Shown: positions 1-64,000 of the stretch, piece by piece
Numbering within the stretch: position 1 is the first letter of the stretch
Layout of the letters: each line of letters opens with the position of its first letter
NCBI GenBank assembly: GCA_032718475.1
Contig: JAUCBJ010000732.1
Coordinates: 62,001 to 126,000 of the forward strand
DNA from: Nemertoderma westbladi
Lineage: Eukaryota > Animalia > Xenacoelomorpha
Length of the DNA stretch: 64,000 nucleotides
Reading direction: 5' to 3'
Position numbers and translations under genes: made by a program
Notes under the pieces: model-generated
Seen by the model: only the letters and a program-made list of their open reading frames with translations
Databases searched by the model: none
Told to the model about the DNA's origin: nothing

Positions 1-216
1 CCTAAATATTTAATCTGAGATACAACTTCAATGTTAGCACCACTAATAGTAACATACATACCCAACCACAAAACTCTTAGCACCTTTTGGAAAGTAAAAT
101 AAGTACTTCGTGTTTATACTGTTAACTTTGATACAATGATGTAGCGAATACATTTCAAAAATATGGGATACATTTTGTTACCCGCTTAGATCACGAACCT
201 AGAAAATTCGCCCAAC

Positions 217-3200
217 TCAGAAATCAGCTTTTACTAAAGCATTATAATTTGATCCAAAGTTCGACATAATTTTGCTAAAATAACTTTCTGAGTTGTTTAA
301 GAGCTCCTTTGGTTTATCAAGTTCAACTATTTTTCCATTCGCAACAACTACTACTCTATCACTGCCCATTATTGTTTCAATTCTGTGAGCAATTATCAAA
401 ACTGTTAAATCTTTAAATTTAGTCTTCATAACCTCTTGAATAACACTTTGTGTTTCTAAATCAATAGAGGAGGTAGCTTCATCCATTAAAATGATTTTAC
501 ATTTTCTTAGAATTGCCCGACCCAAACATAACAATTGTTGCTGACCTGCACTAAAATTAAAACCCCTTGACTGGACACGAAGTTTATCCAAATCATTATA
601 GTTGCTCTTGACGGGTTTAATATCTGCTATTGAAAAACCACTTCCTTTGTTCATATTTAGTAAACGAGAGACTACTTCATCCTTCATCTGAACTGCTTCT
701 AATACATCCCAAATGTCACTATCAGAATGTTCATTGAATGGATCCATATTATCACGCAATGATCCAGCGAATAACACAGCGCCTTGTGGTACTACAGCAA
801 TGGCTCCACGTAGTGACTTTAGTGGTATATTAGCTATATCAATCCCATCAATCTCAATTATGCCTTCATAATTAGCTAACCTTAATATCGATGTAAATAT
901 AGAGGTTTTTCCTGCCCCAGTTCGACCAATAAATGCTATATTTTCCCCTGCTGCTATATCAATATTAATATTGTAAAGGACCTGTTTACTCGTATCATAG
1001 GTTAAACAAACATTAATAAGCGATATAGTTCCTGCATCTGGCCAGTTATTTGGTGGTGTTATGTATTCTTTTCGTATATATGGTTCTTCTTCAATCCTAG
1101 AGTACTGCATGACTCTTTCTACAGATGTCATGGTTACATCTACGTCAGTTGATAGCATTACAGCAAATTCAACTGAAATAGACAATGATAGAACATATGT
1201 CAAAGAGAGGTATGTCATGTTAGTATCTAGAAGAGAATCTGAGATTAATATACATAAACAGTAATTTATCATTGCAAACAAAGAACAGATGATATTAATG
1301 TTAATAGTGAGGAACATTTTCATTAGTTGAATCATGAACCAGGCTTCATTGTGTCTATCAAGGTGATTAAAAAACGTATTTCTGTAAGAATTTTGCACTT
1401 TGTAAGAGTGTATCACAGGAAGTCCCTCCAGTGTTTGTGATATGTGATCAAATATAGGATTGCGAAGAACTCCCTCAATTCTCTTTACATCACGCATAGG
1501 CCTCAATGTGATCTTCCGAACCCACCACAGCATTGCAATCAATGGGATAGTTGGTAAGAAAATCCATGGATTTACATATGCTGATATTATGATAATAATC
1601 GTTATATTAAATGATACATGCATAATATCTGTAAGTAGGTCAGGTAACATATCATCCATTACACCAATATCTTTGGAGAATCGGTTAAGAATTTGCCCAA
1701 TAGGTGTAAAATCAAAAAATTTCTTAGGAGCCTCAATGACTCTCTTGATTATGATGTTGTGCACTTTATGACTGGCTTTTAGAAATAGGGCATAACCTAG
1801 ACAGAGACTGGCTATAGTAGTTAACCAATTAAAGGTAACGATTGCAAAGTACACAAATACTACCCAGTTCCATGTCAGCCATCCAAAAATTGTTAGAATA
1901 TTTGTCTTAGCTGCAACTATATACGCATTATGTGAATCTGCAGTGGCCCATCCTGCCAACCAATAATTAATAAATGGTTCGCTGCCGTGGCAAAATATAG
2001 ACAGGAGCATCAATGATGTTGCCCTAGGAATGGTTATACCTGATTTCATATAATGCAAGTAAATATGTTTGCTAATGGAGCCCTTTTCAACAGGATCTTT
2101 TGAAATCTCATTCAAATCTTCCATTATATTCAGAGTGACACTTGAAATTAACAGCCTATCTATGCTGTCTTCTGCATCTTTAGCATCGAATACATTTTCT
2201 GAAAGAAAATCATTCCCATTAGTGCGTTTCATAAGCAAATGCAGTAAATCATATGTAACTGAATTAACTTCTGTTTGTTTACCATATGCCTTTACCTTCC
2301 CTTTTTCTAAAAATAAAATGATATCAGCATTCAGTAAATGTTTACTATCATTAGTTACCAAAATTATAGATGAACACTTTGACATATATCCTACCAAGCA
2401 TTGCTCAAAAATAGCTCTTCCAACATTATTATCAAGTGATGAAAATGGATCATCTAATATGTAAATATCAGCACGCGAATATATGGCTCTACACAAATTG
2501 ATCCTAGCCTTCTGTCCACCAGATAGAGCTATCCCCTTTTCCCCAACAATAGTAAAGTCACTGTTGGGCATAGCTGCTATATCAGGTCTCAGTTCACACA
2601 TATGAAGACATATATCGTACCATTCCTTCTCGAATTCTCTTTCAAATAAGATATTATCTCTTACTGTTCCACTAAATATCCATGGGGATTGGGGGACATA
2701 TGCTACCTTTCCTGATAAAGTTACCGAACCGAATGTAACTGGAATTTCTCCTAAAATAGCTTGAAGCAAAGTTGTCTTCCCTGAACCAACTTGACCAATA
2801 ACAACTAACATTTCAGTGGCCTTCACTGATACATTGATGTTACTGATAATTTCTTCTCTGTCTAGGAAACCAGCAGATAAATTAGATAATAATATTTCAC
2901 CAACAGTGATTTCTTCTCTTTCTTCTGTTATACGCAATACGTCAAACAAGTTATCATGAGCTAAAAGAAATTTGTCAATCCTATGAAAGCTAATATATAC
3001 TTCAGACATATTTCTTAATGCGATTCCTAATCGATCATATAAATGACATGAAAGATTAATAAGATACAGGCTGGAGAACACAGTTGTAGGATCTAAAACA
3101 CCCCCAAGGCATGAGTAAGACACGAAGGCCAAGAATCCAACGAATACATTCAAGTCTATCCAATAAAAAGACCTCAAGTATAATATCTTGGAAATTTGAT

Positions 3201-3909
3201 TGATTTCATGTTTGCGTAATTTTTTGATGAAAGATATATAAACTTCCTCCCAAATATTCATCTTTATTACTGTGATTCCATGAATAATATCATCTATACT
3301 TGAAATCCTATTGTCAGTTAATAGAGCAGCTGTGGTTCTCATCTTAGCAAATAATTTTCCAATGCAAATCTGCAAAGGAACAATGAACAAAATCAAAAGT
3401 GCCACAATCCCTCCTGCTAAACCCAGCATGTATACAAGAATAAAAGCTATAAGTATATTTACTAAAGGAGACACTAACAAGAAACTAAAACTGCGGGACA
3501 TTGTTTCTAAACGACCCAAATCATTTGAAACCAAATTAGTTATATGACCCACACTCGTATTTTTAAGGTCTGTAGTCGACAATGTAAGTATTTTATCATA
3601 AATCAATGAACAGCATGCTGTTTGTATCTCAGTAAGTAAAAGAGTATTAAGCAATTTTGAATTGTTATTTGCTAATAATGATATTATATCTAGAAAAGCA
3701 ATTAAGCACGTATACAAATAGGCATTTTGGGTAGAAATAGTACTATCTGGCATAAAGTATTTCAATATCTCACATAGAAGAATTGCCTTTATGGTCAAGC
3801 AACAATATCCCAGTAACATAATACTTGAGTTCTTCATGTAACACAGCCCGTAGGTTCGAATAATAACACATAGTAGAGATGTAGCATTCGGTTTTGTGTG
3901 AGACACTTC
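217..3909 (-). CDS. ABCC4/MRP4-like ABC transporter, exon 2 (TMD1-NBD1-TMD2-NBD2)
   Basis: NBD1 has GQVGSGKT, LSGGQ and ILDD; NBD2 has GRTGAGKT, FSAGQ and LMDE. MRP motifs FFDFTPIGQILNRFSKD and SVERV are present. Acceptor tatttctacag|GAA at 3910/3909 is in frame, so the first 16 residues of the listed ORF are intronic. Confidence 0.93.
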   Translation of the reverse strand, partial: EVSHTKPNATSLLCVIIRTYGLCYMKNSSIMLLGYCCLTIKAILLCEILKYFMPDSTISTQNAYLYTCLIAFLDIISLLANNNSKLLNTLLLTEIQTACCSLIYDKILTLSTTDLKNTSVGHITNLVSNDLGRLETMSRSFSFLLVSPLVNILIAFILVYMLGLAGGIVALLILFIVPLQICIGKLFAKMRTTAALLTDNRISSIDDIIHGITVIKMNIWEEVYISFIKKLRKHEINQISKILYLRSFYWIDLNVFVGFLAFVSYSCLGGVLDPTTVFSSLYLINLSCHLYDRLGIALRNMSEVYISFHRIDKFLLAHDNLFDVLRITEEREEITVGEILLSNLSAGFLDREEIISNINVSVKATEMLVVIGQVGSGKTTLLQAILGEIPVTFGSVTLSGKVAYVPQSPWIFSGTVRDNILFEREFEKEWYDICLHMCELRPDIAAMPNSDFTIVGEKGIALSGGQKARINLCRAIYSRADIYILDDPFSSLDNNVGRAIFEQCLVGYMSKCSSIILVTNDSKHLLNADIILFLEKGKVKAYGKQTEVNSVTYDLLHLLMKRTNGNDFLSENVFDAKDAEDSIDRLLISSVTLNIMEDLNEISKDPVEKGSISKHIYLHYMKSGITIPRATSLMLLSIFCHGSEPFINYWLAGWATADSHNAYIVAAKTNILTIFGWLTWNWVVFVYFAIVTFNWLTTIASLCLGYALFLKASHKVHNIIIKRVIEAPKKFFDFTPIGQILNRFSKDIGVMDDMLPDLLTDIMHVSFNITIIIIISAYVNPWIFLPTIPLIAMLWWVRKITLRPMRDVKRIEGVLRNPIFDHISQTLEGLPVIHSYKVQNSYRNTFFNHLDRHNEAWFMIQLMKMFLTININIICSLFAMINYCLCILISDSLLDTNMTYLSLTYVLSLSISVEFAVMLSTDVDVTMTSVERVMQYSRIEEEPYIRKEYITPPNNWPDAGTISLINVCLTYDTSKQVLYNINIDIAAGENIAFIGRTGAGKTSIFTSILRLANYEGIIEIDGIDIANIPLKSLRGAIAVVPQGAVLFAGSLRDNMDPFNEHSDSDIWDVLEAVQMKDEVVSRLLNMNKGSGFSIADIKPVKSNYNDLDKLRVQSRGFNFSAGQQQLLCLGRAILRKCKIILMDEATSSIDLETQSVIQEVMKTKFKDLTVLIIAHRIETIMGSDRVVVVANGKIVELDKPKELLNNSESYFSKIMSNFGSNYNALVKADF

Positions 3910-4410
3910 CTGTAGAAATACAAAAAGGTTTAAGTTAGATGTAATATCGTGATTCATAATATTACAATTACCTGAAACACTCTTATCTATTCGAATTACA
4001 ATTAAAAATATTCAAAGATTCACATTTGCATCTATGATAAAATGCCATAAGTTTTTGTCTTACCATAAGGTGGCATTAGTGTCATTATCTTATTGACCAT
4101 ATCCACAACATTGTGTATTTGGTTATGATAAAAAAGAAATGGCGAATTAGAGTGTCACTAAACTATTTCATCCTTTTATTCAGATGGAAATAAAGTTATG
4201 TGTAAAATATAATATCAAATACAAAATCCCTATTCTAGAACTGCAAATATTAGGACCACTGTTTTGAGCCAAAGTGGCCACCAAACGCACTATTGATAGA
4301 ATTGTCTTTATCTACTGTATCCTTGATTAAAATACAATAAGTAGCAAATTAAGAATAAATTACAGTTACATTTTCAATTAATGGTATTACATTAATGGAA
4401 ACATATTTAC

Positions 4411-4638
4411 CTTTCTCCAATTATTGCGAAGTTTTTCAAGACATATTCTGGAATCCAAGCATTGGGGAAGTGGACGATAGAATGTATCTGGAGTTACCAG
4501 CTTCTTGTAATGACGAATTAGGAATGGAAGTATGTAGAAATGCCATATCCTTAAGAGAGGATGTGTTGATAGATAATGGTTAGAATGACTTTCTGGTGGG
4601 TTAATTAATCGTTGTTTCTCCTCCAGATCCATTATCAT
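4411..4638 (-). CDS. ABCC4/MRP4-like transporter, exon 1 (N-terminal lasso-like region)
   Basis: 76 codons ending LRNNWRK, then donor AAG|gtaaat at 4410. Phase-0 join to exon 2 gives WRKEV, resembling the ABCC4 N-terminus. Intron is 3910-4410 (501 bp). No TMD0 seen. Confidence 0.8.
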
Positions 4639-5599
4639 ATGGAGTTTGTTGAGGACCGCATTGGACTAGTTTGGTAGATTTTAATGACGCCACTAATAAT
4701 TATTATTTAGCTTGTTGTCAACACCTAGGCAAACATCACCTAGTACAGTTTTTCATATAATAACCTAAGGCAACTGAAACCAGATAGCTTCTTTCTTGCA
4801 GCAGGGTTCGTCCCTGAAGACAAAGCTAACAAAACATCTTGTGATACATAATAAATAGGCTAGTTTAAAAAAAACCAGTACATCAATAAATAGCTAAAAT
4901 AAATAGCCTACCATAGTTTATTTTCAACATTATGTCATTATTATTCTGCAATTATGAAACTTGATCGTTGAGAGATCAGATATTGATGTAAGAACAATTT
5001 ATTTATTTAATTTCCAAACAAGAAGTTAAAACATACTCGTAGGCATGTACTGTACATGCACGAGACTTAGCTTTGTGCAGTAATCTTCGATTCTATGTTT
5101 TACATTATTCCAGATTTACAAAGGGCTGGTAGGTGAGAAGTACAGTAGTCTGGGCATACTTACTTAGTATAGCAATCATGGTGATTATATTATATTCGGC
5201 TTAAAGTATCACAGATGAGTATAAAAGGGACCACCTATCGGATCAATTCACTCAAAAATTTTCCTTGCGACTGCCTGTAGTGCTCCCTATTTAGTGCAGT
5301 AATATGACTGACTGAGTTTGAAAGCACCCTAAAAATTTCAAAGTAAAAGGGAGAATTGATATTTAAATATTTTGTGGTCAGTCACTCTCTTAACCAGGTC
5401 TACCGAAGTCTTTTGGTCAGTTATTTTTATAATTTAGATATTGTTGGTTGTGCTGTTATTTTCAAGTTTATTTAGATTGGTGCTATAATTTGTCTAGGTT
5501 CTGCTGTTTCCCCTGTTCACTTTCAAAATTGACAGGGCAGTATTAGTACTGCCTAAAGGAATTCAACTACTAGGTAGAGCGAACTAGGACAGTGGAAAT

Positions 5600-6398
5600 G
5601 AGGTCCTTCAAGGTTTCCCGATTCTACATAGTTGTCCCACCATTTCGTTTTTCTCAAGTTCATTATCCCTTTCAAGCTGTTCTATATATGTTATTATAGA
5701 CGGCCATCCATGGGTTCACTTTCCATGTGTTGGTTGCCAAAGAAAGTGAATCTGGTATGACCTCGTCTTCACTTCTCCAGAAGTGCCCACTGAATCATAA
5801 TTTGCAATTACAGAGGGAAACAAAGGTACAAGAGTACACAAAACACAAAAGTACACTTTCCACTGTGGCTCAAAATAACATAGTCTTCAGGTGCATGGAG
5901 AGGTCTGATTTCCAGATGGTATATATTTTTGATAGAGCCACCTATGCCTTTGCTTTCCTAACTTCTATGTATTTTTTGCTACTCTCTATCCAATCCATGA
6001 TCCAAGGTACTGGAAGTCGTCAACTTTCCTTAGTTGATTATTATCACTTGTAGTTTCCATAAACGTTAAAAGTCATAAATTCTGTGGTCTTGGTAGCATT
6101 TATATCAAACCCCCTTAGCAGCCCTCTCTACTTTATTCAATAGAAGCCGTGCATCTGCTGTGATTCCTAATTAAATATAGAATCATTTTCTTGTATATTT
6201 TGGCAGCTACCACAAGCAGACAGATCCCACGATAGTTTGTTGATCCCCCAAGGTCTCCTTTCTTAGGGAGAGGCTTTAGTTGACCTTTAGTCCAAATTGG
6301 TGGTGGCCTTTCCCCTTCAGCATCCGGTTGCAAACATCCAATAATGGTGTGTTTCGTGTCCTGCTTTCCATAGCTCCGCAGGGATTTCATTTTATTTC
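5600..6398 (-). mobile_element. Degenerate, internally deleted non-LTR retrotransposon (RTE-like LINE) remnant
   Basis: RT N-terminal motif PLPKKGDL..TNYRGICLL..AAKIY (6133-6390). C-terminal motifs RFSGHFWRS, LWQPTHGK and TYIEQLERD near 5660-5800, broken by stops and frameshifts. Confidence 0.75.
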
Positions 6399-6589
6399 GT
6401 TAGACCACACTCATGACTCATCGCTTAGGAATGTGACACCCATAGGGTGTCATTGGGTGTCTTCAATTAATTAGTACATATAATCCCTAATAGGTGTCTT
6501 ACGACTCCTAATTCGGGTTTAATTCATTATTCTAATTAATCAGACCGTTTAGCGCCCTGACACCCAATGGGTCATGAGTGTTGTCTAAC
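6399..6589. mobile_element. Small MITE-like element with 19-bp terminal inverted repeats
   Basis: gttagaccacactcatgac (6399) versus gtcatgagtgttgtctaac (ends 6589), one mismatch. Internal tgacaccc/gggtgtca inverted motifs. No TSD seen. Confidence 0.6.
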
Positions 6590-6882
6590 TGTCACAAAGA
6601 GGACCAAAGTGAGACCACTACCCTCTTATTTATTACTATTTATTTGTATTTAATTTTAAATTAATTAATTGCATTACTTCTAGTTTATTTAATTGTATTA
6701 CTTTTACTTAATTTAATTATATTACCTATTTAATTTATAAATTGATTTCTATTTTTAGAATTAACAATAAATAGTTTTATTTATTACTTACCGAATGACC
6801 TCCTATGTTGTAATTATAAAAACGCAACTGGCCCTTGCGTTACTTGGGCCCTCCATCTACAGTAATTATAATTAATAATTAC

Positions 6883-7275
6883 AATCCACCTAGGTTTAAA
6901 CTTGGTAGGCATCTACTATAGCATAGGCTATACTTTACCTAGGAGGTTGATCGATCCGCAGTACTCCAGTCTGCCACTAGAAGGCAAAATGTTTCAAAGT
7001 GAAAACCTTATCTAATTTGGTTGTTTTTAATCCTTTTGAGCTGAAACTTGAAAGACATCTACTACAGAATAGGCTATACTTCACCGAGGAGGTTGATCAA
7101 CCCGCAGTTTTTCCAGTCTATCGCTAGAGCGCGAATTGTCTGATAGTGAAAACCGGATCTCATTTCATTGTTTCTAATCCATTTAGGCTGAAAGTTGGCA
7201 GGTATCTACTATGGCATAGGCTGTACTTTACTAAGGAGGTTGATCGACCCGCAGTTCTCTAGTCTGCTGTTAAAG
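6883..7275. repeat. Diverged tandem repeat, ~146-147-bp unit, ~2.7 copies
   Basis: atctacta...ataggct.tact...ggaggttgatc.a.ccgcagt recurs at 6911, 7057 and 7204. Confidence 0.85.
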
Positions 7276-7289
7276 ACTCGGATTTAAGA

Positions 7290-7535
7290 CCAGAGGCAGT
7301 CCTAAAGTCTCGAGTTTTAGGTCTGAGGCATAGTCTGGTCCTCAGTGAGGCATCTGGGCCTCGGTGAGGCATAGTCTTGCCTTCAGTGAGGCATAGTCTG
7401 GGCCTCAGTCTGGTGTGGCTCTTGTTGGTGCTGGTTCAATATTATTCTAGTTTGGCTCTTATTTGTGCTGGTACAATATTATTCTACTGTGGCTCTTGTT
7501 TGTGCTGGTACAATATTATTCTACTGTGGCTCTGG
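7290..7535. repeat. Two short minisatellites (~22-bp gaggcatagtctgg.cctcagt; ~37-bp gtggctcttgtttgtgctggtacaatattattctact)
   Basis: Direct visual repetition, 3-5 copies each. Confidence 0.7.
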
Positions 7536-8579
7536 TAGGTGGATCTTTGGACCATGATGTGACTATGGAAGGAGTTCAAACAAGTGATCATTGAAATTAA
7601 TTAATTAATAATTAATTGGAAAATAATTCCCACTTACAAAAGGGAAATGTGAATGAATAACGAACGTTACAAGTGTATCAGATACCCTGTGTTATATAAA
7701 TGGAGGGGACATGGGCATGGGCGGGCATGCGCAGTTTGGATATTGTCAAAACAAACCAGGCCTGGGTATGAGGCTGCCATATAGACATAACCTTCGAACG
7801 AACCGTCCGCTGACCGGCCACATTACTAGAAACAACATATAATTGGCCTGGGACTATAATCATCACAATCGTATCCATCTATATTGGATAAATCGAAGAA
7901 CAGAGTCTTCACTTCGCCAATACAGTGGCTGTATTGACTTGGGGTACCATGCAGTGGAAAGTATGTCCCCCACGTTTTCATACTACTGTACTGTAACAGG
8001 TAAGATGCATAGCAAACAAATAAATTACATTTATTGAAGTAAGTAAAAATTTAGTTTACACACTAAGGTAAGTATTTATCAAAAGTTTTATAGTACAGTA
8101 ATACTGTATATTGTAAATGATCGCCTTCACCTTTGCTAAAAACCAGCACTTGTCTTTCCTTATTACTTCTTTTATTGCGGCCTCAAATTATGTCACTGCT
8201 GTAGAGCACAATCGAATAATCGGATCGAAATGTAAAGGTTCTTAAAGGCTTCCTTTGGCATTCTGCCCAAACTTCTTAGTCAAAATTATAGCTTCTTGTG
8301 CAAACCCCTGCTACTAAATTTAGGAAAAGTTTCGGTATTTATTTTGTGATTTTTGTTATAATCTTTTCTGTACTTATTGGTTAATAATAAGTCAATTTAT
8401 CTTTCTCCCGAATTTCTCTTAACGTTTGATTTCTACTTCCATTCAACTTCCTGGGTGCTGTCACTGTGTTGCGACACCCTAGGGCGACAGGCTTCTTCTA
8501 TTCAACTTTCATTCAGTCATTTCAAAGGCCTAGGCCTACTTAAACTCAGATATCGCCACACGATACTTCCCTTCCTAGT

Positions 8580-11500
8580 CCAAGTATGCCACACTTCGAA
8601 CTGGATACACTTAACAATGGAGAACTTCACTGAGTCTACTCTGAGAGGTTGAAAGAAATCCACTAAGGGTGCTATTATGGCACAGATTTGGGAAATCTGT
8701 GCCCTCAACCCAACGACGGACAAACTGAAGGCGGATGTCACCCTCAACTCTACTTGCTTGTAGCAACGTAAAGCAACACTCCTCGATATCTTCGAGCTGC
8801 TACTTCTGAAGACTGCTGACGAAGGGCCGCCGAACTTCTTTCCGATGAGATGGAGTCGGAACTCGTCCTCGAGCATCCTCGAGGCCGAACTCCACCTTCA
8901 TCCGCTTCGAGGGCTGCTCTCCGCCAATGACCCGCCTTCTCCCGCCGACTGCGATTCAGTTGCGCCCTCTACTTCTGGTGTTGAGGCCCTTCTGTCAGCT
9001 TCGACTCTCCCAAAACTGTCTCTCCCCATGTTCTCTGGCAATCCTATGGATTGGAGACAGTTTCACGACCAGTTCATCGATATGTCTACTGTTTCACCTG
9101 CCACCAAGTTCGTCCATGTAAAGAACTGCCTCCGGGGTCCCGCTCTCACCGCCATGCAGGGCATCAAGTATGGTGGCGGAGCCTATGCCGCAGCCACTAA
9201 GGAACTGATTTCGCGGTTCGGGCTACCGAACGTTCTGATCGCACTCTACAGCCAGCGGATTGTGAATGCCCAAGCGGTCATGACCGACAGTCTAGACTAG
9301 TTATGAACTTTAGTGGATACCTTCTCTTCCTCCGTTCGGGAGTTAGAGTCTCTCTTCGAAGAAGTAGAGAAAACCGGACTCAATAGGGACCGATCCCCAT
9401 GCGCCTTCTCTATGAATCTAGCTGATCTCCTCCTGGCTCCGCAGCTGCTCTCAAAGCTGCCCAAGTTGATCGTCCTGGAGTGGAACTGTAGGAACGCCGA
9501 GCCTATGGGACGTCACAACCTTGAAGCGGTACTAGATTTCCTAAAGGCCGAACTGGAGGGCCTGGAATCGTATCACCAGTCGGGTGAACCTCCCAGACTA
9601 CCCATCCATCTACGAACCCAAACCAGCTGCACGCAAACCTTTGGTTAACTTCTCTTCCAAAATGCTGCGCCCCCCTAGCATTAAGGACACTCCACCCAGA
9701 GATCGACATGCGGCCGTTCGCTCACAGAATCTCTGCACTAACTGCCTGGCATCGGGCCACTATGTTTCCGACTGCCCCCAACCGCCTAACTGAAGGACTT
9801 GCTCTCAGAAGCACCATGGACTCCTTCACCATGATCTTACTTCCCCCCCTAGGGGATTCTCTTGAGTCAGCTCGTTCGCCCCGTCGGGTGGACACCGAAC
9901 ATCCCACTCTGCATCATCACATCCTCCCATGGATCCCTTGGTGCCGGAATTCCGACCCCCTCTGGTAAAGACTACTGTGGCTTGCCGACAAACGGAAACT
10001 GCCCACCTGCAGACTGCCGTGGTGACCACGAGCGACCACTGCCGAACTACTACTAGGAGGATCAGACTCCTCCTCGACACCGACTCGGAGGAGTCTTATA
10101 TAACTTCCGAGCTCGCTTCCTTTCTCGGGCTGAGGATCCGGGGTACGGCTTCCTTTGCCTCCGAGGCGTTCAGTGGCATTGTCTCACCCACCCTGGATCG
10201 CTGCCAGGTGGACCTTCTGCTCAGCAAGGGCAACTCTTCCCTCAGTGTGACAGCCTGGGTAGTCGACACTATCTGTTCCCCCCTGGTCCACAGAACCTTA
10301 GAGCCACTGACTGGCTCACGATTGACCTTGTGGACCCTGACCCCTCAGATCTCCATCCTACCGACTTCCTCATTGGAGCACTGCAGCTGCTCACTGCAGC
10401 ATGCCGATCCTAGTAGTAGTAGACTTCCTCATTGGTGCAGACCTCTTCCCACATATTCTCCTCCCTGGAATAATGGTCGAGGATGGGGTGATGGTGCAGA
10501 ACACAATCTTTGGTTGGACTCTTCTAGGACGCCATTCCTCTATGAGACCAAGACTCTCTCGGTCCTTCCGCATCTGTACCAGGGGACTGGACGTCCTATG
10601 GGACCTGGAGACCATTGGAATTACGCCCGAGACTGATGACAAAGCCTCAGACTCCTTTGACCACCCACACCTTTTTGGGGGTCGTTTCGAAATAGACCTC
10701 CCCTGGATCGACGAGCGCCGCCCAGCGAGTAACTATAGTCGAGTCCCCCCGCGCCGACTCACTCCCAACCATCTCGAAGGACTCAAGTCCCGCATGAGTC
10801 CCTGGGGTACACCGAGAGACTCGCGTCTCCACCCCCACTGCTTACTTATTGCCACACCATGCCGTGGTGCAGCATATAAGACACGAATTGTCTTCGACGG
10901 CGCCCGGAAGTCACCCAATGTGTTCGCGCTTTCAGACCTTTGGCAGTTTAACCCGCCAAATTAGGATGTCTTCTAGATAATAAATCGCTTTTAGCCTCTG
11001 ACAAGTATTTGATTCACTACACTAGTTGAAACCAATCTGTGCGCGATCATTCACCCGCTGGATATACCCGGGAGATTGACTTCGACGGCTTAATCGTATT
11101 GCTATGTAAGCCTACTGTATTATTCGACTGATCGTGTTATATAATCTCTGACAATATTATTCACCTTCGGGGAATATTAGCAGTTCCTTTAGGACGTGGC
11201 GCTCTATCTATATAAACAGAGTTATGACTTAAACTACTCACAACGATATGGCTTAGTTATAATTCACATATATGGCGCATTCTTTAGGAAATGCTTCGTT
11301 ATCAGTCTCACTCATACACAATGCTGCACAATACTGCACACTGATCTGCCGATCTTCACTGATTTTAGTCACATATAAAAGGAACACGGACCGACTCATG
11401 TAGGGTCTATCAAATAACATTAGATTCACTTCAAACCACTTTAACATAAGTCGCAATCGTTATATGTAACCTGTCTCTCTTACCTTCGGTATATCAAGAA
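8580..11500 (+). mobile_element. Decayed BEL/Pao LTR retrotransposon (gag, zinc knuckle, aspartic protease, start of RT; possible 3' LTR remnant)
   Basis: DUF1759-type gag LPKLSLPMFSGNPMDWRQFHDQF...KNCLRGPA; CCHC knuckle CTNCLASGHYVSDC; protease LLDTDSEESYIT; LIGADL, TIFGWTLLG, LWDLETIGI, GRFEIDLPW, KTRIVFDG. Split by stops and frameshifts. PPT-like cggggaata near 11168; the LTR assignment is weak. Confidence 0.85.
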
Positions 11501-12329
11501 TATTGGGGTTTCGGGGTTATTTCTCGTTATTCCAATATAATATTTCATCACCATATAATGAATAATCGACAGTAAATAGCAGTATAACAATATAAAAGTA
11601 TGTACAACAAGATATATGCATTGCCCAGTTGAGTTAGGTTAGTAGGTAAGTATTGAGTTGCACAGATAACGGATATATGTCCTTATAATTAAGCCTACTA
11701 GTGTTAGGCTAAAAGCAGAACAGCACAAAAATATTCCAAAGCCGTTCTTCCTGGCTCAGGACAGAATGATAACACTGCCCATAATGCATTGCGTGATTTC
11801 TCGGAAATTTCTGTACAAGAGCAGTAAAAACGCTCTGATTGGTTGACTGAACTAAGAGACACCGTAGAACAAAGAAAATCGACACAGTATGAATATCAGC
11901 TGTTAACCGTCGTCATAGTAACTACTGTTCAAGAGTATCTAGCCCCTTTTGCGTCACGGAATTGCCATAGAATCATCAACTATGCCTTCCACAATACACA
12001 TACGGAAGAAATAGCTCTTAGATCCTCTAAAAACACCGATACAGCAATAATACGGCCTCTTACACCTATTAAACCAACTACAGAGTATTTTACGGGAAAA
12101 ATAAGGAAAAATAACCGGGCAATTCCGCAAAAGCTTTTACACCGCTCCCAGAAAATGGGATTTTCAGTCTATAAAATATAAAAATCACAGTTTCTAAAAC
12201 ATAAAGATACTCTAAACAGTTAGTTTTCTTTGCGCGGACGGCGTTTACGCAGTTTCCCGAGGCTAGCCAGAGTCCTTTTCTCTTTGGGGCGAGCCACTTT
12301 ACTAGGAAGGCTATAACTCCTGGGTAAAG

Positions 12330-15110
12330 GGTGCAATACAATTGCATTAGAAGGTTTGGGTTACGGTCGGTGTCTCGCCCATTTCGATATGCTTCTCCTC
12401 GATCCGATTTTCCTCAGCTTGACGTTGGATACGTTCGTCCAAAACTCTCGCAGAGAATAGGGTTGTCTAAGTTCGATATCTTCTTAGAGATGCGAGATTT
12501 CCCAATCGAACTGAGATAAAGACAATTCGTTTATCGCTTGGACTTGCTGTTATAACTTACGTTTATCTGAACAAACGCAGGTTTCCTTTCTGATCTTTGT
12601 AGAATAGCGTTTAACTAGTTTCGCACAACGTTCTCCTTCACCTTGATGAAGGGTTGTATCACGTTAAACTGGGACAACCATACGGTTGGATAGTGATATT
12701 AGGTGTCCGCGTCACAATCCGGCTAGGTAAGATGGGCGGCTAGCTAGAAATCACTGTCGGAGTGTTACCGATTAATTGTTAGGGTAGCACTAGATCTTTG
12801 AACAGTGAATACAGTCCGCGAGGATCCGCGACACCACCAGGATGGCAGGTCTGAGGTCCAACTAAGGAATGAGGAGGTTCGACCGAGTATTCCGGGACTC
12901 TGATCGTAGGTTTACTCAAGGATCGTTCGAGCCGAGTGAGCATAGGTGATACGTCAAACAAGTTTCGCTCGAAACTCCAGTAAATATAACGAGCACAACT
13001 GTGTTTAACACAACGTTTCCGTGGATGTTTATGTCTTTCCGTTTATTGGCTGGGTCCAGGGCATTTATCGTAATAATACCAAAGACGCACGTCTGGTAGG
13101 GGAAACGCGGATGATATTTATTTGTTGTTACAATGCTTCTATCAAGAATTCCAAATATATGTTGGAGTTACCGCGTTTATTTGTTTCTTTAACCCTATTA
13201 GTACCGGGCTATAAAATGTTGTACAAATACCGGGAGGGGGTCATATTGACCCCCCCCTCTAAAATCTACAAATATTTACGAAAACGTCTGATTTTTTGTT
13301 TGTACGTAGGTATCACTTGTCTGGATCCGACCGAAAAAAAAAAATTTCGAAAAAATGTACTGGGGTGGTTATATTGCAGCACCAAAATTACAAGTAGTGC
13401 ACAATTTTCACAAAATTTGAAAGTTACATTTTCGGCTAATTATTTTTCAATACAGGTTTTCTGGGGTGCAAAATACATTGGAAAATATTTAAAAATGATA
13501 TGATTACTATAAATGGCTGTTTAGTCCTCTCTGCGTAGGAAAAAAATGAAAAAAACAAGTAACCAGCACTTTTCAGTTAGAACACAAAATTTTTAATTCA
13601 CTTATACGATGCTATAAATTCACATTTTCAGGTTTTCGAGGGCGCTGATTCTAATGGAATACATTTCTAATATGCCAGATCATTGCTACTTGTATTTTTC
13701 GGCGTAATTTTCAAATTTTGGTGCTAGCACCAAATTTCGTACGCATCACCAAAAAGTACAAGTTTGCGATGTCCAGTGCTGTTTTTATTGATTCCATCGG
13801 ATTCAGGACCCTCATAAACCCGTATAACGCAAGAAACAAGGTGATACTATCTACTTATCAATTTGCATATTTTCCAAAATTTGGTGCTGGCACAAAAATT
13901 TTCACCCACCGGCGAAAAATACAAGTTTGAGAACTCTTATGAAATTTTTACTGATTCCATTGAATTCAGAACCATCACAAACCCATATAACGCAAGAAAC
14001 AAGGTGACACAATCAATTGATATATTTGATGGTTTTCAAAATTTGGTGCTAGCACCACATTTTGCACCCACATCCGAAAAATACAAGTTTGAGATGTCTA
14101 GTTCGATAATTATATTTTCCATTGAATTAAGAACAGCCATAAACCTCTTAAAACGAAAGAAATAAATTGTCACAAGCAATTTTGTATATTGAATGGATTT
14201 TCAAAATTTCGTGCTAGCACCAAAATTTACACACAGCACCGAAAAATACAAGTTTGATACGCTTGGTGCAACTCGTATATATTTCATCGAATCCAGAACC
14301 CCAAAAAACCCCAATTGCGTAAAAAACAAGTTTCAAACAATCAATTTACAAAATTGACTTATTTCAAAATTTGGTGCTGGCACCAAAATTTGGCACCCAT
14401 CGAAAAAAACAAGTTTGAAATTTCTAAATCAATTTATATGAATTCCATCCAATTTCTAACACCAAAAAACCGGTGTAAATCAAAAATAGAGATGTTACAA
14501 TTCATATTTAATGAAATGTAATTTTCAAAAAACGTCTCAAAAAAAGTGCCAAAAGTAGGGTTAAAAAATGGTGCTATAACTCGAAAAGTACCCAATATTT
14601 TTGAAAACGGTTTTCTCTACCATGAAGACAATAGATTTTTAGGAAAAGTCATAAAATTTCAGATTCCCAACTGCGTTTGTTTCAGAATTATAATAAAAAA
14701 ACCACGGGAGGGGTCATATTGACCCCCCCCCGGGTTTAATAGGGTTAATGTCTTTTCTTTCGAGTCGATTTCGAATAGGATTTTCGCATTAGAATTTTGG
14801 TTTATCGTTTCGACTCCTCTGGGTAGGATATGTTCGACATAGTCCGTATCGTGTAAATCGATAGAATGGCCAATGGTTAAGAAGTCCATATACATACCAT
14901 TACAATGCGTGTAGCGAGCGGTGAATTTTCCATAGTCCAATTCACGCGTAAGTTACTTCCAGGAAATCGTAGGTTCGATATAACGACCATCATCCTTCGT
15001 AGTAGTTGGACTAGTATCACCGCGTATCAAGCTATCAACAAACGCTTGAAAGTAGAGTATATCGCTCCCTGATACCAAGACCATCTTCTATCAACTCCGT
15101 CATATCTGCT
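12330..15110 (-). pseudogene. Degraded coding-like segment of unknown identity, interrupted by the piggyBac-like element
   Basis: The frame ...DYVEHILPRGVETINQNSNAKILFEIDSKEKTL runs into the TTAA at 14745. With the insert removed it continues KKQINAVTPTYIWNS*. Base composition is more balanced than the AT-rich flanks. Confidence 0.35.
13193..14744. mobile_element. Non-autonomous piggyBac-like DNA transposon (1552 bp) with internal ~163-bp tandem repeats
   Basis: TTAA TSD at 13189-13192 and 14745-14748. Termini ccctatta...taataggg. Subterminal palindrome ggggtcatattgacccc near both ends. Five ~163-bp units each carry a tttggtgctagcaccaaa-type palindrome. No transposase ORF. Confidence 0.88.
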
Positions 15111-15929
15111 ATATATGAGTTTATTAATATTATAATGAGTTTATATTTAGGCTAGCGAGCGTCGCTGCCTACCCCAATCAGCCCCCGGACAGTGCGAGAT
15201 CCTCAGCGCCGATGTGTCGTCGCCGCTGTACTTTCGCCAATGACGTAGCCGCACAACGACAACGACAACCGGCACAAGTCACTCGACTGTCCGTCCCAAA
15301 GGCTTAGATACACCTCAGGTTCTTACTGGAGAGTTAGGGTTACTTTCACAATTGCGACTCGCTACTGTAAACACTCCTTAGTAGTAACATTCGCCTATAA
15401 ACTCACAAATACCACACACACAACTTGTCACAAATTACACACACTCGGGCCATTTGTCCGTTAGTCAATGCCTTCCAGAATGTCACTGTATTATTATGTA
15501 TCCTTGGATACTAGCAGTGCGCTATTTATTCCCTATGCTATTCAATGGGACAAGCTTTCTATTGTTCTTTTAACTCAATTCTAATTCTAGCGTGGTTGTT
15601 GCTATGGTGACATTATGTAAAGCTAGTGGTAGAATTAGGGTAATTCCAATGCATACAGATCTGGGATGTTATTTAATAGTAATTCTTTAATGGTCAATGT
15701 CCTGTTTTATACATGGCTTTATGAATTTTATCGGCTATTGACTATGTTTGGGAGACTTTCGCACACTCATACGCATAATAAGATAAATCTCCGCTCCCTT
15801 GATCTATTAATTAATGGAATTTTGGGAATGTTATAAATTGCGTAAAAATGGCAATTTATTAAATTCATTAAAAGGCATGAATTTAAATTTATTCCCTGAA
15901 ATTTTATTATTTGATAATTAAATTGACAT

Positions 15930-16250
15930 ATTTTGATTCTAGAACATGTCTGGGGACACAAGATCCTTAATTCTATGAAAATTGTCTTTTTAAGAATATC
16001 GGTAAATGCTACGATATCTTAATTGACTAGAATTGTTGAAGGATCTGAATTTTACAGATTTTGATTTATTCGATTTGCAAATATTAAATAATTAATATTT
16101 GAGATGGGCACCGATTTATTCCAGAACTTGTCTGGGGACGTTAACCACTGATTCTAGAATTTGTCTTTCAAGTATATCGGTGGGTGCCGCGATATCTTAA
16201 TCGACTAGAATTACAGATGGTCAAAGGGTTTAACAGATTTATTTTGCGTT
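15930..16250. repeat. Diverged tandem duplication, ~182-bp period
   Basis: gtctggggac...tatcggt...cgatatcttaat.gactagaatt at 15948 and 16130. Confidence 0.7.
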
Positions 16251-16259
16251 ATACGCTAC

Positions 16260-18259
16260 TGTTAAAGGGACATCACGCTACTATATGTATTATTTAATAT
16301 ACGGTATGAGAGCAATATCGCACGAAGCAATGTCAGTGTGAAGAGGCAAGTCGTTTCCAAGGTCTACCCAGAGCTTGGTTTAGCCGAGACACGAGGATCT
16401 GAACTTTGCATTCCTAATACTCTGCCTACCAATAATACTTGAATATAGTAGTGGCTTTATTGTACTTTAATAAGTACGGATATGTCATCTTACTGTAGTT
16501 ACGTATTTGTAATGTAATACGGACAGTAAGGAAGGAGGAAAATAATTATTTCTCGCCATCGCACTAAATATAATATATACGTAATTAAGTAATAAACGCG
16601 AATATATATTGCACTAATCTAATAAATAATCGCTAAAATAACATTCTACTAAATGAAATTAAAGAAAACGATTATAATAAAATTACATAATAATACATAC
16701 ATAATATAAAATAATAAAAATAAATATAAAATAATATAGTCACACACACACCCACTCCGTATGTTGTTATGTTATGGAGTCCCTAGATATTTGTTGGATT
16801 AGGGAGGTGGTCGTGGGAAGAGTATCTTGCCTTCCATAGTTTCCGGACAGTTTTCGGTCTCTTTCCAGTAAACATAAACGACCAGCTGGGCGATTGAGTG
16901 GTTGTGTTACTTTCTCCGCTCCCTTGGCCTGTCTAATCTTCATCGGGCTAAGATGAGGAGGCCATTCATCTTCTTTACTTAGGAAGTCGGGTCCACCTAA
17001 CCGGTCTGGAGTATCTGTAAGTTCTTGAGGAGTTGCTCCTCTGGAAGCGATGTCGGCTAGATTGATCGTCTCGGGGCAATGTCTCCATTGATCTACATTG
17101 GAGTTGATGTCGTCATTATCTGAGGAGTATGGTGTTCCCTCAGTTGGGTCGTCAACTTCACTGCACTCTACTTCCCGTTCACTTAATTGATATACCTGTT
17201 CTTTTGGTAATCTTTCCATAAGAGTCTACGAGAAGGGCCAGTAAAGTACCAACCTACTCTAGTTCTTCCCGCATAAACTTGTAGAGGTTGCGGTTGAGCA
17301 GGCCGTTTCTCCAATGTCTCGAGCGCTTCATGCGCATTTTGACCGATGAGTATTTGGACTCCAGGGTAATCGGTGTTAAATCTAGGTATTCCAAACTGCT
17401 GGGTGAAATCGTCCTCATCCCAGTTATAAGGTTCCACTTGGCTGGTCGCGAAGTTCTTTATCGCTACCATTTTCACTGACCTTATACTATGTTTTCCTAG
17501 TTCATCCTGGGGTGTGGACAATGCGCCTACATAATAATCCGCTGTTACGGTGGATTTCCAAACTTGCATTATTCCTGACATGTTTAGCTTAGTTCGGTAT
17601 TTGGGTTGTCCAGCAAAGATGTCCTCGGCTAGTTCTTTGTCGATGAATGTTCCTGTGCTACCGGAGTCAAGGAGGGCGTTCACTACATAACTCCTTTTAG
17701 GTCCATGGACCCTTACTTGTACTACAGGAAATTCTCGGATTCCTACATTGGAAGGTGGCGCTTTCCAATATGGTTGTCGATCAGAAGTAGTTAGGGTTAG
17801 GTCGCTGTCTGTGTCCTTTTCATACGTAAGTGCTCGATACACTGCGGTATTTGTCAGGTAACAGGATTCGTTTTCGTCGGAGAACTCGTCCGTATAGAAT
17901 CCTTCCATCTCAGATTGATCAGTGTCGTTCACATCACTGAATTGGACATGTAGTTCGGACTCACTTACCTGAATCGGGCTGTTTCGTTCGAATTCCGTGT
18001 GCAACAAGATATGATGTTTTGCGCCGCACTTTGCACACCTTGCGTCGGAGTAACAGGTTCGCCGTTGGTGTCCTCGTCTGAGGCAATTATAACACAACCG
18101 CTTATCCCACATGACTTCACGTCTATCCTTTAGTGATTTCCTCAGGAATTTATCACACGCATTTAAACGGTGGGGCCCGTCGCACAGCACACATTTCGGC
18201 TTGATGTTACTTACTTTAACCTGTGCTATGTGGTGCACACTTGTTCTTTCCTCGGGATT
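16260..18259 (-). mobile_element. 5'-truncated, internally deleted BEL/Pao LTR retrotransposon with probable 3' LTR (~16260-16750)
   Basis: Triple zinc knuckle CVLCDGPHRLNAC / CYNCLRRGHQRRTC / CAKCGAKHHILLH; protease ALLDSGS; ILIGQ; TRVGW; then the end-of-RNase-H motif QWRHCPETINLADIASRG...GPDFL...WP. Purine-rich tract ggagtggg followed by a TG...AACA block containing AATAAA. Confidence 0.88.
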
Positions 18260-18349
18260 GTGAGTAAATGTATGGCATGATAAATTATCCAAAGTTTATG
18301 ATAAAACAAACGAGTTTTCATTTAGTAGTTAATTATTGTAATATTGCAT

Positions 18350-21300
18350 TACTATTATTGTAATTATTGTTTCATCTGTTGTATTATTGTAATAGTTGTT
18401 TTATCTGTTGTATTATTGTAATTGTTGTTTTATCTGTTGTATTATTGTAATTGTTGTTTTATCTGCTGTATTATTGTAATTGTTGTTTTATCTGTTGTAT
18501 TATTGTAATTGTTGTTTTATCTGTTGTATTATTGTAATTGTTGTTTTATCTGTTGTATTATTGTAATTGTTGTTTTATCTGTTGTATTATTGTAATTGTT
18601 GTTTTATCTGCTGTATTATTGTAATTGTTGTTTTATCTGTTGTATTATTGTAATTGTTGTTTTATCTGTTGTATTATTGTAATTGTTGTTTTATCTGTTG
18701 TATTGTTGTAATTGTTGTTTTATCTGTTGTATTATTGTAATTGTTGTTTTATCTGTTGTATTATTGTAATTGTTGTTTCATCTGTTGTATTATTGTAATT
18801 GTTGTTTCATCTGTTGTATTATTGTAATTGTTGTTTTATCTGTTGTATTATTGTAATTGTTGTTTTATCTGTTGTATTATTGTAATTGTTGTTTAATCTG
18901 TTGTATTATTGTAATTGTTGTTTTATCTGTTGTATTATTGTAATTGTTGTTTTATCTGTTGTATTATTGTAATTGTTGTTTTATCTGTTGTATTATTGTA
19001 ATTGTTGTTTTATCTGTTGTATTATTGTAATTGTTGTTTAATCTGTTGTATTATTGTAATTGTTGTTTTATCTGTTGTATTATTGTAATTGTTGTTTCAT
19101 CTGTTGTATTATTGTAATTGTTGTTTCATCTGTTGTATTATTGTAATTGTTGTTTTATCTGTTGTATTATTGTAATTGTTGTTTTATCTGTTGTATTATT
19201 GTAATTGTTGTTTTATCTGTTGTATTATTGTAATTGTTGTTTTATCTGTTGTATTATTGTAATTGTTGTTTTATCTGTTGTATTATTGTAATTGTTGTTT
19301 TATCTGTTGTATTATTGTAATTGTTGTTTTATCTGTTGTATTATTGTAATTGTTGTTTTATCTGTTGTATTATTGTAATTGTTGTTTTATCTGTTGTATT
19401 ATTGTAATTGTTGTTTTATCTGTGTATTATTGTAATTGTTGTTTTATCTGTTGTATTATTGTAATTGTTGTTTTATCTGTTGTATTATTGTAATTGTTGT
19501 TTTATCTGTTGTATTATTGTAATTGTTGTTTTATCTGTTGTATTATTGTAATTGTTGTTTTATCTGTTGTATTATTGTAATTGTTGTTTTATCTGTTGTA
19601 TTATTGTAATTGTTGTTTTATCTGTTGTATTATTGTAATTGTTGTTTTATCTGTTGTATTATTGTAATTGTTGTTTTATCTGTTGTATTATTGTAATTGT
19701 TGTTTTATCTGTTGTATTATTGTAATTGTTGTTTTATCTGTTGTATTATTGTAATTGTTGTTTTATCTGTTGTATTATTGTAATTGTTGTTTTATCTGTT
19801 GTATTATTGTAATTGTTGTTTTATCTGTTGTATTATTGTAATTGTTGTTTTATCTGTTGTATTATTGTAATTGTTGTTTTATCTGTTGTATTATTGTAAT
19901 TGTTGTTTTATCTGTTGTATTATTGTAATTGTTGTTTTATCTGTTGTATTATTGTAATTGTTGTTTTATCTGTTGTATTATTGTAATTGTTGTTTTATCT
20001 GTTGTATTATTGTAATTGTTGTTTTATCTGTTGTATTATTGTAATTGTTGTTTTATCTGTTGTATTATTGTAATTGTTGTTTTATCTGTTGTATTATTGT
20101 AATTGTTGTTTTATCTGTTGTATTATTTTAATTGTTGTTTTATCTGTTGTATTATTGTAATTGTTGTTTTATCTGTTGTATTATTGTAATTGTTGTTTTA
20201 TCTGTTGTATTATTGTAATTGTTGTTTTATCTGTTGTATTATTGTAATTGTTGTTTTATCTGTTGTATTATTGTAATTGTTGTTTTATCTGTTGTATTAT
20301 TGTAATTGTTGTTTTATCTGTTGTATTGTTGTAATTGTTGTTTTATCTGTTGTATTGTTGTAATTGTTGTTTTATCTGTTGTATTATTGTAATTGTTGTT
20401 TTATCTGTTGTATTATTGTAATTGTTGTTTTATCTGTTGTATTATTGTAATTGTTGTTTTATCTGTTGTATTATTGTAATTGTTGTTTTATCTGTTGTAT
20501 TATTGTAATTGTTGTTTTATCTGTTGTATTATTGTAATAGTTGTTTTATCTGTTGTATTATTGTAATTGTTGTTTTATCTGTTGTATTGTTGTAATTGTT
20601 GTTTTATCTGTTGTATTATTGTAATTGTTGTTTTATCTGTTGTATTGTTGTAATTGTTGTTTTATCTGTTGTATTGTTGTAATTGTTGTTTTATCTGTTG
20701 TATTATTGTAATTGTTGTTTCATCTGTTGTATTATTGTAATTGTTGTTTTATCTGTTGTATTATTGTAATTGTTGTTTTATCTGTTGTATTGTTGTAATT
20801 GTTGTTTTATCTGTTGTATTGTTGTAATTGTTGTTTTATCTGTTGTAGTATTGTAATTGTTGTTTTATCTGTTGTATTATTGTAATTGTTGTTTTATCTG
20901 TTGTATTATTGTAATTGTTGTTTCATCTGTTGTATTATTGTAATTGTTGTTTTATCTGTTGTATTATTGTAATTGTTGTTTTATCTGTTGTATTATTGTA
21001 ATTGTTGTTTTATCTGTTGTATTGTTGTAATTGTTGTTTTATCTGTTGTATTATTGTAATTGTTGTTTTATCTGTTGTAGTATTGTAATTGTTGTTTTAT
21101 CTGCTGTATTATTGTAATTGTTGTTTTATCTGTTGTATTGTTGTAATTGTTGTTTTATCTGTTGTATTATTGTAATTGTTGTTTTATCTGTTGTAGTATT
21201 GTAATTGTTGTTTTATCTGCTGTATTATTGTAATTGTTGTTTTATCTGTTGTATTGTTGTAATTGTTGTTTTATCTGTTGTATTATTGTAATTGTTGTTT

Positions 21301-23950
21301 TATCTGTTGTATTGTTGTAATTGTTGTTTTATCTGCTGTATTATTGTAATTGTTGTTTTATCTGTCGTATTATTGTAATTGTTGTTTTATCTGTTGTATT
21401 ATTGTAATTGTTGTTTTATCTGTTGTAGTATTGTAATTGTTGTTTTATCTGCTGTATTATTGTAATTGTTGTTTTATCTGTTGTATTGTTGTAATTGTTG
21501 TTTTATCTGTTGTATTATTGTAATTGTTGTTTTATCTGTTGTAGTATTGTAATTGTTGTTTTATCTGCTGTATTATTGTAATTGTTGTTTTATCTGTTGT
21601 ATTGTTGTAATTGTTGTTTTATCTGTTGTATTATTGTAATTGTTGTTTTATCTGTTGTATTGTTGTAATTGTTGTTTTATCTGTTGTATTATTGTAATTG
21701 TTGTTTTATCTGCTGTATTATTGTAATTGTTGTTTTATCTGCTGTATTATTGTAATTGTTGTTTTATCTGTTGTATTGTTGTAATTGTTGTTTTATCTGT
21801 TGTATTATTGTAATTGTTGTTTTATCTGTTGTATTGTTGTAATTGTTGTTTTATCTGTTGTATTATTGTAATTGTTGTTTTATCTGTTGTATTATTGTAA
21901 TTGTTGTTTTATCTGTTGTATTATTGTAATTGTTGTTTTATCTGTTGTATTATTGTAATTGTTGTTTTATCTGTTGTATTGTTGTAATTGTTGTTTTATC
22001 TGTTGTATTGTTGTAATTGTTGTTTTATCTGTTGTATTATTGTAATTGTTGTTTTATCTGTTGTATTGTTGTAATTGTTGTTTTATCTGTTGTATTATTG
22101 TAATTGTTGTTTCATCTGTTGTATTATTGTAATTGTTGTTTTATCTGTTGTATTATTGTAATTGTTGTTTTATCTGTTGTATTGTTGTAATTGTTGTTTT
22201 ATCTGTTGTATTGTTGTAATTGTTGTTTTATCTGTTGTATTATTGTAATTGTTGTTTTATCTGTTGTATTATTGTAATTGTTGTTTTATCTGTTGTATTA
22301 TTGTAATTGTTGTTTTATCTGTTGTATTATTGTAATTGTTGTTTTATCTGTTGTATTATTGTAATTGTTGTTTCATCTGTTGTATTATTGTAATTGTTGT
22401 TTTATCTGTTGTATTATTGTAATTGTTGTTTTATCTGTTGTATTATTGTAATTGTTGTTTTATCTGTTGTATTGTTGTAATTGTTGTTTTATCTGTTGTA
22501 TTATTGTAATTGTTGTTTTATCTGTTGTATTATTGTAATTGTTGTTTTATCTGTTGTATTGTTGTAATTGTTGTTTTATCTGTTGTATTGTTGTAATTGT
22601 TGTTTTATCTGTTGTATTATTGTAATTGTTGTTTCATCTGTTGTATTATTGTAATTGTTGTTTTATCTGTTGTATTATTGTAATTGTTGTTTTATCTGTT
22701 GTATTATTGTAATTGTTGTTTTATCTGTTGTATTATTGTAATTGTTGTTTTATCTGTTGTATTATTGTAATTGTTGTTTTATCTGTTGTATTGTTGTAAT
22801 TGTTGTTTTATCTGTTGTATTATTGTAATTGTTGTTTTATCTGTTGTATTATTGTAATTGTTGTTTTATCTGTTGTATTATTGTAATTGTTATTTTATCT
22901 GTTGTATTATTGTAATTGTTGTTTTATCTGTTGTATTATTGTAATTGTTGTTTTATATGTTGTATTATTGTAATTGTTGTTTTATCTGTTGTATTATTGT
23001 AATTGTTGTTTTATCTGTTGTATTATTGTAATTGTTGTTTTATCTGTTGTATTATTGTAATTGTTGTTTTATCTGTTGTATTATTGTAATTGTTGTTTTA
23101 TCTGTTGTGTTATTGTAATTGTTGTTTTATCTGTTGTATTATTGTAATTGTTGTTTTATCTGTTGTATTATTGTAATTGTTGTTTTATCTGTTGTATTAT
23201 TGTAATTGTTGTTTTATCTGTTGTATTATTGTAATTGTTGTTTTATCTGTTGTATTATTGTAATTGTTGTTTTATCTGTTGTATTATTGTAATTGTTGTT
23301 TTATATGTTGTATTATTGTAATTATTGTTTCATCTGTTGTATTATTGTAATTGTTGTTTTATCTGTTGTATTGTTGTAATTGTTGTTTTATCTGTTGTAT
23401 TATTGTAATTGTTGTTTTATCTGTTGTATTGTTGTAATTGTTGTTTTATCTGTTGTATTATTGTAATTGTTGTTTTATCTGTTGTATTATTGTAATTGTT
23501 GTTTTATCTGTTGTATTATTGTAATTGTTGTTTTATCTGTTGTATTGTTGTAATTGTTGTTTTATCTGTTGTATTATTGTAATTGTTGTTTTATCTGTTG
23601 TATTATTGTAATTGTTGTTTTATCTGTTGTATTATTGTAATTGTTGTTTTATCTGTTGTATTGTTGTAATTGTTGTTTTATCTGTTGTATTATTGTAATT
23701 GTTGTATTATCTGTTGTATTGTTGTAATTGTTGTTTTATCTGTTGTATTGTTGTAATTGTTGTTTTATCTGTTGTATTATTGTAATTGTTGTTTTATCTG
23801 TTGTATTGTTGTAATTGTTGTTTTATCTGTTGTATTATTGTAATTGTTGTTTCATCTGTTGTATTATTGTAATAGTTGTTTTATCTATTGTATTATTGTA
23901 ATTATTGTTTCATCTGTTGTATTATTGTAATTGTTGTTTTATTGTAATTA
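18350..23950. repeat. 29-bp satellite (ttgttgttttatctgttgtattattgtaa), ~190 copies, just upstream of the CKAP5-like exon
   Basis: Highly homogeneous tandem array with degenerate edges; ends about 45 nt before the acceptor at 23994. Confidence 0.97.
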
Positions 23951-23994
23951 TTATCAATGAATTAGTCTAACTATAATAAATGTATTATTTGCAG

Positions 23995-26900
23995 AAGCAA
24001 TTACCGCCTATGAAAAAGATGGTAATGGTGTATATATAATTGGCAACAAGGATGCTAAAAACAAACGTATTGAGGATGCAGCCAGTGGTAAAGTGATGAG
24101 ATGGAACTTTATTGACCCGTGGAATGAGTTTATAGAACAACTAAAAGATCAAATGGAGAAGTGGTTTAGTCCAATATTGTTTGACCTTTTGTTTAGCAAT
24201 CACTTCCAACATCACCTAGTAGCTCTTTCTCTTCTGGAAAAGTCTTTACATAATAACCCGGACGATTTACATTCACATTTGGATTTGATACTAAAATGGA
24301 TTTCATTAAGACTCTTTGACGTCTATGCAACATCTGTGCAGTTGAAAACATTAGAATTTTTACAAAATCTAATCTCTACTCTCGTCGAATTAAATTATCA
24401 GATGCTGGACTTCGAAGGAAATATTTTTATAAAACATCTTATCAAGCGCTTATCCGACACTCGAGAAGAGATTCGAAAAAGGACGCGTTTCGTTTTGAAA
24501 CAATTACAGCGCATATATTCGACAAAAAAGATATCCATGCATCTCATCAGGGGATTAACATCTCCACTACCGAGAATGAAAACACAATGCCTCATTGAGT
24601 TACAGGGTTTAACCAACGGAATACACGATATATTGTTCCAACCAAATACTATTCAACTAGTAGCTGGTTTAACACGACATCGGGATGCCTCAGTGCGAAT
24701 GCAATCACTTCAAATGTTGACGAAAATTCACGAAACCGTTGGAAAGACGATGTATAAAAATCTCGGTCCGCTGTCAGACAGCGAGAAGTACATCATCGAG
24801 AAAAAGGTAGAACAAGCGACTGCATCACAATACAGGAAAATACCCTTAATAAAATCAAACTCAATTAGTGAAAATCTGAATGTTGGAAGATTAAAACATT
24901 CGCGAACAAGACGCCTGTCTGCTTCAGAAAAATACGAAAATAAAATAGCATCAATCGATATTGCGGCTGGTGGAGACGTAAATGACATGAATACAGATGA
25001 TGTAAATACGGACATTTCGCATAGAAATACCACTGGGGGCAAAACAGAAGACGAATCCGAGAAAATAACTAATAAATCTGAAAGGCAAACTGTGAAACCC
25101 GGTCAAAGAACAAGTAGATCGGAAAGTGCAACTGTCAAACCCGGTCAAAGAACTAGTAGATCTGAAAGCGAAACTGCCAAACCCGACCAAAGAATTAGTA
25201 GATCTGAAAGCGAAACTGCCAAACCCGACCAAAGAATTAGTAGATCTGAAAGCGAAACTGTCAAACCCGACCAAAGAATTAGTAGATCTGAAAGCGAAAC
25301 TGCCAAACCCCACCAAATAATTAGTAGATCTGAAAGCCAAACTGTTAACCCCGGTCAAACAACTGGTAGATCTGAAAGTGCAACTGTCAAATCTGGTCAG
25401 AGAACTAGTAGATCTGAAAGCGAAACTGTCAAATCTGGTCAAAGAATAAGTAGATCGGAAAGTGCAACTGTCAAACCTGGTCAAAGAATTAGTAGATCTG
25501 AAAGGCAAACTGTCAAACCCGGTCAAAGAACTGGTAGATCTGAAAGCCAAACAGTCAAACCCGGTCAAAGAACTAGTAGATCTGAAAGCGAAACTGTCAA
25601 ATCTGGTCAAAGAACTAGTAGATCTGAAAGGCAAACTGTCAAACCCGGTCAAAGAACTGGTAGATCTGAAAGCCAAACAGTCAAACCTGGTCAAAGAACT
25701 AGTAGATCTGAAAGCGAAACTGCCAAACCCGACCAAAGAATTAGTAGATCTGAAAGGCAAACTGTCAAACCCGGTCAAAGAACTGGTAGATCTGAAAGCC
25801 AAACAGTCAAACCCGGTCAAAGAACTAGTAGATCTGAAAGCGAAACTGTCAAATCTGGTCAAAGAATTAGTAGATCTGAAAGCGAAACTGCCAAACCCGA
25901 CCAAATAATTAGTAGATCTGAAAGCCAAACTGTTAACCCCGGTCAAAGAACTAGTAGATCTGAAATCGAAACTGCCAAACCCGACCAAATAATTAGTAGA
26001 TCTGAAAGGCAAACTGTCAAACCCGGTCAAAGAACTGGTAGATCTGAAAGCCAAACAGTCAAACCCGGTCAAAGAACTAGTAGATCTGAAAGCGAAACTG
26101 TCAAATCTGGTCAAAGAATTAGTAGATCTGAAAGCGAAACTGCCAAACCCGACCAAATAATTAGTAGATCTGAAAGCCAAACTGTTAACCCCGGTCAAAC
26201 AACTGGTAGATCTGAAAGTGCAACTGTCAAATCTGGTCAGAGAACATGTAGATCTGAAAGGCAAATTCACAAAAATGGTAAAAGCAATAGTAGGCCTACT
26301 TTTCAAACACCCGATAAAGACAACCAAAGCAATGATGATAAATCTTTATCTACAAATCGAAGTGCTAGTACGAATGAAAGTCAGGAATATAGGAGCAGTA
26401 GCAAATCCCAAGGTCAAATTGATATGAGTATCCAAAGAGCCAGTCGATCACAAAGTCGATGCTCAGATAGTAGCAGACTTCACAGATCCCAAAGTCTGCA
26501 GGAGAAATCGAATGCGACTTATAGTACAGGAGAAATACAACAGGCTTCTAGAATGTATAAGAGAAAATCCCCACCTAAACCTGAAATAAGTTTCATGCAA
26601 AAAACTAAACCAACAATTAGTAGGATGAGGAGAAAGTCAAGCGAGGCAACCAAAGTTTATCCTGTTAGATATAAAGAAATTTTTTCTCCTGAAACAACTA
26701 CAAATAAGACGAACACCAATAACATAAATCAATGCATATATAAAAATGATAATTACCGTCTCAAAAACAAAAAAACACCAAGTATCACCAAACGCGGAGA
26801 ATCTGCAACATATATGTTAAGAGATGACATCAAGCAACACTGGAACCCTGTTCGATACGTGTCCTTAGACTTCAACGCATTAGAGGAAAGATTCAACAAC

Positions 26901-28283
26901 GAAGTTGAGTTCAGCGAGGAAATTAGAACCACAGACAGTGTTGGCGAGTCATGCAGCCTAACTTCTCAAGAGAGTTACAGACCGGTAATAACATCGATTT
27001 CCGCACAAGATGTTATTAGGAAGAGACGTTTAAGAAATATGCTCAAACTTATAAAGGATGTTATAGAGACTATAGGAAGTCTTGATGATACAGAGAGTCT
27101 TCACGGGGTCTATCAGTTAGCTGCTATTATAGAAGACCCAGCTAAGTACGTTCTACTAGCAAGTTGTGTTGATATGATTATTTCAACATCATGTAAAAAA
27201 CTAAAAACTGCTAATCAAACAATCCTGAACAATAAACTATCCCTGAAAATATTTCGCAGTCTCATTGCTGTTGCACTAAAACTCTTCAACAACAAAGACC
27301 TAGCTGTACATTCGAATGTTAGTTCATTGGTTCTCGCCTTGGAAACATGTCTTTTACTGGTCAAATCAAATCAGGTCAAAAATCACGACGATAGTGAGCA
27401 GCTGAGAAGAAGTTTAAATTTGTTAACCTTAAATATTCTCTCTTTTGGGAACGAAACTAACGTATATGTAACTTTGATACGAATTGCAACGATCTGCTTA
27501 GATGGAGACATATCATCCCGAATGGTATCCATGGTTCTAACATGTTTTGGTAAGAAACTGTCAACATTTTCTAATTTTATTACTAATATCAAGTTTGGGG
27601 TACTTGTTGAAGAATGCTGCGCTTTCATTGAAAAGGTCACCTTTCTGGAAGTGATAAACAAAACAAGCTTAGATCTACTTGCTAGTATAAAAACCTTGTT
27701 ATATTTCATTTGTGTTGTTATACACGACGGAATATTGATGTATGTTCCAAACAACATCAACATCCACAAGCCACTCAATATTCACTTAGATGCGTTTCTC
27801 ACAAAAGCACTAAAAGCAGCCAAATACAACTCCAATACAGCCAATGGGATATCTTTCTCTCCAGCTAATCTGGCTCGATTAAAATATCAATGCGATTTGT
27901 CCACAGTGCAATCCTTAGTGCGCAGAATATTTCTTACCAATAACCCAATACTAGCATTGCAAAATCTACAATTATTTCTAAGTCAGCGACCTTACATGGA
28001 TATCGAATTATTTCTTATGGAATCCAATGTTGAGGAACGGCGCTACATAAGTAACGGACTTTGGTTTATCAGTCTCTATGGAAAAGATTTAACGGGAAAC
28101 CCTGGCAACAACGATGTGCCAGATGACGCGACTTACGAGGAAAAGCTGGACTACTACGCGGAGTGCCTCGAAGTAGATGAGGAGTACAAGGATTGTGTAG
28201 AAAGGTTGGAAGACGTACAAGATATTAAATGTGTTGCATCAGCGAAAAACAACAGATCATCATCCTACTGCAGAGTTATGTGA
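23995..28283 (+). CDS. CKAP5/ch-TOG/XMAP215-like protein, terminal exon (TOG5 HEAT repeats, repeat-expanded linker, C-terminal helical domain)
   Basis: KVMRWNF..P..EFIEQLKDQM...FQHH..AL...LDLILKWISLRLFD...SVQLKTLEFL matches recalled TOG5 of CKAP5. The C-terminal QLRRSLNLLTLNIL resembles the CKAP5 tail domain. Branch-like ctaac plus tatttgcag| acceptor at 23994; the frame is open from there (phase 1). Confidence 0.85.
25075..26265 (+). repeat. Coding minisatellite, 42-bp unit (14 aa, TVKPGQRTSRSESE-like), ~28 copies
   Basis: Visible in DNA (recurrent agtagatctgaaag) and in the 1396-aa ORF; frame preserved throughout. Confidence 0.95.
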
Positions 28284-28688
28284 TAAACTACCGCGGTCCC
28301 AGAAGTGATCGAAGTGGTTCAGCTTCAAGATTATTCATGGCACAAGGTGATTGTCAAATATAGGATATTGTAAGATTTATTCTAAGGTCACCACTATAAG
28401 ATTATCAGGTCTAAAAGATCCTCATCAGACCTTTGATGTAAAGCAATGGCTGGATATTTTTGTGACCATAATGTGCAAAATTGTGCAAATTGACCGTAAA
28501 ACTAACCTGAGATACAAACTTTGGATATAAGACAGATGTTAGCCACACTAATATGGTTCAGTTAATACAAAACATAGACATTGTCTTCCTGCAGAGCGAA
28601 TATTATTTATTTTTCATAGTAATTTATTAAAATCAGCAAATTTGAATAATAAATTATACAAAGTAAAAGCGCTTAGTTCATTGCGAAG

Positions 28689-29577
28689 CAGGACCTTATC
28701 GCCCCAGGAACTTATCGCCCCTGGACCTTATCGCCCCAGGACCTTATCGTCCCAGGACCTTATCGCCCCAGGACCTTATCGCCCCAGGACCTTATCGCCC
28801 CAGGACCTTATCTCCCCAGGACCTTATCGCCCCAGGACCTTATCGCCCCAGGACCTTATCGCCCCAGGACCTTATCATCCCAGGACCTTATCATACCAGG
28901 ACCTTATCACCCCAGGACCTTATCGTCCCAGGACTTTATCGTCCCAGGACCTTATCGCCTCAGGACCTTATCGTCCCAGGACCTTATCGCCCCAGAACCT
29001 TATTGCCACAGGACCTTATCGCCCCAGGACCTTATCGCCCCAGGACCTTATCGCCCCAGGACCTTATCGCCCCTGGGACTCTATCGCCCCTATAAATTGC
29101 ATTTTTGTTGGGAACTTATCACCCCTCTGTTCTGAGTTTTTAGGAACTTATCGCCCAGAGTCTTTATCGCCCCAGGACCTTATCGCCCAAGGACCTTATC
29201 GCACCAGTGCCTTATCGCCCCAGGACCTTATCGCCCCAGGACCTTATCATCCCAGGACCTTATTGCCCCAGGACCTTATCTTCCCAGGACCTTATCACCC
29301 CAGGACCTTATCGTCCCAGGACCTTATCGTCCCAGGACCTTATCGCCTCAGGACCTTATCGCCCCAGGACCTTATCGCCCCAGGACCTTATCGCCCCAGG
29401 ACCTTATCGCCCCAGGACCTTATCGTCCCAGGATCTTATCATCCCAGGACCTTATCGCCCCAGGACCTTATTGTCCCAGGACCTTATCGCCCCTGGGACT
29501 CTATCGCCCCTATAAATTGCATTTTTGTTGGGAACTTATCACCCCTCTGTTCTGAGTTTTTAGGAACTTATCGCCCC
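28689..29577. repeat. 16-bp minisatellite (caggaccttatcgccc) with a 420-bp higher-order duplication; probable left arm of a foldback/MITE-like element
   Basis: Tandem 16-mers; the spacer gggactctatcgcccctataaattgc occurs at 29075 and 29495. Confidence 0.9.
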
Positions 29578-29732
29578 TGTCATTATATACATGATACATT
29601 CCCTCAACTTTCCCATACACTTCCTCTCAGTCACATATTTTAATTAAAAGTTTACTTTATATTTTTATACTAAAATAGTTTCTTTTAGAGGAGCCTACAA
29701 TTAGAAAAATTAATATTAAATTCAAAGACTAA

Positions 29733-29890
29733 GCAGCCGTTTGATCTAATGGTAACAATCTGGGCTTTCATTTAGGAGGTCCCAGGTTCGATCCCTGGAC
29801 GTCGCAGTACTTTTTGGGCAGTGGGCTTTAAATGCTACAGACTAGCTCTACCAAGGTTTTCACATTTACTGGTCGATAAATGGGAACCAT
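29733..29890 (+). mobile_element. tRNA(Glu)-derived SINE head with possible Nin/Deu-like central motif
   Basis: A-box-like tgatctaatggta; TTC anticodon-like loop ctttcat; perfect T arm ccagg-ttcgatc-cctgg (B box); imperfect acceptor and anticodon stems. Downstream ggtcgataaatgggaacc resembles the recalled Nin/Deu-SINE core. Confidence 0.65.
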
Positions 29891-31265
29891 TGGAAGGGTT
29901 TACTGTGGAAGATTACCCATGGTGGTGAACAGGCATTCCTTTAGGAAACAGAGTGGAAGGGTTTACTGTGGAAGATAAGCCATGGTGGTGATCAGGCATT
30001 CCTTTGGGAAACAGAGTGGAAGGGTTTACTGTGGAAGATAAGCCATGGTGGTGATCAGGCATTCCTTTGGGAAACAGAGTGGAAGGGTTTACTGTGGAAG
30101 ATCACCCATGGTGGTGAACAGGCATTCCTTTAGGAAACAGAGTGGAAGGGTTTACTGTGGAAGATAAGCCATGGTGGTGATCAGGCATTCCTTTGGAAAA
30201 CAGAGTGGAAGGGTTTACTGTGGAAGATCACCCATGGTGGTGAACAGGCATTCCTTTAGGAAACAGAGTGGAAGGGTTTACTGTGGAAGATCACCCATGG
30301 TGGTGAACAGGCATTCATTTAGGAAACAGAGTGGAAGGGTTTACTGTGGAAGATAAGCCATGGTGGTGATCAGGCATTCCTTTGGAAAACAGAGTGGAAG
30401 GGTTTACTGTGGAAGATCACCCATGGTGGTGAACAGGCATTCCTTTAGGAAACAGAGTGGAATGGTTTACTGCGGAAGATCACCCATGGTGGTGAACAGG
30501 CATTTTTTAGGAAAACAGAGTTGATGGACTTAAACATCCAAGATCACCCATGGCGGTGAACAGGCATTCCTTTAGGAAACAGAGTGGAAGGGTTTACTGT
30601 GGAAGATAAGCCATGGTGGTGATCAGGCATTCCTTTGGGAAACAGAGTGGAAGGGTTTACTGTGGAAGATCACCCATGGTGGTGAACAGGCATTCCTTTA
30701 GGAAACAGAGTGGAAGGGTTTACTGTGGAAGATCACCCATGGTGGTGAACAGGCATTCCTTTAGGACAACAGAGTTGATGGACTTAAACATCCAAGATCA
30801 CCCATGGCGGTGAACAGGCATTCCTTTAGGAAACAGAGTGGAAGGGTTTACTGTGGAAGATAAGCCATGGTGGTGCTCAGGCATTCCTTTGGGAAACAGA
30901 GTGGAAGGGTTTACTGTGGAAGATCACCAATGGTGGTGAACAGGCATTCCTTTAGGAAACAGAGTGGAAGGGTTTACTCTGGAAGATCACCCATGGTGGT
31001 GAACAGGCATTCCTTTAGGAAACAGAGTGGAAGGGTTTACTGTGGAAGATCACCCATGGTGGTGAACAGGCATTCCTTTAGGAAACAGAGTGGAAGGGTT
31101 CACTGTGGAAGATCACCCATGGTGGTGAACAGGCATTCCTTTAGGAAACAGAGTGGAAGGGGTTACTGTGGAAGATCACCCATGGTGGTGAACAGGCATT
31201 CCTTTAGGAAACAGAGTGGAAGGGTTTACTGTGGAAGATCACCCATGGTGGTGAACAGGCATTCC
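29891..31265. repeat. 63-bp tandem array, ~22 copies, directly following the SINE head
   Basis: Unit tggaagggtttactgtggaagatcacccatggtggtgaacaggcattcctttaggaaacagag; two copies carry the alternative segment ttgatggacttaaacatcc. Confidence 0.95.
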
Positions 31266-31315
31266 ATGTTTACTAGGCCTAAATGATTATCCCATTCAAA
31301 ATTCATATTTGTCAC

Positions 31316-31425
31316 AGTGGCGATAAGTTACCAGGGGGGATAAAGACCTGGGGGCGATATGTACCCAAGGGGCGATAAAGGACCATTCGGGGGGCGATAA
31401 GGCCCAGGGTCGATAAGGCCCCTAC
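31316..31425. repeat. Inverted, diverged copies of the 16-bp motif (ggggcgataagg); probable right arm of the element starting ~28689
   Basis: About six ggcgataa-type motifs, the reverse complement of ttatcgcc in the left array. Confidence 0.7.
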
Positions 31426-31599
31426 AATCACTCATTAATAGTTTGCAGGTGATAGTTGATTGATTGATTAGCATGAATAATGCGTTGTCAAATACATACC
31501 AATTATTGAATGAAACAATAAACCTAACTGAATAAATAAAACTAAAAAAATTAAAGCAGTACTGTGTCAGTCATACGAAGGTTTATCCAACCTAAGTGT

Positions 31600-31931
31600 A
31601 CTGGGACCAATTTTGCAAGCGAGGTGATTGTATTGTAGTATCTCGGAAGTGTAGGAGAGTTGGTTTTAAATAAAACTACTCCATACTTGGAAATACTACC
31701 ACTCCACCACCCTTCGAAAAATAGACCCCAGTATGCATATAGTACTGGTTGCACTTGAAACTTGGACAAAGCCGCCTCCGCTTTACGGGACATTGCTGCC
31801 GCCGTGAAGACCAGCCTGTGCACAATATGGTGCTTTGGCGGCCTCATGTATAGAAAAAGCATGGTTGACAGCCCATGAGTTTCTTGAGTCGCATCTTAAA
31901 GGACACTTGCCTTGAAGATGCGGATGATCTA
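31600..31931 (+). mobile_element. 3' remnant of an RTE-like LINE
   Basis: Translates QSRLRFTGHCCRREDQPVHNMVLWRPH*...QPMSFLSRILKDT, the typical RTE-clade ORF C-terminus, with stops. Confidence 0.65.
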
Positions 31932-31933
31932 TT

Positions 31934-33328
31934 ATGGGTTACACTTACCTCTACAAAGTATGCTGTACACCCAGTATGGGTTACACTTACCTCTACAAAG
32001 TGTGCTGTACACCCAGTATGGGTTACACTTACCTCTACAAAGTGTGCTGTAGACCCAGTATGGGTTACACTTACCTCTACAAAGTATGCTGTACACCCAG
32101 TATGGGTTACACTTACCTCTACAAAGTTTGATGTACACCCAGTATGGGTTACACTTACCTCTACAAAGTGTGCTGTACACCCAGTATGGGTTACACTTAC
32201 CTCTACAAAGTATGCTGTACACCCAGTATGGGTTACACTTACCTCTACAAAGTGTGATGTACACCCAGTATGGGTTACACTTACCTCTACAAAGTGTGCT
32301 GTACACCCAGTATGGGTTACACTTACCTCTAGAAAGTATGCTGTACACCCAGTATGGGTTACACTTACCTCTACAAAGTGTGATGTACACCCAGTATGGG
32401 TTACACTTACCTCTACAAAGTGTGCTGTACACCCAGTATGGGTTACACTTACATCTACAAAGTGTGATGTACACCCAGTATGGGTTACACTTACCTCTAC
32501 AAAGTGTGCTGTACACCCAGTATGGGTTACACTTACCTCTACAAAGTATGCTGTACACCCAGTATGGGTTACACTTACCTCTACAAAGTGTGCTGTACAC
32601 CCAGTAAGGGTTACACTTACCTCTACAAAGTGTGCTGTACACCCAGTATGGGTTACACTTACCTCTACAAAGTATGCTGTACACCCAGTATGGGTTACAC
32701 TTACCTCTACAAAGTGTGATGTACACCCAGTATGGGTTACACTTACCTCTACAAAGTGTGCTGTACACCCAGTATGGGTTACACTTACCTCTACAAAGTG
32801 TGATGTACACCCAGTATGGGTTACACTTACCTCTACAAAGTGTGCTGTACACCCAGTATGGGTTACACTTACCTCTACAAAGTGTGATGTACACCCAGTA
32901 TGGGTTACACTTACCTCTACAAAGTGTGATGTACACCCAGTATGGGTTACACTTACCTCTACAAAGTGTGCTGTACACCCAGTATGGGTTACACTTACCT
33001 CTACAAAGTGTGATGTACACCCAGTATGGGTTACACTTACCTCTACAAAGTGTGCTGTCCACCCAGTAAGGGTTACACTTACCTCTACAAAGTGTGCTGT
33101 ACACCCAGTATGGGTTACACTTACCTCTACAAAGTGTGCTGTACACCCTGTATGGGTTACACTTACCTCTACAAAGTGTGATGTACACCCAGTATGGGTT
33201 ACACTTACCTCTACAAAGTGTGCTGTCCACCCAGTAAGGGTTACACTTACCTCTACAAAGTGTGCTGTACACCCAGTATGGGTTACACTTACCTCTACAA
33301 AGTGTGCTGTACACCCAGTAAGGGTTAC
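31934..33328 (-). repeat. 42-bp tandem array = last 36 nt of a GART exon + GTAAGT donor, 33 donor copies
   Basis: Unit GTAACCCATACTGGGTGTACAGCACACTTTGTAGAG|GTAAGT; donors at 33292 down to 31948 in 42-bp steps. Confidence 0.96.
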
Positions 33329-33547
33329 CCCGGCAGCGAGCACTAATTCATGGGCGTTACCACCTTTGAAGCTCGGGAGCAGTGACGGATGTACGTTAAT
33401 AAGACGGCCACGCCATTTCTCCACGAACCCGGCGGATAATATTCTCATATACCCGGCTAGACAGACCAACTCTATCCCATGAGACTCAAGGATGGCGCTC
33501 ACCTTATCGTCAAATGATTCGCGTTTAAGGCCTTTATGACTTAAAAC
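33293..33547 (-). CDS. GART: GART exon, GAR transformylase domain (VLSHK...LAGYMRIL...INVHPSLLPSFKG...TGCTAHFVE)
   Basis: PurN motifs present; acceptor ttcctag|GTT; first donor GAG|gtaagt; 255 bp, phase 0/0. Confidence 0.93.
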
Positions 33548-34299
33548 CTAGGAATCGCATAACAAAACATTTATCAGATAAATCGGTTAAATTATTGTTA
33601 AAATGGAAACGGCTTTTCAATTAAATTAAATACTCTGCGACCGCTGTATACCTAGACTCAAACTCACTTAAAAGTGGCCTCTATTGAGTGATTTATTTTT
33701 TTTGTTAAAATTTTACTTTTGTAAATGCATAAAATTACATATCAATGGAAAGTGTTATTATTAAATATGGAACACCCAATGGCATGGAGATTGGGAGGCA
33801 TTAATAAGATGATTCATTATCATATCCAATCCAGCATAACCGTGTAGTGATTGACACCGACAGGTTCAACCTGTACACATCCTTGTGGTGGTGAGAATAG
33901 ACGCGGTGGGCAGCCAGTGACTTAAACGCCTGCTCAAGGACAACGGACGTGAGAATAGCTGAATGAAAAAGATGGCTGATCGGAGATCTGGGGCCGATCC
34001 GCCGGCATCGCATACGTGCTTAGTAGCAACGTAGCTTATAGCAGACGGCTTAGTGCAAGCTGAGCAATTTAAGTTAAGATGCTAGTAGCAAGTTACAGTG
34101 GCACGTTATTCTAACCAAAACAATAAACTAAAGTCAATAGATCAGGTTAGACTTTTATTTTAGAGATTATAAGTAATCAGCTCTGTTATTTGCGTCGATT
34201 TTACCCTGGGATGAATTTTGATTGCGTCACAAATCCCCCCATCTGATGGCCGATTCAAATAATATTAATTGAATTAACACGTTGAACATTTCGGCTAAC

Positions 34300-34430
34300 C
34301 TCGGTGGGTATGTTTGCATCTCTAGCCCTTCCTAAACCTTGAACCCCTTCCTTATTGGAGAATACGAGACGAATATCGTAGGCGCAATCGTGATTCTTTG
34401 TGTAGTCGATTATAGCTTGTAGATTAGTTC
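34300..34430 (-). CDS. GART: GART exon, start of transformylase domain (GTNLQAIID...VFSNKEGVQGLGRARDANIPTE)
   Basis: Not in the ORF track; hand-translated. Acceptor ttttgtttag|GA, donor GAG|gttagc; 131 bp, phases fit both neighbours. Confidence 0.92.
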
Positions 34431-34846
34431 CTAAACAAAAACAGTTTAATCCAAAATAGTTTGAACCAAATTATTTAACGACTTTACTTAACATAAAGGG
34501 AAGTTACATAATTAATCAAAAAATTCATATCACATTACAGCTGAACATTCAAATCGGCCACGACATACCGGCGCTATTGAGGAGGCCCTGCCTATAAAAT
34601 TAATTTAGAAACTAGAAAATATAAAATTCGTGTAATTCAGTGTCACTTCACAACAAACGTTTGATATCATGTTGTTTATTAGCAATCATTTCGTCTGTTT
34701 GGTATAAAACCGTAAACTTATTGGGCTGCAAAGTTCTTTATGATGTGCTTCTCCTCCAACATTACTCCACTAACTGCGTTGTAACAAAACAGCCATACAA
34801 CGTGCCGGTACACTAAACCAATCACTAAGTATCAGTTAACACGCAC

Positions 34847-35394
34847 CTGAACCGGAAATTAGAACAGCCAATTTCTTTTTACGAATGATCCTATTGGTTA
34901 GCGGGAGTGGCAGTTTATAGCTGTTATCCAATGAAGACTCTAGATTAGCGATTATGACGTCATTAGCAGGACGACGAACAACCGAGCCAATCACTGACGA
35001 GGAGATGTCGCCTTTCAGTGATTGTATTACAGTATCAACCACCGATTGGTCAACTATTAAAACAAACCCGACTCCACAGTTGAAGGTGCGAGCCATCTCG
35101 TTGGCTGGAATGTTGCCTAACTTGTACAAATAACCCAGTATCGGCGGAATGCGCCAGGCATTGGCGTCGAGATCTACAGCCAATGAGGGCGGCAGGATTC
35201 GTGGAATATTGTCGGTTAAACCGCCGCCAGTTATGTGCGCCGCCGCTTTTATGAGGCCCTTAGTGATCAACGGCAGTACTAGAGATACATACAGATAAGT
35301 TGGTGTGAGTAAAGTCTCGAATAAAGGTCGATCGGTTGGAGTTACCCCGGCAACAGAGTCACTGAGGCTCACTTTAGCGCATTCTAGAACCTTC
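34847..35394 (-). CDS. GART: GART exon, AIR synthetase C-terminal domain and linker
   Basis: LLTPT, AHITGGGLTDNIPRILP, EMARTFNCGVG, AVLISGSG; acceptor ttttgcag|G, donor TCAG|gtgcgt; 548 bp. Confidence 0.95.
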
Positions 35395-35731
35395 CTGCAA
35401 AAAATAAACACCAACTACATAACGCACCAGGAGTAACGCGTTAATTTGCATTACATCGGTAATACTATATAATTATGTAACTTTTTAATAATATACCTAC
35501 TGTAAAAATTGTTAGAATACTTTTTAATTAAAATTGAATTGAAGATCCACCTTTAGTGGAAATGGAAATCCTAATCCATCGTGAGTAAAAATCACACATA
35601 ATTTCTATAGCGGTATATCTATTTATAACATTCATAATCATAAGTGCTTTTTGACATCGCCTGTAATAATACAGAATTAAAATTTATATTGAAAAGCAAA
35701 ACCCAACAAATATAAAATTTATTAAACTGAC

Positions 35732-35915
35732 CTAACTAAGGAAAATCCGTTGCTATGGACCCCGGATGACGCTATTCCTATAACTGCGTCACCGGGCGTG
35801 ACGTCACTGGGTTCCTTCGGCAACACGAGGGACCGCTCAACCGCACCGACGGCGAATCCGGCTACATCGTAATCGCCGTCCCGGTACATTCCCGGCATCT
35901 CGGCCGTCTCGCCAC
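35732..35915 (-). CDS. GART: GART exon, AIR synthetase ([11 protein letters not shown]...[13 protein letters not shown]...[13 protein letters not shown])
   Basis: Hand-translated PurM motifs; acceptor cccgtttag|GT, donor AG|gtcagt; 184 bp, phase 1/2. Confidence 0.95.
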
Positions 35916-38900
35916 CTAAACGGGTGAGTAAAGAGCGGGAAATTCAAACACCATCTAGGGGACGTATATAGAAACACATACACCTAAACGGGTGAGTAAA
36001 GGGCGGGAAATTCAAACACCATCTAGGGGACATATATAGAAACACATACACCTAAACGGGTGAGTAAAGAGCGGTAAATTCAAACACCATCTAGGGGACG
36101 CATATAGAAACACATACACCTAAACGGGTGAGTAAAGAGCGGGAAATTCAAACACCATCTAGGGGACGCATATAGAAACACATACACCTAAACGGGTGAG
36201 TAAAGCGCGGGAAATTCAAACACCATCTAGGGGACGTATATAGAAACACATACACCTAAACGGGTGAGTAAAGAGCGGGAAATTCAAACACCATCTAGGG
36301 GACGCATATAGAAACACATACACCTAAACGGGTGAGTAAAGAGCGGGAAATTCAAACACCATCTAGGGGACGCATATAGAAACACATACACCGAAACGGG
36401 TGAGTAAAGAGCGGGAAATTCAAACACCATCTAGGGGACGCATATAGAAACACATACACCTAAACGGGTGAGTAAAGAGCGGGAAATTCAAACACCATCT
36501 AGGGGACGTTAATAGAAACACATACACCTAAACGGGTGAGTAAAGAGCGGGAAATTCAAACACCATCTAGGGGACGTATATAGAAACACATACACCGAAA
36601 CGGGTGAGTAAAGAGCGGGAAATTCAAACACAATCTAGGGGACGCATATAGAAACACATACACCGAAACGGGTGAGTAAAGAGCGAGACATTCAAACACC
36701 ATCTAGGGGACGTATATAGAAACACATACACCTAAACGGGTGAGTAAAGAGCGGGAAATTCAAACACCATCTAGGGGACATATATAGATACACATACACC
36801 GAAACGGGTGAGTAAAGAGCGGGAAATTCAAACACCATCTAGTGGACTAGAAACACATACACCGAAACGGGTGAGTAAAGAGCGGGAAATTCAAACACCA
36901 TCTAGGGGACGTATATAGAAACACATACACCTAAACGGGTGAGTAAAGAGCGGGAAATTCAAACACCATCTAGGGGACATATATAGATACACATACACCT
37001 AAACGGGTGAGTAAAGAGCGGTAAATTCAAACACCATCTAGGGGACGCATATAGAAACACATACACCTAAACGGGTGAGTAAAGAGCGGGAAATTCAAAC
37101 ACCATCTAGTGGACTAGAAACACATACACCGAAACGGGTGAGTAAAGAGCGGTAAATTCAAACACCATCTAGGGGACGTATATAGAAACACATACACCTA
37201 AACGGGTGAGTAAAGAGCGGGAAATTCAAGCACAATCAAGGGGACGTATATAGAAACACATACACCTAAACGGGTGAGTAAAGAGCGGTAAATTCAAACA
37301 CCATCTAGGGGACGTATATAGAAACACATACACCTAAACGGGTGAGTAAAGAGCGGGAAATTCAAGCACAATCAAGGGGACGTATATAGAAACACATACA
37401 CCTAAACGGGTGAGTAAAGAGCGGGAAATTCAAACACAATCTAGGGGACGCATATAGAAACACATACACCTAAACGGGTGAGTAAAGAGCGGGAAATTCA
37501 AACACCATCTAGGGGACGTTAATAGAAACACATACACCTAAACGGGTGAGTAAAGAGCGGGAAATTCAAACACCATCTAGGGGACGTATATAGAAACACA
37601 TACACCTAAACGGGTGAGTAAAGAGCGGGAAATTCAAACACCATCTAGGGGACGTATATAGAAACACATACACCTAAACGGGTGAGTAAAGAGCGAGACA
37701 TTCAAACACCATCTAGGACACGTATATAGAAACACATACACCTAAACGGGTGAGTAAAGAGCGGGAAATTCAAGCACAATCAAGGGGACGCATATAGAAA
37801 CACATACACCTAAACGGGTGAGTAAAGAGCGGTAAATTCAAACACCATCTAGGGGACGTATATAGAAACACATACACCTAAACGGGTGAGTAAAGAGCGG
37901 GAAATTCAAACACCATCTAGGGGACGTATATAGAAACACATACACCTAAACGGGTGAGTAAAGAGCGAGACATTCAAACACCATCTAGGACACGTATATA
38001 GAAACACATACACCTAAACGGGTGAGTAAAGGGCGGGAAATTCAAACACCATCTAGGGGACGTTAATAGAAACACATACACCTAAACGGGTGAGTAAAGA
38101 GCGAGACATTCAAACACCATCTAGGGGACGTTAATAGAAACACATACACCTAAACGGGTGAGTAAAGAGCGGGAAATTCAAACACCATCTAGGGGACGTA
38201 TATAGAAACACATACACCTAAACGGGTGAGTAAAGAGCGGGAAATTCAAACACCATCTAGGGGACGCTAATAGAAACACATACACCTAAACGGGTGAGTA
38301 AAGAGCGGGAAATTCAAACACCATCTAGGGGACGTTAATAGAAACACATACACCTAAACGGGTGAGTAAAGAGCGAGACATTCAAACACCATCTAGGGGA
38401 CGTATATAGAAACACATACACCGAAACGGGTGAGTAAAGAGCGGTAAATTCAAACACCATCTAGGGGACGTTAATAGAAACACATACACCTAAACGGGTG
38501 AGTAAAGAGCGAGACATTCAAACACCATCTAGGGGACGTATATAGAAACACATACACCTAAACGGGTGAGTAAAGAGCGGGAAATTCAAACACCATCTAG
38601 GGGACGCATATAGAAACACATACACCTAAACGGGTGAGTAAAGAGCGGGAAATTCAAACACCATCTAGGGGACGCATATAGAAACACATACACCGAAACG
38701 GGTGAGTAAAGAGCGGTAAATTCAAACACCATCTAGGGGACGTTAATAGAAACACATACACCTAAACGGGTGAGTAAAGAGCGGTAAATTCAAACACCAT
38801 CTAGGGGACGTTAATAGAAACACATACACCTAAACGGGTGAGTAAAGAGCGGGAAATTCAAACACCATCTAGGGGACGCATATAGAAACACATACACCGA

Positions 38901-41900
38901 AACGGGTGAGTAAAGAGCGGTAAATTCAAACACCATCTAGGGGACGTTAATAGAAACACATACACCTAAACGGGTGAGTAAAGATCGGTAAATTCAAACA
39001 CCATCTAGGGGACGTATATAGAAACACATACACCTAAACGGGTGAGTAAAGAGCGGCAAATTCAAACACCATCTAGGGGATGTTAATAGAAACACATACA
39101 CCTAAACGGGTGAGTAAAGGGCGGGAAATTCAAACACCATCTAGGGGACGTTAATAGAAACACATACACCTAAACGGGTGAGTAAAGAGCGAGACATTCA
39201 AACACCATCTAGGGGACGTATATAGAAACACATACACCTAAACGGGTGAGTAAAGAGCGGGAAATTCAAACACCATCTAGGGGATGTTAATAGAAACACA
39301 TACACCTAAACGGGTGAGTAAAGGGCGGGAAATTCAAACACCATCTAGGGGATGTTAATAGAAACACATACACCTAAACGGGTGAGTAAAGAGCGGGAAA
39401 TTCAAACACCATCTAGGGGACGCATATAGAAACACATACACCGAAACGGGTGAGTAAAGAGCGGTAAATTCAAACACCATCTAGGGGACGTTAATAGAAA
39501 CACATACACCTAAACGGGTGAGTAAAGAGCGGGAAATTCAAACACCATCTAGGGGACGTTAATAGAAACACATACACCTAAACGGGTGAGTAAAGGGCGG
39601 GAAATTCAAACACCATCTAGGGGACGCATATAGAAACACATACACCGAAACGGGTGAGTAAAGAGCGGTAAATTCAAACACCATCTAGGGGACGTTAATA
39701 GAAACACATACACCTAAACGGGTGAGTAAAGAGCGGGAAATTCAAACACCATCTAGGGGACGTATATAGAAACACATACACCGAAACGGGTGAGTAAAGA
39801 GCGGTAAATTCAAACACCATCTAGGGGACGTATATAGAAACACATACACCTAAACGGGTGAGTAAAGAGCGGGAAATTCAAGCACAATCAAGGGGACGTA
39901 TATAGAAACACATACACCTAAACGGGTGAGTAAAGAGCGGGAAATTCAAACACAATCTAGGGGACGCATATAGAAACACATACACCTAAACGGGTGAGTA
40001 AAGAGCGGGAAATTCAAACACCATCTAGGGGACGTTAATAGAAACACATACACCTAAACGGGTGAGTAAAGAGCGGGAAATTCAAACACCATCTAGGGGA
40101 CGTATATAGAAACACATACACCTAAACGGGTGAGTAAAGAGCGGGAAATTCAAACACCATCTAGGGGACGTATATAGAAACACATACACCTAAACGGGTG
40201 AGTAAAGAGCGAGACATTCAAACACCATCTAGGACACGTATATAGAAACACATACACCTAAACGGGTGAGTAAAGAGCGGGAAATTCAAGCACAATCAAG
40301 GGGACGCATATAGAAACACATACACCTAAACGGGTGAGTAAAGAGCGGTAAATTCAAACACCATCTAGGGGACGTATATAGAAACACATACACCTAAACG
40401 GGTGAGTAAAGAGCGGGAAATTCAAACACCATCTAGGGGACGTATATAGAAACACATACACCTAAACGGGTGAGTAAAGAGCGAGACATTCAAACACCAT
40501 CTAGGACACGTATATAGAAACACATACACCTAAACGGGTGAGTAAAGGGCGGGAAATTCAAACACCATCTAGGGGACGTTAATAGAAACACATACACCTA
40601 AACGGGTGAGTAAAGAGCGAGACATTCAAACACCATCTAGGGGACGTTAATAGAAACACATACACCTAAACGGGTGAGTAAAGAGCGGGAAATTCAAACA
40701 CCATCTAGGGGACGTATATAGAAACACATACACCTAAACGGGTGAGTAAAGAGCGGGAAATTCAAACACCATCTAGGGGACGTTAATAGAAACACATACA
40801 CCTAAACGGGTGAGTAAAGAGCGGGAAATTCAAACACCATCTAGGGGACGTTAATAGAAACACATACACCTAAACGGGTGAGTAAAGAGCGAGACATTCA
40901 AACACCATCTAGGGGACGTATATAGAAACACATACACCGAAACGGGTGAGTAAAGAGCGGTAAATTCAAACACCATCTAGGGGACGTTAATAGAAACACA
41001 TACACCTAAACGGGTGAGTAAAGAGCGAGACATTCAAACACCATCTAGGGGACGTATATAGAAACACATACACCTAAACGGGTGAGTAAAGAGCGGGAAA
41101 TTCAAACACCATCTAGGGGACGCATATAGAAACACATACACCTAAACGGGTGAGTAAAGAGCGGGAAATTCAAACACCATCTAGGGGACGCATATAGAAA
41201 CACATACACCGAAACGGGTGAGTAAAGAGCGGTAAATTCAAACACCATCTAGGGGACGTTAATAGAAACACATACACCTAAACGGGTGAGTAAAGAGCGG
41301 TAAATTCAAACACCATCTAGGGGACGTTAATAGAAACACATACACCTAAACGGGTGAGTAAAGAGCGGGAAATTCAAACACCATCTAGGGGACGCATATA
41401 GAAACACATACACCGAAACGGGTGAGTAAAGAGCGGTAAATTCAAACACCATCTAGGGGACGTTAATAGAAACACATACACCTAAACGGGTGAGTAAAGA
41501 TCGGTAAATTCAAACACCATCTAGGGGACGTATATAGAAACACATACACCTAAACGGGTGAGTAAAGAGCGGCAAATTCAAACACCATCTAGGGGATGTT
41601 AATAGAAACACATACACCTAAACGGGTGAGTAAAGGGCGGGAAATTCAAACACCATCTAGGGGACGTATATAGAAACACATACACCTAAACGGGTGAGTA
41701 AAGAGCGGGAAATTCAAACACCATCTAGGGGACGTATATAGAAACACATACACCTAAACGGGTGAGTAAAGAGCGGGAAATTCAAACACCATCTAGGGGA
41801 CGTATATAGAAACACATACACCTAAACGGGTGAGTAAAGGGCGGGAAATTCAAACACCATCTAGGGGATGTTAATAGAAACACATACACCTAAACGGGTG

Positions 41901-44900
41901 AGTAAAGAGCGGGAAATTCAAACACCATCTAGGGGACGCATATAGAAACACATACACCGAAACGGGTGAGTAAAGAGCGGTAAATTCAAACACCATCTAG
42001 GGGACGTTAATAGAAACACATACACCTAAACGGGTGAGTAAAGAGCGGGAAATTCAAACACCATCTAGGGGACGTTAATAGAAACACATACACCTAAACG
42101 GGTGAGTAAAGAGCGGGAAATTCAAACACCATCTAGGGGACGCATATAGAAACACATACACCGAAACGGGTGAGTAAAGAGCGGTAAATTCAAACACCAT
42201 CTAGGGGACGTTAATAGAAACACATACACCTAAACGGGTGAGTAAAGAGCGGGAAATTCAAACACCATCTAGGGGACGTATATAGAAACACATACACCGA
42301 AACGGGTGAGTAAAGAGCGGTAAATTCAAACACCATCTAGGGGACGTTAATAGAAACACATACACCTAAACGGGTGAGTAAAGAGCGAGACATTCAAACA
42401 CCATCTAGGGGACGTTAATAGAAACACATACACCTATACGGGTGAGTAAAGAGCGGGAAATTCAAACACCATCTAGGGGATGTTAATAGAAACACATACA
42501 CCTAAACGGGTGAGTAAAGAGCGAGACATTCAAACACCATCTAGGGGACGTATATAGAAACACATACACCTAAACGGGTGAGTAAAGAGCGGGAAATTCA
42601 AACACCATCTAGGGGACGCATATAGAAACACATACACCGAAACGGGTGAGTAAAGAGCGGGAAATTCAAACACCATCTAGGGGACGTATATAGATACACA
42701 TACACCTAAACGGGTTAGTAAAGAGCGGTAAATTCAAACACCATCTAGGGGACGTATATAGAAACACATACACCTAAACGGGTGAGTAAAGAGCGAGACA
42801 TTCAAACACCATCTAGGGGACGTATATAGAAACACATACACCTAAACGGGTGAGTAAAGAGCGGGAAATTCAAACACCATCTAGGGGACGCATATAGAAA
42901 CACATACACCTAAACGGGTGAGTAAAGAGCGGGAAATTCAAACACCATCTAGGGGACGCATATAGAAACACATACACCGAAACGGGTGAGTAAAGAGCGG
43001 GAAATTCAAACACCATCTAGGGGACGTATATAGAAACACATACACCTAAACGGGTGAGTAAAGAGCGGGAAATTCAAACACCATCTAGGGGACGTATATA
43101 GAAACACATACACCTAAACGGGTGAGTAAAGAGCGGGAAATTCAAACACCATCTAGGGGACGTTAATAGATACACATACACCTAAACGGGTGAGTAAAGA
43201 GCGGGAAATTCAAACACCATCTAGGGGATGTTAATAGAAACACATACACCTAAACGGGTGAGTAAAGAGCGGGAAATTCAAACACCATCTAGGGGACGCA
43301 TATAGAAACACATACACCGAAACGGGTGAGTAAAGAGCGGGAAATTCAAACACCATCTAGGGGACGTATATAGATACACATACACCTAAACGGGTGAGTA
43401 AAGAGCGGGAAATTCAAACACCATCTAGGGGATGTTAATAGAAACACATACACCTAAACGGGTGAGTAAAGAGCGGGAAATTCAAACACCATCTAGGGGA
43501 CGCATATAGAAACACATACACCTAAACGGGTGAGTAAAGAGCGGGAAATTCAAACACCATCTAGGGGATGTTAATAGAAACACATACACCTAAACGGGTG
43601 AGTAAAGAGCGGGAAATTCAAACACCATCTAGGGGACGCATATAGAAACACATACACCGAAACGGGTGAGTAAAGAGCGGGAAATTCAAACACCATCTAG
43701 GGGACGTATATAGATACACATACACCTAAACGGGTGAGTAAAGAGCGGGAAATTCAAACACCATCTAGGGGATGTTAATAGAAACACATACACCTAAACG
43801 GGTGAGTAAAGAGCGGGAAATTCAAACACCATCTAGGGGACGCATATAGAAACACATACACCTAAACGGGTGAGTAAAGAGCGGGAAATTCAAACACCAT
43901 CTAGGGGACGCATATAGAAACACATACACCTAAACGGGTGAGTAAAGAGCGGTAAATTCAAACACAATCTAGGGGACATATATAGATACACATACACCTA
44001 AACGGGTGAGTAAAGAGCGGGAAATTCAAACACCATCTAGGGGACGTATATAGATACACATACACCTAAACGGGTGAGTAAAGAGAGGGAAATTCAAACA
44101 CCATCTAGGGGACGCATATAGAAACACATACACCGAAACGGGTGAGTAAAGAGCGGGAAATTCAAACACCATCTAGGGGACGTATATAGAAACACATACA
44201 CCTAAACGGGTGAGTAAAGAGCGGGAAATTCAAACACCATCTAGGGGACGTATATAGAAACACATACCCCTAAACGGGTGAGTAAAGAGCGGGAAATTCA
44301 AACACCATCTAGGGGACGTATATAGAAACACATACACCTAAACGGGTGAGTAAAGAGCGGGAAATTCAAACACCATCTAGGGGACGTATATAGAAACACA
44401 TACACCTAAACGGGTGAGTAAAGAGCGGGAAATTCAAACACCATCTAGGGGATGTTAATAGAAACACATACACCTAAACGGGTGAGTAAAGAGCGGGAAA
44501 TTCAAACACCATCTAGGGGATGTTAATAGAAACACATACACCTAAACGGGTGAGTAAAGAGCGGGAAATTCAAACACCATCTAGGGGACGCATATAGAAA
44601 CACATACACCGAAACGGGTGAGTAAAGAGCGGTAAATTCAAACACCATCTAGGGGACGTTAATAGAAACACATACACCTAAACGGGTGAGTAAAGAGCGG
44701 GAAATTCAAACACCATCTAGGGGACGTTAATAGAAACACATACACCTAAACGGGTGAGTAAAGAGCGGGAAATTCAAACACCATCTAGGGGACGCATATA
44801 GAAACACATACACCGAAACGGGTGAGTAAAGAGCGGTAAATTCAAACACCATCTAGGGGACGTTAATAGAAACACATACACCTAAACGGGTGAGTAAAGA

Positions 44901-47900
44901 GCGGGAAATTCAAACACCATCTAGGGGACGTATATAGAAACACATACACCTAAACGGGTGAGTAAAGAGCGAGACATTCAAACACCATCTAGGGGACGTT
45001 AATAGAAACACATACACCTATACGGGTGAGTAAAGAGCGGGAAATTCAAACACCATCTAGGGGATGTTAATAGAAACACATACACCTAAACGGGTGAGTA
45101 AAGAGCGAGACATTCAAACACCATCTAGGGGACGTATATAGAAACACATACACCTAAACGGGTGAGTAAAGAGCGGGAAATTCAAACACCATCTAGGGGA
45201 CGCATATAGAAACACATACACCGAAACGGGTGAGTAAAGAGCGGGAAATTCAAACACCATCTAGGGGACGTATATAGATACACATACACCTAAACGGGTG
45301 AGTAAAGAGCGGTAAATTCAAACACCATCTAGGGGACGTATATAGAAACACATACACCTAAACGGGTGAGTAAAGAGCGAGACATTCAAACACCATCTAG
45401 GGGACGTATATAGAAACACATACACCTAAACGGGTGAGTAAAGAGCGGGAAATTCAAACACCATCTAGGGGACGCATATAGAAACACATACACCTAAACG
45501 GGTGAGTAAAGAGCGGGAAATTCAAACACCATCTAGGGGACGTTAATAGAAACACATACACCTAAACGGGTGAGTAAAGAGCGGGAAATTCAAACACCAT
45601 CTAGGGGACGTATATAGATACACATACACCTAAACGGGTGAGTAAAGAGCGGGAAATTCAAACACCATCTAGGGGACGTATATAGAAACACATACACCGA
45701 AACGGGTGAGTAAAGAGCGGGAAATTCAAACACCATCTAGGGGACGTTAATAGAAACACATACACCTAAACGGGTGAGTAAAGAGCGGGAAATTCAAACA
45801 CCATCTAGGGGACGTATATAGATACACATACACCTAAACGGGTGAGTAAAGAGCGGGAAATTCAAACACCATCTAGGGGATGTTAATAGAAACACATACA
45901 CCTAAACGGGTGAGTAAAGAGCGGGAAATTCAAACACCATCTAGGGGACGCATATAGAAACACATACACCGAAACGGGTGAGTAAAGAGCGGGAAATTCA
46001 AACACCATCTAGGGGACGTATATAGATACACATACACCTAAACGGGTGAGTAAAGAGCGGGAAATTCAAACACCATCTAGGGGATGTTAATAGAAACACA
46101 TACACCTAAACGGGTGAGTAAAGAGCGGGAAATTCAAACACCATCTAGGGGACGCATATAGAAACACATACACCTAAACGGGTGAGTAAAGGGCGGTAAA
46201 TTCAAACACAATCTAGGGGACATATATAGATACACATACACCTAAACGGGTGAGTAAAGAGCGGGAAATTCAAACACCATCTAGGGGACGTATATAGATA
46301 CACATACACCTAAACGGGTGAGTAAAGAGAGGGAAATTCAAACACCATCTAGGGGACGCATATAGAAACACATACACCGAAACGGGTGAGTAAAGAGCGG
46401 GAAATTCAAACACCATCTAGGGGACGTATATAGAAACACATACACCTAAACGGGTGAGTAAAGAGCGGGAAATTCAAACACCATCTAGGGGACGTATATA
46501 GAAACACATACCCCTAAACGGGTGAGTAAAGAGCGGGAAATTCAAACACCATCTAGGGGACGTATATAGAAACACATACACCTAAACGGGTGAGTAAAGA
46601 GCGGGAAATTCAAACACCATCTAGGGGACGCATATAGAAACACATACACCTAAACGGGTGAGTAAAGAGCGGGAAATTCAAACACCATCTAGGGGACGCA
46701 TATAGAAACACATACACCGAAACGGGTGAGTAAAGAGCGGGAAATTCAAACACCATCTAGGGGACGTATATAGATATACATACACCTAAACGGGTGAGTA
46801 AAGAGCGGGAAATTCAAACACCATCTAGGGGACGCATATAGATATACATACACCGAAACGGGTGAGTAAAGAGCGGGAAATTCAAACACAATCTAGGGGA
46901 CGCATATAGATATACATACACCTAAACGGGTGAGTAAAGATCGGGAAATTCAAACACAATCTAGGGGACGCATATAGATATACATACACCGAAACGGGTG
47001 AGTAAAGAGCAGGAAATTCAAACACCATCTAGGGGACGTATATAGAAACACATACACCGAAACGGGTGAGTAAAGAGCGGGAAATTCAAACACCATCTAG
47101 GGGACGTATATAGATACACATACACCTAAACGGGTGAGTAAAGAGCGGGAAATTCAAACACCATCTAGTGGACGTATATAGAAACACATACACCTAAACT
47201 GGTGAGTAAAGAGCGGTAAATTCAAACACCATCTAGGGGACGTTAATAGAAACACATACACCTAAACGGGTGAGTAAAGAGCGGGAAATTCAAACACCAT
47301 CTAGGGGACGTTAATAGAAACACATACACCTAAACGGGTGAGTAAAGAGCGGGAAATTCAAACACCATCTAGTGGACGTATATAGAAACACATACACCTA
47401 AACGGGTGAGTAAAGAGCGGGAAATTCAAGCACAATCAAGGGGACGTATATAGAAACACATACACCTAAACGGGTGAGTAAAGAGCGGGAAATTCAAACA
47501 CCATCTAGGGGACGCATATAGATATACATACACCGAAACGGGTGAGTAAAGAGCGGGAAATTCAAACACAATCTAGGGGACGCATATAGATATACATACA
47601 CCTAAACGGGTGAGTAAAGATCGGGAAATTCAAACACAATCTAGGGGACGCATATAGATATACATACACCGAAACGGGTGAGTAAAGAGCAGGAAATTCA
47701 AACACCATCTAGGGGACGTATATAGAAACACATACACCGAAACGGGTGAGTAAAGAGCGGGAAATTCAAACACCATCTAGGGGACGTATATAGAAACACA
47801 TACACCTAAACGGGTGAGTAAAGAGCGGGAAATTCAAACACCATCTAGGGGACGTTAATAGAAACACATACACCTAAACGGGTGAGTAAAGAGCGGGAAA

Positions 47901-50900
47901 TTCAAACACCATCTAGGGGACGTATATAGATACACATACACCTAAACGGGTGAGTAAAGAGCGGGAAATTCAAACACCATCTAGTGGACGTATATAGAAA
48001 CACATACACCTAAACTGGTGAGTAAAGAGCGGTAAATTCAAACACCATCTAGGGGACGTTAATAGAAACACATACACCTAAACGGGTGAGTAAAGAGCGG
48101 GAAATTCAAACACAATCTAGGGGACGCATATAGAAACACATACACCTAAACGGGTGAGTAAAGAGCGGGAAATTCAAACACCATCTAGGGGACGCATATA
48201 GAAACACATACACCTAAACGGGTGAGTAAAGAGCGGGAAATTCAAACACCATCTAGGGGACGTAATATAGATACACATACACCGAAACGGGTGAGTAAAG
48301 AGCGGGAAATTCAAACACAATCTAGGGGACGTTAATAGAAACACATACACCTAAACGGGTGAGTAAAGAGCGGGAAATTCAAACACCATCTAGTGGACGT
48401 ATATAGAAACACATACACCTAAACGGGTGAGTAAAGAGCGAGACATTCAAACACCATCTAGGGGACGCCTATAGAAACACATACACCTAAACGGGTGAGT
48501 AAAGAGCGGGAAATTCAAACACCATCTAGGGGACGCATATAGAAACACATACACCGAAACGGGTGAGTAAAGAGCGGGAAATTCAAACACAATCTAGGGG
48601 ACGTTAATAGAAACACATACACCTAAACGGGTGACTAAAGAGCGGGAAATTCAAACACCATCTAGTGGACGTATATAGAAACACATACACCTAAACGGGT
48701 GAGTAAAGAGTGGGAAATTCAAACACCATCTAGGGGACGTTAATAGAAACACATACACCTAAACGGGTGAGTAAAGAGCGAGACATTCAAACACCATCTA
48801 GGGGACGCATATAGAAACACATACACCTAAACGGGTGAGTAAAGAGCGGGAAATTCAAACACCATCTAGGGGACGCATATAGAAACACATACACCTAAAC
48901 GGGTGAGTAAAGAGCGGGAAATTCAAACACCATCTAGGGGACGTATATAGATACACATACACCGAAACGGGTGAGTAAAGAGCGGGAAATTCAAACACAA
49001 TCTAGGGGACGTTAATAGAAACACATACACCTAAACGGGTGAGTAAAGAGCGGGAAATTCAAACACCATCTAGTGGACGTATATAGAAACACATACACCT
49101 AAACGGGTGAGTAAAGAGCGAGACATTCAAACACCATCTAGGGGACGTATATAGAAACACATACACCTAAACGGGTGAGTAAAGAGCGGGAAATTCAAAC
49201 ACCATCTAGGGGACGCATATAGAAACACATACACCGAAACGGGTGAGTAAAGAGCGGGAAATTCAAACACCATCTAGGGGACGTTAATAGAAACACATAC
49301 ACCTAAACGGGTGACTAAAGAGCGGGAAATTCAAACACCATCTAGTGGACGTATATAGAAACACATACACCTAAACGGGTGAGTAAAGAGTGGGAAATTC
49401 AAACACCATCTAGGGGACGTTAATAGAAACACATACACCTAAACGGGTGAGTAAAGAGCGAGACATTCAAACACCATCTAGGGGACGCATATAGAAACAC
49501 ATACACCTAAACGGGTGAGTAAAGAGCGGGAAATTCAAACACCATCTAGGGGACGCATATAGAAACACATACACCTAAACGGGTGAGTAAAGAGCGGGAA
49601 ATTCAAACACCATCTAGGGGACGTATATAGATACACATACACCGAAACGGGTGAGTAAAGAGCGGGAAATTCAAACACAATCTAGGGGACGTTAATAGAA
49701 ACACATACACCTAAACGGGTGAGTAAAGAGCGGGAAATTCAAACACCATCTAGTGGACGTATATAGAAACACATACACCTAAACGGGTGAGTAAAGAGCG
49801 AGACATTCAAACACCATCTAGGGGACGCCTATAGAAACACATACACCTAAACGGGTGAGTAAAGAGCGGGAAATTCAAACACCATCTAGGGGACGCATAT
49901 AGAAACACATACACCTAAACGGGTGAGTAAAGAGCGGGAAATTCAAACACCATCTAGGGGATGTTAATAGAAACACATACACCTAAACGGGTGAGTAAAG
50001 AGCGAGACATTCAAACACCATCTAGGGGACGTTAATAGAAACACATACACCTAAACGGGTGAGTAAAGAGCGGGAAATTCAAACACCATCTAGGGGACGT
50101 ATATAGAAACACATACACCGAAACGGGTGAGTAAAGAGCGGGAAATTCAAACACCATCTAGTGGACGTATATAGAAACACATACACCTAAACGGGTGAGT
50201 AAAGAGCGAGACATTCAAACACCATCTAGGGGACGCCTATAGAAACACATACACCTAAACGGGTGAGTAAAGAGCGGGAAATTCAAACACCATCTAGGGG
50301 ACGCATATAGATACACATACACCGAAACGGGTGAGTAAAGAGCGGGAAATTCAAACACAATCTAGGGGACGTTAATAGAAACACATACACCTAAACGGGT
50401 GAGTAAAGAGCGGGAAATTCAAACACCATCTAGTGGACGTATATAGAAACACATACACCTAAACGGGTGAGTAAAGAGCGAGACATTCAAACACCATCTA
50501 GGGGACGCCTATAGAAACACATACACCTAAACGGGTGAGTAAAGAGCGGGAAATTCAAACACCATCTAGGGGACGCATATAGAAACACATACACCTAAAC
50601 GGGTGAGTAAAGAGCGGGAAATTCAAACACCATCTAGGGGATGTTAATAGAAACACATACACCTAAACGGGTGAGTAAAGAGCGAGACATTCAAACACCA
50701 TCTAGGGGACGTTAATAGAAACACATACACCTAAACGGGTGAGTAAAGAGCGGGAAATTCAAACACCATCTAGGGGACGTATATAGATACACATACACCT
50801 AAACGGGTGAGTAAAGAGCGGGAAATTCAAACACCATCTAGTGGACGTATATAGAAACACATACACCTAAACTGGTGAGTAAAGAGCGGTAAATTCAAAC

Positions 50901-53900
50901 ACCATCTAGGGGACGTTAATAGAAACACATACACCTAAACGGGTGAGTAAAGAGCGGGAAATTCAAACACCATCTAGGGGACGTTAATAGAAACACATAC
51001 ACCTAAACGGGTGAGTAAAGAGCGGGAAATTCAAACACCATCTAGTGGACGTATATAGAAACACATACACCTAAACGGGTGAGTAAAGAGCGAGACATTC
51101 AAACACCATCTAGGGGACGCCTATAGAAACACATACACCTAAACGGGTGAGTAAAGAGCGGGAAATTCAAACACCATCTAGGGGACGCATATAGAAACAC
51201 ATACACCTAAACGGGTGAGTAAAGAGCGGGAAATTCAAACACCATCTAGGGGATGTTAATAGAAACACATACACCTAAACGGGTGAGTAAAGAGCGAGAC
51301 ATTCAAACACCATCTAGGGGACGCCTATAGAAACACATACACCTAAACGGGTGAGTAAAGAGCGGGAAATTCAAACACCATCTAGGGGACGCATATAGAA
51401 ACACATACACCGAAACGGGTGAGTAAAGAGCGGGAAATTCAAACACAATCTAGGGGACGTTAATAGAAACACATACACCTAAACGGGTGACTAAAGAGCG
51501 GGAAATTCAAACACCATCTAGTGGACGTATATAGAAACACATACACCTAAACGGGTGAGTAAAGAGTGGGAAATTCAAACACCATCTAGGGGACGTTAAT
51601 AGAAACACATACACCTAAACGGGTGAGTAAAGAGCGAGACATTCAAACACCATCTAGGGGACGCATATAGAAACACATACACCTAAACGGGTGAGTAAAG
51701 AGCGGGAAATTCAAACACCATCTAGGGGACGCATATAGAAACACATACACCTAAACGGGTGAGTAAAGAGCGGGAAATTCAAACACCATCTAGGGGACGT
51801 ATATAGATACACATACACCGAAACGGGTGAGTAAAGAGCGGGAAATTCAAACACAATCTAGGGGACGTTAATAGAAACACATACACCTAAACGGGTGAGT
51901 AAAGAGCGGGAAATTCAAACACCATCTAGTGGACGTATATAGAAACACATACACCTAAACGGGTGAGTAAAGAGCGAGACATTCAAACACCATCTAGGGG
52001 ACGCCTATAGAAACACATACACCTAAACGGGTGAGTAAAGAGCGGGAAATTCAAACACCATCTAGGGGACGCATATAGAAACACATACACCTAAACGGGT
52101 GAGTAAAGAGCGGGAAATTCAAACACCATCTAGGGGATGTTAATAGAAACACATACACCTAAACGGGTGAGTAAAGAGCGAGACATTCAAACACCATCTA
52201 GGGGACGTTAATAGAAACACATACACCTAAACGGGTGAGTAAAGAGCGGGAAATTCAAACACCATCTAGGGGACGTATATAGAAACACATACACCGAAAC
52301 GGGTGAGTAAAGAGCGGGAAATTCAAACACCATCTAGTGGACGTATATAGAAACACATACACCTAAACGGGTGAGTAAAGAGCGAGACATTCAAACACCA
52401 TCTAGGGGACGCCTATAGAAACACATACACCTAAACGGGTGAGTAAAGAGCGGGAAATTCAAACACCATCTAGGGGACGCATATAGAAACACATACACCG
52501 AAACGGGTGAGTAAAGAGCGGGAAATTCAAACACAATCTAGGGGACGTTAATAGAAACACATACACCTAAACGGGTGACTAAAGAGCGGGAAATTCAAAC
52601 ACAATCTAGTGGACGTATATAGAAACACATACACCTAAACGGGTGAGTAAAGAGTGGGAAATTCAAACACCATCTAGGGGACGTTAATAGAAACACATAC
52701 ACCTAAACGGGTGAGTAAAGAGCGAGACATTCAAACACCATCTAGGGGACGCATATAGAAACACATACACCTAAACGGGTGAGTAAAGAGCGGGAAATTC
52801 AAACACCATCTAGGGGACGCATATAGAAACACATACACCTAAACGGGTGAGTAAAGAGCGGGAAATTCAAACACCATCTAGGGGACGTATATAGATACAC
52901 ATACACCGAAACGGGTGAGTAAAGAGCGGGAAATTCAAACACAATCTAGGGGACGTTAATAGAAACACATACACCTAAACGGGTGAGTAAAGAGCGGGAA
53001 ATTCAAACACCATCTAGTGGACGTATATAGAAACACATACACCTAAACGGGTGAGTAAAGAGCGAGACATTCAAACACCATCTAGGGGACGCCTATAGAA
53101 ACACATACACCTAAACGGGTGAGTAAAGAGCGGGAAATTCAAACACCATCTAGGGGACGCATATAGAAACACATACACCTAAACGGGTGAGTAAAGAGCG
53201 GGAAATTCAAACACCATCTAGGGGATGTTAATAGAAACACATACACCTAAACGGGTGAGTAAAGAGCGAGACATTCAAACACCATCTAGGGGACGTTAAT
53301 AGAAACACATACACCTAAACGGGTGAGTAAAGAGCGGGAAATTCAAACACCATCTAGGGGACGTATATAGATACACATACACCTAAACGGGTGAGTAAAG
53401 AGCGGGAAATTCAAACACCATCTAGTGGACGTATATAGAAACACATACACCTAAACTGGTGAGTAAAGAGCGGTAAATTCAAACACCATCTAGGGGACGT
53501 TAATAGAAACACATACACCTAAACGGGTGAGTAAAGAGCGGGAAATTCAAACACCATCTAGGGGACGTTAATAGAAACACATACACCTAAACGGGTGAGT
53601 AAAGAGCGGGAAATTCAAACACCATCTAGTGGACGTATATAGAAACACATACACCTAAACGGGTGAGTAAAGAGCGAGACATTCAAACACCATCTAGGGG
53701 ACGCCTATAGAAACACATACACCTAAACGGGTGAGTAAAGAGCGGGAAATTCAAACACCATCTAGGGGACGCATATAGAAACACATACACCTAAACGGGT
53801 GAGTAAAGAGCGGGAAATTCAAACACCATCTAGGGGATGTTAATAGAAACACATACACCTAAACGGGTGAGTAAAGAGCGAGACATTCAAACACCATCTA

Positions 53901-56900
53901 GGGGACGTTAATAGAAACACATACACCTAAACGGGTGAGTAAAGAGCGGGAAATTCAAACACCATCTAGGGGACGTATATAGAAACACATACACCGAAAC
54001 GGGTGAGTAAAGAGCGGGAAATTCAAACACCATCTAGTGGACGTATATAGAAACACATACACCTAAACGGGTGAGTAAAGAGTGGGAAATTCAAACACCA
54101 TCTAGGGGACGTTAATAGAAACACATACACCTAAACGGGTGAGTAAAGAGCGAGACATTCAAACACCATCTAGGGGACGCATATAGAAACACATACACCT
54201 AAACGGGTGAGTAAAGAGCGGGAAATTCAAACACCATCTAGGGGACGCATATAGAAACACATACACCTAAACGGGTGAGTAAAGAGCGGGAAATTCAAAC
54301 ACCATCTAGGGGACGTATATAGATACACATACACCGAAACGGGTGAGTAAAGAGCGGGAAATTCAAACACAATCTAGGGGACGTTAATAGAAACACATAC
54401 ACCTAAACGGGTGAGTAAAGAGCGGGAAATTCAAACACCATCTAGTGGACGTATATAGAAACACATACACCTAAACGGGTGAGTAAAGAGCGAGACATTC
54501 AAACACCATCTAGGGGACGCCTATAGAAACACATACACCTAAACGGGTGAGTAAAGAGCGGGAAATTCAAACACCATCTAGGGGACGCATATAGAAACAC
54601 ATACACCTAAACGGGTGAGTAAAGAGCGGGAAATTCAAACACCATCTAGGGGATGTTAATAGAAACACATACACCTAAACGGGTGAGTAAAGAGCGAGAC
54701 ATTCAAACACCATCTAGGGGACGTTAATAGAAACACATACACCTAAACGGGTGAGTAAAGAGCGGGAAATTCAAACACCATCTAGGGGACGTATATAGAT
54801 ACACATACACCTAAACGGGTGAGTAAAGAGCGGGAAATTCAAACACCATCTAGTGGACGTATATAGAAACACATACACCTAAACTGGTGAGTAAAGAGCG
54901 GTAAATTCAAACACCATCTAGGGGACGTTAATAGAAACACATACACCTAAACGGGTGAGTAAAGAGCGGGAAATTCAAACACCATCTAGGGGACGTTAAT
55001 AGAAACACATACACCTAAACGGGTGAGTAAAGAGCGGGAAATTCAAACACCATCTAGTGGACGTATATAGAAACACATACACCTAAACGGGTGAGTAAAG
55101 AGCGGGAAATTCAAGCACAATCAAGGGGACGTATATAGAAACACATACACCTAAACGGGTGAGTAAAGAGCGGGAAATTCAAACACCATCTAGGGGACGC
55201 ATATAGATATACATACACCGAAACGGGTGAGTAAAGAGCGGGAAATTCAAACACAATCTAGGGGACGCATATAGATATACATACACCTAAACGGGTGAGT
55301 AAAGATCGGGAAATTCAAACACAATCTAGGGGACGCATATAGATATACATACACCGAAACGGGTGAGTAAAGAGCAGGAAATTCAAACACCATCTAGGGG
55401 ACGTATATAGAAACACATACACCGAAACGGGTGAGTAAAGAGCGGGAAATTCAAACACCATCTAGGGGACGTATATAGAAACACATACACCTAAACGGGT
55501 GAGTAAAGAGCGGGAAATTCAAACACCATCTAGGGGACGTTAATAGAAACACATACACCTAAACGGGTGAGTAAAGAGCGGGAAATTCAAACACCATCTA
55601 GGGGACGTATATAGATACACATACACCTAAACGGGTGAGTAAAGAGCGGGAAATTCAAACACCATCTAGTGGACGTATATAGAAACACATACACCTAAAC
55701 TGGTGAGTAAAGAGCGGTAAATTCAAACACCATCTAGGGGACGTTAATAGAAACACATACACCTAAACGGGTGAGTAAAGAGCGGGAAATTCAAACACAA
55801 TCTAGGGGACGCATATAGAAACACATACACCTAAACGGGTGAGTAAAGAGCGGGAAATTCAAACACCATCTAGGGGACGCATATAGAAACACATACACCT
55901 AAACGGGTGAGTAAAGAGCGGGAAATTCAAACACCATCTAGGGGACGTATATAGATACACATACACCGAAACGGGTGAGTAAAGAGCGGGAAATTCAAAC
56001 ACAATCTAGGGGACGTTAATAGAAACACATACACCTAAACGGGTGAGTAAAGAGCGGGAAATTCAAACACCATCTAGTGGACGTATATAGAAACACATAC
56101 ACCTAAACGGGTGAGTAAAGAGCGAGACATTCAAACACCATCTAGGGGACGCCTATAGAAACACATACACCTAAACGGGTGAGTAAAGAGCGGGAAATTC
56201 AAACACCATCTAGGGGACGCATATAGAAACACATACACCGAAACGGGTGAGTAAAGAGCGGGAAATTCAAACACAATCTAGGGGACGTTAATAGAAACAC
56301 ATACACCTAAACGGGTGACTAAAGAGCGGGAAATTCAAACACCATCTAGTGGACGTATATAGAAACACATACACCTAAACGGGTGAGTAAAGAGTGGGAA
56401 ATTCAAACACCATCTAGGGGACGTTAATAGAAACACATACACCTAAACGGGTGAGTAAAGAGCGAGACATTCAAACACCATCTAGGGGACGCATATAGAA
56501 ACACATACACCTAAACGGGTGAGTAAAGAGCGGGAAATTCAAACACCATCTAGGGGACGCATATAGAAACACATACACCTAAACGGGTGAGTAAAGAGCG
56601 GGAAATTCAAACACCATCTAGGGGACGTATATAGATACACATACACCGAAACGGGTGAGTAAAGAGCGGGAAATTCAAACACAATCTAGGGGACGTTAAT
56701 AGAAACACATACACCTAAACGGGTGAGTAAAGAGCGGGAAATTCAAACACCATCTAGTGGACGTATATAGAAACACATACACCTAAACGGGTGAGTAAAG
56801 AGCGAGACATTCAAACACCATCTAGGGGACGCCTATAGAAACACATACACCTAAACGGGTGAGTAAAGAGCGGGAAATTCAAACACCATCTAGGGGACGC

Positions 56901-59900
56901 ATATAGAAACACATACACCTAAACGGGTGAGTAAAGAGCGGGAAATTCAAACACCATCTAGGGGATGTTAATAGAAACACATACACCTAAACGGGTGAGT
57001 AAAGAGCGAGACATTCAAACACCATCTAGGGGACGTTAATAGAAACACATACACCTAAACGGGTGAGTAAAGAGCGGGACATTCAAACACCATCTAGGGG
57101 ACGTTAATAGAAACACATACACCTAAACGGGTGAGTAAAGAGCGAGACATTCAAACACCATCTAGGGGACGCATATAGAAACACATACACCTAAACGGGT
57201 GAGTAAAGAGCGGGAAATTCAAACACCATCTAGGGGACGCATATAGAAACACATACACCTAAACGGGTGAGTAAAGAGCGGGAAATTCAAACACCATCTA
57301 GGGGACGTATATAGATACACATACACCGAAACGGGTGAGTAAAGAGCGGGAAATTCAAACACAATCTAGGGGACGTTAATAGAAACACATACACCTAAAC
57401 GGGTGAGTAAAGAGCGGGAAATTCAAACACCATCTAGTGGACGTATATAGAAACACATACACCTAAACGGGTGAGTAAAGAGCGAGACATTCAAACACCA
57501 TCTAGGGGACGCCTATAGAAACACATACACCTAAACGGGTGAGTAAAGAGCGGGAAATTCAAACACCATCTAGGGGACGCATATAGAAACACATACACCT
57601 AAACGGGTGAGTAAAGAGCGGGAAATTCAAACACCATCTAGGGGACGCATATAGAAACACATACACCTAAACGGGTGAGTAAAGAGCGGGAAATTCAAAC
57701 ACCATCTAGTGGACGTATATAGAAACACATACACCTAAACGGGTGAGTAAAGAGCGAGACATTCAAACACCATCTAGGGGACGCCTATAGAAACACATAC
57801 ACCTAAACGGGTGAGTAAAGAGCGGGAAATTCAAACACCATCTAGGGGACGCATATAGAAACACATACACCGAAACGGGTGAGTAAAGAGCGGGAAATTC
57901 AAACACAATCTAGGGGACGTTAATAGAAACACATACACCTAAACGGGTGAGTAAAGAGCGGGAAATTCAAACACCATCTAGTGGACGTATATAGAAACAC
58001 ATACACCTAAACGGGTGAGTAAAGAGTGGGAAATTCAAACACCATCTAGGGGACGTTAATAGAAACACATACACCTAAACGGGTGAGTAAAGAGCGAGAC
58101 ATTCAAACACCATCTAGGGGACGCATATAGAAACACATACACCTAAACGGGTGAGTAAAGAGCGGGAAATTCAAACACCATCTAGGGGACGCATATAGAA
58201 ACACATACACCTAAACGGGTGAGTAAAGAGCGGGAAATTCAAACACCATCTAGGGGACGTATATAGATACACATACACCTAAACGGGTGAGTAAAGAGCG
58301 GGAAATTCAAACACCATCTAGGGGACGTTAATAGAAACACATACACCTAAACGGGTGAGTAAAGAGCGGGAAATTCAAACACCATCTAGTGGACGTATAT
58401 AGAAACACATACACCTAAACGGGTGAGTAAAGAGCGGGAAATTCAAACACCATCTAGGGGACGTATATAGATACACATACACCGAAACGGGTGAGTAAAG
58501 AGCGGGAAATTCAAACACCATCTAGGGGACGTTAATAGAAACACATACACCTAAACGGGTGAGTAAAGAGCGGGAAATTCAAACACCATCTAGGGGACGT
58601 ATATAGATACACATACACCGAAACGGGTGAGTAAAGAGCGGGAAATTCAAACACAATCTAGGGGACGTTAATAGAAACACATACACCTAAACGGGTGAGT
58701 AAAGAGCGGGAAATTCAAACACCATCTAGTGGACGTATATAGAAACACATACACCTAAACGGGTGAGTAAAGAGCGAGACATTCAAACACCATCTAGGGG
58801 ACGCCTATAGAAACACATACACCTAAACGGGTGAGTAAAGAGCGGGAAATTCAAACACCATCTAGGGGACGCATATAGAAACACATACACCTAAACGGGT
58901 GAGTAAAGAGCGGGAAATTCAAACACCATCTAGGGGATGTTAATAGAAACACATACACCTAAACGGGTGAGTAAAGAGCGAGACATTCAAACACCATCTA
59001 GGGGACGTTAATAGAAACACATACACCTAAACGGGTGAGTAAAGAGCGGGAAATTCAAACACCATCTAGGGGACGTTAATAGAAACACATACACCTAAAC
59101 GGGTGAGTAAAGAGCGAGACATTCAAACACCATCTAGGGGACGCATATAGAAACACATACACCTAAACGGGTGAGTAAAGAGCGGGAAATTCAAACACCA
59201 TCTAGGGGACGCATATAGAAACACATACACCTAAACGGGTGAGTAAAGAGCGGGAAATTCAAACACCATCTAGGGGACGTATATAGATACACATACACCG
59301 AAACGGGTGAGTAAAGAGCGGGAAATTCAAACACAATCTAGGGGACGTTAATAGAAACACATACACCTAAACGGGTGAGTAAAGAGCGGGAAATTCAAAC
59401 ACCATCTAGTGGACGTATATAGAAACACATACACCTAAACGGGTGAGTAAAGAGCGAGACATTCAAACACCATCTAGGGGACGCCTATAGAAACACATAC
59501 ACCTAAACGGGTGAGTAAAGAGCGGGAAATTCAAACACCATCTAGGGGACGCATATAGAAACACATACACCTAAACGGGTGAGTAAAGAGCGGGAAATTC
59601 AAACACCATCTAGGGGACGTATATAGAAACACATACACCTAAACGGGTGAGTAAAGAGCGGAAATTCAAACACCATCTAGGGGACGTTAATAGAAACACA
59701 TACACCTAAACGGGTGAGTAAAGAGCGGGAAATTCAAACACCATCTAGGGGACGTATATAGAAACACATACACCGAAACGGGTGAGTAAAGAGCGGGAAA
59801 TTCAAACACCATCTAGTGGACGTATATAGAAACACATACACCTAAACGGGTGAGTAAAGAGCGAGACATTCAAACACCATCTAGGGGACGCCTATAGAAA

Positions 59901-62900
59901 CACATACACCTAAACGGGTGAGTAAAGAGCGGGAAATTCAAACACCATCTAGGGGACGCATATAGAAACACATACACCGAAACGGGTGAGTAAAGAGCGG
60001 GAAATTCAAACACAATCTAGGGGACGTTAATAGAAACACATACACCTAAACGGGTGACTAAAGAGCGGGAAATTCAAACACAATCTAGTGGACGTATATA
60101 GAAACACATACACCTAAACGGGTGAGTAAAGAGTGGGAAATTCAAACACCATCTAGGGGACGTTAATAGAAACACATACACCTAAACGGGTGAGTAAAGA
60201 GCGAGACATTCAAACACCATCTAGGGGACGCATATAGAAACACATACACCTAAACGGGTGAGTAAAGAGCGGGAAATTCAAACACCATCTAGGGGACGCA
60301 TATAGAAACACATACACCTAAACGGGTGAGTAAAGAGCGGGAAATTCAAACACCATCTAGGGGACGTATATAGATACACATACACCGAAACGGGTGAGTA
60401 AAGAGCGGGAAATTCAAACACAATCTAGGGGACGTTAATAGAAACACATACACCTAAACGGGTGAGTAAAGAGCGGGAAATTCAAACACCATCTAGTGGA
60501 CGTATATAGAAACACATACACCTAAACGGGTGAGTAAAGAGCGAGACATTCAAACACCATCTAGGGGACGCCTATAGAAACACATACACCTAAACGGGTG
60601 AGTAAAGAGCGGGAAATTCAAACACCATCTAGGGGACGCATATAGAAACACATACACCTAAACGGGTGAGTAAAGAGCGGGAAATTCAAACACCATCTAG
60701 GGGATGTTAATAGAAACACATACACCTAAACGGGTGAGTAAAGAGCGAGACATTCAAACACCATCTAGGGGACGTTAATAGAAACACATACACCTAAACG
60801 GGTGAGTAAAGAGCGGGAAATTCAAACACCATCTAGGGGACGTATATAGAAAACATACACCGAAACGGGTGAGTAAAGAGCGGGAAATTCAAACACAATC
60901 TAGGGGACGTTAATAGAAACACATACACCTAAACGGGTGAGTAAAGAGCGGGAAATTCAAACACCATCTAGTGGACGTATATAGAAACACATACACCTAA
61001 ACGGGTGAGTAAAGAGCGGGAAATTCAAACACCATCTAGGGGACGTTAATAGAAACACATACACCTAAACGGGTGAGTAAAGAGCGGGAAATTCAAACAC
61101 CATCTAGGGGACGTTAATAGAAACACATACACCTAAACGGGTGAGTAAAGAGCGGGAAATTCAAACACCATCTAGGGGACGTTAATAGAAACACATACAC
61201 CTAAACGGGTGAGTAAAGAGCGAGACATTCAAACACCATCTAGGGGACGTTAATAGAAACACATACACCTAAACGGGTGAGTAAAGAGCGGGAAATTCAA
61301 ACACCATCTAGGGGACGTATATAGAAACACATACACCGAAACGGGTGAGTAAAGAGCGGGAAATTCAAACACCATCTAGTGGACGTATATAGAAACACAT
61401 ACACCTAAACGGGTGAGTAAAGAGCGAGACATTCAAACACCATCTAGGGGACGCCTATAGAAACACATACACCTAAACGGGTGAGTAAAGAGCGGGAAAT
61501 TCAAACACCATCTAGGGGACGCATATAGAAACACATACACCGAAACGGGTGAGTAAAGAGCGGGAAATTCAAACACAATCTAGGGGACGTTAATAGAAAC
61601 ACATACACCTAAACGGGTGACTAAAGAGCGGGAAATTCAAACACAATCTAGTGGACGTATATAGAAACACATACACCTAAACGGGTGAGTAAAGAGTGGG
61701 AAATTCAAACACCATCTAGGGGACGTTAATAGAAACACATACACCTAAACGGGTGAGTAAAGAGCGAGACATTCAAACACCATCTAGGGGACGCATATAG
61801 AAACACATACACCTAAACGGGTGAGTAAAGAGCGGGAAATTCAAACACCATCTAGGGGACGCATATAGAAACACATACACCTAAACGGGTGAGTAAAGAG
61901 CGGGAAATTCAAACACCATCTAGGGGACGTATATAGATACACATACACCGAAACGGGTGAGTAAAGAGCGGGAAATTCAAACACAATCTAGGGGACGTTA
62001 ATAGAAACACATACACCTAAACGGGTGAGTAAAGAGCGGGAAATTCAAACACCATCTAGTGGACGTATATAGAAACACATACACCTAAACGGGTGAGTAA
62101 AGAGCGAGACATTCAAACACCATCTAGGGGACGCCTATAGAAACACATACACCTAAACGGGTGAGTAAAGAGCGGGAAATTCAAACACCATCTAGGGGAC
62201 GCATATAGAAACACATACACCTAAACGGGTGAGTAAAGAGCGGGAAATTCAAACACCATCTAGGGGACGTTAATAGAAACACATACACCTAAACGGGTGA
62301 GTAAAGAGCGGGAAATTCAAACACCATCTAGGGGACGTATATAGAAACACATACACCGAAACGGGTGAGTAAAGAGCGGGAAATTCAAACACAATCTAGG
62401 GGACGTTAATAGAAACACATACACCTAAACGGGTGAGTAAAGAGCGGGAAATTCAAACACCATCTAGGGGACGCATATAGAAACACATACACCTAAACGG
62501 GTGAGTAAAGAGCGGGAAATTCAAACACCATCTAGGGGACGTTAATAGAAACACATACACCTAAACGGGTGAGTAAAGAGCGGGAAATTCAAACACCATC
62601 TAGGGGACGTATATAGAAACACATACACCGAAACGGGTGAGTAAAGAGCGGGAAATTCAAACACCATCTAGGGGACGTCTATAGAAACACATACACCTAA
62701 ACGGGTGAGTAAAGAGCGGGAAATTCAAACACCATCTAGGGGACGTTAATAGAAACACATACACCTAAACGGGTGAGTAAAGAGCGGGAAATTCAAACAC
62801 CATCTAGGGGACGCATATAGAAACACATACACCTAAACGGGTGAGTAAAGAGCGGGAAATTCAAACACCATCTAGGGGACGTATATAGAAACACATACAC

Positions 62901-63671
62901 CTAAACGGGTGAGTAAAGAGCGGTAAATTCAAACACCATCTAGGGGACGTTAATAGAAACACATACACCTAAACGGGTGAGTAAAGAGCGAGACATTCAA
63001 ACACCATCTAGGGGACGCCTATAGAAACACATACACCTAAACGGGTGAGTAAAGAGCGGGAAATTCAAACACCATCTAGGGGACGCATATAGAAACACAT
63101 ACACCTAAACGGGTGAGTAAAGAGCGGGAAATTCAAACACCATCTAGGGGATGTTAATAGAAACACATACACCTAAACGGGTGAGTAAAGAGCGAGACAT
63201 TCAAACACCATCTAGGGGACGCCTATAGAAACACATACACCTAAACGGGTGAGTAAAGAGCGGGAAATTCAAACACCATCTAGGGGACGCATATAGAAAC
63301 ACATACACCGAAACGGGTGAGTAAAGAGCGGGAAATTCAAACACAATCTAGGGGACGTTAATAGAAACACATACACCTAAACGGGTGACTAAAGAGCGGG
63401 AAATTCAAACACCATCTAGTGGACGTATATAGAAACACATACACCTAAACGGGTGAGTAAAGAGTGGGAAATTCAAACACCATCTAGGGGACGTTAATAG
63501 AAACACATACACCTAAACGGGTGAGTAAAGAGCGAGACATTCAAACACCATCTAGGGGACGCATATAGAAACACATACACCTAAACGGGTGAGTAAAGAG
63601 CGGGAAATTCAAACACCATCTAGGGGACGCATATAGAAACACATACACCGAAACGGGTGAGTAAAGAGCGG
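35913..63671 (-). repeat. 68-bp satellite, ~408 copies, filling GART intron 35916-63737; each unit contains the intron's 3' splice site
   Basis: Plus-strand unit cacctaaacgggtgagtaaagagcgggaaattcaaacaccatctaggggacgtatatagaaacacata; the terminal copy supplies the functional acceptor at 35916. Confidence 0.97.
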
Positions 63672-63737
63672 TTAAATCGTGCTACGGCATAGAGGAACAG
63701 TGAGTGACAATAATTAGCATCAACTATCACAACCCAC

Positions 63738-63936
63738 CAATCAAGGCACATCCGCAATCTTTGCAAGCCTTGGCGACGCTTTTAACTACAGACGTTGCCA
63801 CGGCTACATCCAATCGGGAGCAGGCGTAGTAATCAAGGAAGAATAAGGGTTCGGCCCCCACAGTGAGGATGTCGTTGACGCACATAGCAACCAAATCCTG
63901 CCCAATGGTGTCATGGAAACCGGCCTCCAACGCAAT
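63738..63936 (-). CDS. GART: GART exon, AIR synthetase N-terminal domain ([24 protein letters not shown]...[10 protein letters not shown]...CALIG)
   Basis: PurM motifs; acceptor tgctgtag|ATT, donor ATTG|gtgggt; phase-1 join to 35915 restores [11 protein letters not shown]. Confidence 0.95.
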
Positions 63937-64000
63937 CTACAGCACAACCAACCACCAATTAGAGTTTAGAGTTAAATTCTGCTATTCAATTTAACATTTC

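Follow-up and report, generated by a model that had tools for sequence, protein, structure and literature searches.

The question raised by this locus is why three tandem arrays unrelated in sequence, with units of 29, 42 and 68 bp, lie at or close to splice junctions within 64 kb of the Nemertoderma westbladi genome (contig JAUCBJ010000732.1; the analysed stretch is called the window hereafter, and all coordinates are positions within it). A sequence-only reading had proposed a lineage-specific process that amplifies local sequence at exon-intron borders and inflates small introns or, alternatively, that junction-spanning duplications are simply the ones that survive selection.

Three arrays and the junctions beside them

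Arrays were called with TRF, and splicing was followed in a single run, X4, which is on record as 'DNA?' and whose RNA nature is deduced from spliced joins. Specifically, assembled X4 contigs, in which rare forms are dropped, skip GT..AG introns of 337, 416 and 752 nt, and since the same joins are absent in runs X1 to X3 we treated X4 as RNA-like. All three arrays are real, and all three neighbouring junctions are in use in X4, whose contigs exit the window at 33291 and 35916 and enter it at 23995, where a contig begins with a loose end of 30 foreign letters, thus confirming one donor and both acceptors. Contigs of a second sample (X2, X3) run into the arrays at identical edges. The best homology matches are 30-51% identical and spread over various animals.

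Two of the arrays lie in GART, whose exons were mapped on the minus strand by homology and splice motifs. Exon A (63936-63738; N-terminal part of AIR synthase) is contiguous with exon B (35915-35732) in homologues and is joined directly to it in X4; the 27,822-nt intron between them starts with a unique 66-nt segment (63672-63737, donor GTGGGT) and ends at the authentic acceptor, 35916|35915. Exons C (35394-34847) and D (34430-34300), placed by homology and X4 joins, precede exon E (33547-33293; formyltransferase domain), which has its authentic donor at 33293|33292. X4 contigs 25 and 28 are continuous through the authentic donor and acceptor, respectively, and in the major contigs of this one run, not recorded as RNA, GART is spliced at the authentic sites. 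The last GART exon was not found in the window, either with an HMM of 61 homologue C-termini or with tblastn (best E = 1.8 and 0.27), which places it outside and makes the intron that follows exon E longer than 33 kb.

The 42-bp array (31933-33328, minus strand; 33.2 copies, 96% matches) contributes 1.4 kb to that intron. Its unit consists of the last 36 nt of exon E plus GTAAGT and so spans the exon-intron boundary, at a donor confirmed by X4, as in the amphioxus minisatellites known as mirages. There are 33 full units, one authentic and 32 decoys, and a 10-nt partial unit. GTAAGT is kept in every full unit and is preceded by GAG in 32 of them, with GAG|GTAAGT in 31 of the 32 decoys; each unit amounts to 14 codons, and none of the 33 contains a stop. 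The first donor of the array is the one used in X4. Among the contigs listed the 42-mer has no high-copy pile-up, unlike two dispersed elements nearby, and cover inside it is zero in all runs, X1 included, which we do not read as absence. In most copies an A replaces the T of the exon.

The 68-bp array (35913-63671, minus strand; 408.4 copies, 94% matches), assigned like the former by TRF and unit content, makes up with its 408 copies 27.8 kb, or 99.8%, of the 27,822-nt intron. The unit contains a branch-like motif, the AG of the GART acceptor and the first 3 nt of exon B (GTG), so that it too includes a boundary, with a minimal exon part. Compared with exon A, exon B and the 66-nt intron start in six shuffle tests, the remaining 45 nt gave no significant similarity (p 0.05-0.92). 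The idea that the unit duplicates an exon, or the ancestral intron in its entirety, was rejected for want of a significant alignment. AG ends 337 of the 407 delimited units (336 decoys and the authentic acceptor), the other 70 ending in CG; the complete branch-to-AG motif is present in 320, and the six decoys nearest the authentic site are all intact. It is the last acceptor of the array that is used in X4, and reading on from exon A into any of the 407 units meets a stop in frame. The units fall into 61 variants arranged in nested block duplications, with runs of up to 16 units recurring at many offsets (100 shuffles give at most 6) and variants confined to regions (per array quarter, 11, 10, 2 and 0 copies of variant 5, and 0, 0, 2 and 11 of variant 9), the concerted turnover seen in mirage clusters. 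Only short contigs, among those listed, correspond to this array.

The third array is a T/G-rich 29-bp minisatellite (18353-23942, plus strand; 192.8 copies, 97% matches) whose consensus holds neither AG nor any other splice signal (8 AG dinucleotides in 5590 nt) and whose unit lacks an exon-intron boundary. It ends 52 nt upstream of an acceptor, the interval being a non-repeat intron end (23943-23994, plus strand) with a branch-like CTAAC and the acceptor TTTGCAG. The large coding exon that follows (23995-28283, plus strand) is CKAP5/XMAP215-like by homology (33% over 270 aa to P0241) and encodes a TOG domain and then a 14-aa repeat, the latter corresponding to a second 42-bp array (25063-26260, plus strand) wholly within the exon. 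For the upstream exon we found 0 matches in the window at up to 3 mismatches, and no further tblastn matches with six homologues; it therefore lies outside, and the intron exceeds 24 kb, of which the array accounts for 5.6 kb.

Measured against the sequence-only reading, the 42-mer does lie across a donor and the 68-mer across an acceptor, but the latter by 3 nt only, and the 29-mer stops short of its junction. Derivation of the GART units from local gene sequence holds for the exon and donor parts of the 42-mer and for the acceptor in the 68-mer, whose other 45 nt match no exon; inflation of a small intron applies to the 68-mer, one array in three, the other two lying in the introns of more than 33 and 24 kb. 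The statement that the units are local rather than dispersed was borne out, since in the window each maps to its own array alone, the 42-mer shows no pile-up, and in X1 and X2 the 29-mer is joined to no long flank but its own 5' one; the units look locus-specific. X2 further has two short loose ends at the 29-mer, 27 and 8 nt long and each from a single contig. The 68-mer and 42-mer patterns gave 0 and 0 matches in metagenome contigs, which are uninformative for the animal.

Array positions across the window

We compared 14 non-coding TRF arrays, leaving out the coding 42-bp array, with 11 mapped junctions, the arrays being collapsed for the null; all p values are post hoc, and the window was picked for showing the pattern. 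Of the 14, two span a junction, against 0.41 expected (p = 0.06), and four lie within 60 nt of one (0.90 expected, p = 0.009). Among the five largest, three lie within 60 nt (0.31 expected, p = 0.002) and two span a junction (p = 0.007). One of the four close arrays is a weak 15-mer (score 52).

The sequence-only reading had omitted the arrays away from junctions, which are the majority: ten of the 14 lie more than 60 nt from any mapped junction, including a 63-bp array (29891-31265, plus strand; 22 copies), 2.0 kb from the nearest, and a 16-bp array (28689-29510, plus strand), 3.8 kb away, with an inverted copy at 31391-31421. A tRNA-derived SINE suspected to the left of the 63-mer was unsupported by ARAGORN and Rfam.

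The in-window enrichment is modest. With the array collapsed, the intron of the 68-mer measures 89-157 nt, a length at which 60-86% of 68-nt seeds would include a junction; closeness to junctions likely stems in large part from this short-intron geometry. As the counts exceed the collapsed-array null, a real seeding bias is possible.

Probable origin and tolerance of the arrays

The GART arrays repeat in tandem splice signals that belong to GART itself, and the 29-mer is a plain intronic repeat near an acceptor. We consider it probable that the GART arrays grew by local slippage and repeated unequal exchange and are tolerated where they stand. Both GART arrays extend into the intron only, and their tolerance is probably due to the true splice site remaining beside its exon. 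The first duplication of each may have been seeded by a short repeat: in the 42-mer a stretch of exon matched at 9 of 10 positions by intron sequence 42 nt away, a match that would account for the A in most copies, and in the 68-mer a 26-nt duplicated acceptor segment, unless the far edge of that array has been lost. Both seeding repeats are read off where the arrays end, and they may just as well be partial copies. The outer sites would be chosen through exon definition or first-donor scanning, and slips would be buffered, since a decoy acceptor would lead to an immediate stop (407 of 407 units) and a decoy donor would keep the frame (0 of 33 units with a stop). Survival would favour arrays that leave the true site outermost, and of the two earlier proposals it is this one, junction-spanning duplications as survivors, that fits best.

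It is unlikely that splicing or transcription, through R-loops, stalled spliceosomes or breaks, turns junctions into hot spots for array seeding in this lineage and so inflates introns. The position of three of the five largest non-coding arrays, for all that its p value is post hoc, would agree with such a process, as would the presence of two arrays in one gene and the higher density of tandem repeats toward intron ends in 31 plants and algae, as that survey outlines it (PMC3887541). However, the R-loop link proposed earlier finds no consistent G skew on the transcribed strand, the 68-mer being C-skewed, the 42-mer G-skewed and the 29-mer either, and none of four units folds better than shuffles (z 0.18, 0.40 and 0.58 for the units), for which reason hairpin seeding was rejected. 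Moreover most arrays lie away from junctions in a window selected for the pattern, and mirages are present in other lineages.

Seeding at the edges of mobile-element insertions or at repair scars, with closeness to junctions incidental, is improbable. A high-copy dispersed element (31869-31931, minus strand, its extent approximate and taken from summed contig depth) is cut off at 31931, where loose ends occur in all four runs (31, 67, 43 and 4 contigs) and where it touches the far end of the 42-bp array; the 16-mer with its inverted partner resembles a foldback element, and a truncated, retroelement-like ORF (17183-18295; match to an aspartyl protease at E = 2.4e-4, below the cut-off) lies 58 nt from the start of the 29-mer. 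Neither end of the 68-mer, however, shows an element edge, the dispersed element may have landed after the 42-mer had grown, and adjacency to elements is cheap evidence because repeats are dense in the window. About 190 nt past the end of the array, 9 nt match the 42-mer; a target-site duplication was considered here, but the idea was dropped, the element's extent being approximate.

Stepwise removal of the 27.8-kb intron by recursive splicing, with the 68-mer units as successive AG|GT points, is highly improbable. Units do begin with GT, and 337 of 407 end in AG after a branch-like motif, but AG|GT at the unit edges follows from exon B starting with GT; the regenerated donor, TTG|GTGTAT, lacks the +5 G seen in all five authentic GART donors in the window, use of the better GTATGT, two bases further, would retain 2 nt at each step, and exon A is matched directly by the X4 join. 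Rolling-circle reinsertion, raised by the sequence-only reading and taken here as one-step amplification, or an assembly artefact would suit the high unit identity (94-97%) but is barely credible given the 61 variants, nested blocks and regional turnover of the 68-mer and the recovery of the same array edges in a second sample.

Relation to known junction-spanning repeats

Arrays of this kind are not specific to this lineage, since junction-spanning minisatellites are described in amphioxus and human. Amphioxus mirages are reported from the globins BflGb6 and BflGb9, Adh3, troponin C and PGBD5 (PMC3087553, PMC3902484), and as those accounts depict them they share with the GART arrays tandem copies of exon-intron boundaries at both 5' and 3' sides, several per lineage, with AG or GT kept by many but not all copies and regular splicing undisturbed. 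The size comparison, which concerns the globins only, sets 3-6 units of 150-160 bp against 33 and 408 units in GART, and unlike those globin mirages the 68-mer fills 99.8% of its intron and carries only 3 exon bases per unit.

The 42-mer also resembles the 37-bp VNTR in intron 7 of human F7, in which, from what is described, the first unit crosses the donor, splicing uses the most upstream of the donors and the identical pseudo-donors further downstream are silent (PMC1557585). That VNTR has 5-9 sites against 33 here, and judging from the unit, a stop-free multiple of three, a slip in the 42-mer would keep the frame, in contrast to F7. Variable internal tandem repeats in human segmental duplications likewise lengthen introns as boundary minisatellites, but in the data reported they average about 30 bp and four copies and often give alternative transcripts or new introns (PMC2812944), none of which was seen here in the X4 contigs. 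Y-linked giant introns of Drosophila are, in the cases presented, similarly almost wholly tandem repeat (PMC6508621), but on a megabase scale, and the GART repeat is the gene's own acceptor, apparently at one locus.

As the GART arrays match the amphioxus mirages and the F7 VNTR, their kind is known, and a general claim adds little; they probably represent a known and tolerated type of repeat, unusual in its size, and not a new process driven by splicing. Scale is the notable feature: upstream of the acceptor that is used lie some 336 intact, near-identical decoys, spaced at 68 nt and extending over 27.8 kb, and phrase searches of the open-access literature found no junction-containing array of hundreds of copies. 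With the 68-mer, nature puts 3' splice-site choice to an extreme test in a core gene of purine synthesis, and the extent to which decoys are suppressed by exon definition, by competition and by decay of faulty messages could be measured there. If common genome-wide, junction-seeded arrays would offer a transposon-free route to intron enlargement. It is a bold and rather unlikely extension that mirages here reach satellite scale as a main route to giant introns, with seeding above chance genome-wide, growth to tens of kilobases and a spliceosome that passes hundreds of intact acceptors, about 336 of them in a single intron of this essential housekeeping gene, by exon definition or stepwise splicing.

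The 29-mer is unlike mirages and is not one. One of its variants, with about 32 occurrences in the window, has a contig depth about 26 times that of its flank in X1 and about 8-11 times in X3; as contig depth is no copy number, this only hints at variation in length.

Tandem arrays and splice junctions

TRF recovered three large homogeneous arrays at the positions from which the sequence-only reading had started: a 29-bp array of 193 copies (18353-23942), a 42-bp array of 33 (31933-33328) and a 68-bp array of 408 (35913-63671). The observation that unrelated arrays sit at splice junctions was largely right: the 42-mer and 68-mer contain a junction, and the 29-mer neighbours one. Uncounted in it were further arrays that TRF found in the window, with units of 24, 147, 22, 37, 163, 14, 16, 63, 16, 15 and 15 bp, and a coding 42-mer. 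At 28689-31421 a 16-bp array and an inverted partner 2 kb off flank the 63-bp array, in a foldback- or MITE-like layout.

For the null, each array was reduced to a single unit, which left 26.1 kb, of which 16.8 kb was non-coding, with 11 junctions; seeds falling entirely within exons were excluded, as was the coding 42-mer. With p values that are post hoc (thresholds set after seeing the data, a window picked for the pattern, and a background inflated by transposon debris), 4 of the 14 non-coding arrays lay within 60 nt of a junction versus 0.90 expected (p=0.009) and 2 spanned one versus 0.41 expected (p=0.06); arrays scoring at least 100 (n=10) gave 3 (p=0.03) and 2 (p=0.05), and those scoring at least 1000 (n=5) gave 3 (p=0.002) and 2 (p=0.007), respectively. 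For a 68-nt seed landing in an intron 89-157 nt long, the chance of spanning a junction is 60-86%. The in-window excess at junctions is suggestive rather than established; lineage-specific nucleation is unproven, and a simpler reading fits.

Boundary repeats in GART

Homologues of the window's genes identify it as animal DNA. Trifunctional GART has five minus-strand exons within the window (A, 63936-63738; B, 35915-35732; C, 35394-34847; D, 34430-34300; E, 33547-33293). Since exons A and B are contiguous in homologues (residues 502-565 and 567-630 of the homologue P0010), the intron between them measures 27,822 nt, 99.8% of it 68-mer; their predicted join rests on this homology and a matching G at 35916.

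The splice sites in use were read from contigs of four (X1-X4) of the six listed sequencing runs, compared with the window. Contigs of X4, an RNA-like run not recorded as RNA, omit three small GART introns (337, 416 and 752 nt) exactly at GT..AG; those of X1-X3 do not. One X4 contig tracks exon E to 33291 and departs with 566 further letters, another tracks exon B to 35916 and departs with 409, and a third starts at 23995, preceded by 30 foreign letters. Therefore the major form, as seen in one run whose contigs drop rare forms, is spliced at the first donor in the 42-mer array, at the last acceptor in the 68-mer array and at the acceptor that follows the 29-mer.

The 42-mer unit joins the final 36 nt of exon E to GTAAGT, which is kept in 33/33 full units, and the exon's frame runs through the array without a stop. 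The array closes with a partial unit of 10 nt that lies one base away from a high-copy element truncated at 31931. Unit position 8 is T in the exon and A in the partial unit and in 29 of 32 decoys (non-authentic splice-site copies); a 9-of-10 exon-intron microhomology could account for the A, as could an early mutation. With one 135-nt piece counted as two, 337 of the 407 delimited 68-mer units finish with a branch-like motif and AG, and 70 with CG, the ending also of the first partial copy. All 407 contain a stop in exon A's frame. The overlap with exon B is GTG only, and the remaining 45 nt show no significant likeness to nearby sequence. The 29-mer carries no splice signal, and 52 nt of intron end are left intact beyond it.

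The two GART arrays are additional mirages, that is, tandem copies of an exon-intron boundary, a kind already known; the 29-mer is not one. The available portions of the amphioxus papers describe mirages in globin, Adh3, troponin C and PGBD5 genes, at 5' and 3' boundaries and with splicing undisturbed, and propose them as a general trait of that lineage (PMC3087553, PMC3902484). In the excerpts available, the F7 VNTR is a human donor-side case with site choice demonstrated by mutagenesis (PMC1557585), repeats in plants and algae are denser toward intron ends (PMC3887541), and a review cites thousands of human repeats near splice sites. What remains of note is scale, the 68-mer acceptor mirage being more than 10 times larger than the known cases compared. 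We consider it unlikely that satellite-scale mirages are a main route to giant introns here, seeded above chance genome-wide and with hundreds of intact acceptors bypassed.

Probable origin, growth and tolerance

Within the window each of the three units maps to its own array only, and they therefore look local, as had been proposed, rather than parts of a dispersed family. The long flank joined to the 29-mer in both X1 and X2 is the array's own 5' sequence, and X2 has a further two short, unplaced loose ends, each in a single contig. Hundreds of different flanks attach to the dispersed elements at about 31870-31931 and 34090-34160, whereas among the matches listed no such foreign flanks occur on the 42-mer or 68-mer. 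Contigs of X2 and X3, a second sample that differs at many single bases, run into the arrays at identical edges, which is evidence against an artefact of assembly. An X3 contig differs from the window in 35 of 1838 letters (34120-35963), and X2 and X3 differ from each other despite their one-sample label; both reflect high polymorphism.

The 68-mer probably grew stepwise: it holds 61 variants, some confined to one part of the array, and stretches of up to 16 units recur at offsets of 21-132 units, compared with 6 units at most in 100 shuffles. Such block repeats and regional variants are typical of repeated unequal exchange or conversion in minisatellites. They would not be expected from one event of the rolling-circle kind that had been suggested. 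As for an R-loop link, the arrays share no signature, and none of their units folds unusually.

Both GART arrays would have expanded into the intron, the authentic site remaining beside the exon, and exon definition or first-donor scanning may, by analogy with the F7 VNTR, select exactly these outer sites. We infer that slips are buffered: an acceptor-side slip would meet an immediate stop, and a donor-side slip would add an in-frame 14-residue repeat.

Interleaved genes and neighbouring elements

Because the last GART exon is absent from the window, the intron behind the 42-mer is more than 33 kb long. Within it lie a plus-strand coding exon (4.3 kb) of a CKAP5-like gene, the upstream exon of which also falls outside the window, and an uninterrupted ABCC4-like ORF. 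The genes are interleaved across 1-33292, with the CKAP5-like upstream exon left of the window and the ABCC4-like gene inside both introns. The latter ORF (217-4011, minus strand) runs for 1264 uninterrupted codons with about 34% identity to its best matches across animals, and is possibly a retrocopy or a case of intron loss. Behind a TOG domain, the CKAP5-like exon carries the coding 42-bp repeat (25063-26260, plus strand; 14 residues, 28 copies, Ser/Arg/Thr-rich), which is unrelated to the GART 42-mer. At 24927 an X4 contig has one extra base within a run of A in this ORF, which would shift the frame; X1-X3 lack the insertion, which is an error or an allele.

Two very high-copy dispersed elements lie inside GART introns (31869-31931 and about 34090-34160); the first stops right at the 42-mer end, and its reading frame suggests a possible LINE 3' end. 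The element at 13189-14750, presumably piggyBac-like, is seen by eye to end at TTAA sites in inverted sequences that match, and it encloses a tandem repeat of 163 bp. Broken retroelement-like ORFs lie at 8764-10980 (plus strand; DUF1759) and 16767-18295 (minus strand; weak aspartyl protease match), the second breaking off 58 nt short of the 29-bp array.

What the first reader, a model, noticed from the sequence alone, without database searches (positions are those of the whole stretch)
31934..33328. 33 in-frame tandem copies of a GART exon end plus perfect GTAAGT donor
Seen: the unit is exactly the last 36 coding nt plus the 6-nt donor. All 33 GTAAGT appear intact, 42 is a multiple of 3, and there is no stop in the GART frame. 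Use of donor n would insert (n-1) x 14 aa (VSVTHTGCTAHFVE). Established: in GAR transformylase this strand (TGCTVHFV) directly precedes the loop with the catalytic Asp (VDAG/LDGG). Inference: either the spliceosome reliably picks the most upstream of 33 equal donors, or a ladder of frame-preserving isoforms with repeated beta-strand inserts is made.
Basis: partly seen in the sequence, partly recalled or inferred. Interest (0 to 1): 0.8.

Follow-up and report, generated by a model that had tools for sequence, protein, structure and literature searches.

The report
Splice-donor minisatellite in animal GART intron
The end of one exon of a purine-synthesis gene and its splice signal are repeated 33 times in a row, but the assembled transcripts use only the first signal and make the normal enzyme junction, so this is likely a harmless repeat of a kind already known from human and lancelet genes.

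Summary
Observation confirmed: 33 tandem 42-nt units (exon end plus GTAAGT), all donors intact, frame open. The array is real: its unit stands at about 15-22 times single-copy depth in DNA runs of two samples. The ladder reading is not supported. Two runs that behave as RNA (two studies; one shares its sample with array-bearing DNA) leave the genome at donor 1 and read on into the conserved next exon, VEVDAGAIIS; no RNA contig lies on units 2-4. Contigs drop rare isoforms, so minor use of later donors is not excluded. Intact donors and the open frame need no selection (P 0.26 and 0.88), and 8 of 9 variant alleles change amino acids. This is a junction-spanning minisatellite like human F7 intron 7, IFI6, CBS and lancelet 'mirages'; the scan has noted the kind before (46 findings, at least 19 genomes). 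Extra: the same gene has a 27.8-kb intron made of about 406 acceptor copies, and the last one is used. The final GART exon is not in the window.

The parts
31933..33328 (-). 42-nt minisatellite: 33 full units (36 nt exon end + GTAAGT) and a 10-nt partial unit; unit 1 is the real exon end and donor, units 2-33 are intronic
   Evidence: DNA depth
33293..33547 (-). GART exon (255 nt) coding most of the GAR transformylase core up to HFVE
   Evidence: covered end to end by RNA-like contig
33287..33292 (-). donor 1 (GAG|GTAAGT), the donor in use
   Evidence: loose end at 33291 in runs X4 and X5, reading V-E-V-D-A-G-A-I-I-S in frame
31943..33286 (-). 32 downstream pseudo-donor units, no RNA contig on units 2-4 (the only ones laid)
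34300..34430 (-). GART exon (131 nt), start of the transformylase domain
   Evidence: joints 33544/34297 and 34429/34846 in X4; frame check
34847..35394 (-). GART exon (548 nt), AIRS C-terminal domain
35732..35915 (-). GART exon (184 nt) whose acceptor is the last copy of the 68-nt array
35913..63671 (-). 68-nt satellite spanning the acceptor (branch-point-like CTCAC, pyrimidines, AG, first 3 exon bases): 406 units counted, 334 with AG intact; fills a 27,822-nt intron
63738..63936 (-). GART exon (199 nt, AIRS N-terminal part) upstream of the 27.8-kb intron

Best explanation
A 42-nt piece spanning the end of a GART exon and its splice donor is repeated 33 times in the intron, the assembled transcripts splice at the first donor into the normal next exon, and the array is likely a neutral minisatellite whose other 32 donors are largely ignored. 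Origin (inferred): slippage or unequal exchange between the exonic decamer that starts the unit and a 9/10 identical decamer just behind the donor (still visible as the partial 34th unit) would give exactly this unit and would explain why 29 of 32 copies carry the non-exonic base at position 8; later unequal exchanges spread it. Site choice (inferred): the exon is defined from its upstream acceptor to the nearest donor, so the copy next to the exon wins; the same rule fits the gene's acceptor array, where the last of 334 intact copies, again the one next to the exon, is used. A leak to donor 2 or later would keep the frame, would put 14 residues per unit between the strand and the Asp144 loop and would likely give inactive enzyme.
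For: Shown: X4 contig (1336 nt, depth 547.8) runs unbroken through three GT-AG joints and leaves the window at 33291; X4 and X5 give the same 30-nt loose end there, which reads VEVDAGAIIS in frame; X4 depth in bin 33245-33334 (267.8) equals 44/90 x 547.8, so nothing lies on unit 2, and bins 33161-33288 are 0 for X4 and X5. X5 is the same sample as DNA runs X2/X3, which carry the array. No coding constraint on the copies: 8 of 9 variant alleles are non-synonymous against the exonic unit; 7 of 32 copies lose the His found in 117 of 117 aligned homologs (117 of 120 had the motif); the His at unit position 3 is in 0 of 117. No excess protection of donors or frame (P 0.26, 0.88). The window holds several other arrays (16, 29, 63, 68 nt and a coding 42-nt one), so tandem expansion is common here. 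Published precedent: PMC1557585, PMC3087553, PMC3902484.
Against: Only contigs were available, and these come from a simplified graph that drops rare variants (tool text; PMC12424806, passages), so the share of later donors is unbounded below 'dominant'. The deep run X4 is from a sample whose DNA was not seen, so that individual could lack the array; X5, which shares a sample with array-bearing DNA, has depth 5 only. Only units 2-4 were laid. In IFI6 and CBS the second and third donors are used (PMC1557585, Introduction), in F7 perfect-consensus pseudo-sites drew splicing (Discussion), and this donor matches the consensus at 8 of 9 places, the best of the five donors seen in the gene. The frame is kept, so leak products would escape decay. 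The tool lists X4 and X5 as 'DNA?'; that they are RNA is my reading of their exon-only cover and spliced joints.
Confidence: 0.82

Rival explanations
1. The array makes an abundant or regulated ladder of frame-preserving GART isoforms with 14-residue strand inserts that tune or switch off the transformylase activity.
For: 33 of 33 donors intact and identical in the intron part, frame open; tandem AGGT arrays do give a spliced ladder in human UBC (PMC10809524, abstract and section 7); IFI6 and CBS use extra donors (PMC1557585, Introduction).
Against: No RNA contig on units 2-4 and an unbroken donor-1 contig at depth 548; copies drift at invariant residues; intact donors and open frame are expected by chance.
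Confidence: 0.05
2. The repeated AG|GT junctions are used as stepping stones: later donors or acceptors are used first, and the retained units (which begin GT and end AG) are cut out in a second step, so the mature mRNA is normal but the path is recursive. The 68-nt array (TTTAG|GTG) would be some 330 ratchet points across a 27.8-kb intron.
For: Both units contain AG|GT; removal of whole units would restore the exact mRNA; the 68-nt unit carries a branch-point-like motif and pyrimidine run in 391 of 406 copies; dual-specific AGGT sites are enriched in tandem-repeat genes (PMC10809524, abstract).
Against: No intermediate seen (contigs cannot show them). In the 42-nt unit two other AGs lie before the one needed, with only a short pyrimidine run. 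The donor rebuilt at a 68-nt unit (TTG|GTGTAT) is weak, and 72 of 406 copies have lost the AG, which fits drift.
Confidence: 0.08
3. The array is an assembly artefact or private to one haplotype.
For: The final GART exon is missing from the 33 kb downstream, which could mean a misjoin nearby; X1 may be the source of the window.
Against: A 72-nt cyclic contig of the unit stands at depth 358 (X1) and 460 (X3, another sample and study) against 19-31 for single-copy flank; a 33-copy array predicts a ratio of 15.9 and 14.8-21.8 is seen. X3's exon contig carries three other letters than the window and still breaks at the array. Units differ by recurring variants.
Confidence: 0.03

Closest known systems
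Human F7 intron 7 37-bp VNTR (Borensztajn et al. 2006, PMC1557585; abstract, Introduction and Discussion read)
   Same: First unit spans the exon-intron boundary; identical donors repeated in the intron; only the most upstream one used.
   Different: F7 has 5-9 copies with 4 exonic bases; here 33 copies with 36 exonic bases, every step keeps the frame, and the donor is near-consensus; a non-mammalian animal of unidentified group.
IFI6 (6-16; 25 pseudo-sites), CBS intron 13 (15-20 units), LMNB2, PDGF intron 4 (as cited in the Introduction of PMC1557585; original papers not seen)
   Same: Donor-spanning minisatellites with copy numbers of the same order; LMNB2 and PDGF use only the authentic donor.
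   Different: IFI6 and CBS also use two further donors; such minor use is not seen here but could not be excluded.
Lancelet 'mirages' (Adh3, globins BflGb6/BflGb9, troponin C, PGBD5): PMC3087553 section 16 read, PMC3902484 passage read; the original Adh3 paper was not held
   Same: Tandem duplications of exon-intron boundaries on both the donor and the acceptor side, units of 10-160 bp, normal splicing unaffected.
   Different: Copy numbers given for the globins are 3-6; this gene has 33 donor copies and about 406 acceptor copies (27.8 kb). Length instability, typical of mirages, was not tested.
Human UBC dual-specific splice-site array (PMC10809524; abstract and section 7 read)
   Same: Tandem units separated by AG|GT, frame kept whichever site is used.
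   Different: UBC units are whole functional ubiquitins and a ladder is seen; here units are fragments of a catalytic domain, drift freely, and no ladder is seen.

Membership tests
Junction-spanning minisatellite (F7 IVS7 type / mirage) | Head-to-tail repeat whose terminal unit contains the real exon-intron boundary | tested here: met
   Unit 1 = 33328-33287 holds the exon end and the donor in use
Junction-spanning minisatellite (F7 IVS7 type / mirage) | Further units repeat the splice signal inside the intron | tested here: met
   32 of 32 further GTAAGT intact
Junction-spanning minisatellite (F7 IVS7 type / mirage) | Main mRNA uses the authentic, exon-adjacent site | tested here: met
   Contigs of X4 and X5; contig-level only
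Junction-spanning minisatellite (F7 IVS7 type / mirage) | Copy number varies between alleles or cells | tested here: inconclusive
   Depth ratios imply roughly 33-39 (X1) and 31-45 (X3) copies; too coarse to show variation
Junction-spanning minisatellite (F7 IVS7 type / mirage) | Pseudo-sites become active when the first site is mutated | not testable with these tools
   Needs a minigene
Spliced ladder array (UBC type) | Mature transcripts with variable unit number | tested here: not met
   No RNA contig on units 2-4; donor-1 contig unbroken; rare forms would be missed
Spliced ladder array (UBC type) | Units conserved as protein | tested here: not met
   8 of 9 variant alleles non-synonymous, invariant His lost in 7 of 32 copies
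Trifunctional GART (GARS-AIRS-GART) | AIRS and formyltransferase domains in one spliced reading frame | tested here: met
   Five exons join to 439 codons without a stop; Pfam AIRS_C and Formyl_trans_N; GARS part lies outside the window
Trifunctional GART (GARS-AIRS-GART) | Final exon with the catalytic Asp loop present in the locus | tested here: inconclusive
   Present in RNA contigs but not found in window 1-33292

The most novel reading that the evidence does not exclude
One housekeeping gene carries 33 perfect donors and about 330 intact AG|GT acceptors, and the spliceosome walks through them recursively or leaks into a frame-preserving ladder that sets the level of active GAR transformylase by repeat number; the 27.8-kb intron built almost wholly from its own acceptor would then be a ratchet track, not junk.
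Probability: 0.08. Interest if true: 0.65.

Novelty: new member of a known kind. Interest (0 to 1): 0.2.

Why it matters
As it stands it is one more, fairly large, example of a described oddity. Its modest value is as a natural experiment: in one gene both a donor array and a very large acceptor array are resolved in favour of the copy next to the exon, even though the first intact acceptor lies about 157 nt from the upstream donor and the one used lies 27.8 kb away; that fits exon definition and is hard to square with first-come choice of the acceptor. Because unit 1 is coding, array turnover could also carry damaging variants into the enzyme. If a regulated ladder or recursive path were shown, repeat number would become a dial on purine synthesis.

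Tried and rejected
No whole genome is held for this window, so no genome-wide count of junction arrays and no search for the last exon elsewhere. No listed holder was on record as RNA; X4 and X5 were recognised as RNA-like only from their cover and joints. The last GART exon was sought by motif scan, by tblastn with 16 homologs and 116 C-terminal tails (best unrelated hit E 0.026) and by a 25-nt probe with up to 3 mismatches: nothing in the window; the 30-nt probe found nothing in metagenome contigs. The organism could not be placed: best hits 73% (GART exon, unnamed) and 34-35% (ABCC4-like); it is an animal-like genome, group unknown. No Rfam match in 28200-36200, no tRNA. Selection on donors or frame was tested and rejected. 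The original lancelet Adh3 paper was not held and is cited through PMC3087553 and PMC3902484. Paper searches for GART + minisatellite + intron, for the CBS VNTR and for a giant acceptor satellite returned 0 papers in this library; one search returned three, of which one (PMC10809524) was read in part and two were seen only as listings. No structure was predicted: the RNA result made it unnecessary. Catalytic role of Asp144 is recalled, not from a call. No supplements were read; those of the cited papers may hold further cases.

Full report
Observation. On the minus strand, 33328-31943 holds 33 units of 42 nt at exact spacing, each ending in GTAAGT, followed by a 10-nt partial unit. Unit 1 is the last 36 nt of a 255-nt exon (33547-33293) plus its donor. 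The exon encodes the core of GAR transformylase (Pfam E 2e-26; human GART chain E 1e-30, ending at residue 139-140). The GART frame is open through the array, so each further donor would add 14 residues. There are 10 unit types; 11 of 33 equal the consensus and only unit 18 equals the exonic unit.

Gene model. Five exons (63936-63738, 35915-35732, 35394-34847, 34430-34300, 33547-33293) join to 439 codons without a stop, all with GT-AG ends; introns are 27,822, 337, 416 and 752 nt (homology). Two predicted proteins from other sources run on into non-homologous sequence right after HFVE-V (P0003, P0007), which suggests that this intron position is old (inference).

Is the array real? Six public runs were listed, five holding part of the stretch, from three studies. 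In DNA runs the bin over units 1-2 has depth 297-401 against about 19-31 on single-copy flank. A 72-nt cyclic contig of the unit has depth 358 in X1 (possibly the source) and 460 in X3 (another sample and study). A 33-copy array predicts a mean word multiplicity of 15.9; the observed ratios are 15.9-18.8 and 14.8-21.8. The tool warns that depth is no copy number, so this shows presence and rough size only.

Which donor is used? X4, listed as 'DNA?', covers exons only and shows three GT-AG joints at the modelled introns, so I read it as RNA. Its 1336-nt contig (depth 547.8) leaves the window at 33291 with 566 further letters. X5 (same sample as X2/X3, depth 5-8) has loose ends at both edges of the exon, identical to those of X4. 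The loose end at 33291, read after the two shared bases GT, translates as VEVDAGAIIS, the loop that follows the strand in homologs; the Asp falls five residues after human Val139, at 144 (catalytic role recalled). X4's depth in bin 33245-33334 is 267.8, exactly 44/90 of 547.8, and units 2-4 have depth 0 in both runs. A donor-2 isoform or retained intron would give the same 72-nt contig that the DNA runs show and would branch the graph; neither is seen. Limits: contigs come from a simplified graph (PMC12424806, two passages), rare isoforms are dropped, X4's individual was not seen as DNA, X5 is shallow, and only units 2-4 were laid.

Is there selection on the copies? No sign. Eight of 42 sites vary; the chance that none falls in the six donor bases is 0.26 and that none makes a stop 0.88. 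Against the exonic unit, 8 of 9 variant alleles change the residue. Among 117 homologs with the motif (of 120), the His of HFV is invariant, yet 7 of 32 copies change it; 29 of 32 copies have His at a position where 0 of 117 homologs do. The window has many other tandem arrays, so expansion is a local habit.

Mechanism. Shown: tandem unit structure; donor 1 in the assembled transcripts. Inferred: origin by slippage between the exonic decamer and a 9/10 identical decamer behind the donor, which survives as the partial unit and would explain the position-8 difference (a plain early mutation is the alternative); choice by exon definition or oriented scanning from the exon. The gene offers a second case. 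Its 27,822-nt intron is about 65 unique bases plus a 68-nt satellite spanning the acceptor; 406 units were counted, 334 with AG and 72 with CG, 391 with the same branch-point-like motif. In both arrays the copy next to the exon wins.

What is known. PMC1557585 (abstract, Introduction, Discussion) describes the F7 intron 7 VNTR, where only the most upstream of 5-9 identical donors is used, and lists IFI6 (25 pseudo-sites, two also used), CBS (15-20 units, two also used), LMNB2 and PDGF (authentic only). PMC3087553 (section 16) and PMC3902484 (passage) describe lancelet 'mirages' on donor and acceptor sides that leave splicing normal. PMC2812944 (passages) covers repeats at exon-intron boundaries of human paralogs. 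PMC10809524 (abstract, section 7) gives the ladder precedent, UBC. The finding meets the three testable features of the F7/mirage kind and fails the two of the UBC kind. Searches found no paper on this GART case or on a giant acceptor satellite in the held library. Earlier scan notes list 46 such findings in at least 19 genomes; they were read after the papers were found and were not checked.

Open point. The last GART exon is not in the 33,292 bases downstream of donor 1, a stretch that holds a TOG-domain gene on the other strand, an ABCC4-like gene on the same strand and retroelement remains. Either the intron exceeds 33 kb with nested genes or the assembly is misjoined at one of the arrays; this could not be tested.

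Verdict. Interest 0.2.

Noticed in passing
window 35913-63671 (-): A 68-nt satellite made from this gene's own splice acceptor, about 406 copies (334 with AG intact), turns a short intron into 27.8 kb; the RNA-like contig uses the last copy. Larger than any acceptor-side case I saw in the papers read.
   Followed up: partly
window 1-31932: The final GART exon, present in RNA contigs, is absent from the 33 kb downstream, which holds two other genes: giant intron with nested genes, or a misjoin.
   Followed up: partly
window 28689-29560 and 31340-31421: 16-nt repeats in inverted orientation flank a 63-nt array (29891-31265); looks like a foldback-type element with an internal minisatellite.
   Followed up: partly
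window 34085-34245: A very high-copy interspersed element inside a GART intron (summed depth 70,000-630,000 in four runs).
   Followed up: no
window 23961-28283 (+): A 1440-codon open frame with a weak TOG-domain hit (E 7e-5) and an internal coding 42-nt repeat (25063-26260, 28.5 copies); a 29-nt array of 193 copies (18353-23942) ends about 50 nt before its likely acceptor.
   Followed up: no
window 217-4011 (-): ABCC4-like transporter almost wholly in one 1264-codon open frame, only 34-35% identical to its best hits: an intron-poor gene of a divergent animal lineage.
   Followed up: partly
window 8764-10964 (+) and 16767-18295 (-): Broken remains with DUF1759 and aspartyl-protease hits, likely Pao/BEL-type retroelement fragments (family name from recall).
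   Followed up: no
window 34120-35930: Runs X2 and X3 of one sample give contigs with 3 and 33 differences from the window over this stretch, suggesting two haplotypes about 2% apart.
   Followed up: no

Follow-up and report, generated by a model that had tools for sequence, protein, structure and literature searches.

A 27.8-kb GART intron built from some 408 copies of its own acceptor boundary: probably a mirage-type minisatellite skipped by exon definition

We analyzed a 64,000-nucleotide stretch of the Nemertoderma westbladi assembly (the window) whose minus strand carries exons of a GART gene. One GART intron reaches 27.8 kb through 408 tandem copies of a 68-base piece that includes the intron's acceptor signal. 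We consider it likely (probability roughly 0.7) that this boundary repeat is a mirage-type minisatellite and that its copies are skipped, probably because only the last acceptor precedes the real exon and its donor. A donor of the same gene is multiplied as well, so that GART combines one multiplied acceptor and one multiplied donor. The kind is known and the case is extreme: the intron is about 310 times its unit-free length, 336 AG decoys lie ahead of the real junction, and the size and the two mirages in one gene stand out. Giant satellite-filled introns are known in flies.

GART exons in the window

Five exons were located; X4 and X5 are sequencing runs described below.

63738..63936, minus strand: GART exon IALEAG...CALI-G, upstream of the giant intron (Pfam AIRS, E 7.5e-15)
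35916..63737, minus strand: GT..AG intron, phase 1, 27,822 nt; the sole GT..AG cut at the join, with the skip implied by an X4 contig
35732..35915, minus strand: GART exon GGETAEMPG...GFSLVR, 184 nt, donor TAG|GTCAGT (sequence and X4 joints)
34847..35394, minus strand: GART exon with AIRS_C (Pfam E 1.7e-20; joints on both sides in X4 and on the 3' side in X5)
34300..34430, minus strand: GART exon GTNLQAIIDY..., start of the formyltransferase (homology, joints and splice sites)
33293..33547, minus strand: GART exon VLSHKG...GCTAHFVE, closed by the first donor of a 42-nt array (Pfam Formyl_trans_N, E 2.4e-26)

All five exons align with animal GART proteins, and Pfam matches (AIRS, AIRS_C and Formyl_trans_N) were obtained in four of the five exon pieces scanned. 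Joined through GT..AG introns, the exons give 439 codons without a stop. Among the 120 homologues listed, the best shares 57.7% identity with the protein, and the best animal proteins share about 53 to 58%. The three neighbouring introns measure just 337, 416 and 752 nt. Within the window, neither tblastn queries made of homologue C-termini (best E 0.2) nor a profile built from 63 tails (best E 2) located the last GART exon, and an X4 contig continues for 566 bases past the donor at 33293. Provided that the assembly is correct, the last intron exceeds 33 kb and contains two long open frames of other genes (window 1-31932). Another GART intron holds, at about 34085-34250, a short dispersed element of very high copy number, represented by thousands of contigs with varied flanks in each DNA run of sample S2.

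An acceptor array of 408 units

The giant intron (63737 to 35916 on the minus strand) has the donor ATTG|GTGGGT and the acceptor TTTAG|GTGGCG and consists of the following parts.

63672..63737, minus strand: unique 5' leader, 66 nt, with the native donor ATTG|GTGGGT (sequence)
63646..63671, minus strand: first, partial copy, comprising a 23-nt acceptor tail and GTG; its AG reads CG in the assembly (sequence)
35916..63648, minus strand: 408 tandem 68-nt units, with GTG (the first three exon bases) at the start and the acceptor tail at the end (TRF and segmentation)

The layout is thus a 66-nt leader, a 26-nt stretch, and then a unit of 42 + 26 nt repeated up to the exon, each unit containing 65 intron and 3 exon bases. 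The leader ends in TTTAAC, which we take to be a branch-point-like motif, about 24 nt before the first junction. The idea that the leader is a decayed unit is unsupported, as its 11-of-13 match to the 42-nt middle of the unit is at chance level (608 of 2000 shuffles were as good). TRF on the window reported a period of 68 and 408.4 copies at 35913-63671. Segmentation gave 403 units of 68 nt, two of 67, two of 63 and one of 69, and the 68-mers have a mean identity to the consensus of 96.8%. The 408 units comprise 61 distinct sequences, 42 of the 68 unit positions are invariant, and the longest run of identical units spans 16 copies, or about 1.1 kb. The last unit (35916-35983) equals the consensus, constitutes the real acceptor and abuts the GGETAEMPG exon; 29 copies are identical to it. 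The 12-mers of the 42-nt middle of the unit occur nowhere else in the window. The array is real, and the earlier note's account of it (an intron of about 27.8 kb, some 408 copies, about 66 unique nucleotides, and a last copy serving as the acceptor) was borne out on these points.

That note also had each unit ending in TAG, which applies to 337 of the 408 units; the other 71 end in TCG. Among all 409 junctions, 334 read TAG|GTGTAT, 2 TAG|GGGTAT and 72 TCG|GTGTAT, and one is the true TAG|GTGGCG. The first junction after the native donor is TCG and thus has no AG. Hundreds of acceptor decoys do precede the true site, with 336 TAG junctions upstream of it, but not every unit is a decoy. The acceptor tails of the units contain 15 pyrimidines in 18 positions, compared with 12 to 13 in real ones. 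The AG-killing variant (17%) ranks only fourth among the variable positions and occurs 15, 15, 22 and 19 times in successive quarters of the array; it is therefore not exceptional, and we discarded selection against decoy AGs. Nothing in the array points to its splice signals being under selection.

Some details went beyond that note, which included neither the mirage class nor the 42-nt array described below. A second TAG lies in the middle of 401 of the 408 units. The unit variants form a higher-order arrangement across 35916-63648, with recurring blocks in the 5' half and other blocks in the 3' part. One variant that creates TTTAC at about -24 becomes commoner along the array in the direction of the true acceptor, going from 1 to 23 per quarter; a CCAC variant falls to 0.

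Splicing and array presence in public sequencing runs

Six public runs are listed under one organism label, none of them recorded as RNA; five contain the stretch, and the share in X6 was 0.00. We compared contigs of X1 to X4 over 63590-64000 and of X2 to X5 over 33250-35985, where X2, X3 and X5 represent sample S2 and X4 represents S3. Such assembled contigs show the end product of splicing and not its path, drop rare forms, and provide in their depth no measure of copy number or expression. In X2 and X3 the introns were covered and splice joints were absent. Joints with CT..AC ends were present at three short introns, all three in X4 and two in X5, and because of these joints we read the two runs, labelled 'DNA?', as probable RNA. 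A processed DNA copy is a less likely source of the X4 joints, because the X4 pieces match the window without any base difference and the intron-covering runs lack joints.

The giant intron was crossed by a 759-nt X4 contig (depth 430.4) that covers 35230-35393, 35731-35916 and 63734-63936. The last of these pieces has 0 differences to the window and runs into other exons at both ends. The loose end of the contig corresponds to window 35882-35911, the pieces overlap by five shared bases, and the skip is exactly 27,822. Therefore, the mature join ATTG|GTGGCGAG, which the earlier note had proposed to search for, exists, and it carries no added bases. This join was seen in one X4 contig from one study. 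The other X4 contig on this intron is a 98-nt loop of the unit, unlinked to an exon. Its depth of 203 amounts to about 2 per copy by window word counts (96.6 copies per word), or roughly 0.5% of the exon depth; the loop fits pre-mRNA or DNA background and is indistinguishable from unit-sized intermediates. Contigs joining the exon end ...GCCTTGATTG to the unit start GTGTATGTG were found in none of the four runs compared, a result of little weight given that contigs drop rare forms.

In sample S2, a 1838-nt X3 contig extends from 34120 through the exon to 35963, which lies 48 nt inside the last unit. The depth of unit contigs greatly exceeds that of unique sequence in runs X1, X2 and X3. Together, these contigs show the presence, though not the length, of the array in a second sample. 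Copy number calculated from contig depth was inconsistent and was abandoned: the unique contig of X1 has a depth of 3.44, compared with about 17 per copy implied by three unit contigs on the window's word counts. At the other end of the array (63642-63680), an X3 contig differs from the window at six positions, five of which are listed, with the sixth near the contig end; an X2 contig stops at 63651, beside the AG/CG base of the first junction. The sixth difference may be the AG form of this junction, in which case the dead first acceptor may be polymorphic.

A second, donor array in the same gene

The formyltransferase exon ends in a further boundary repeat.

31933..33328, minus strand: second boundary array, 33 x 42 nt (TRF and sequence)

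Each 42-nt unit consists of the last 36 bases of the exon followed by GTAAGT and is in frame (14 codons), so that use of later donors would lengthen the protein and not shift its frame. The donors read GAG|GTAAGT in 32 units and GAT|GTAAGT in one, and GTAAGT is kept in all 33. A 10-nt near-repeat flanks the unit, which suggests that the array began as a duplication by microhomology. A 1336-nt X4 contig covers 33291-33544 and leaves the window sequence at 33291, the first donor of the array; this one spliced contig fully accounts for the X4 depth of 303.7 in the bin 33250-33341. Thus, the first of the 33 donors is used in this X4 contig. There were no X4 or X5 contigs of the 42-nt unit and no X4 cover over the introns, neither of which alone proves anything.

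Probable skipping of the array by exon definition

The 29 units identical to the real acceptor unit are all followed by GTG, and the choice of the true site must hence come from beyond exon base +3. Two routes are conceivable: selection of the last acceptor by the exon body and its donor, or use of upstream acceptors that are then removed again. We favor the first of these, the exon definition that the earlier note had offered as its alternative, and it agrees with published mirage behavior. The ancestral intron would have been short, 89 nt without a unit and 157 nt with one. It may have acquired two copies of the 26-nt boundary stretch around 42 other bases, after which slippage or unequal exchange would have amplified and homogenized the 68-nt unit, as for the other arrays of the window. 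The last acceptor would be chosen by the exon body, that is, by exon enhancers together with the GTCAGT donor 184 nt further on. Occasional slips to upstream acceptors would be removed by nonsense-mediated decay, since stopping at an upstream acceptor with the remainder retained leads to a premature stop in 408 of 408 cases. By the same token, unit-stopped products would be degraded, and a leak would be missing from steady-state contigs whether or not it occurs. Arrays at such a boundary can survive because the exon-side copy stays intact. Three considerations speak against simple skipping: the polymerase passes 336 TAG junctions over 27.8 kb before it reaches the true acceptor, the short neighbouring introns would favor pairing with the nearest acceptor, and mature RNA is known to hide splicing intermediates (PMC6110457).

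Donor strength and competing explanations

The idea of the earlier note that the array is removed recursively looks unlikely. According to this proposal, the native donor joins a unit acceptor, the resulting ATTG|GTGTAT serves as the next donor, and the intron is lost stepwise or in random jumps. The setting fits: 334 TAG|GTGTAT junctions place an acceptor directly before GT inside a long intron, and the unit tails are as pyrimidine-rich as real ones. The donors fit less well. The consensus donor is CAG|GTAAGT, and we scored donors by a crude count of matches to this consensus and not by a species-specific model. The regenerated zero-length donor TTG|GTGTAT has A at +5 and scores 4.5 of 9, below the five real GART donors, which reach 6 to 8 and all have G at +5. 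The best competitor, GGT|GTATGT, lies 2 nt further on and scores 5.5 of 9 with G at +5. By this crude count the regenerated donor is thus weaker than its downstream competitor, whereas ratchet donors in flies and mammals generally beat theirs and have an ultraconserved motif (PMC8605326). Use of the +2 donor, which the earlier note had mentioned, would leave GT (2 nt per step), shift the frame and create a stop, and the assembled X4 join has no extra bases. In addition, AG is lost at 72 of the 409 junctions with no sign of purging, and the contigs of all four runs lack an exon-to-unit join, weak as that evidence is. On the other side, human UBC shows that splicing at tandem AG|GT sites can occur (PMC10809524), polyA-type data are of limited power for revealing splicing intermediates (PMC6110457), and recursion predicts the same exact join as its end product. 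If the satellite were excised through itself, the donor would jump during transcription to one of about 330 unit acceptors and pieces of n x 68 nt would be released. Such a satellite would bring along the signal for its own removal and could thus expand 300-fold within an essential gene, but we regard this as improbable. What stands of the proposed self-neutralization is correct splicing and the assembly of a full-frame product; the chain of 68-nt mini-introns found no support in the checks that we ran.

A leak through the decoys acting as a dosage brake is unlikely. Here, an appreciable fraction of transcripts would be caught by unit acceptors or cryptic exons of 2+68n nt and destroyed, and copy number would tune GART output. 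All products tested hit a premature stop, the 6 cryptic exons as well as the 408 retained forms, and such products would be invisible in steady-state RNA; moreover, the decoy in the most favorable position, the first one, has lost its AG in this assembly, although with a chance of 72/409 this is not significant. Against a brake, the spliced GART contigs are deep in X4 (430-548), even if depth is a poor measure of expression, and published mirages are reported to lack aberrant mRNA (PMC3902484). Finally, the assembler might have inserted an array into a short intron or inflated it, and no read or contig bridges the array. We give this explanation hardly any credence: the S2 contig from 34120 to 35963 enters the last unit, deep unit contigs occur in three runs, and the 61 different sequences, with no identical run longer than about 1.1 kb, would be resolvable by long reads. 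Skipping by exon definition remains our lead reading.

Comparison with known boundary repeats

Mirages of amphioxus are tandem copies of an intron-exon boundary at either end of an intron, many but not all of which keep AG or GT; they occur in Adh3, the globin genes BflGb6 and BflGb9, troponin C and PGBD5 (PMC3087553; PMC3902484). Their units measure 10-160 bp, and splicing is reported as normal (PMC3087553; PMC3902484). The GART arrays share these traits: copies of the 3' and the 5' boundary, the splice signal in many copies, and normal mRNA. In both, the unit spans the boundary and the exon-side copy is the authentic one, the last copy in the 68-nt array and the first in the 42-nt array. The splice signal is present in many copies but not all (TAG at 337 of 409 junctions; GTAAGT in 33 of 33 donors), regular mRNA is made at the contig level (for the big intron, in one study), and the units are homogenized (96.8% identity, blocks of up to 16 identical units, and variants shifting along the array). 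The 68-nt unit falls within the 10-72 bp given for the Adh3 mirage. By contrast, BflGb6 has 3-6 copies, compared with 408 copies and 27.8 kb here, and GART differs further in that both an acceptor and a donor are multiplied within one gene. Another difference is that only three exon bases are copied, which makes each junction a bare AG|GT. We found no published case with hundreds of acceptor copies in the literature searched, which misses most subscription papers and supplements.

Two human repeats follow the same positional rules. Intron 7 of F7 (IVS7) has a 37-bp VNTR whose first unit spans the exon-intron boundary; identical donors follow, and splicing takes the one furthest upstream (PMC1557585). 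The GART 42-nt array obeys this first-donor rule with 33 copies; the likeness to F7 concerns the donor array, not the acceptor array. In the CBS allele 844ins68, 68 bp around a 3' splice site (52 intron and 16 exon bases) are duplicated; splicing goes to the downstream acceptor and thereby removes the upstream copy (PMC7490669). It has one extra copy compared with 408, and the GART unit has 65 intron and 3 exon bases; the equal length of 68 is a coincidence. Both GART arrays follow the F7 and CBS rules, first donor and last acceptor. Recursive sites and the array of human UBC resemble the GART array in having AG|GT junctions in a long intron and, in UBC, tandem spacing (PMC8605326; PMC6110457; PMC10809524). 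UBC contains an array of dual-specific sites whose units are coding, have lengths divisible by 3 and can be retained or excised in frame (PMC10809524). In contrast, the 68-nt GART unit is not divisible by 3 and its retained forms all reach a stop.

Many decoys match the real acceptor in every base as far as exon base +3. The locus therefore offers a clean natural experiment on whether the exon body decides acceptor choice, and also on whether recursion can arise by accident from tandem duplication. Because a single housekeeping gene has both kinds of array, the last-acceptor and the first-donor rule can both be tested on one transcript.

Other features of the window

Seven tandem arrays make up 38,851 of the 64,000 bases (61% of the window). 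Further arrays lie at 28689-29510 (16-nt x51), 29891-31265 (63-nt x22) and 13708-14418 (163-nt x4), and inspection of the flanks of these three revealed no exons at their ends. On the plus strand, a 1440-codon open frame at 23961-28280 has a weak TOG match (XMAP215/CLASP) whose E of 7e-5 falls short of the Pfam cut-off. At 25063-26260 it contains 28.5 copies of a 42-nt repeat that keeps the frame. A TTTGCAG resembling an acceptor ends at about 23994, roughly 50 nt past an array with 193 copies of a 29-nt unit. Broken retrotransposon-like pieces occur at 8764-10961 (plus strand) and 16770-18295 (minus strand), with DUF1759 and a weak aspartyl protease match; presumably they are of the Bel/Pao type. 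An uninterrupted 1264-codon ABC transporter frame, containing two ABC_membrane and two ABC_tran domains, lies at 220-4011 on the minus strand, the strand of GART.
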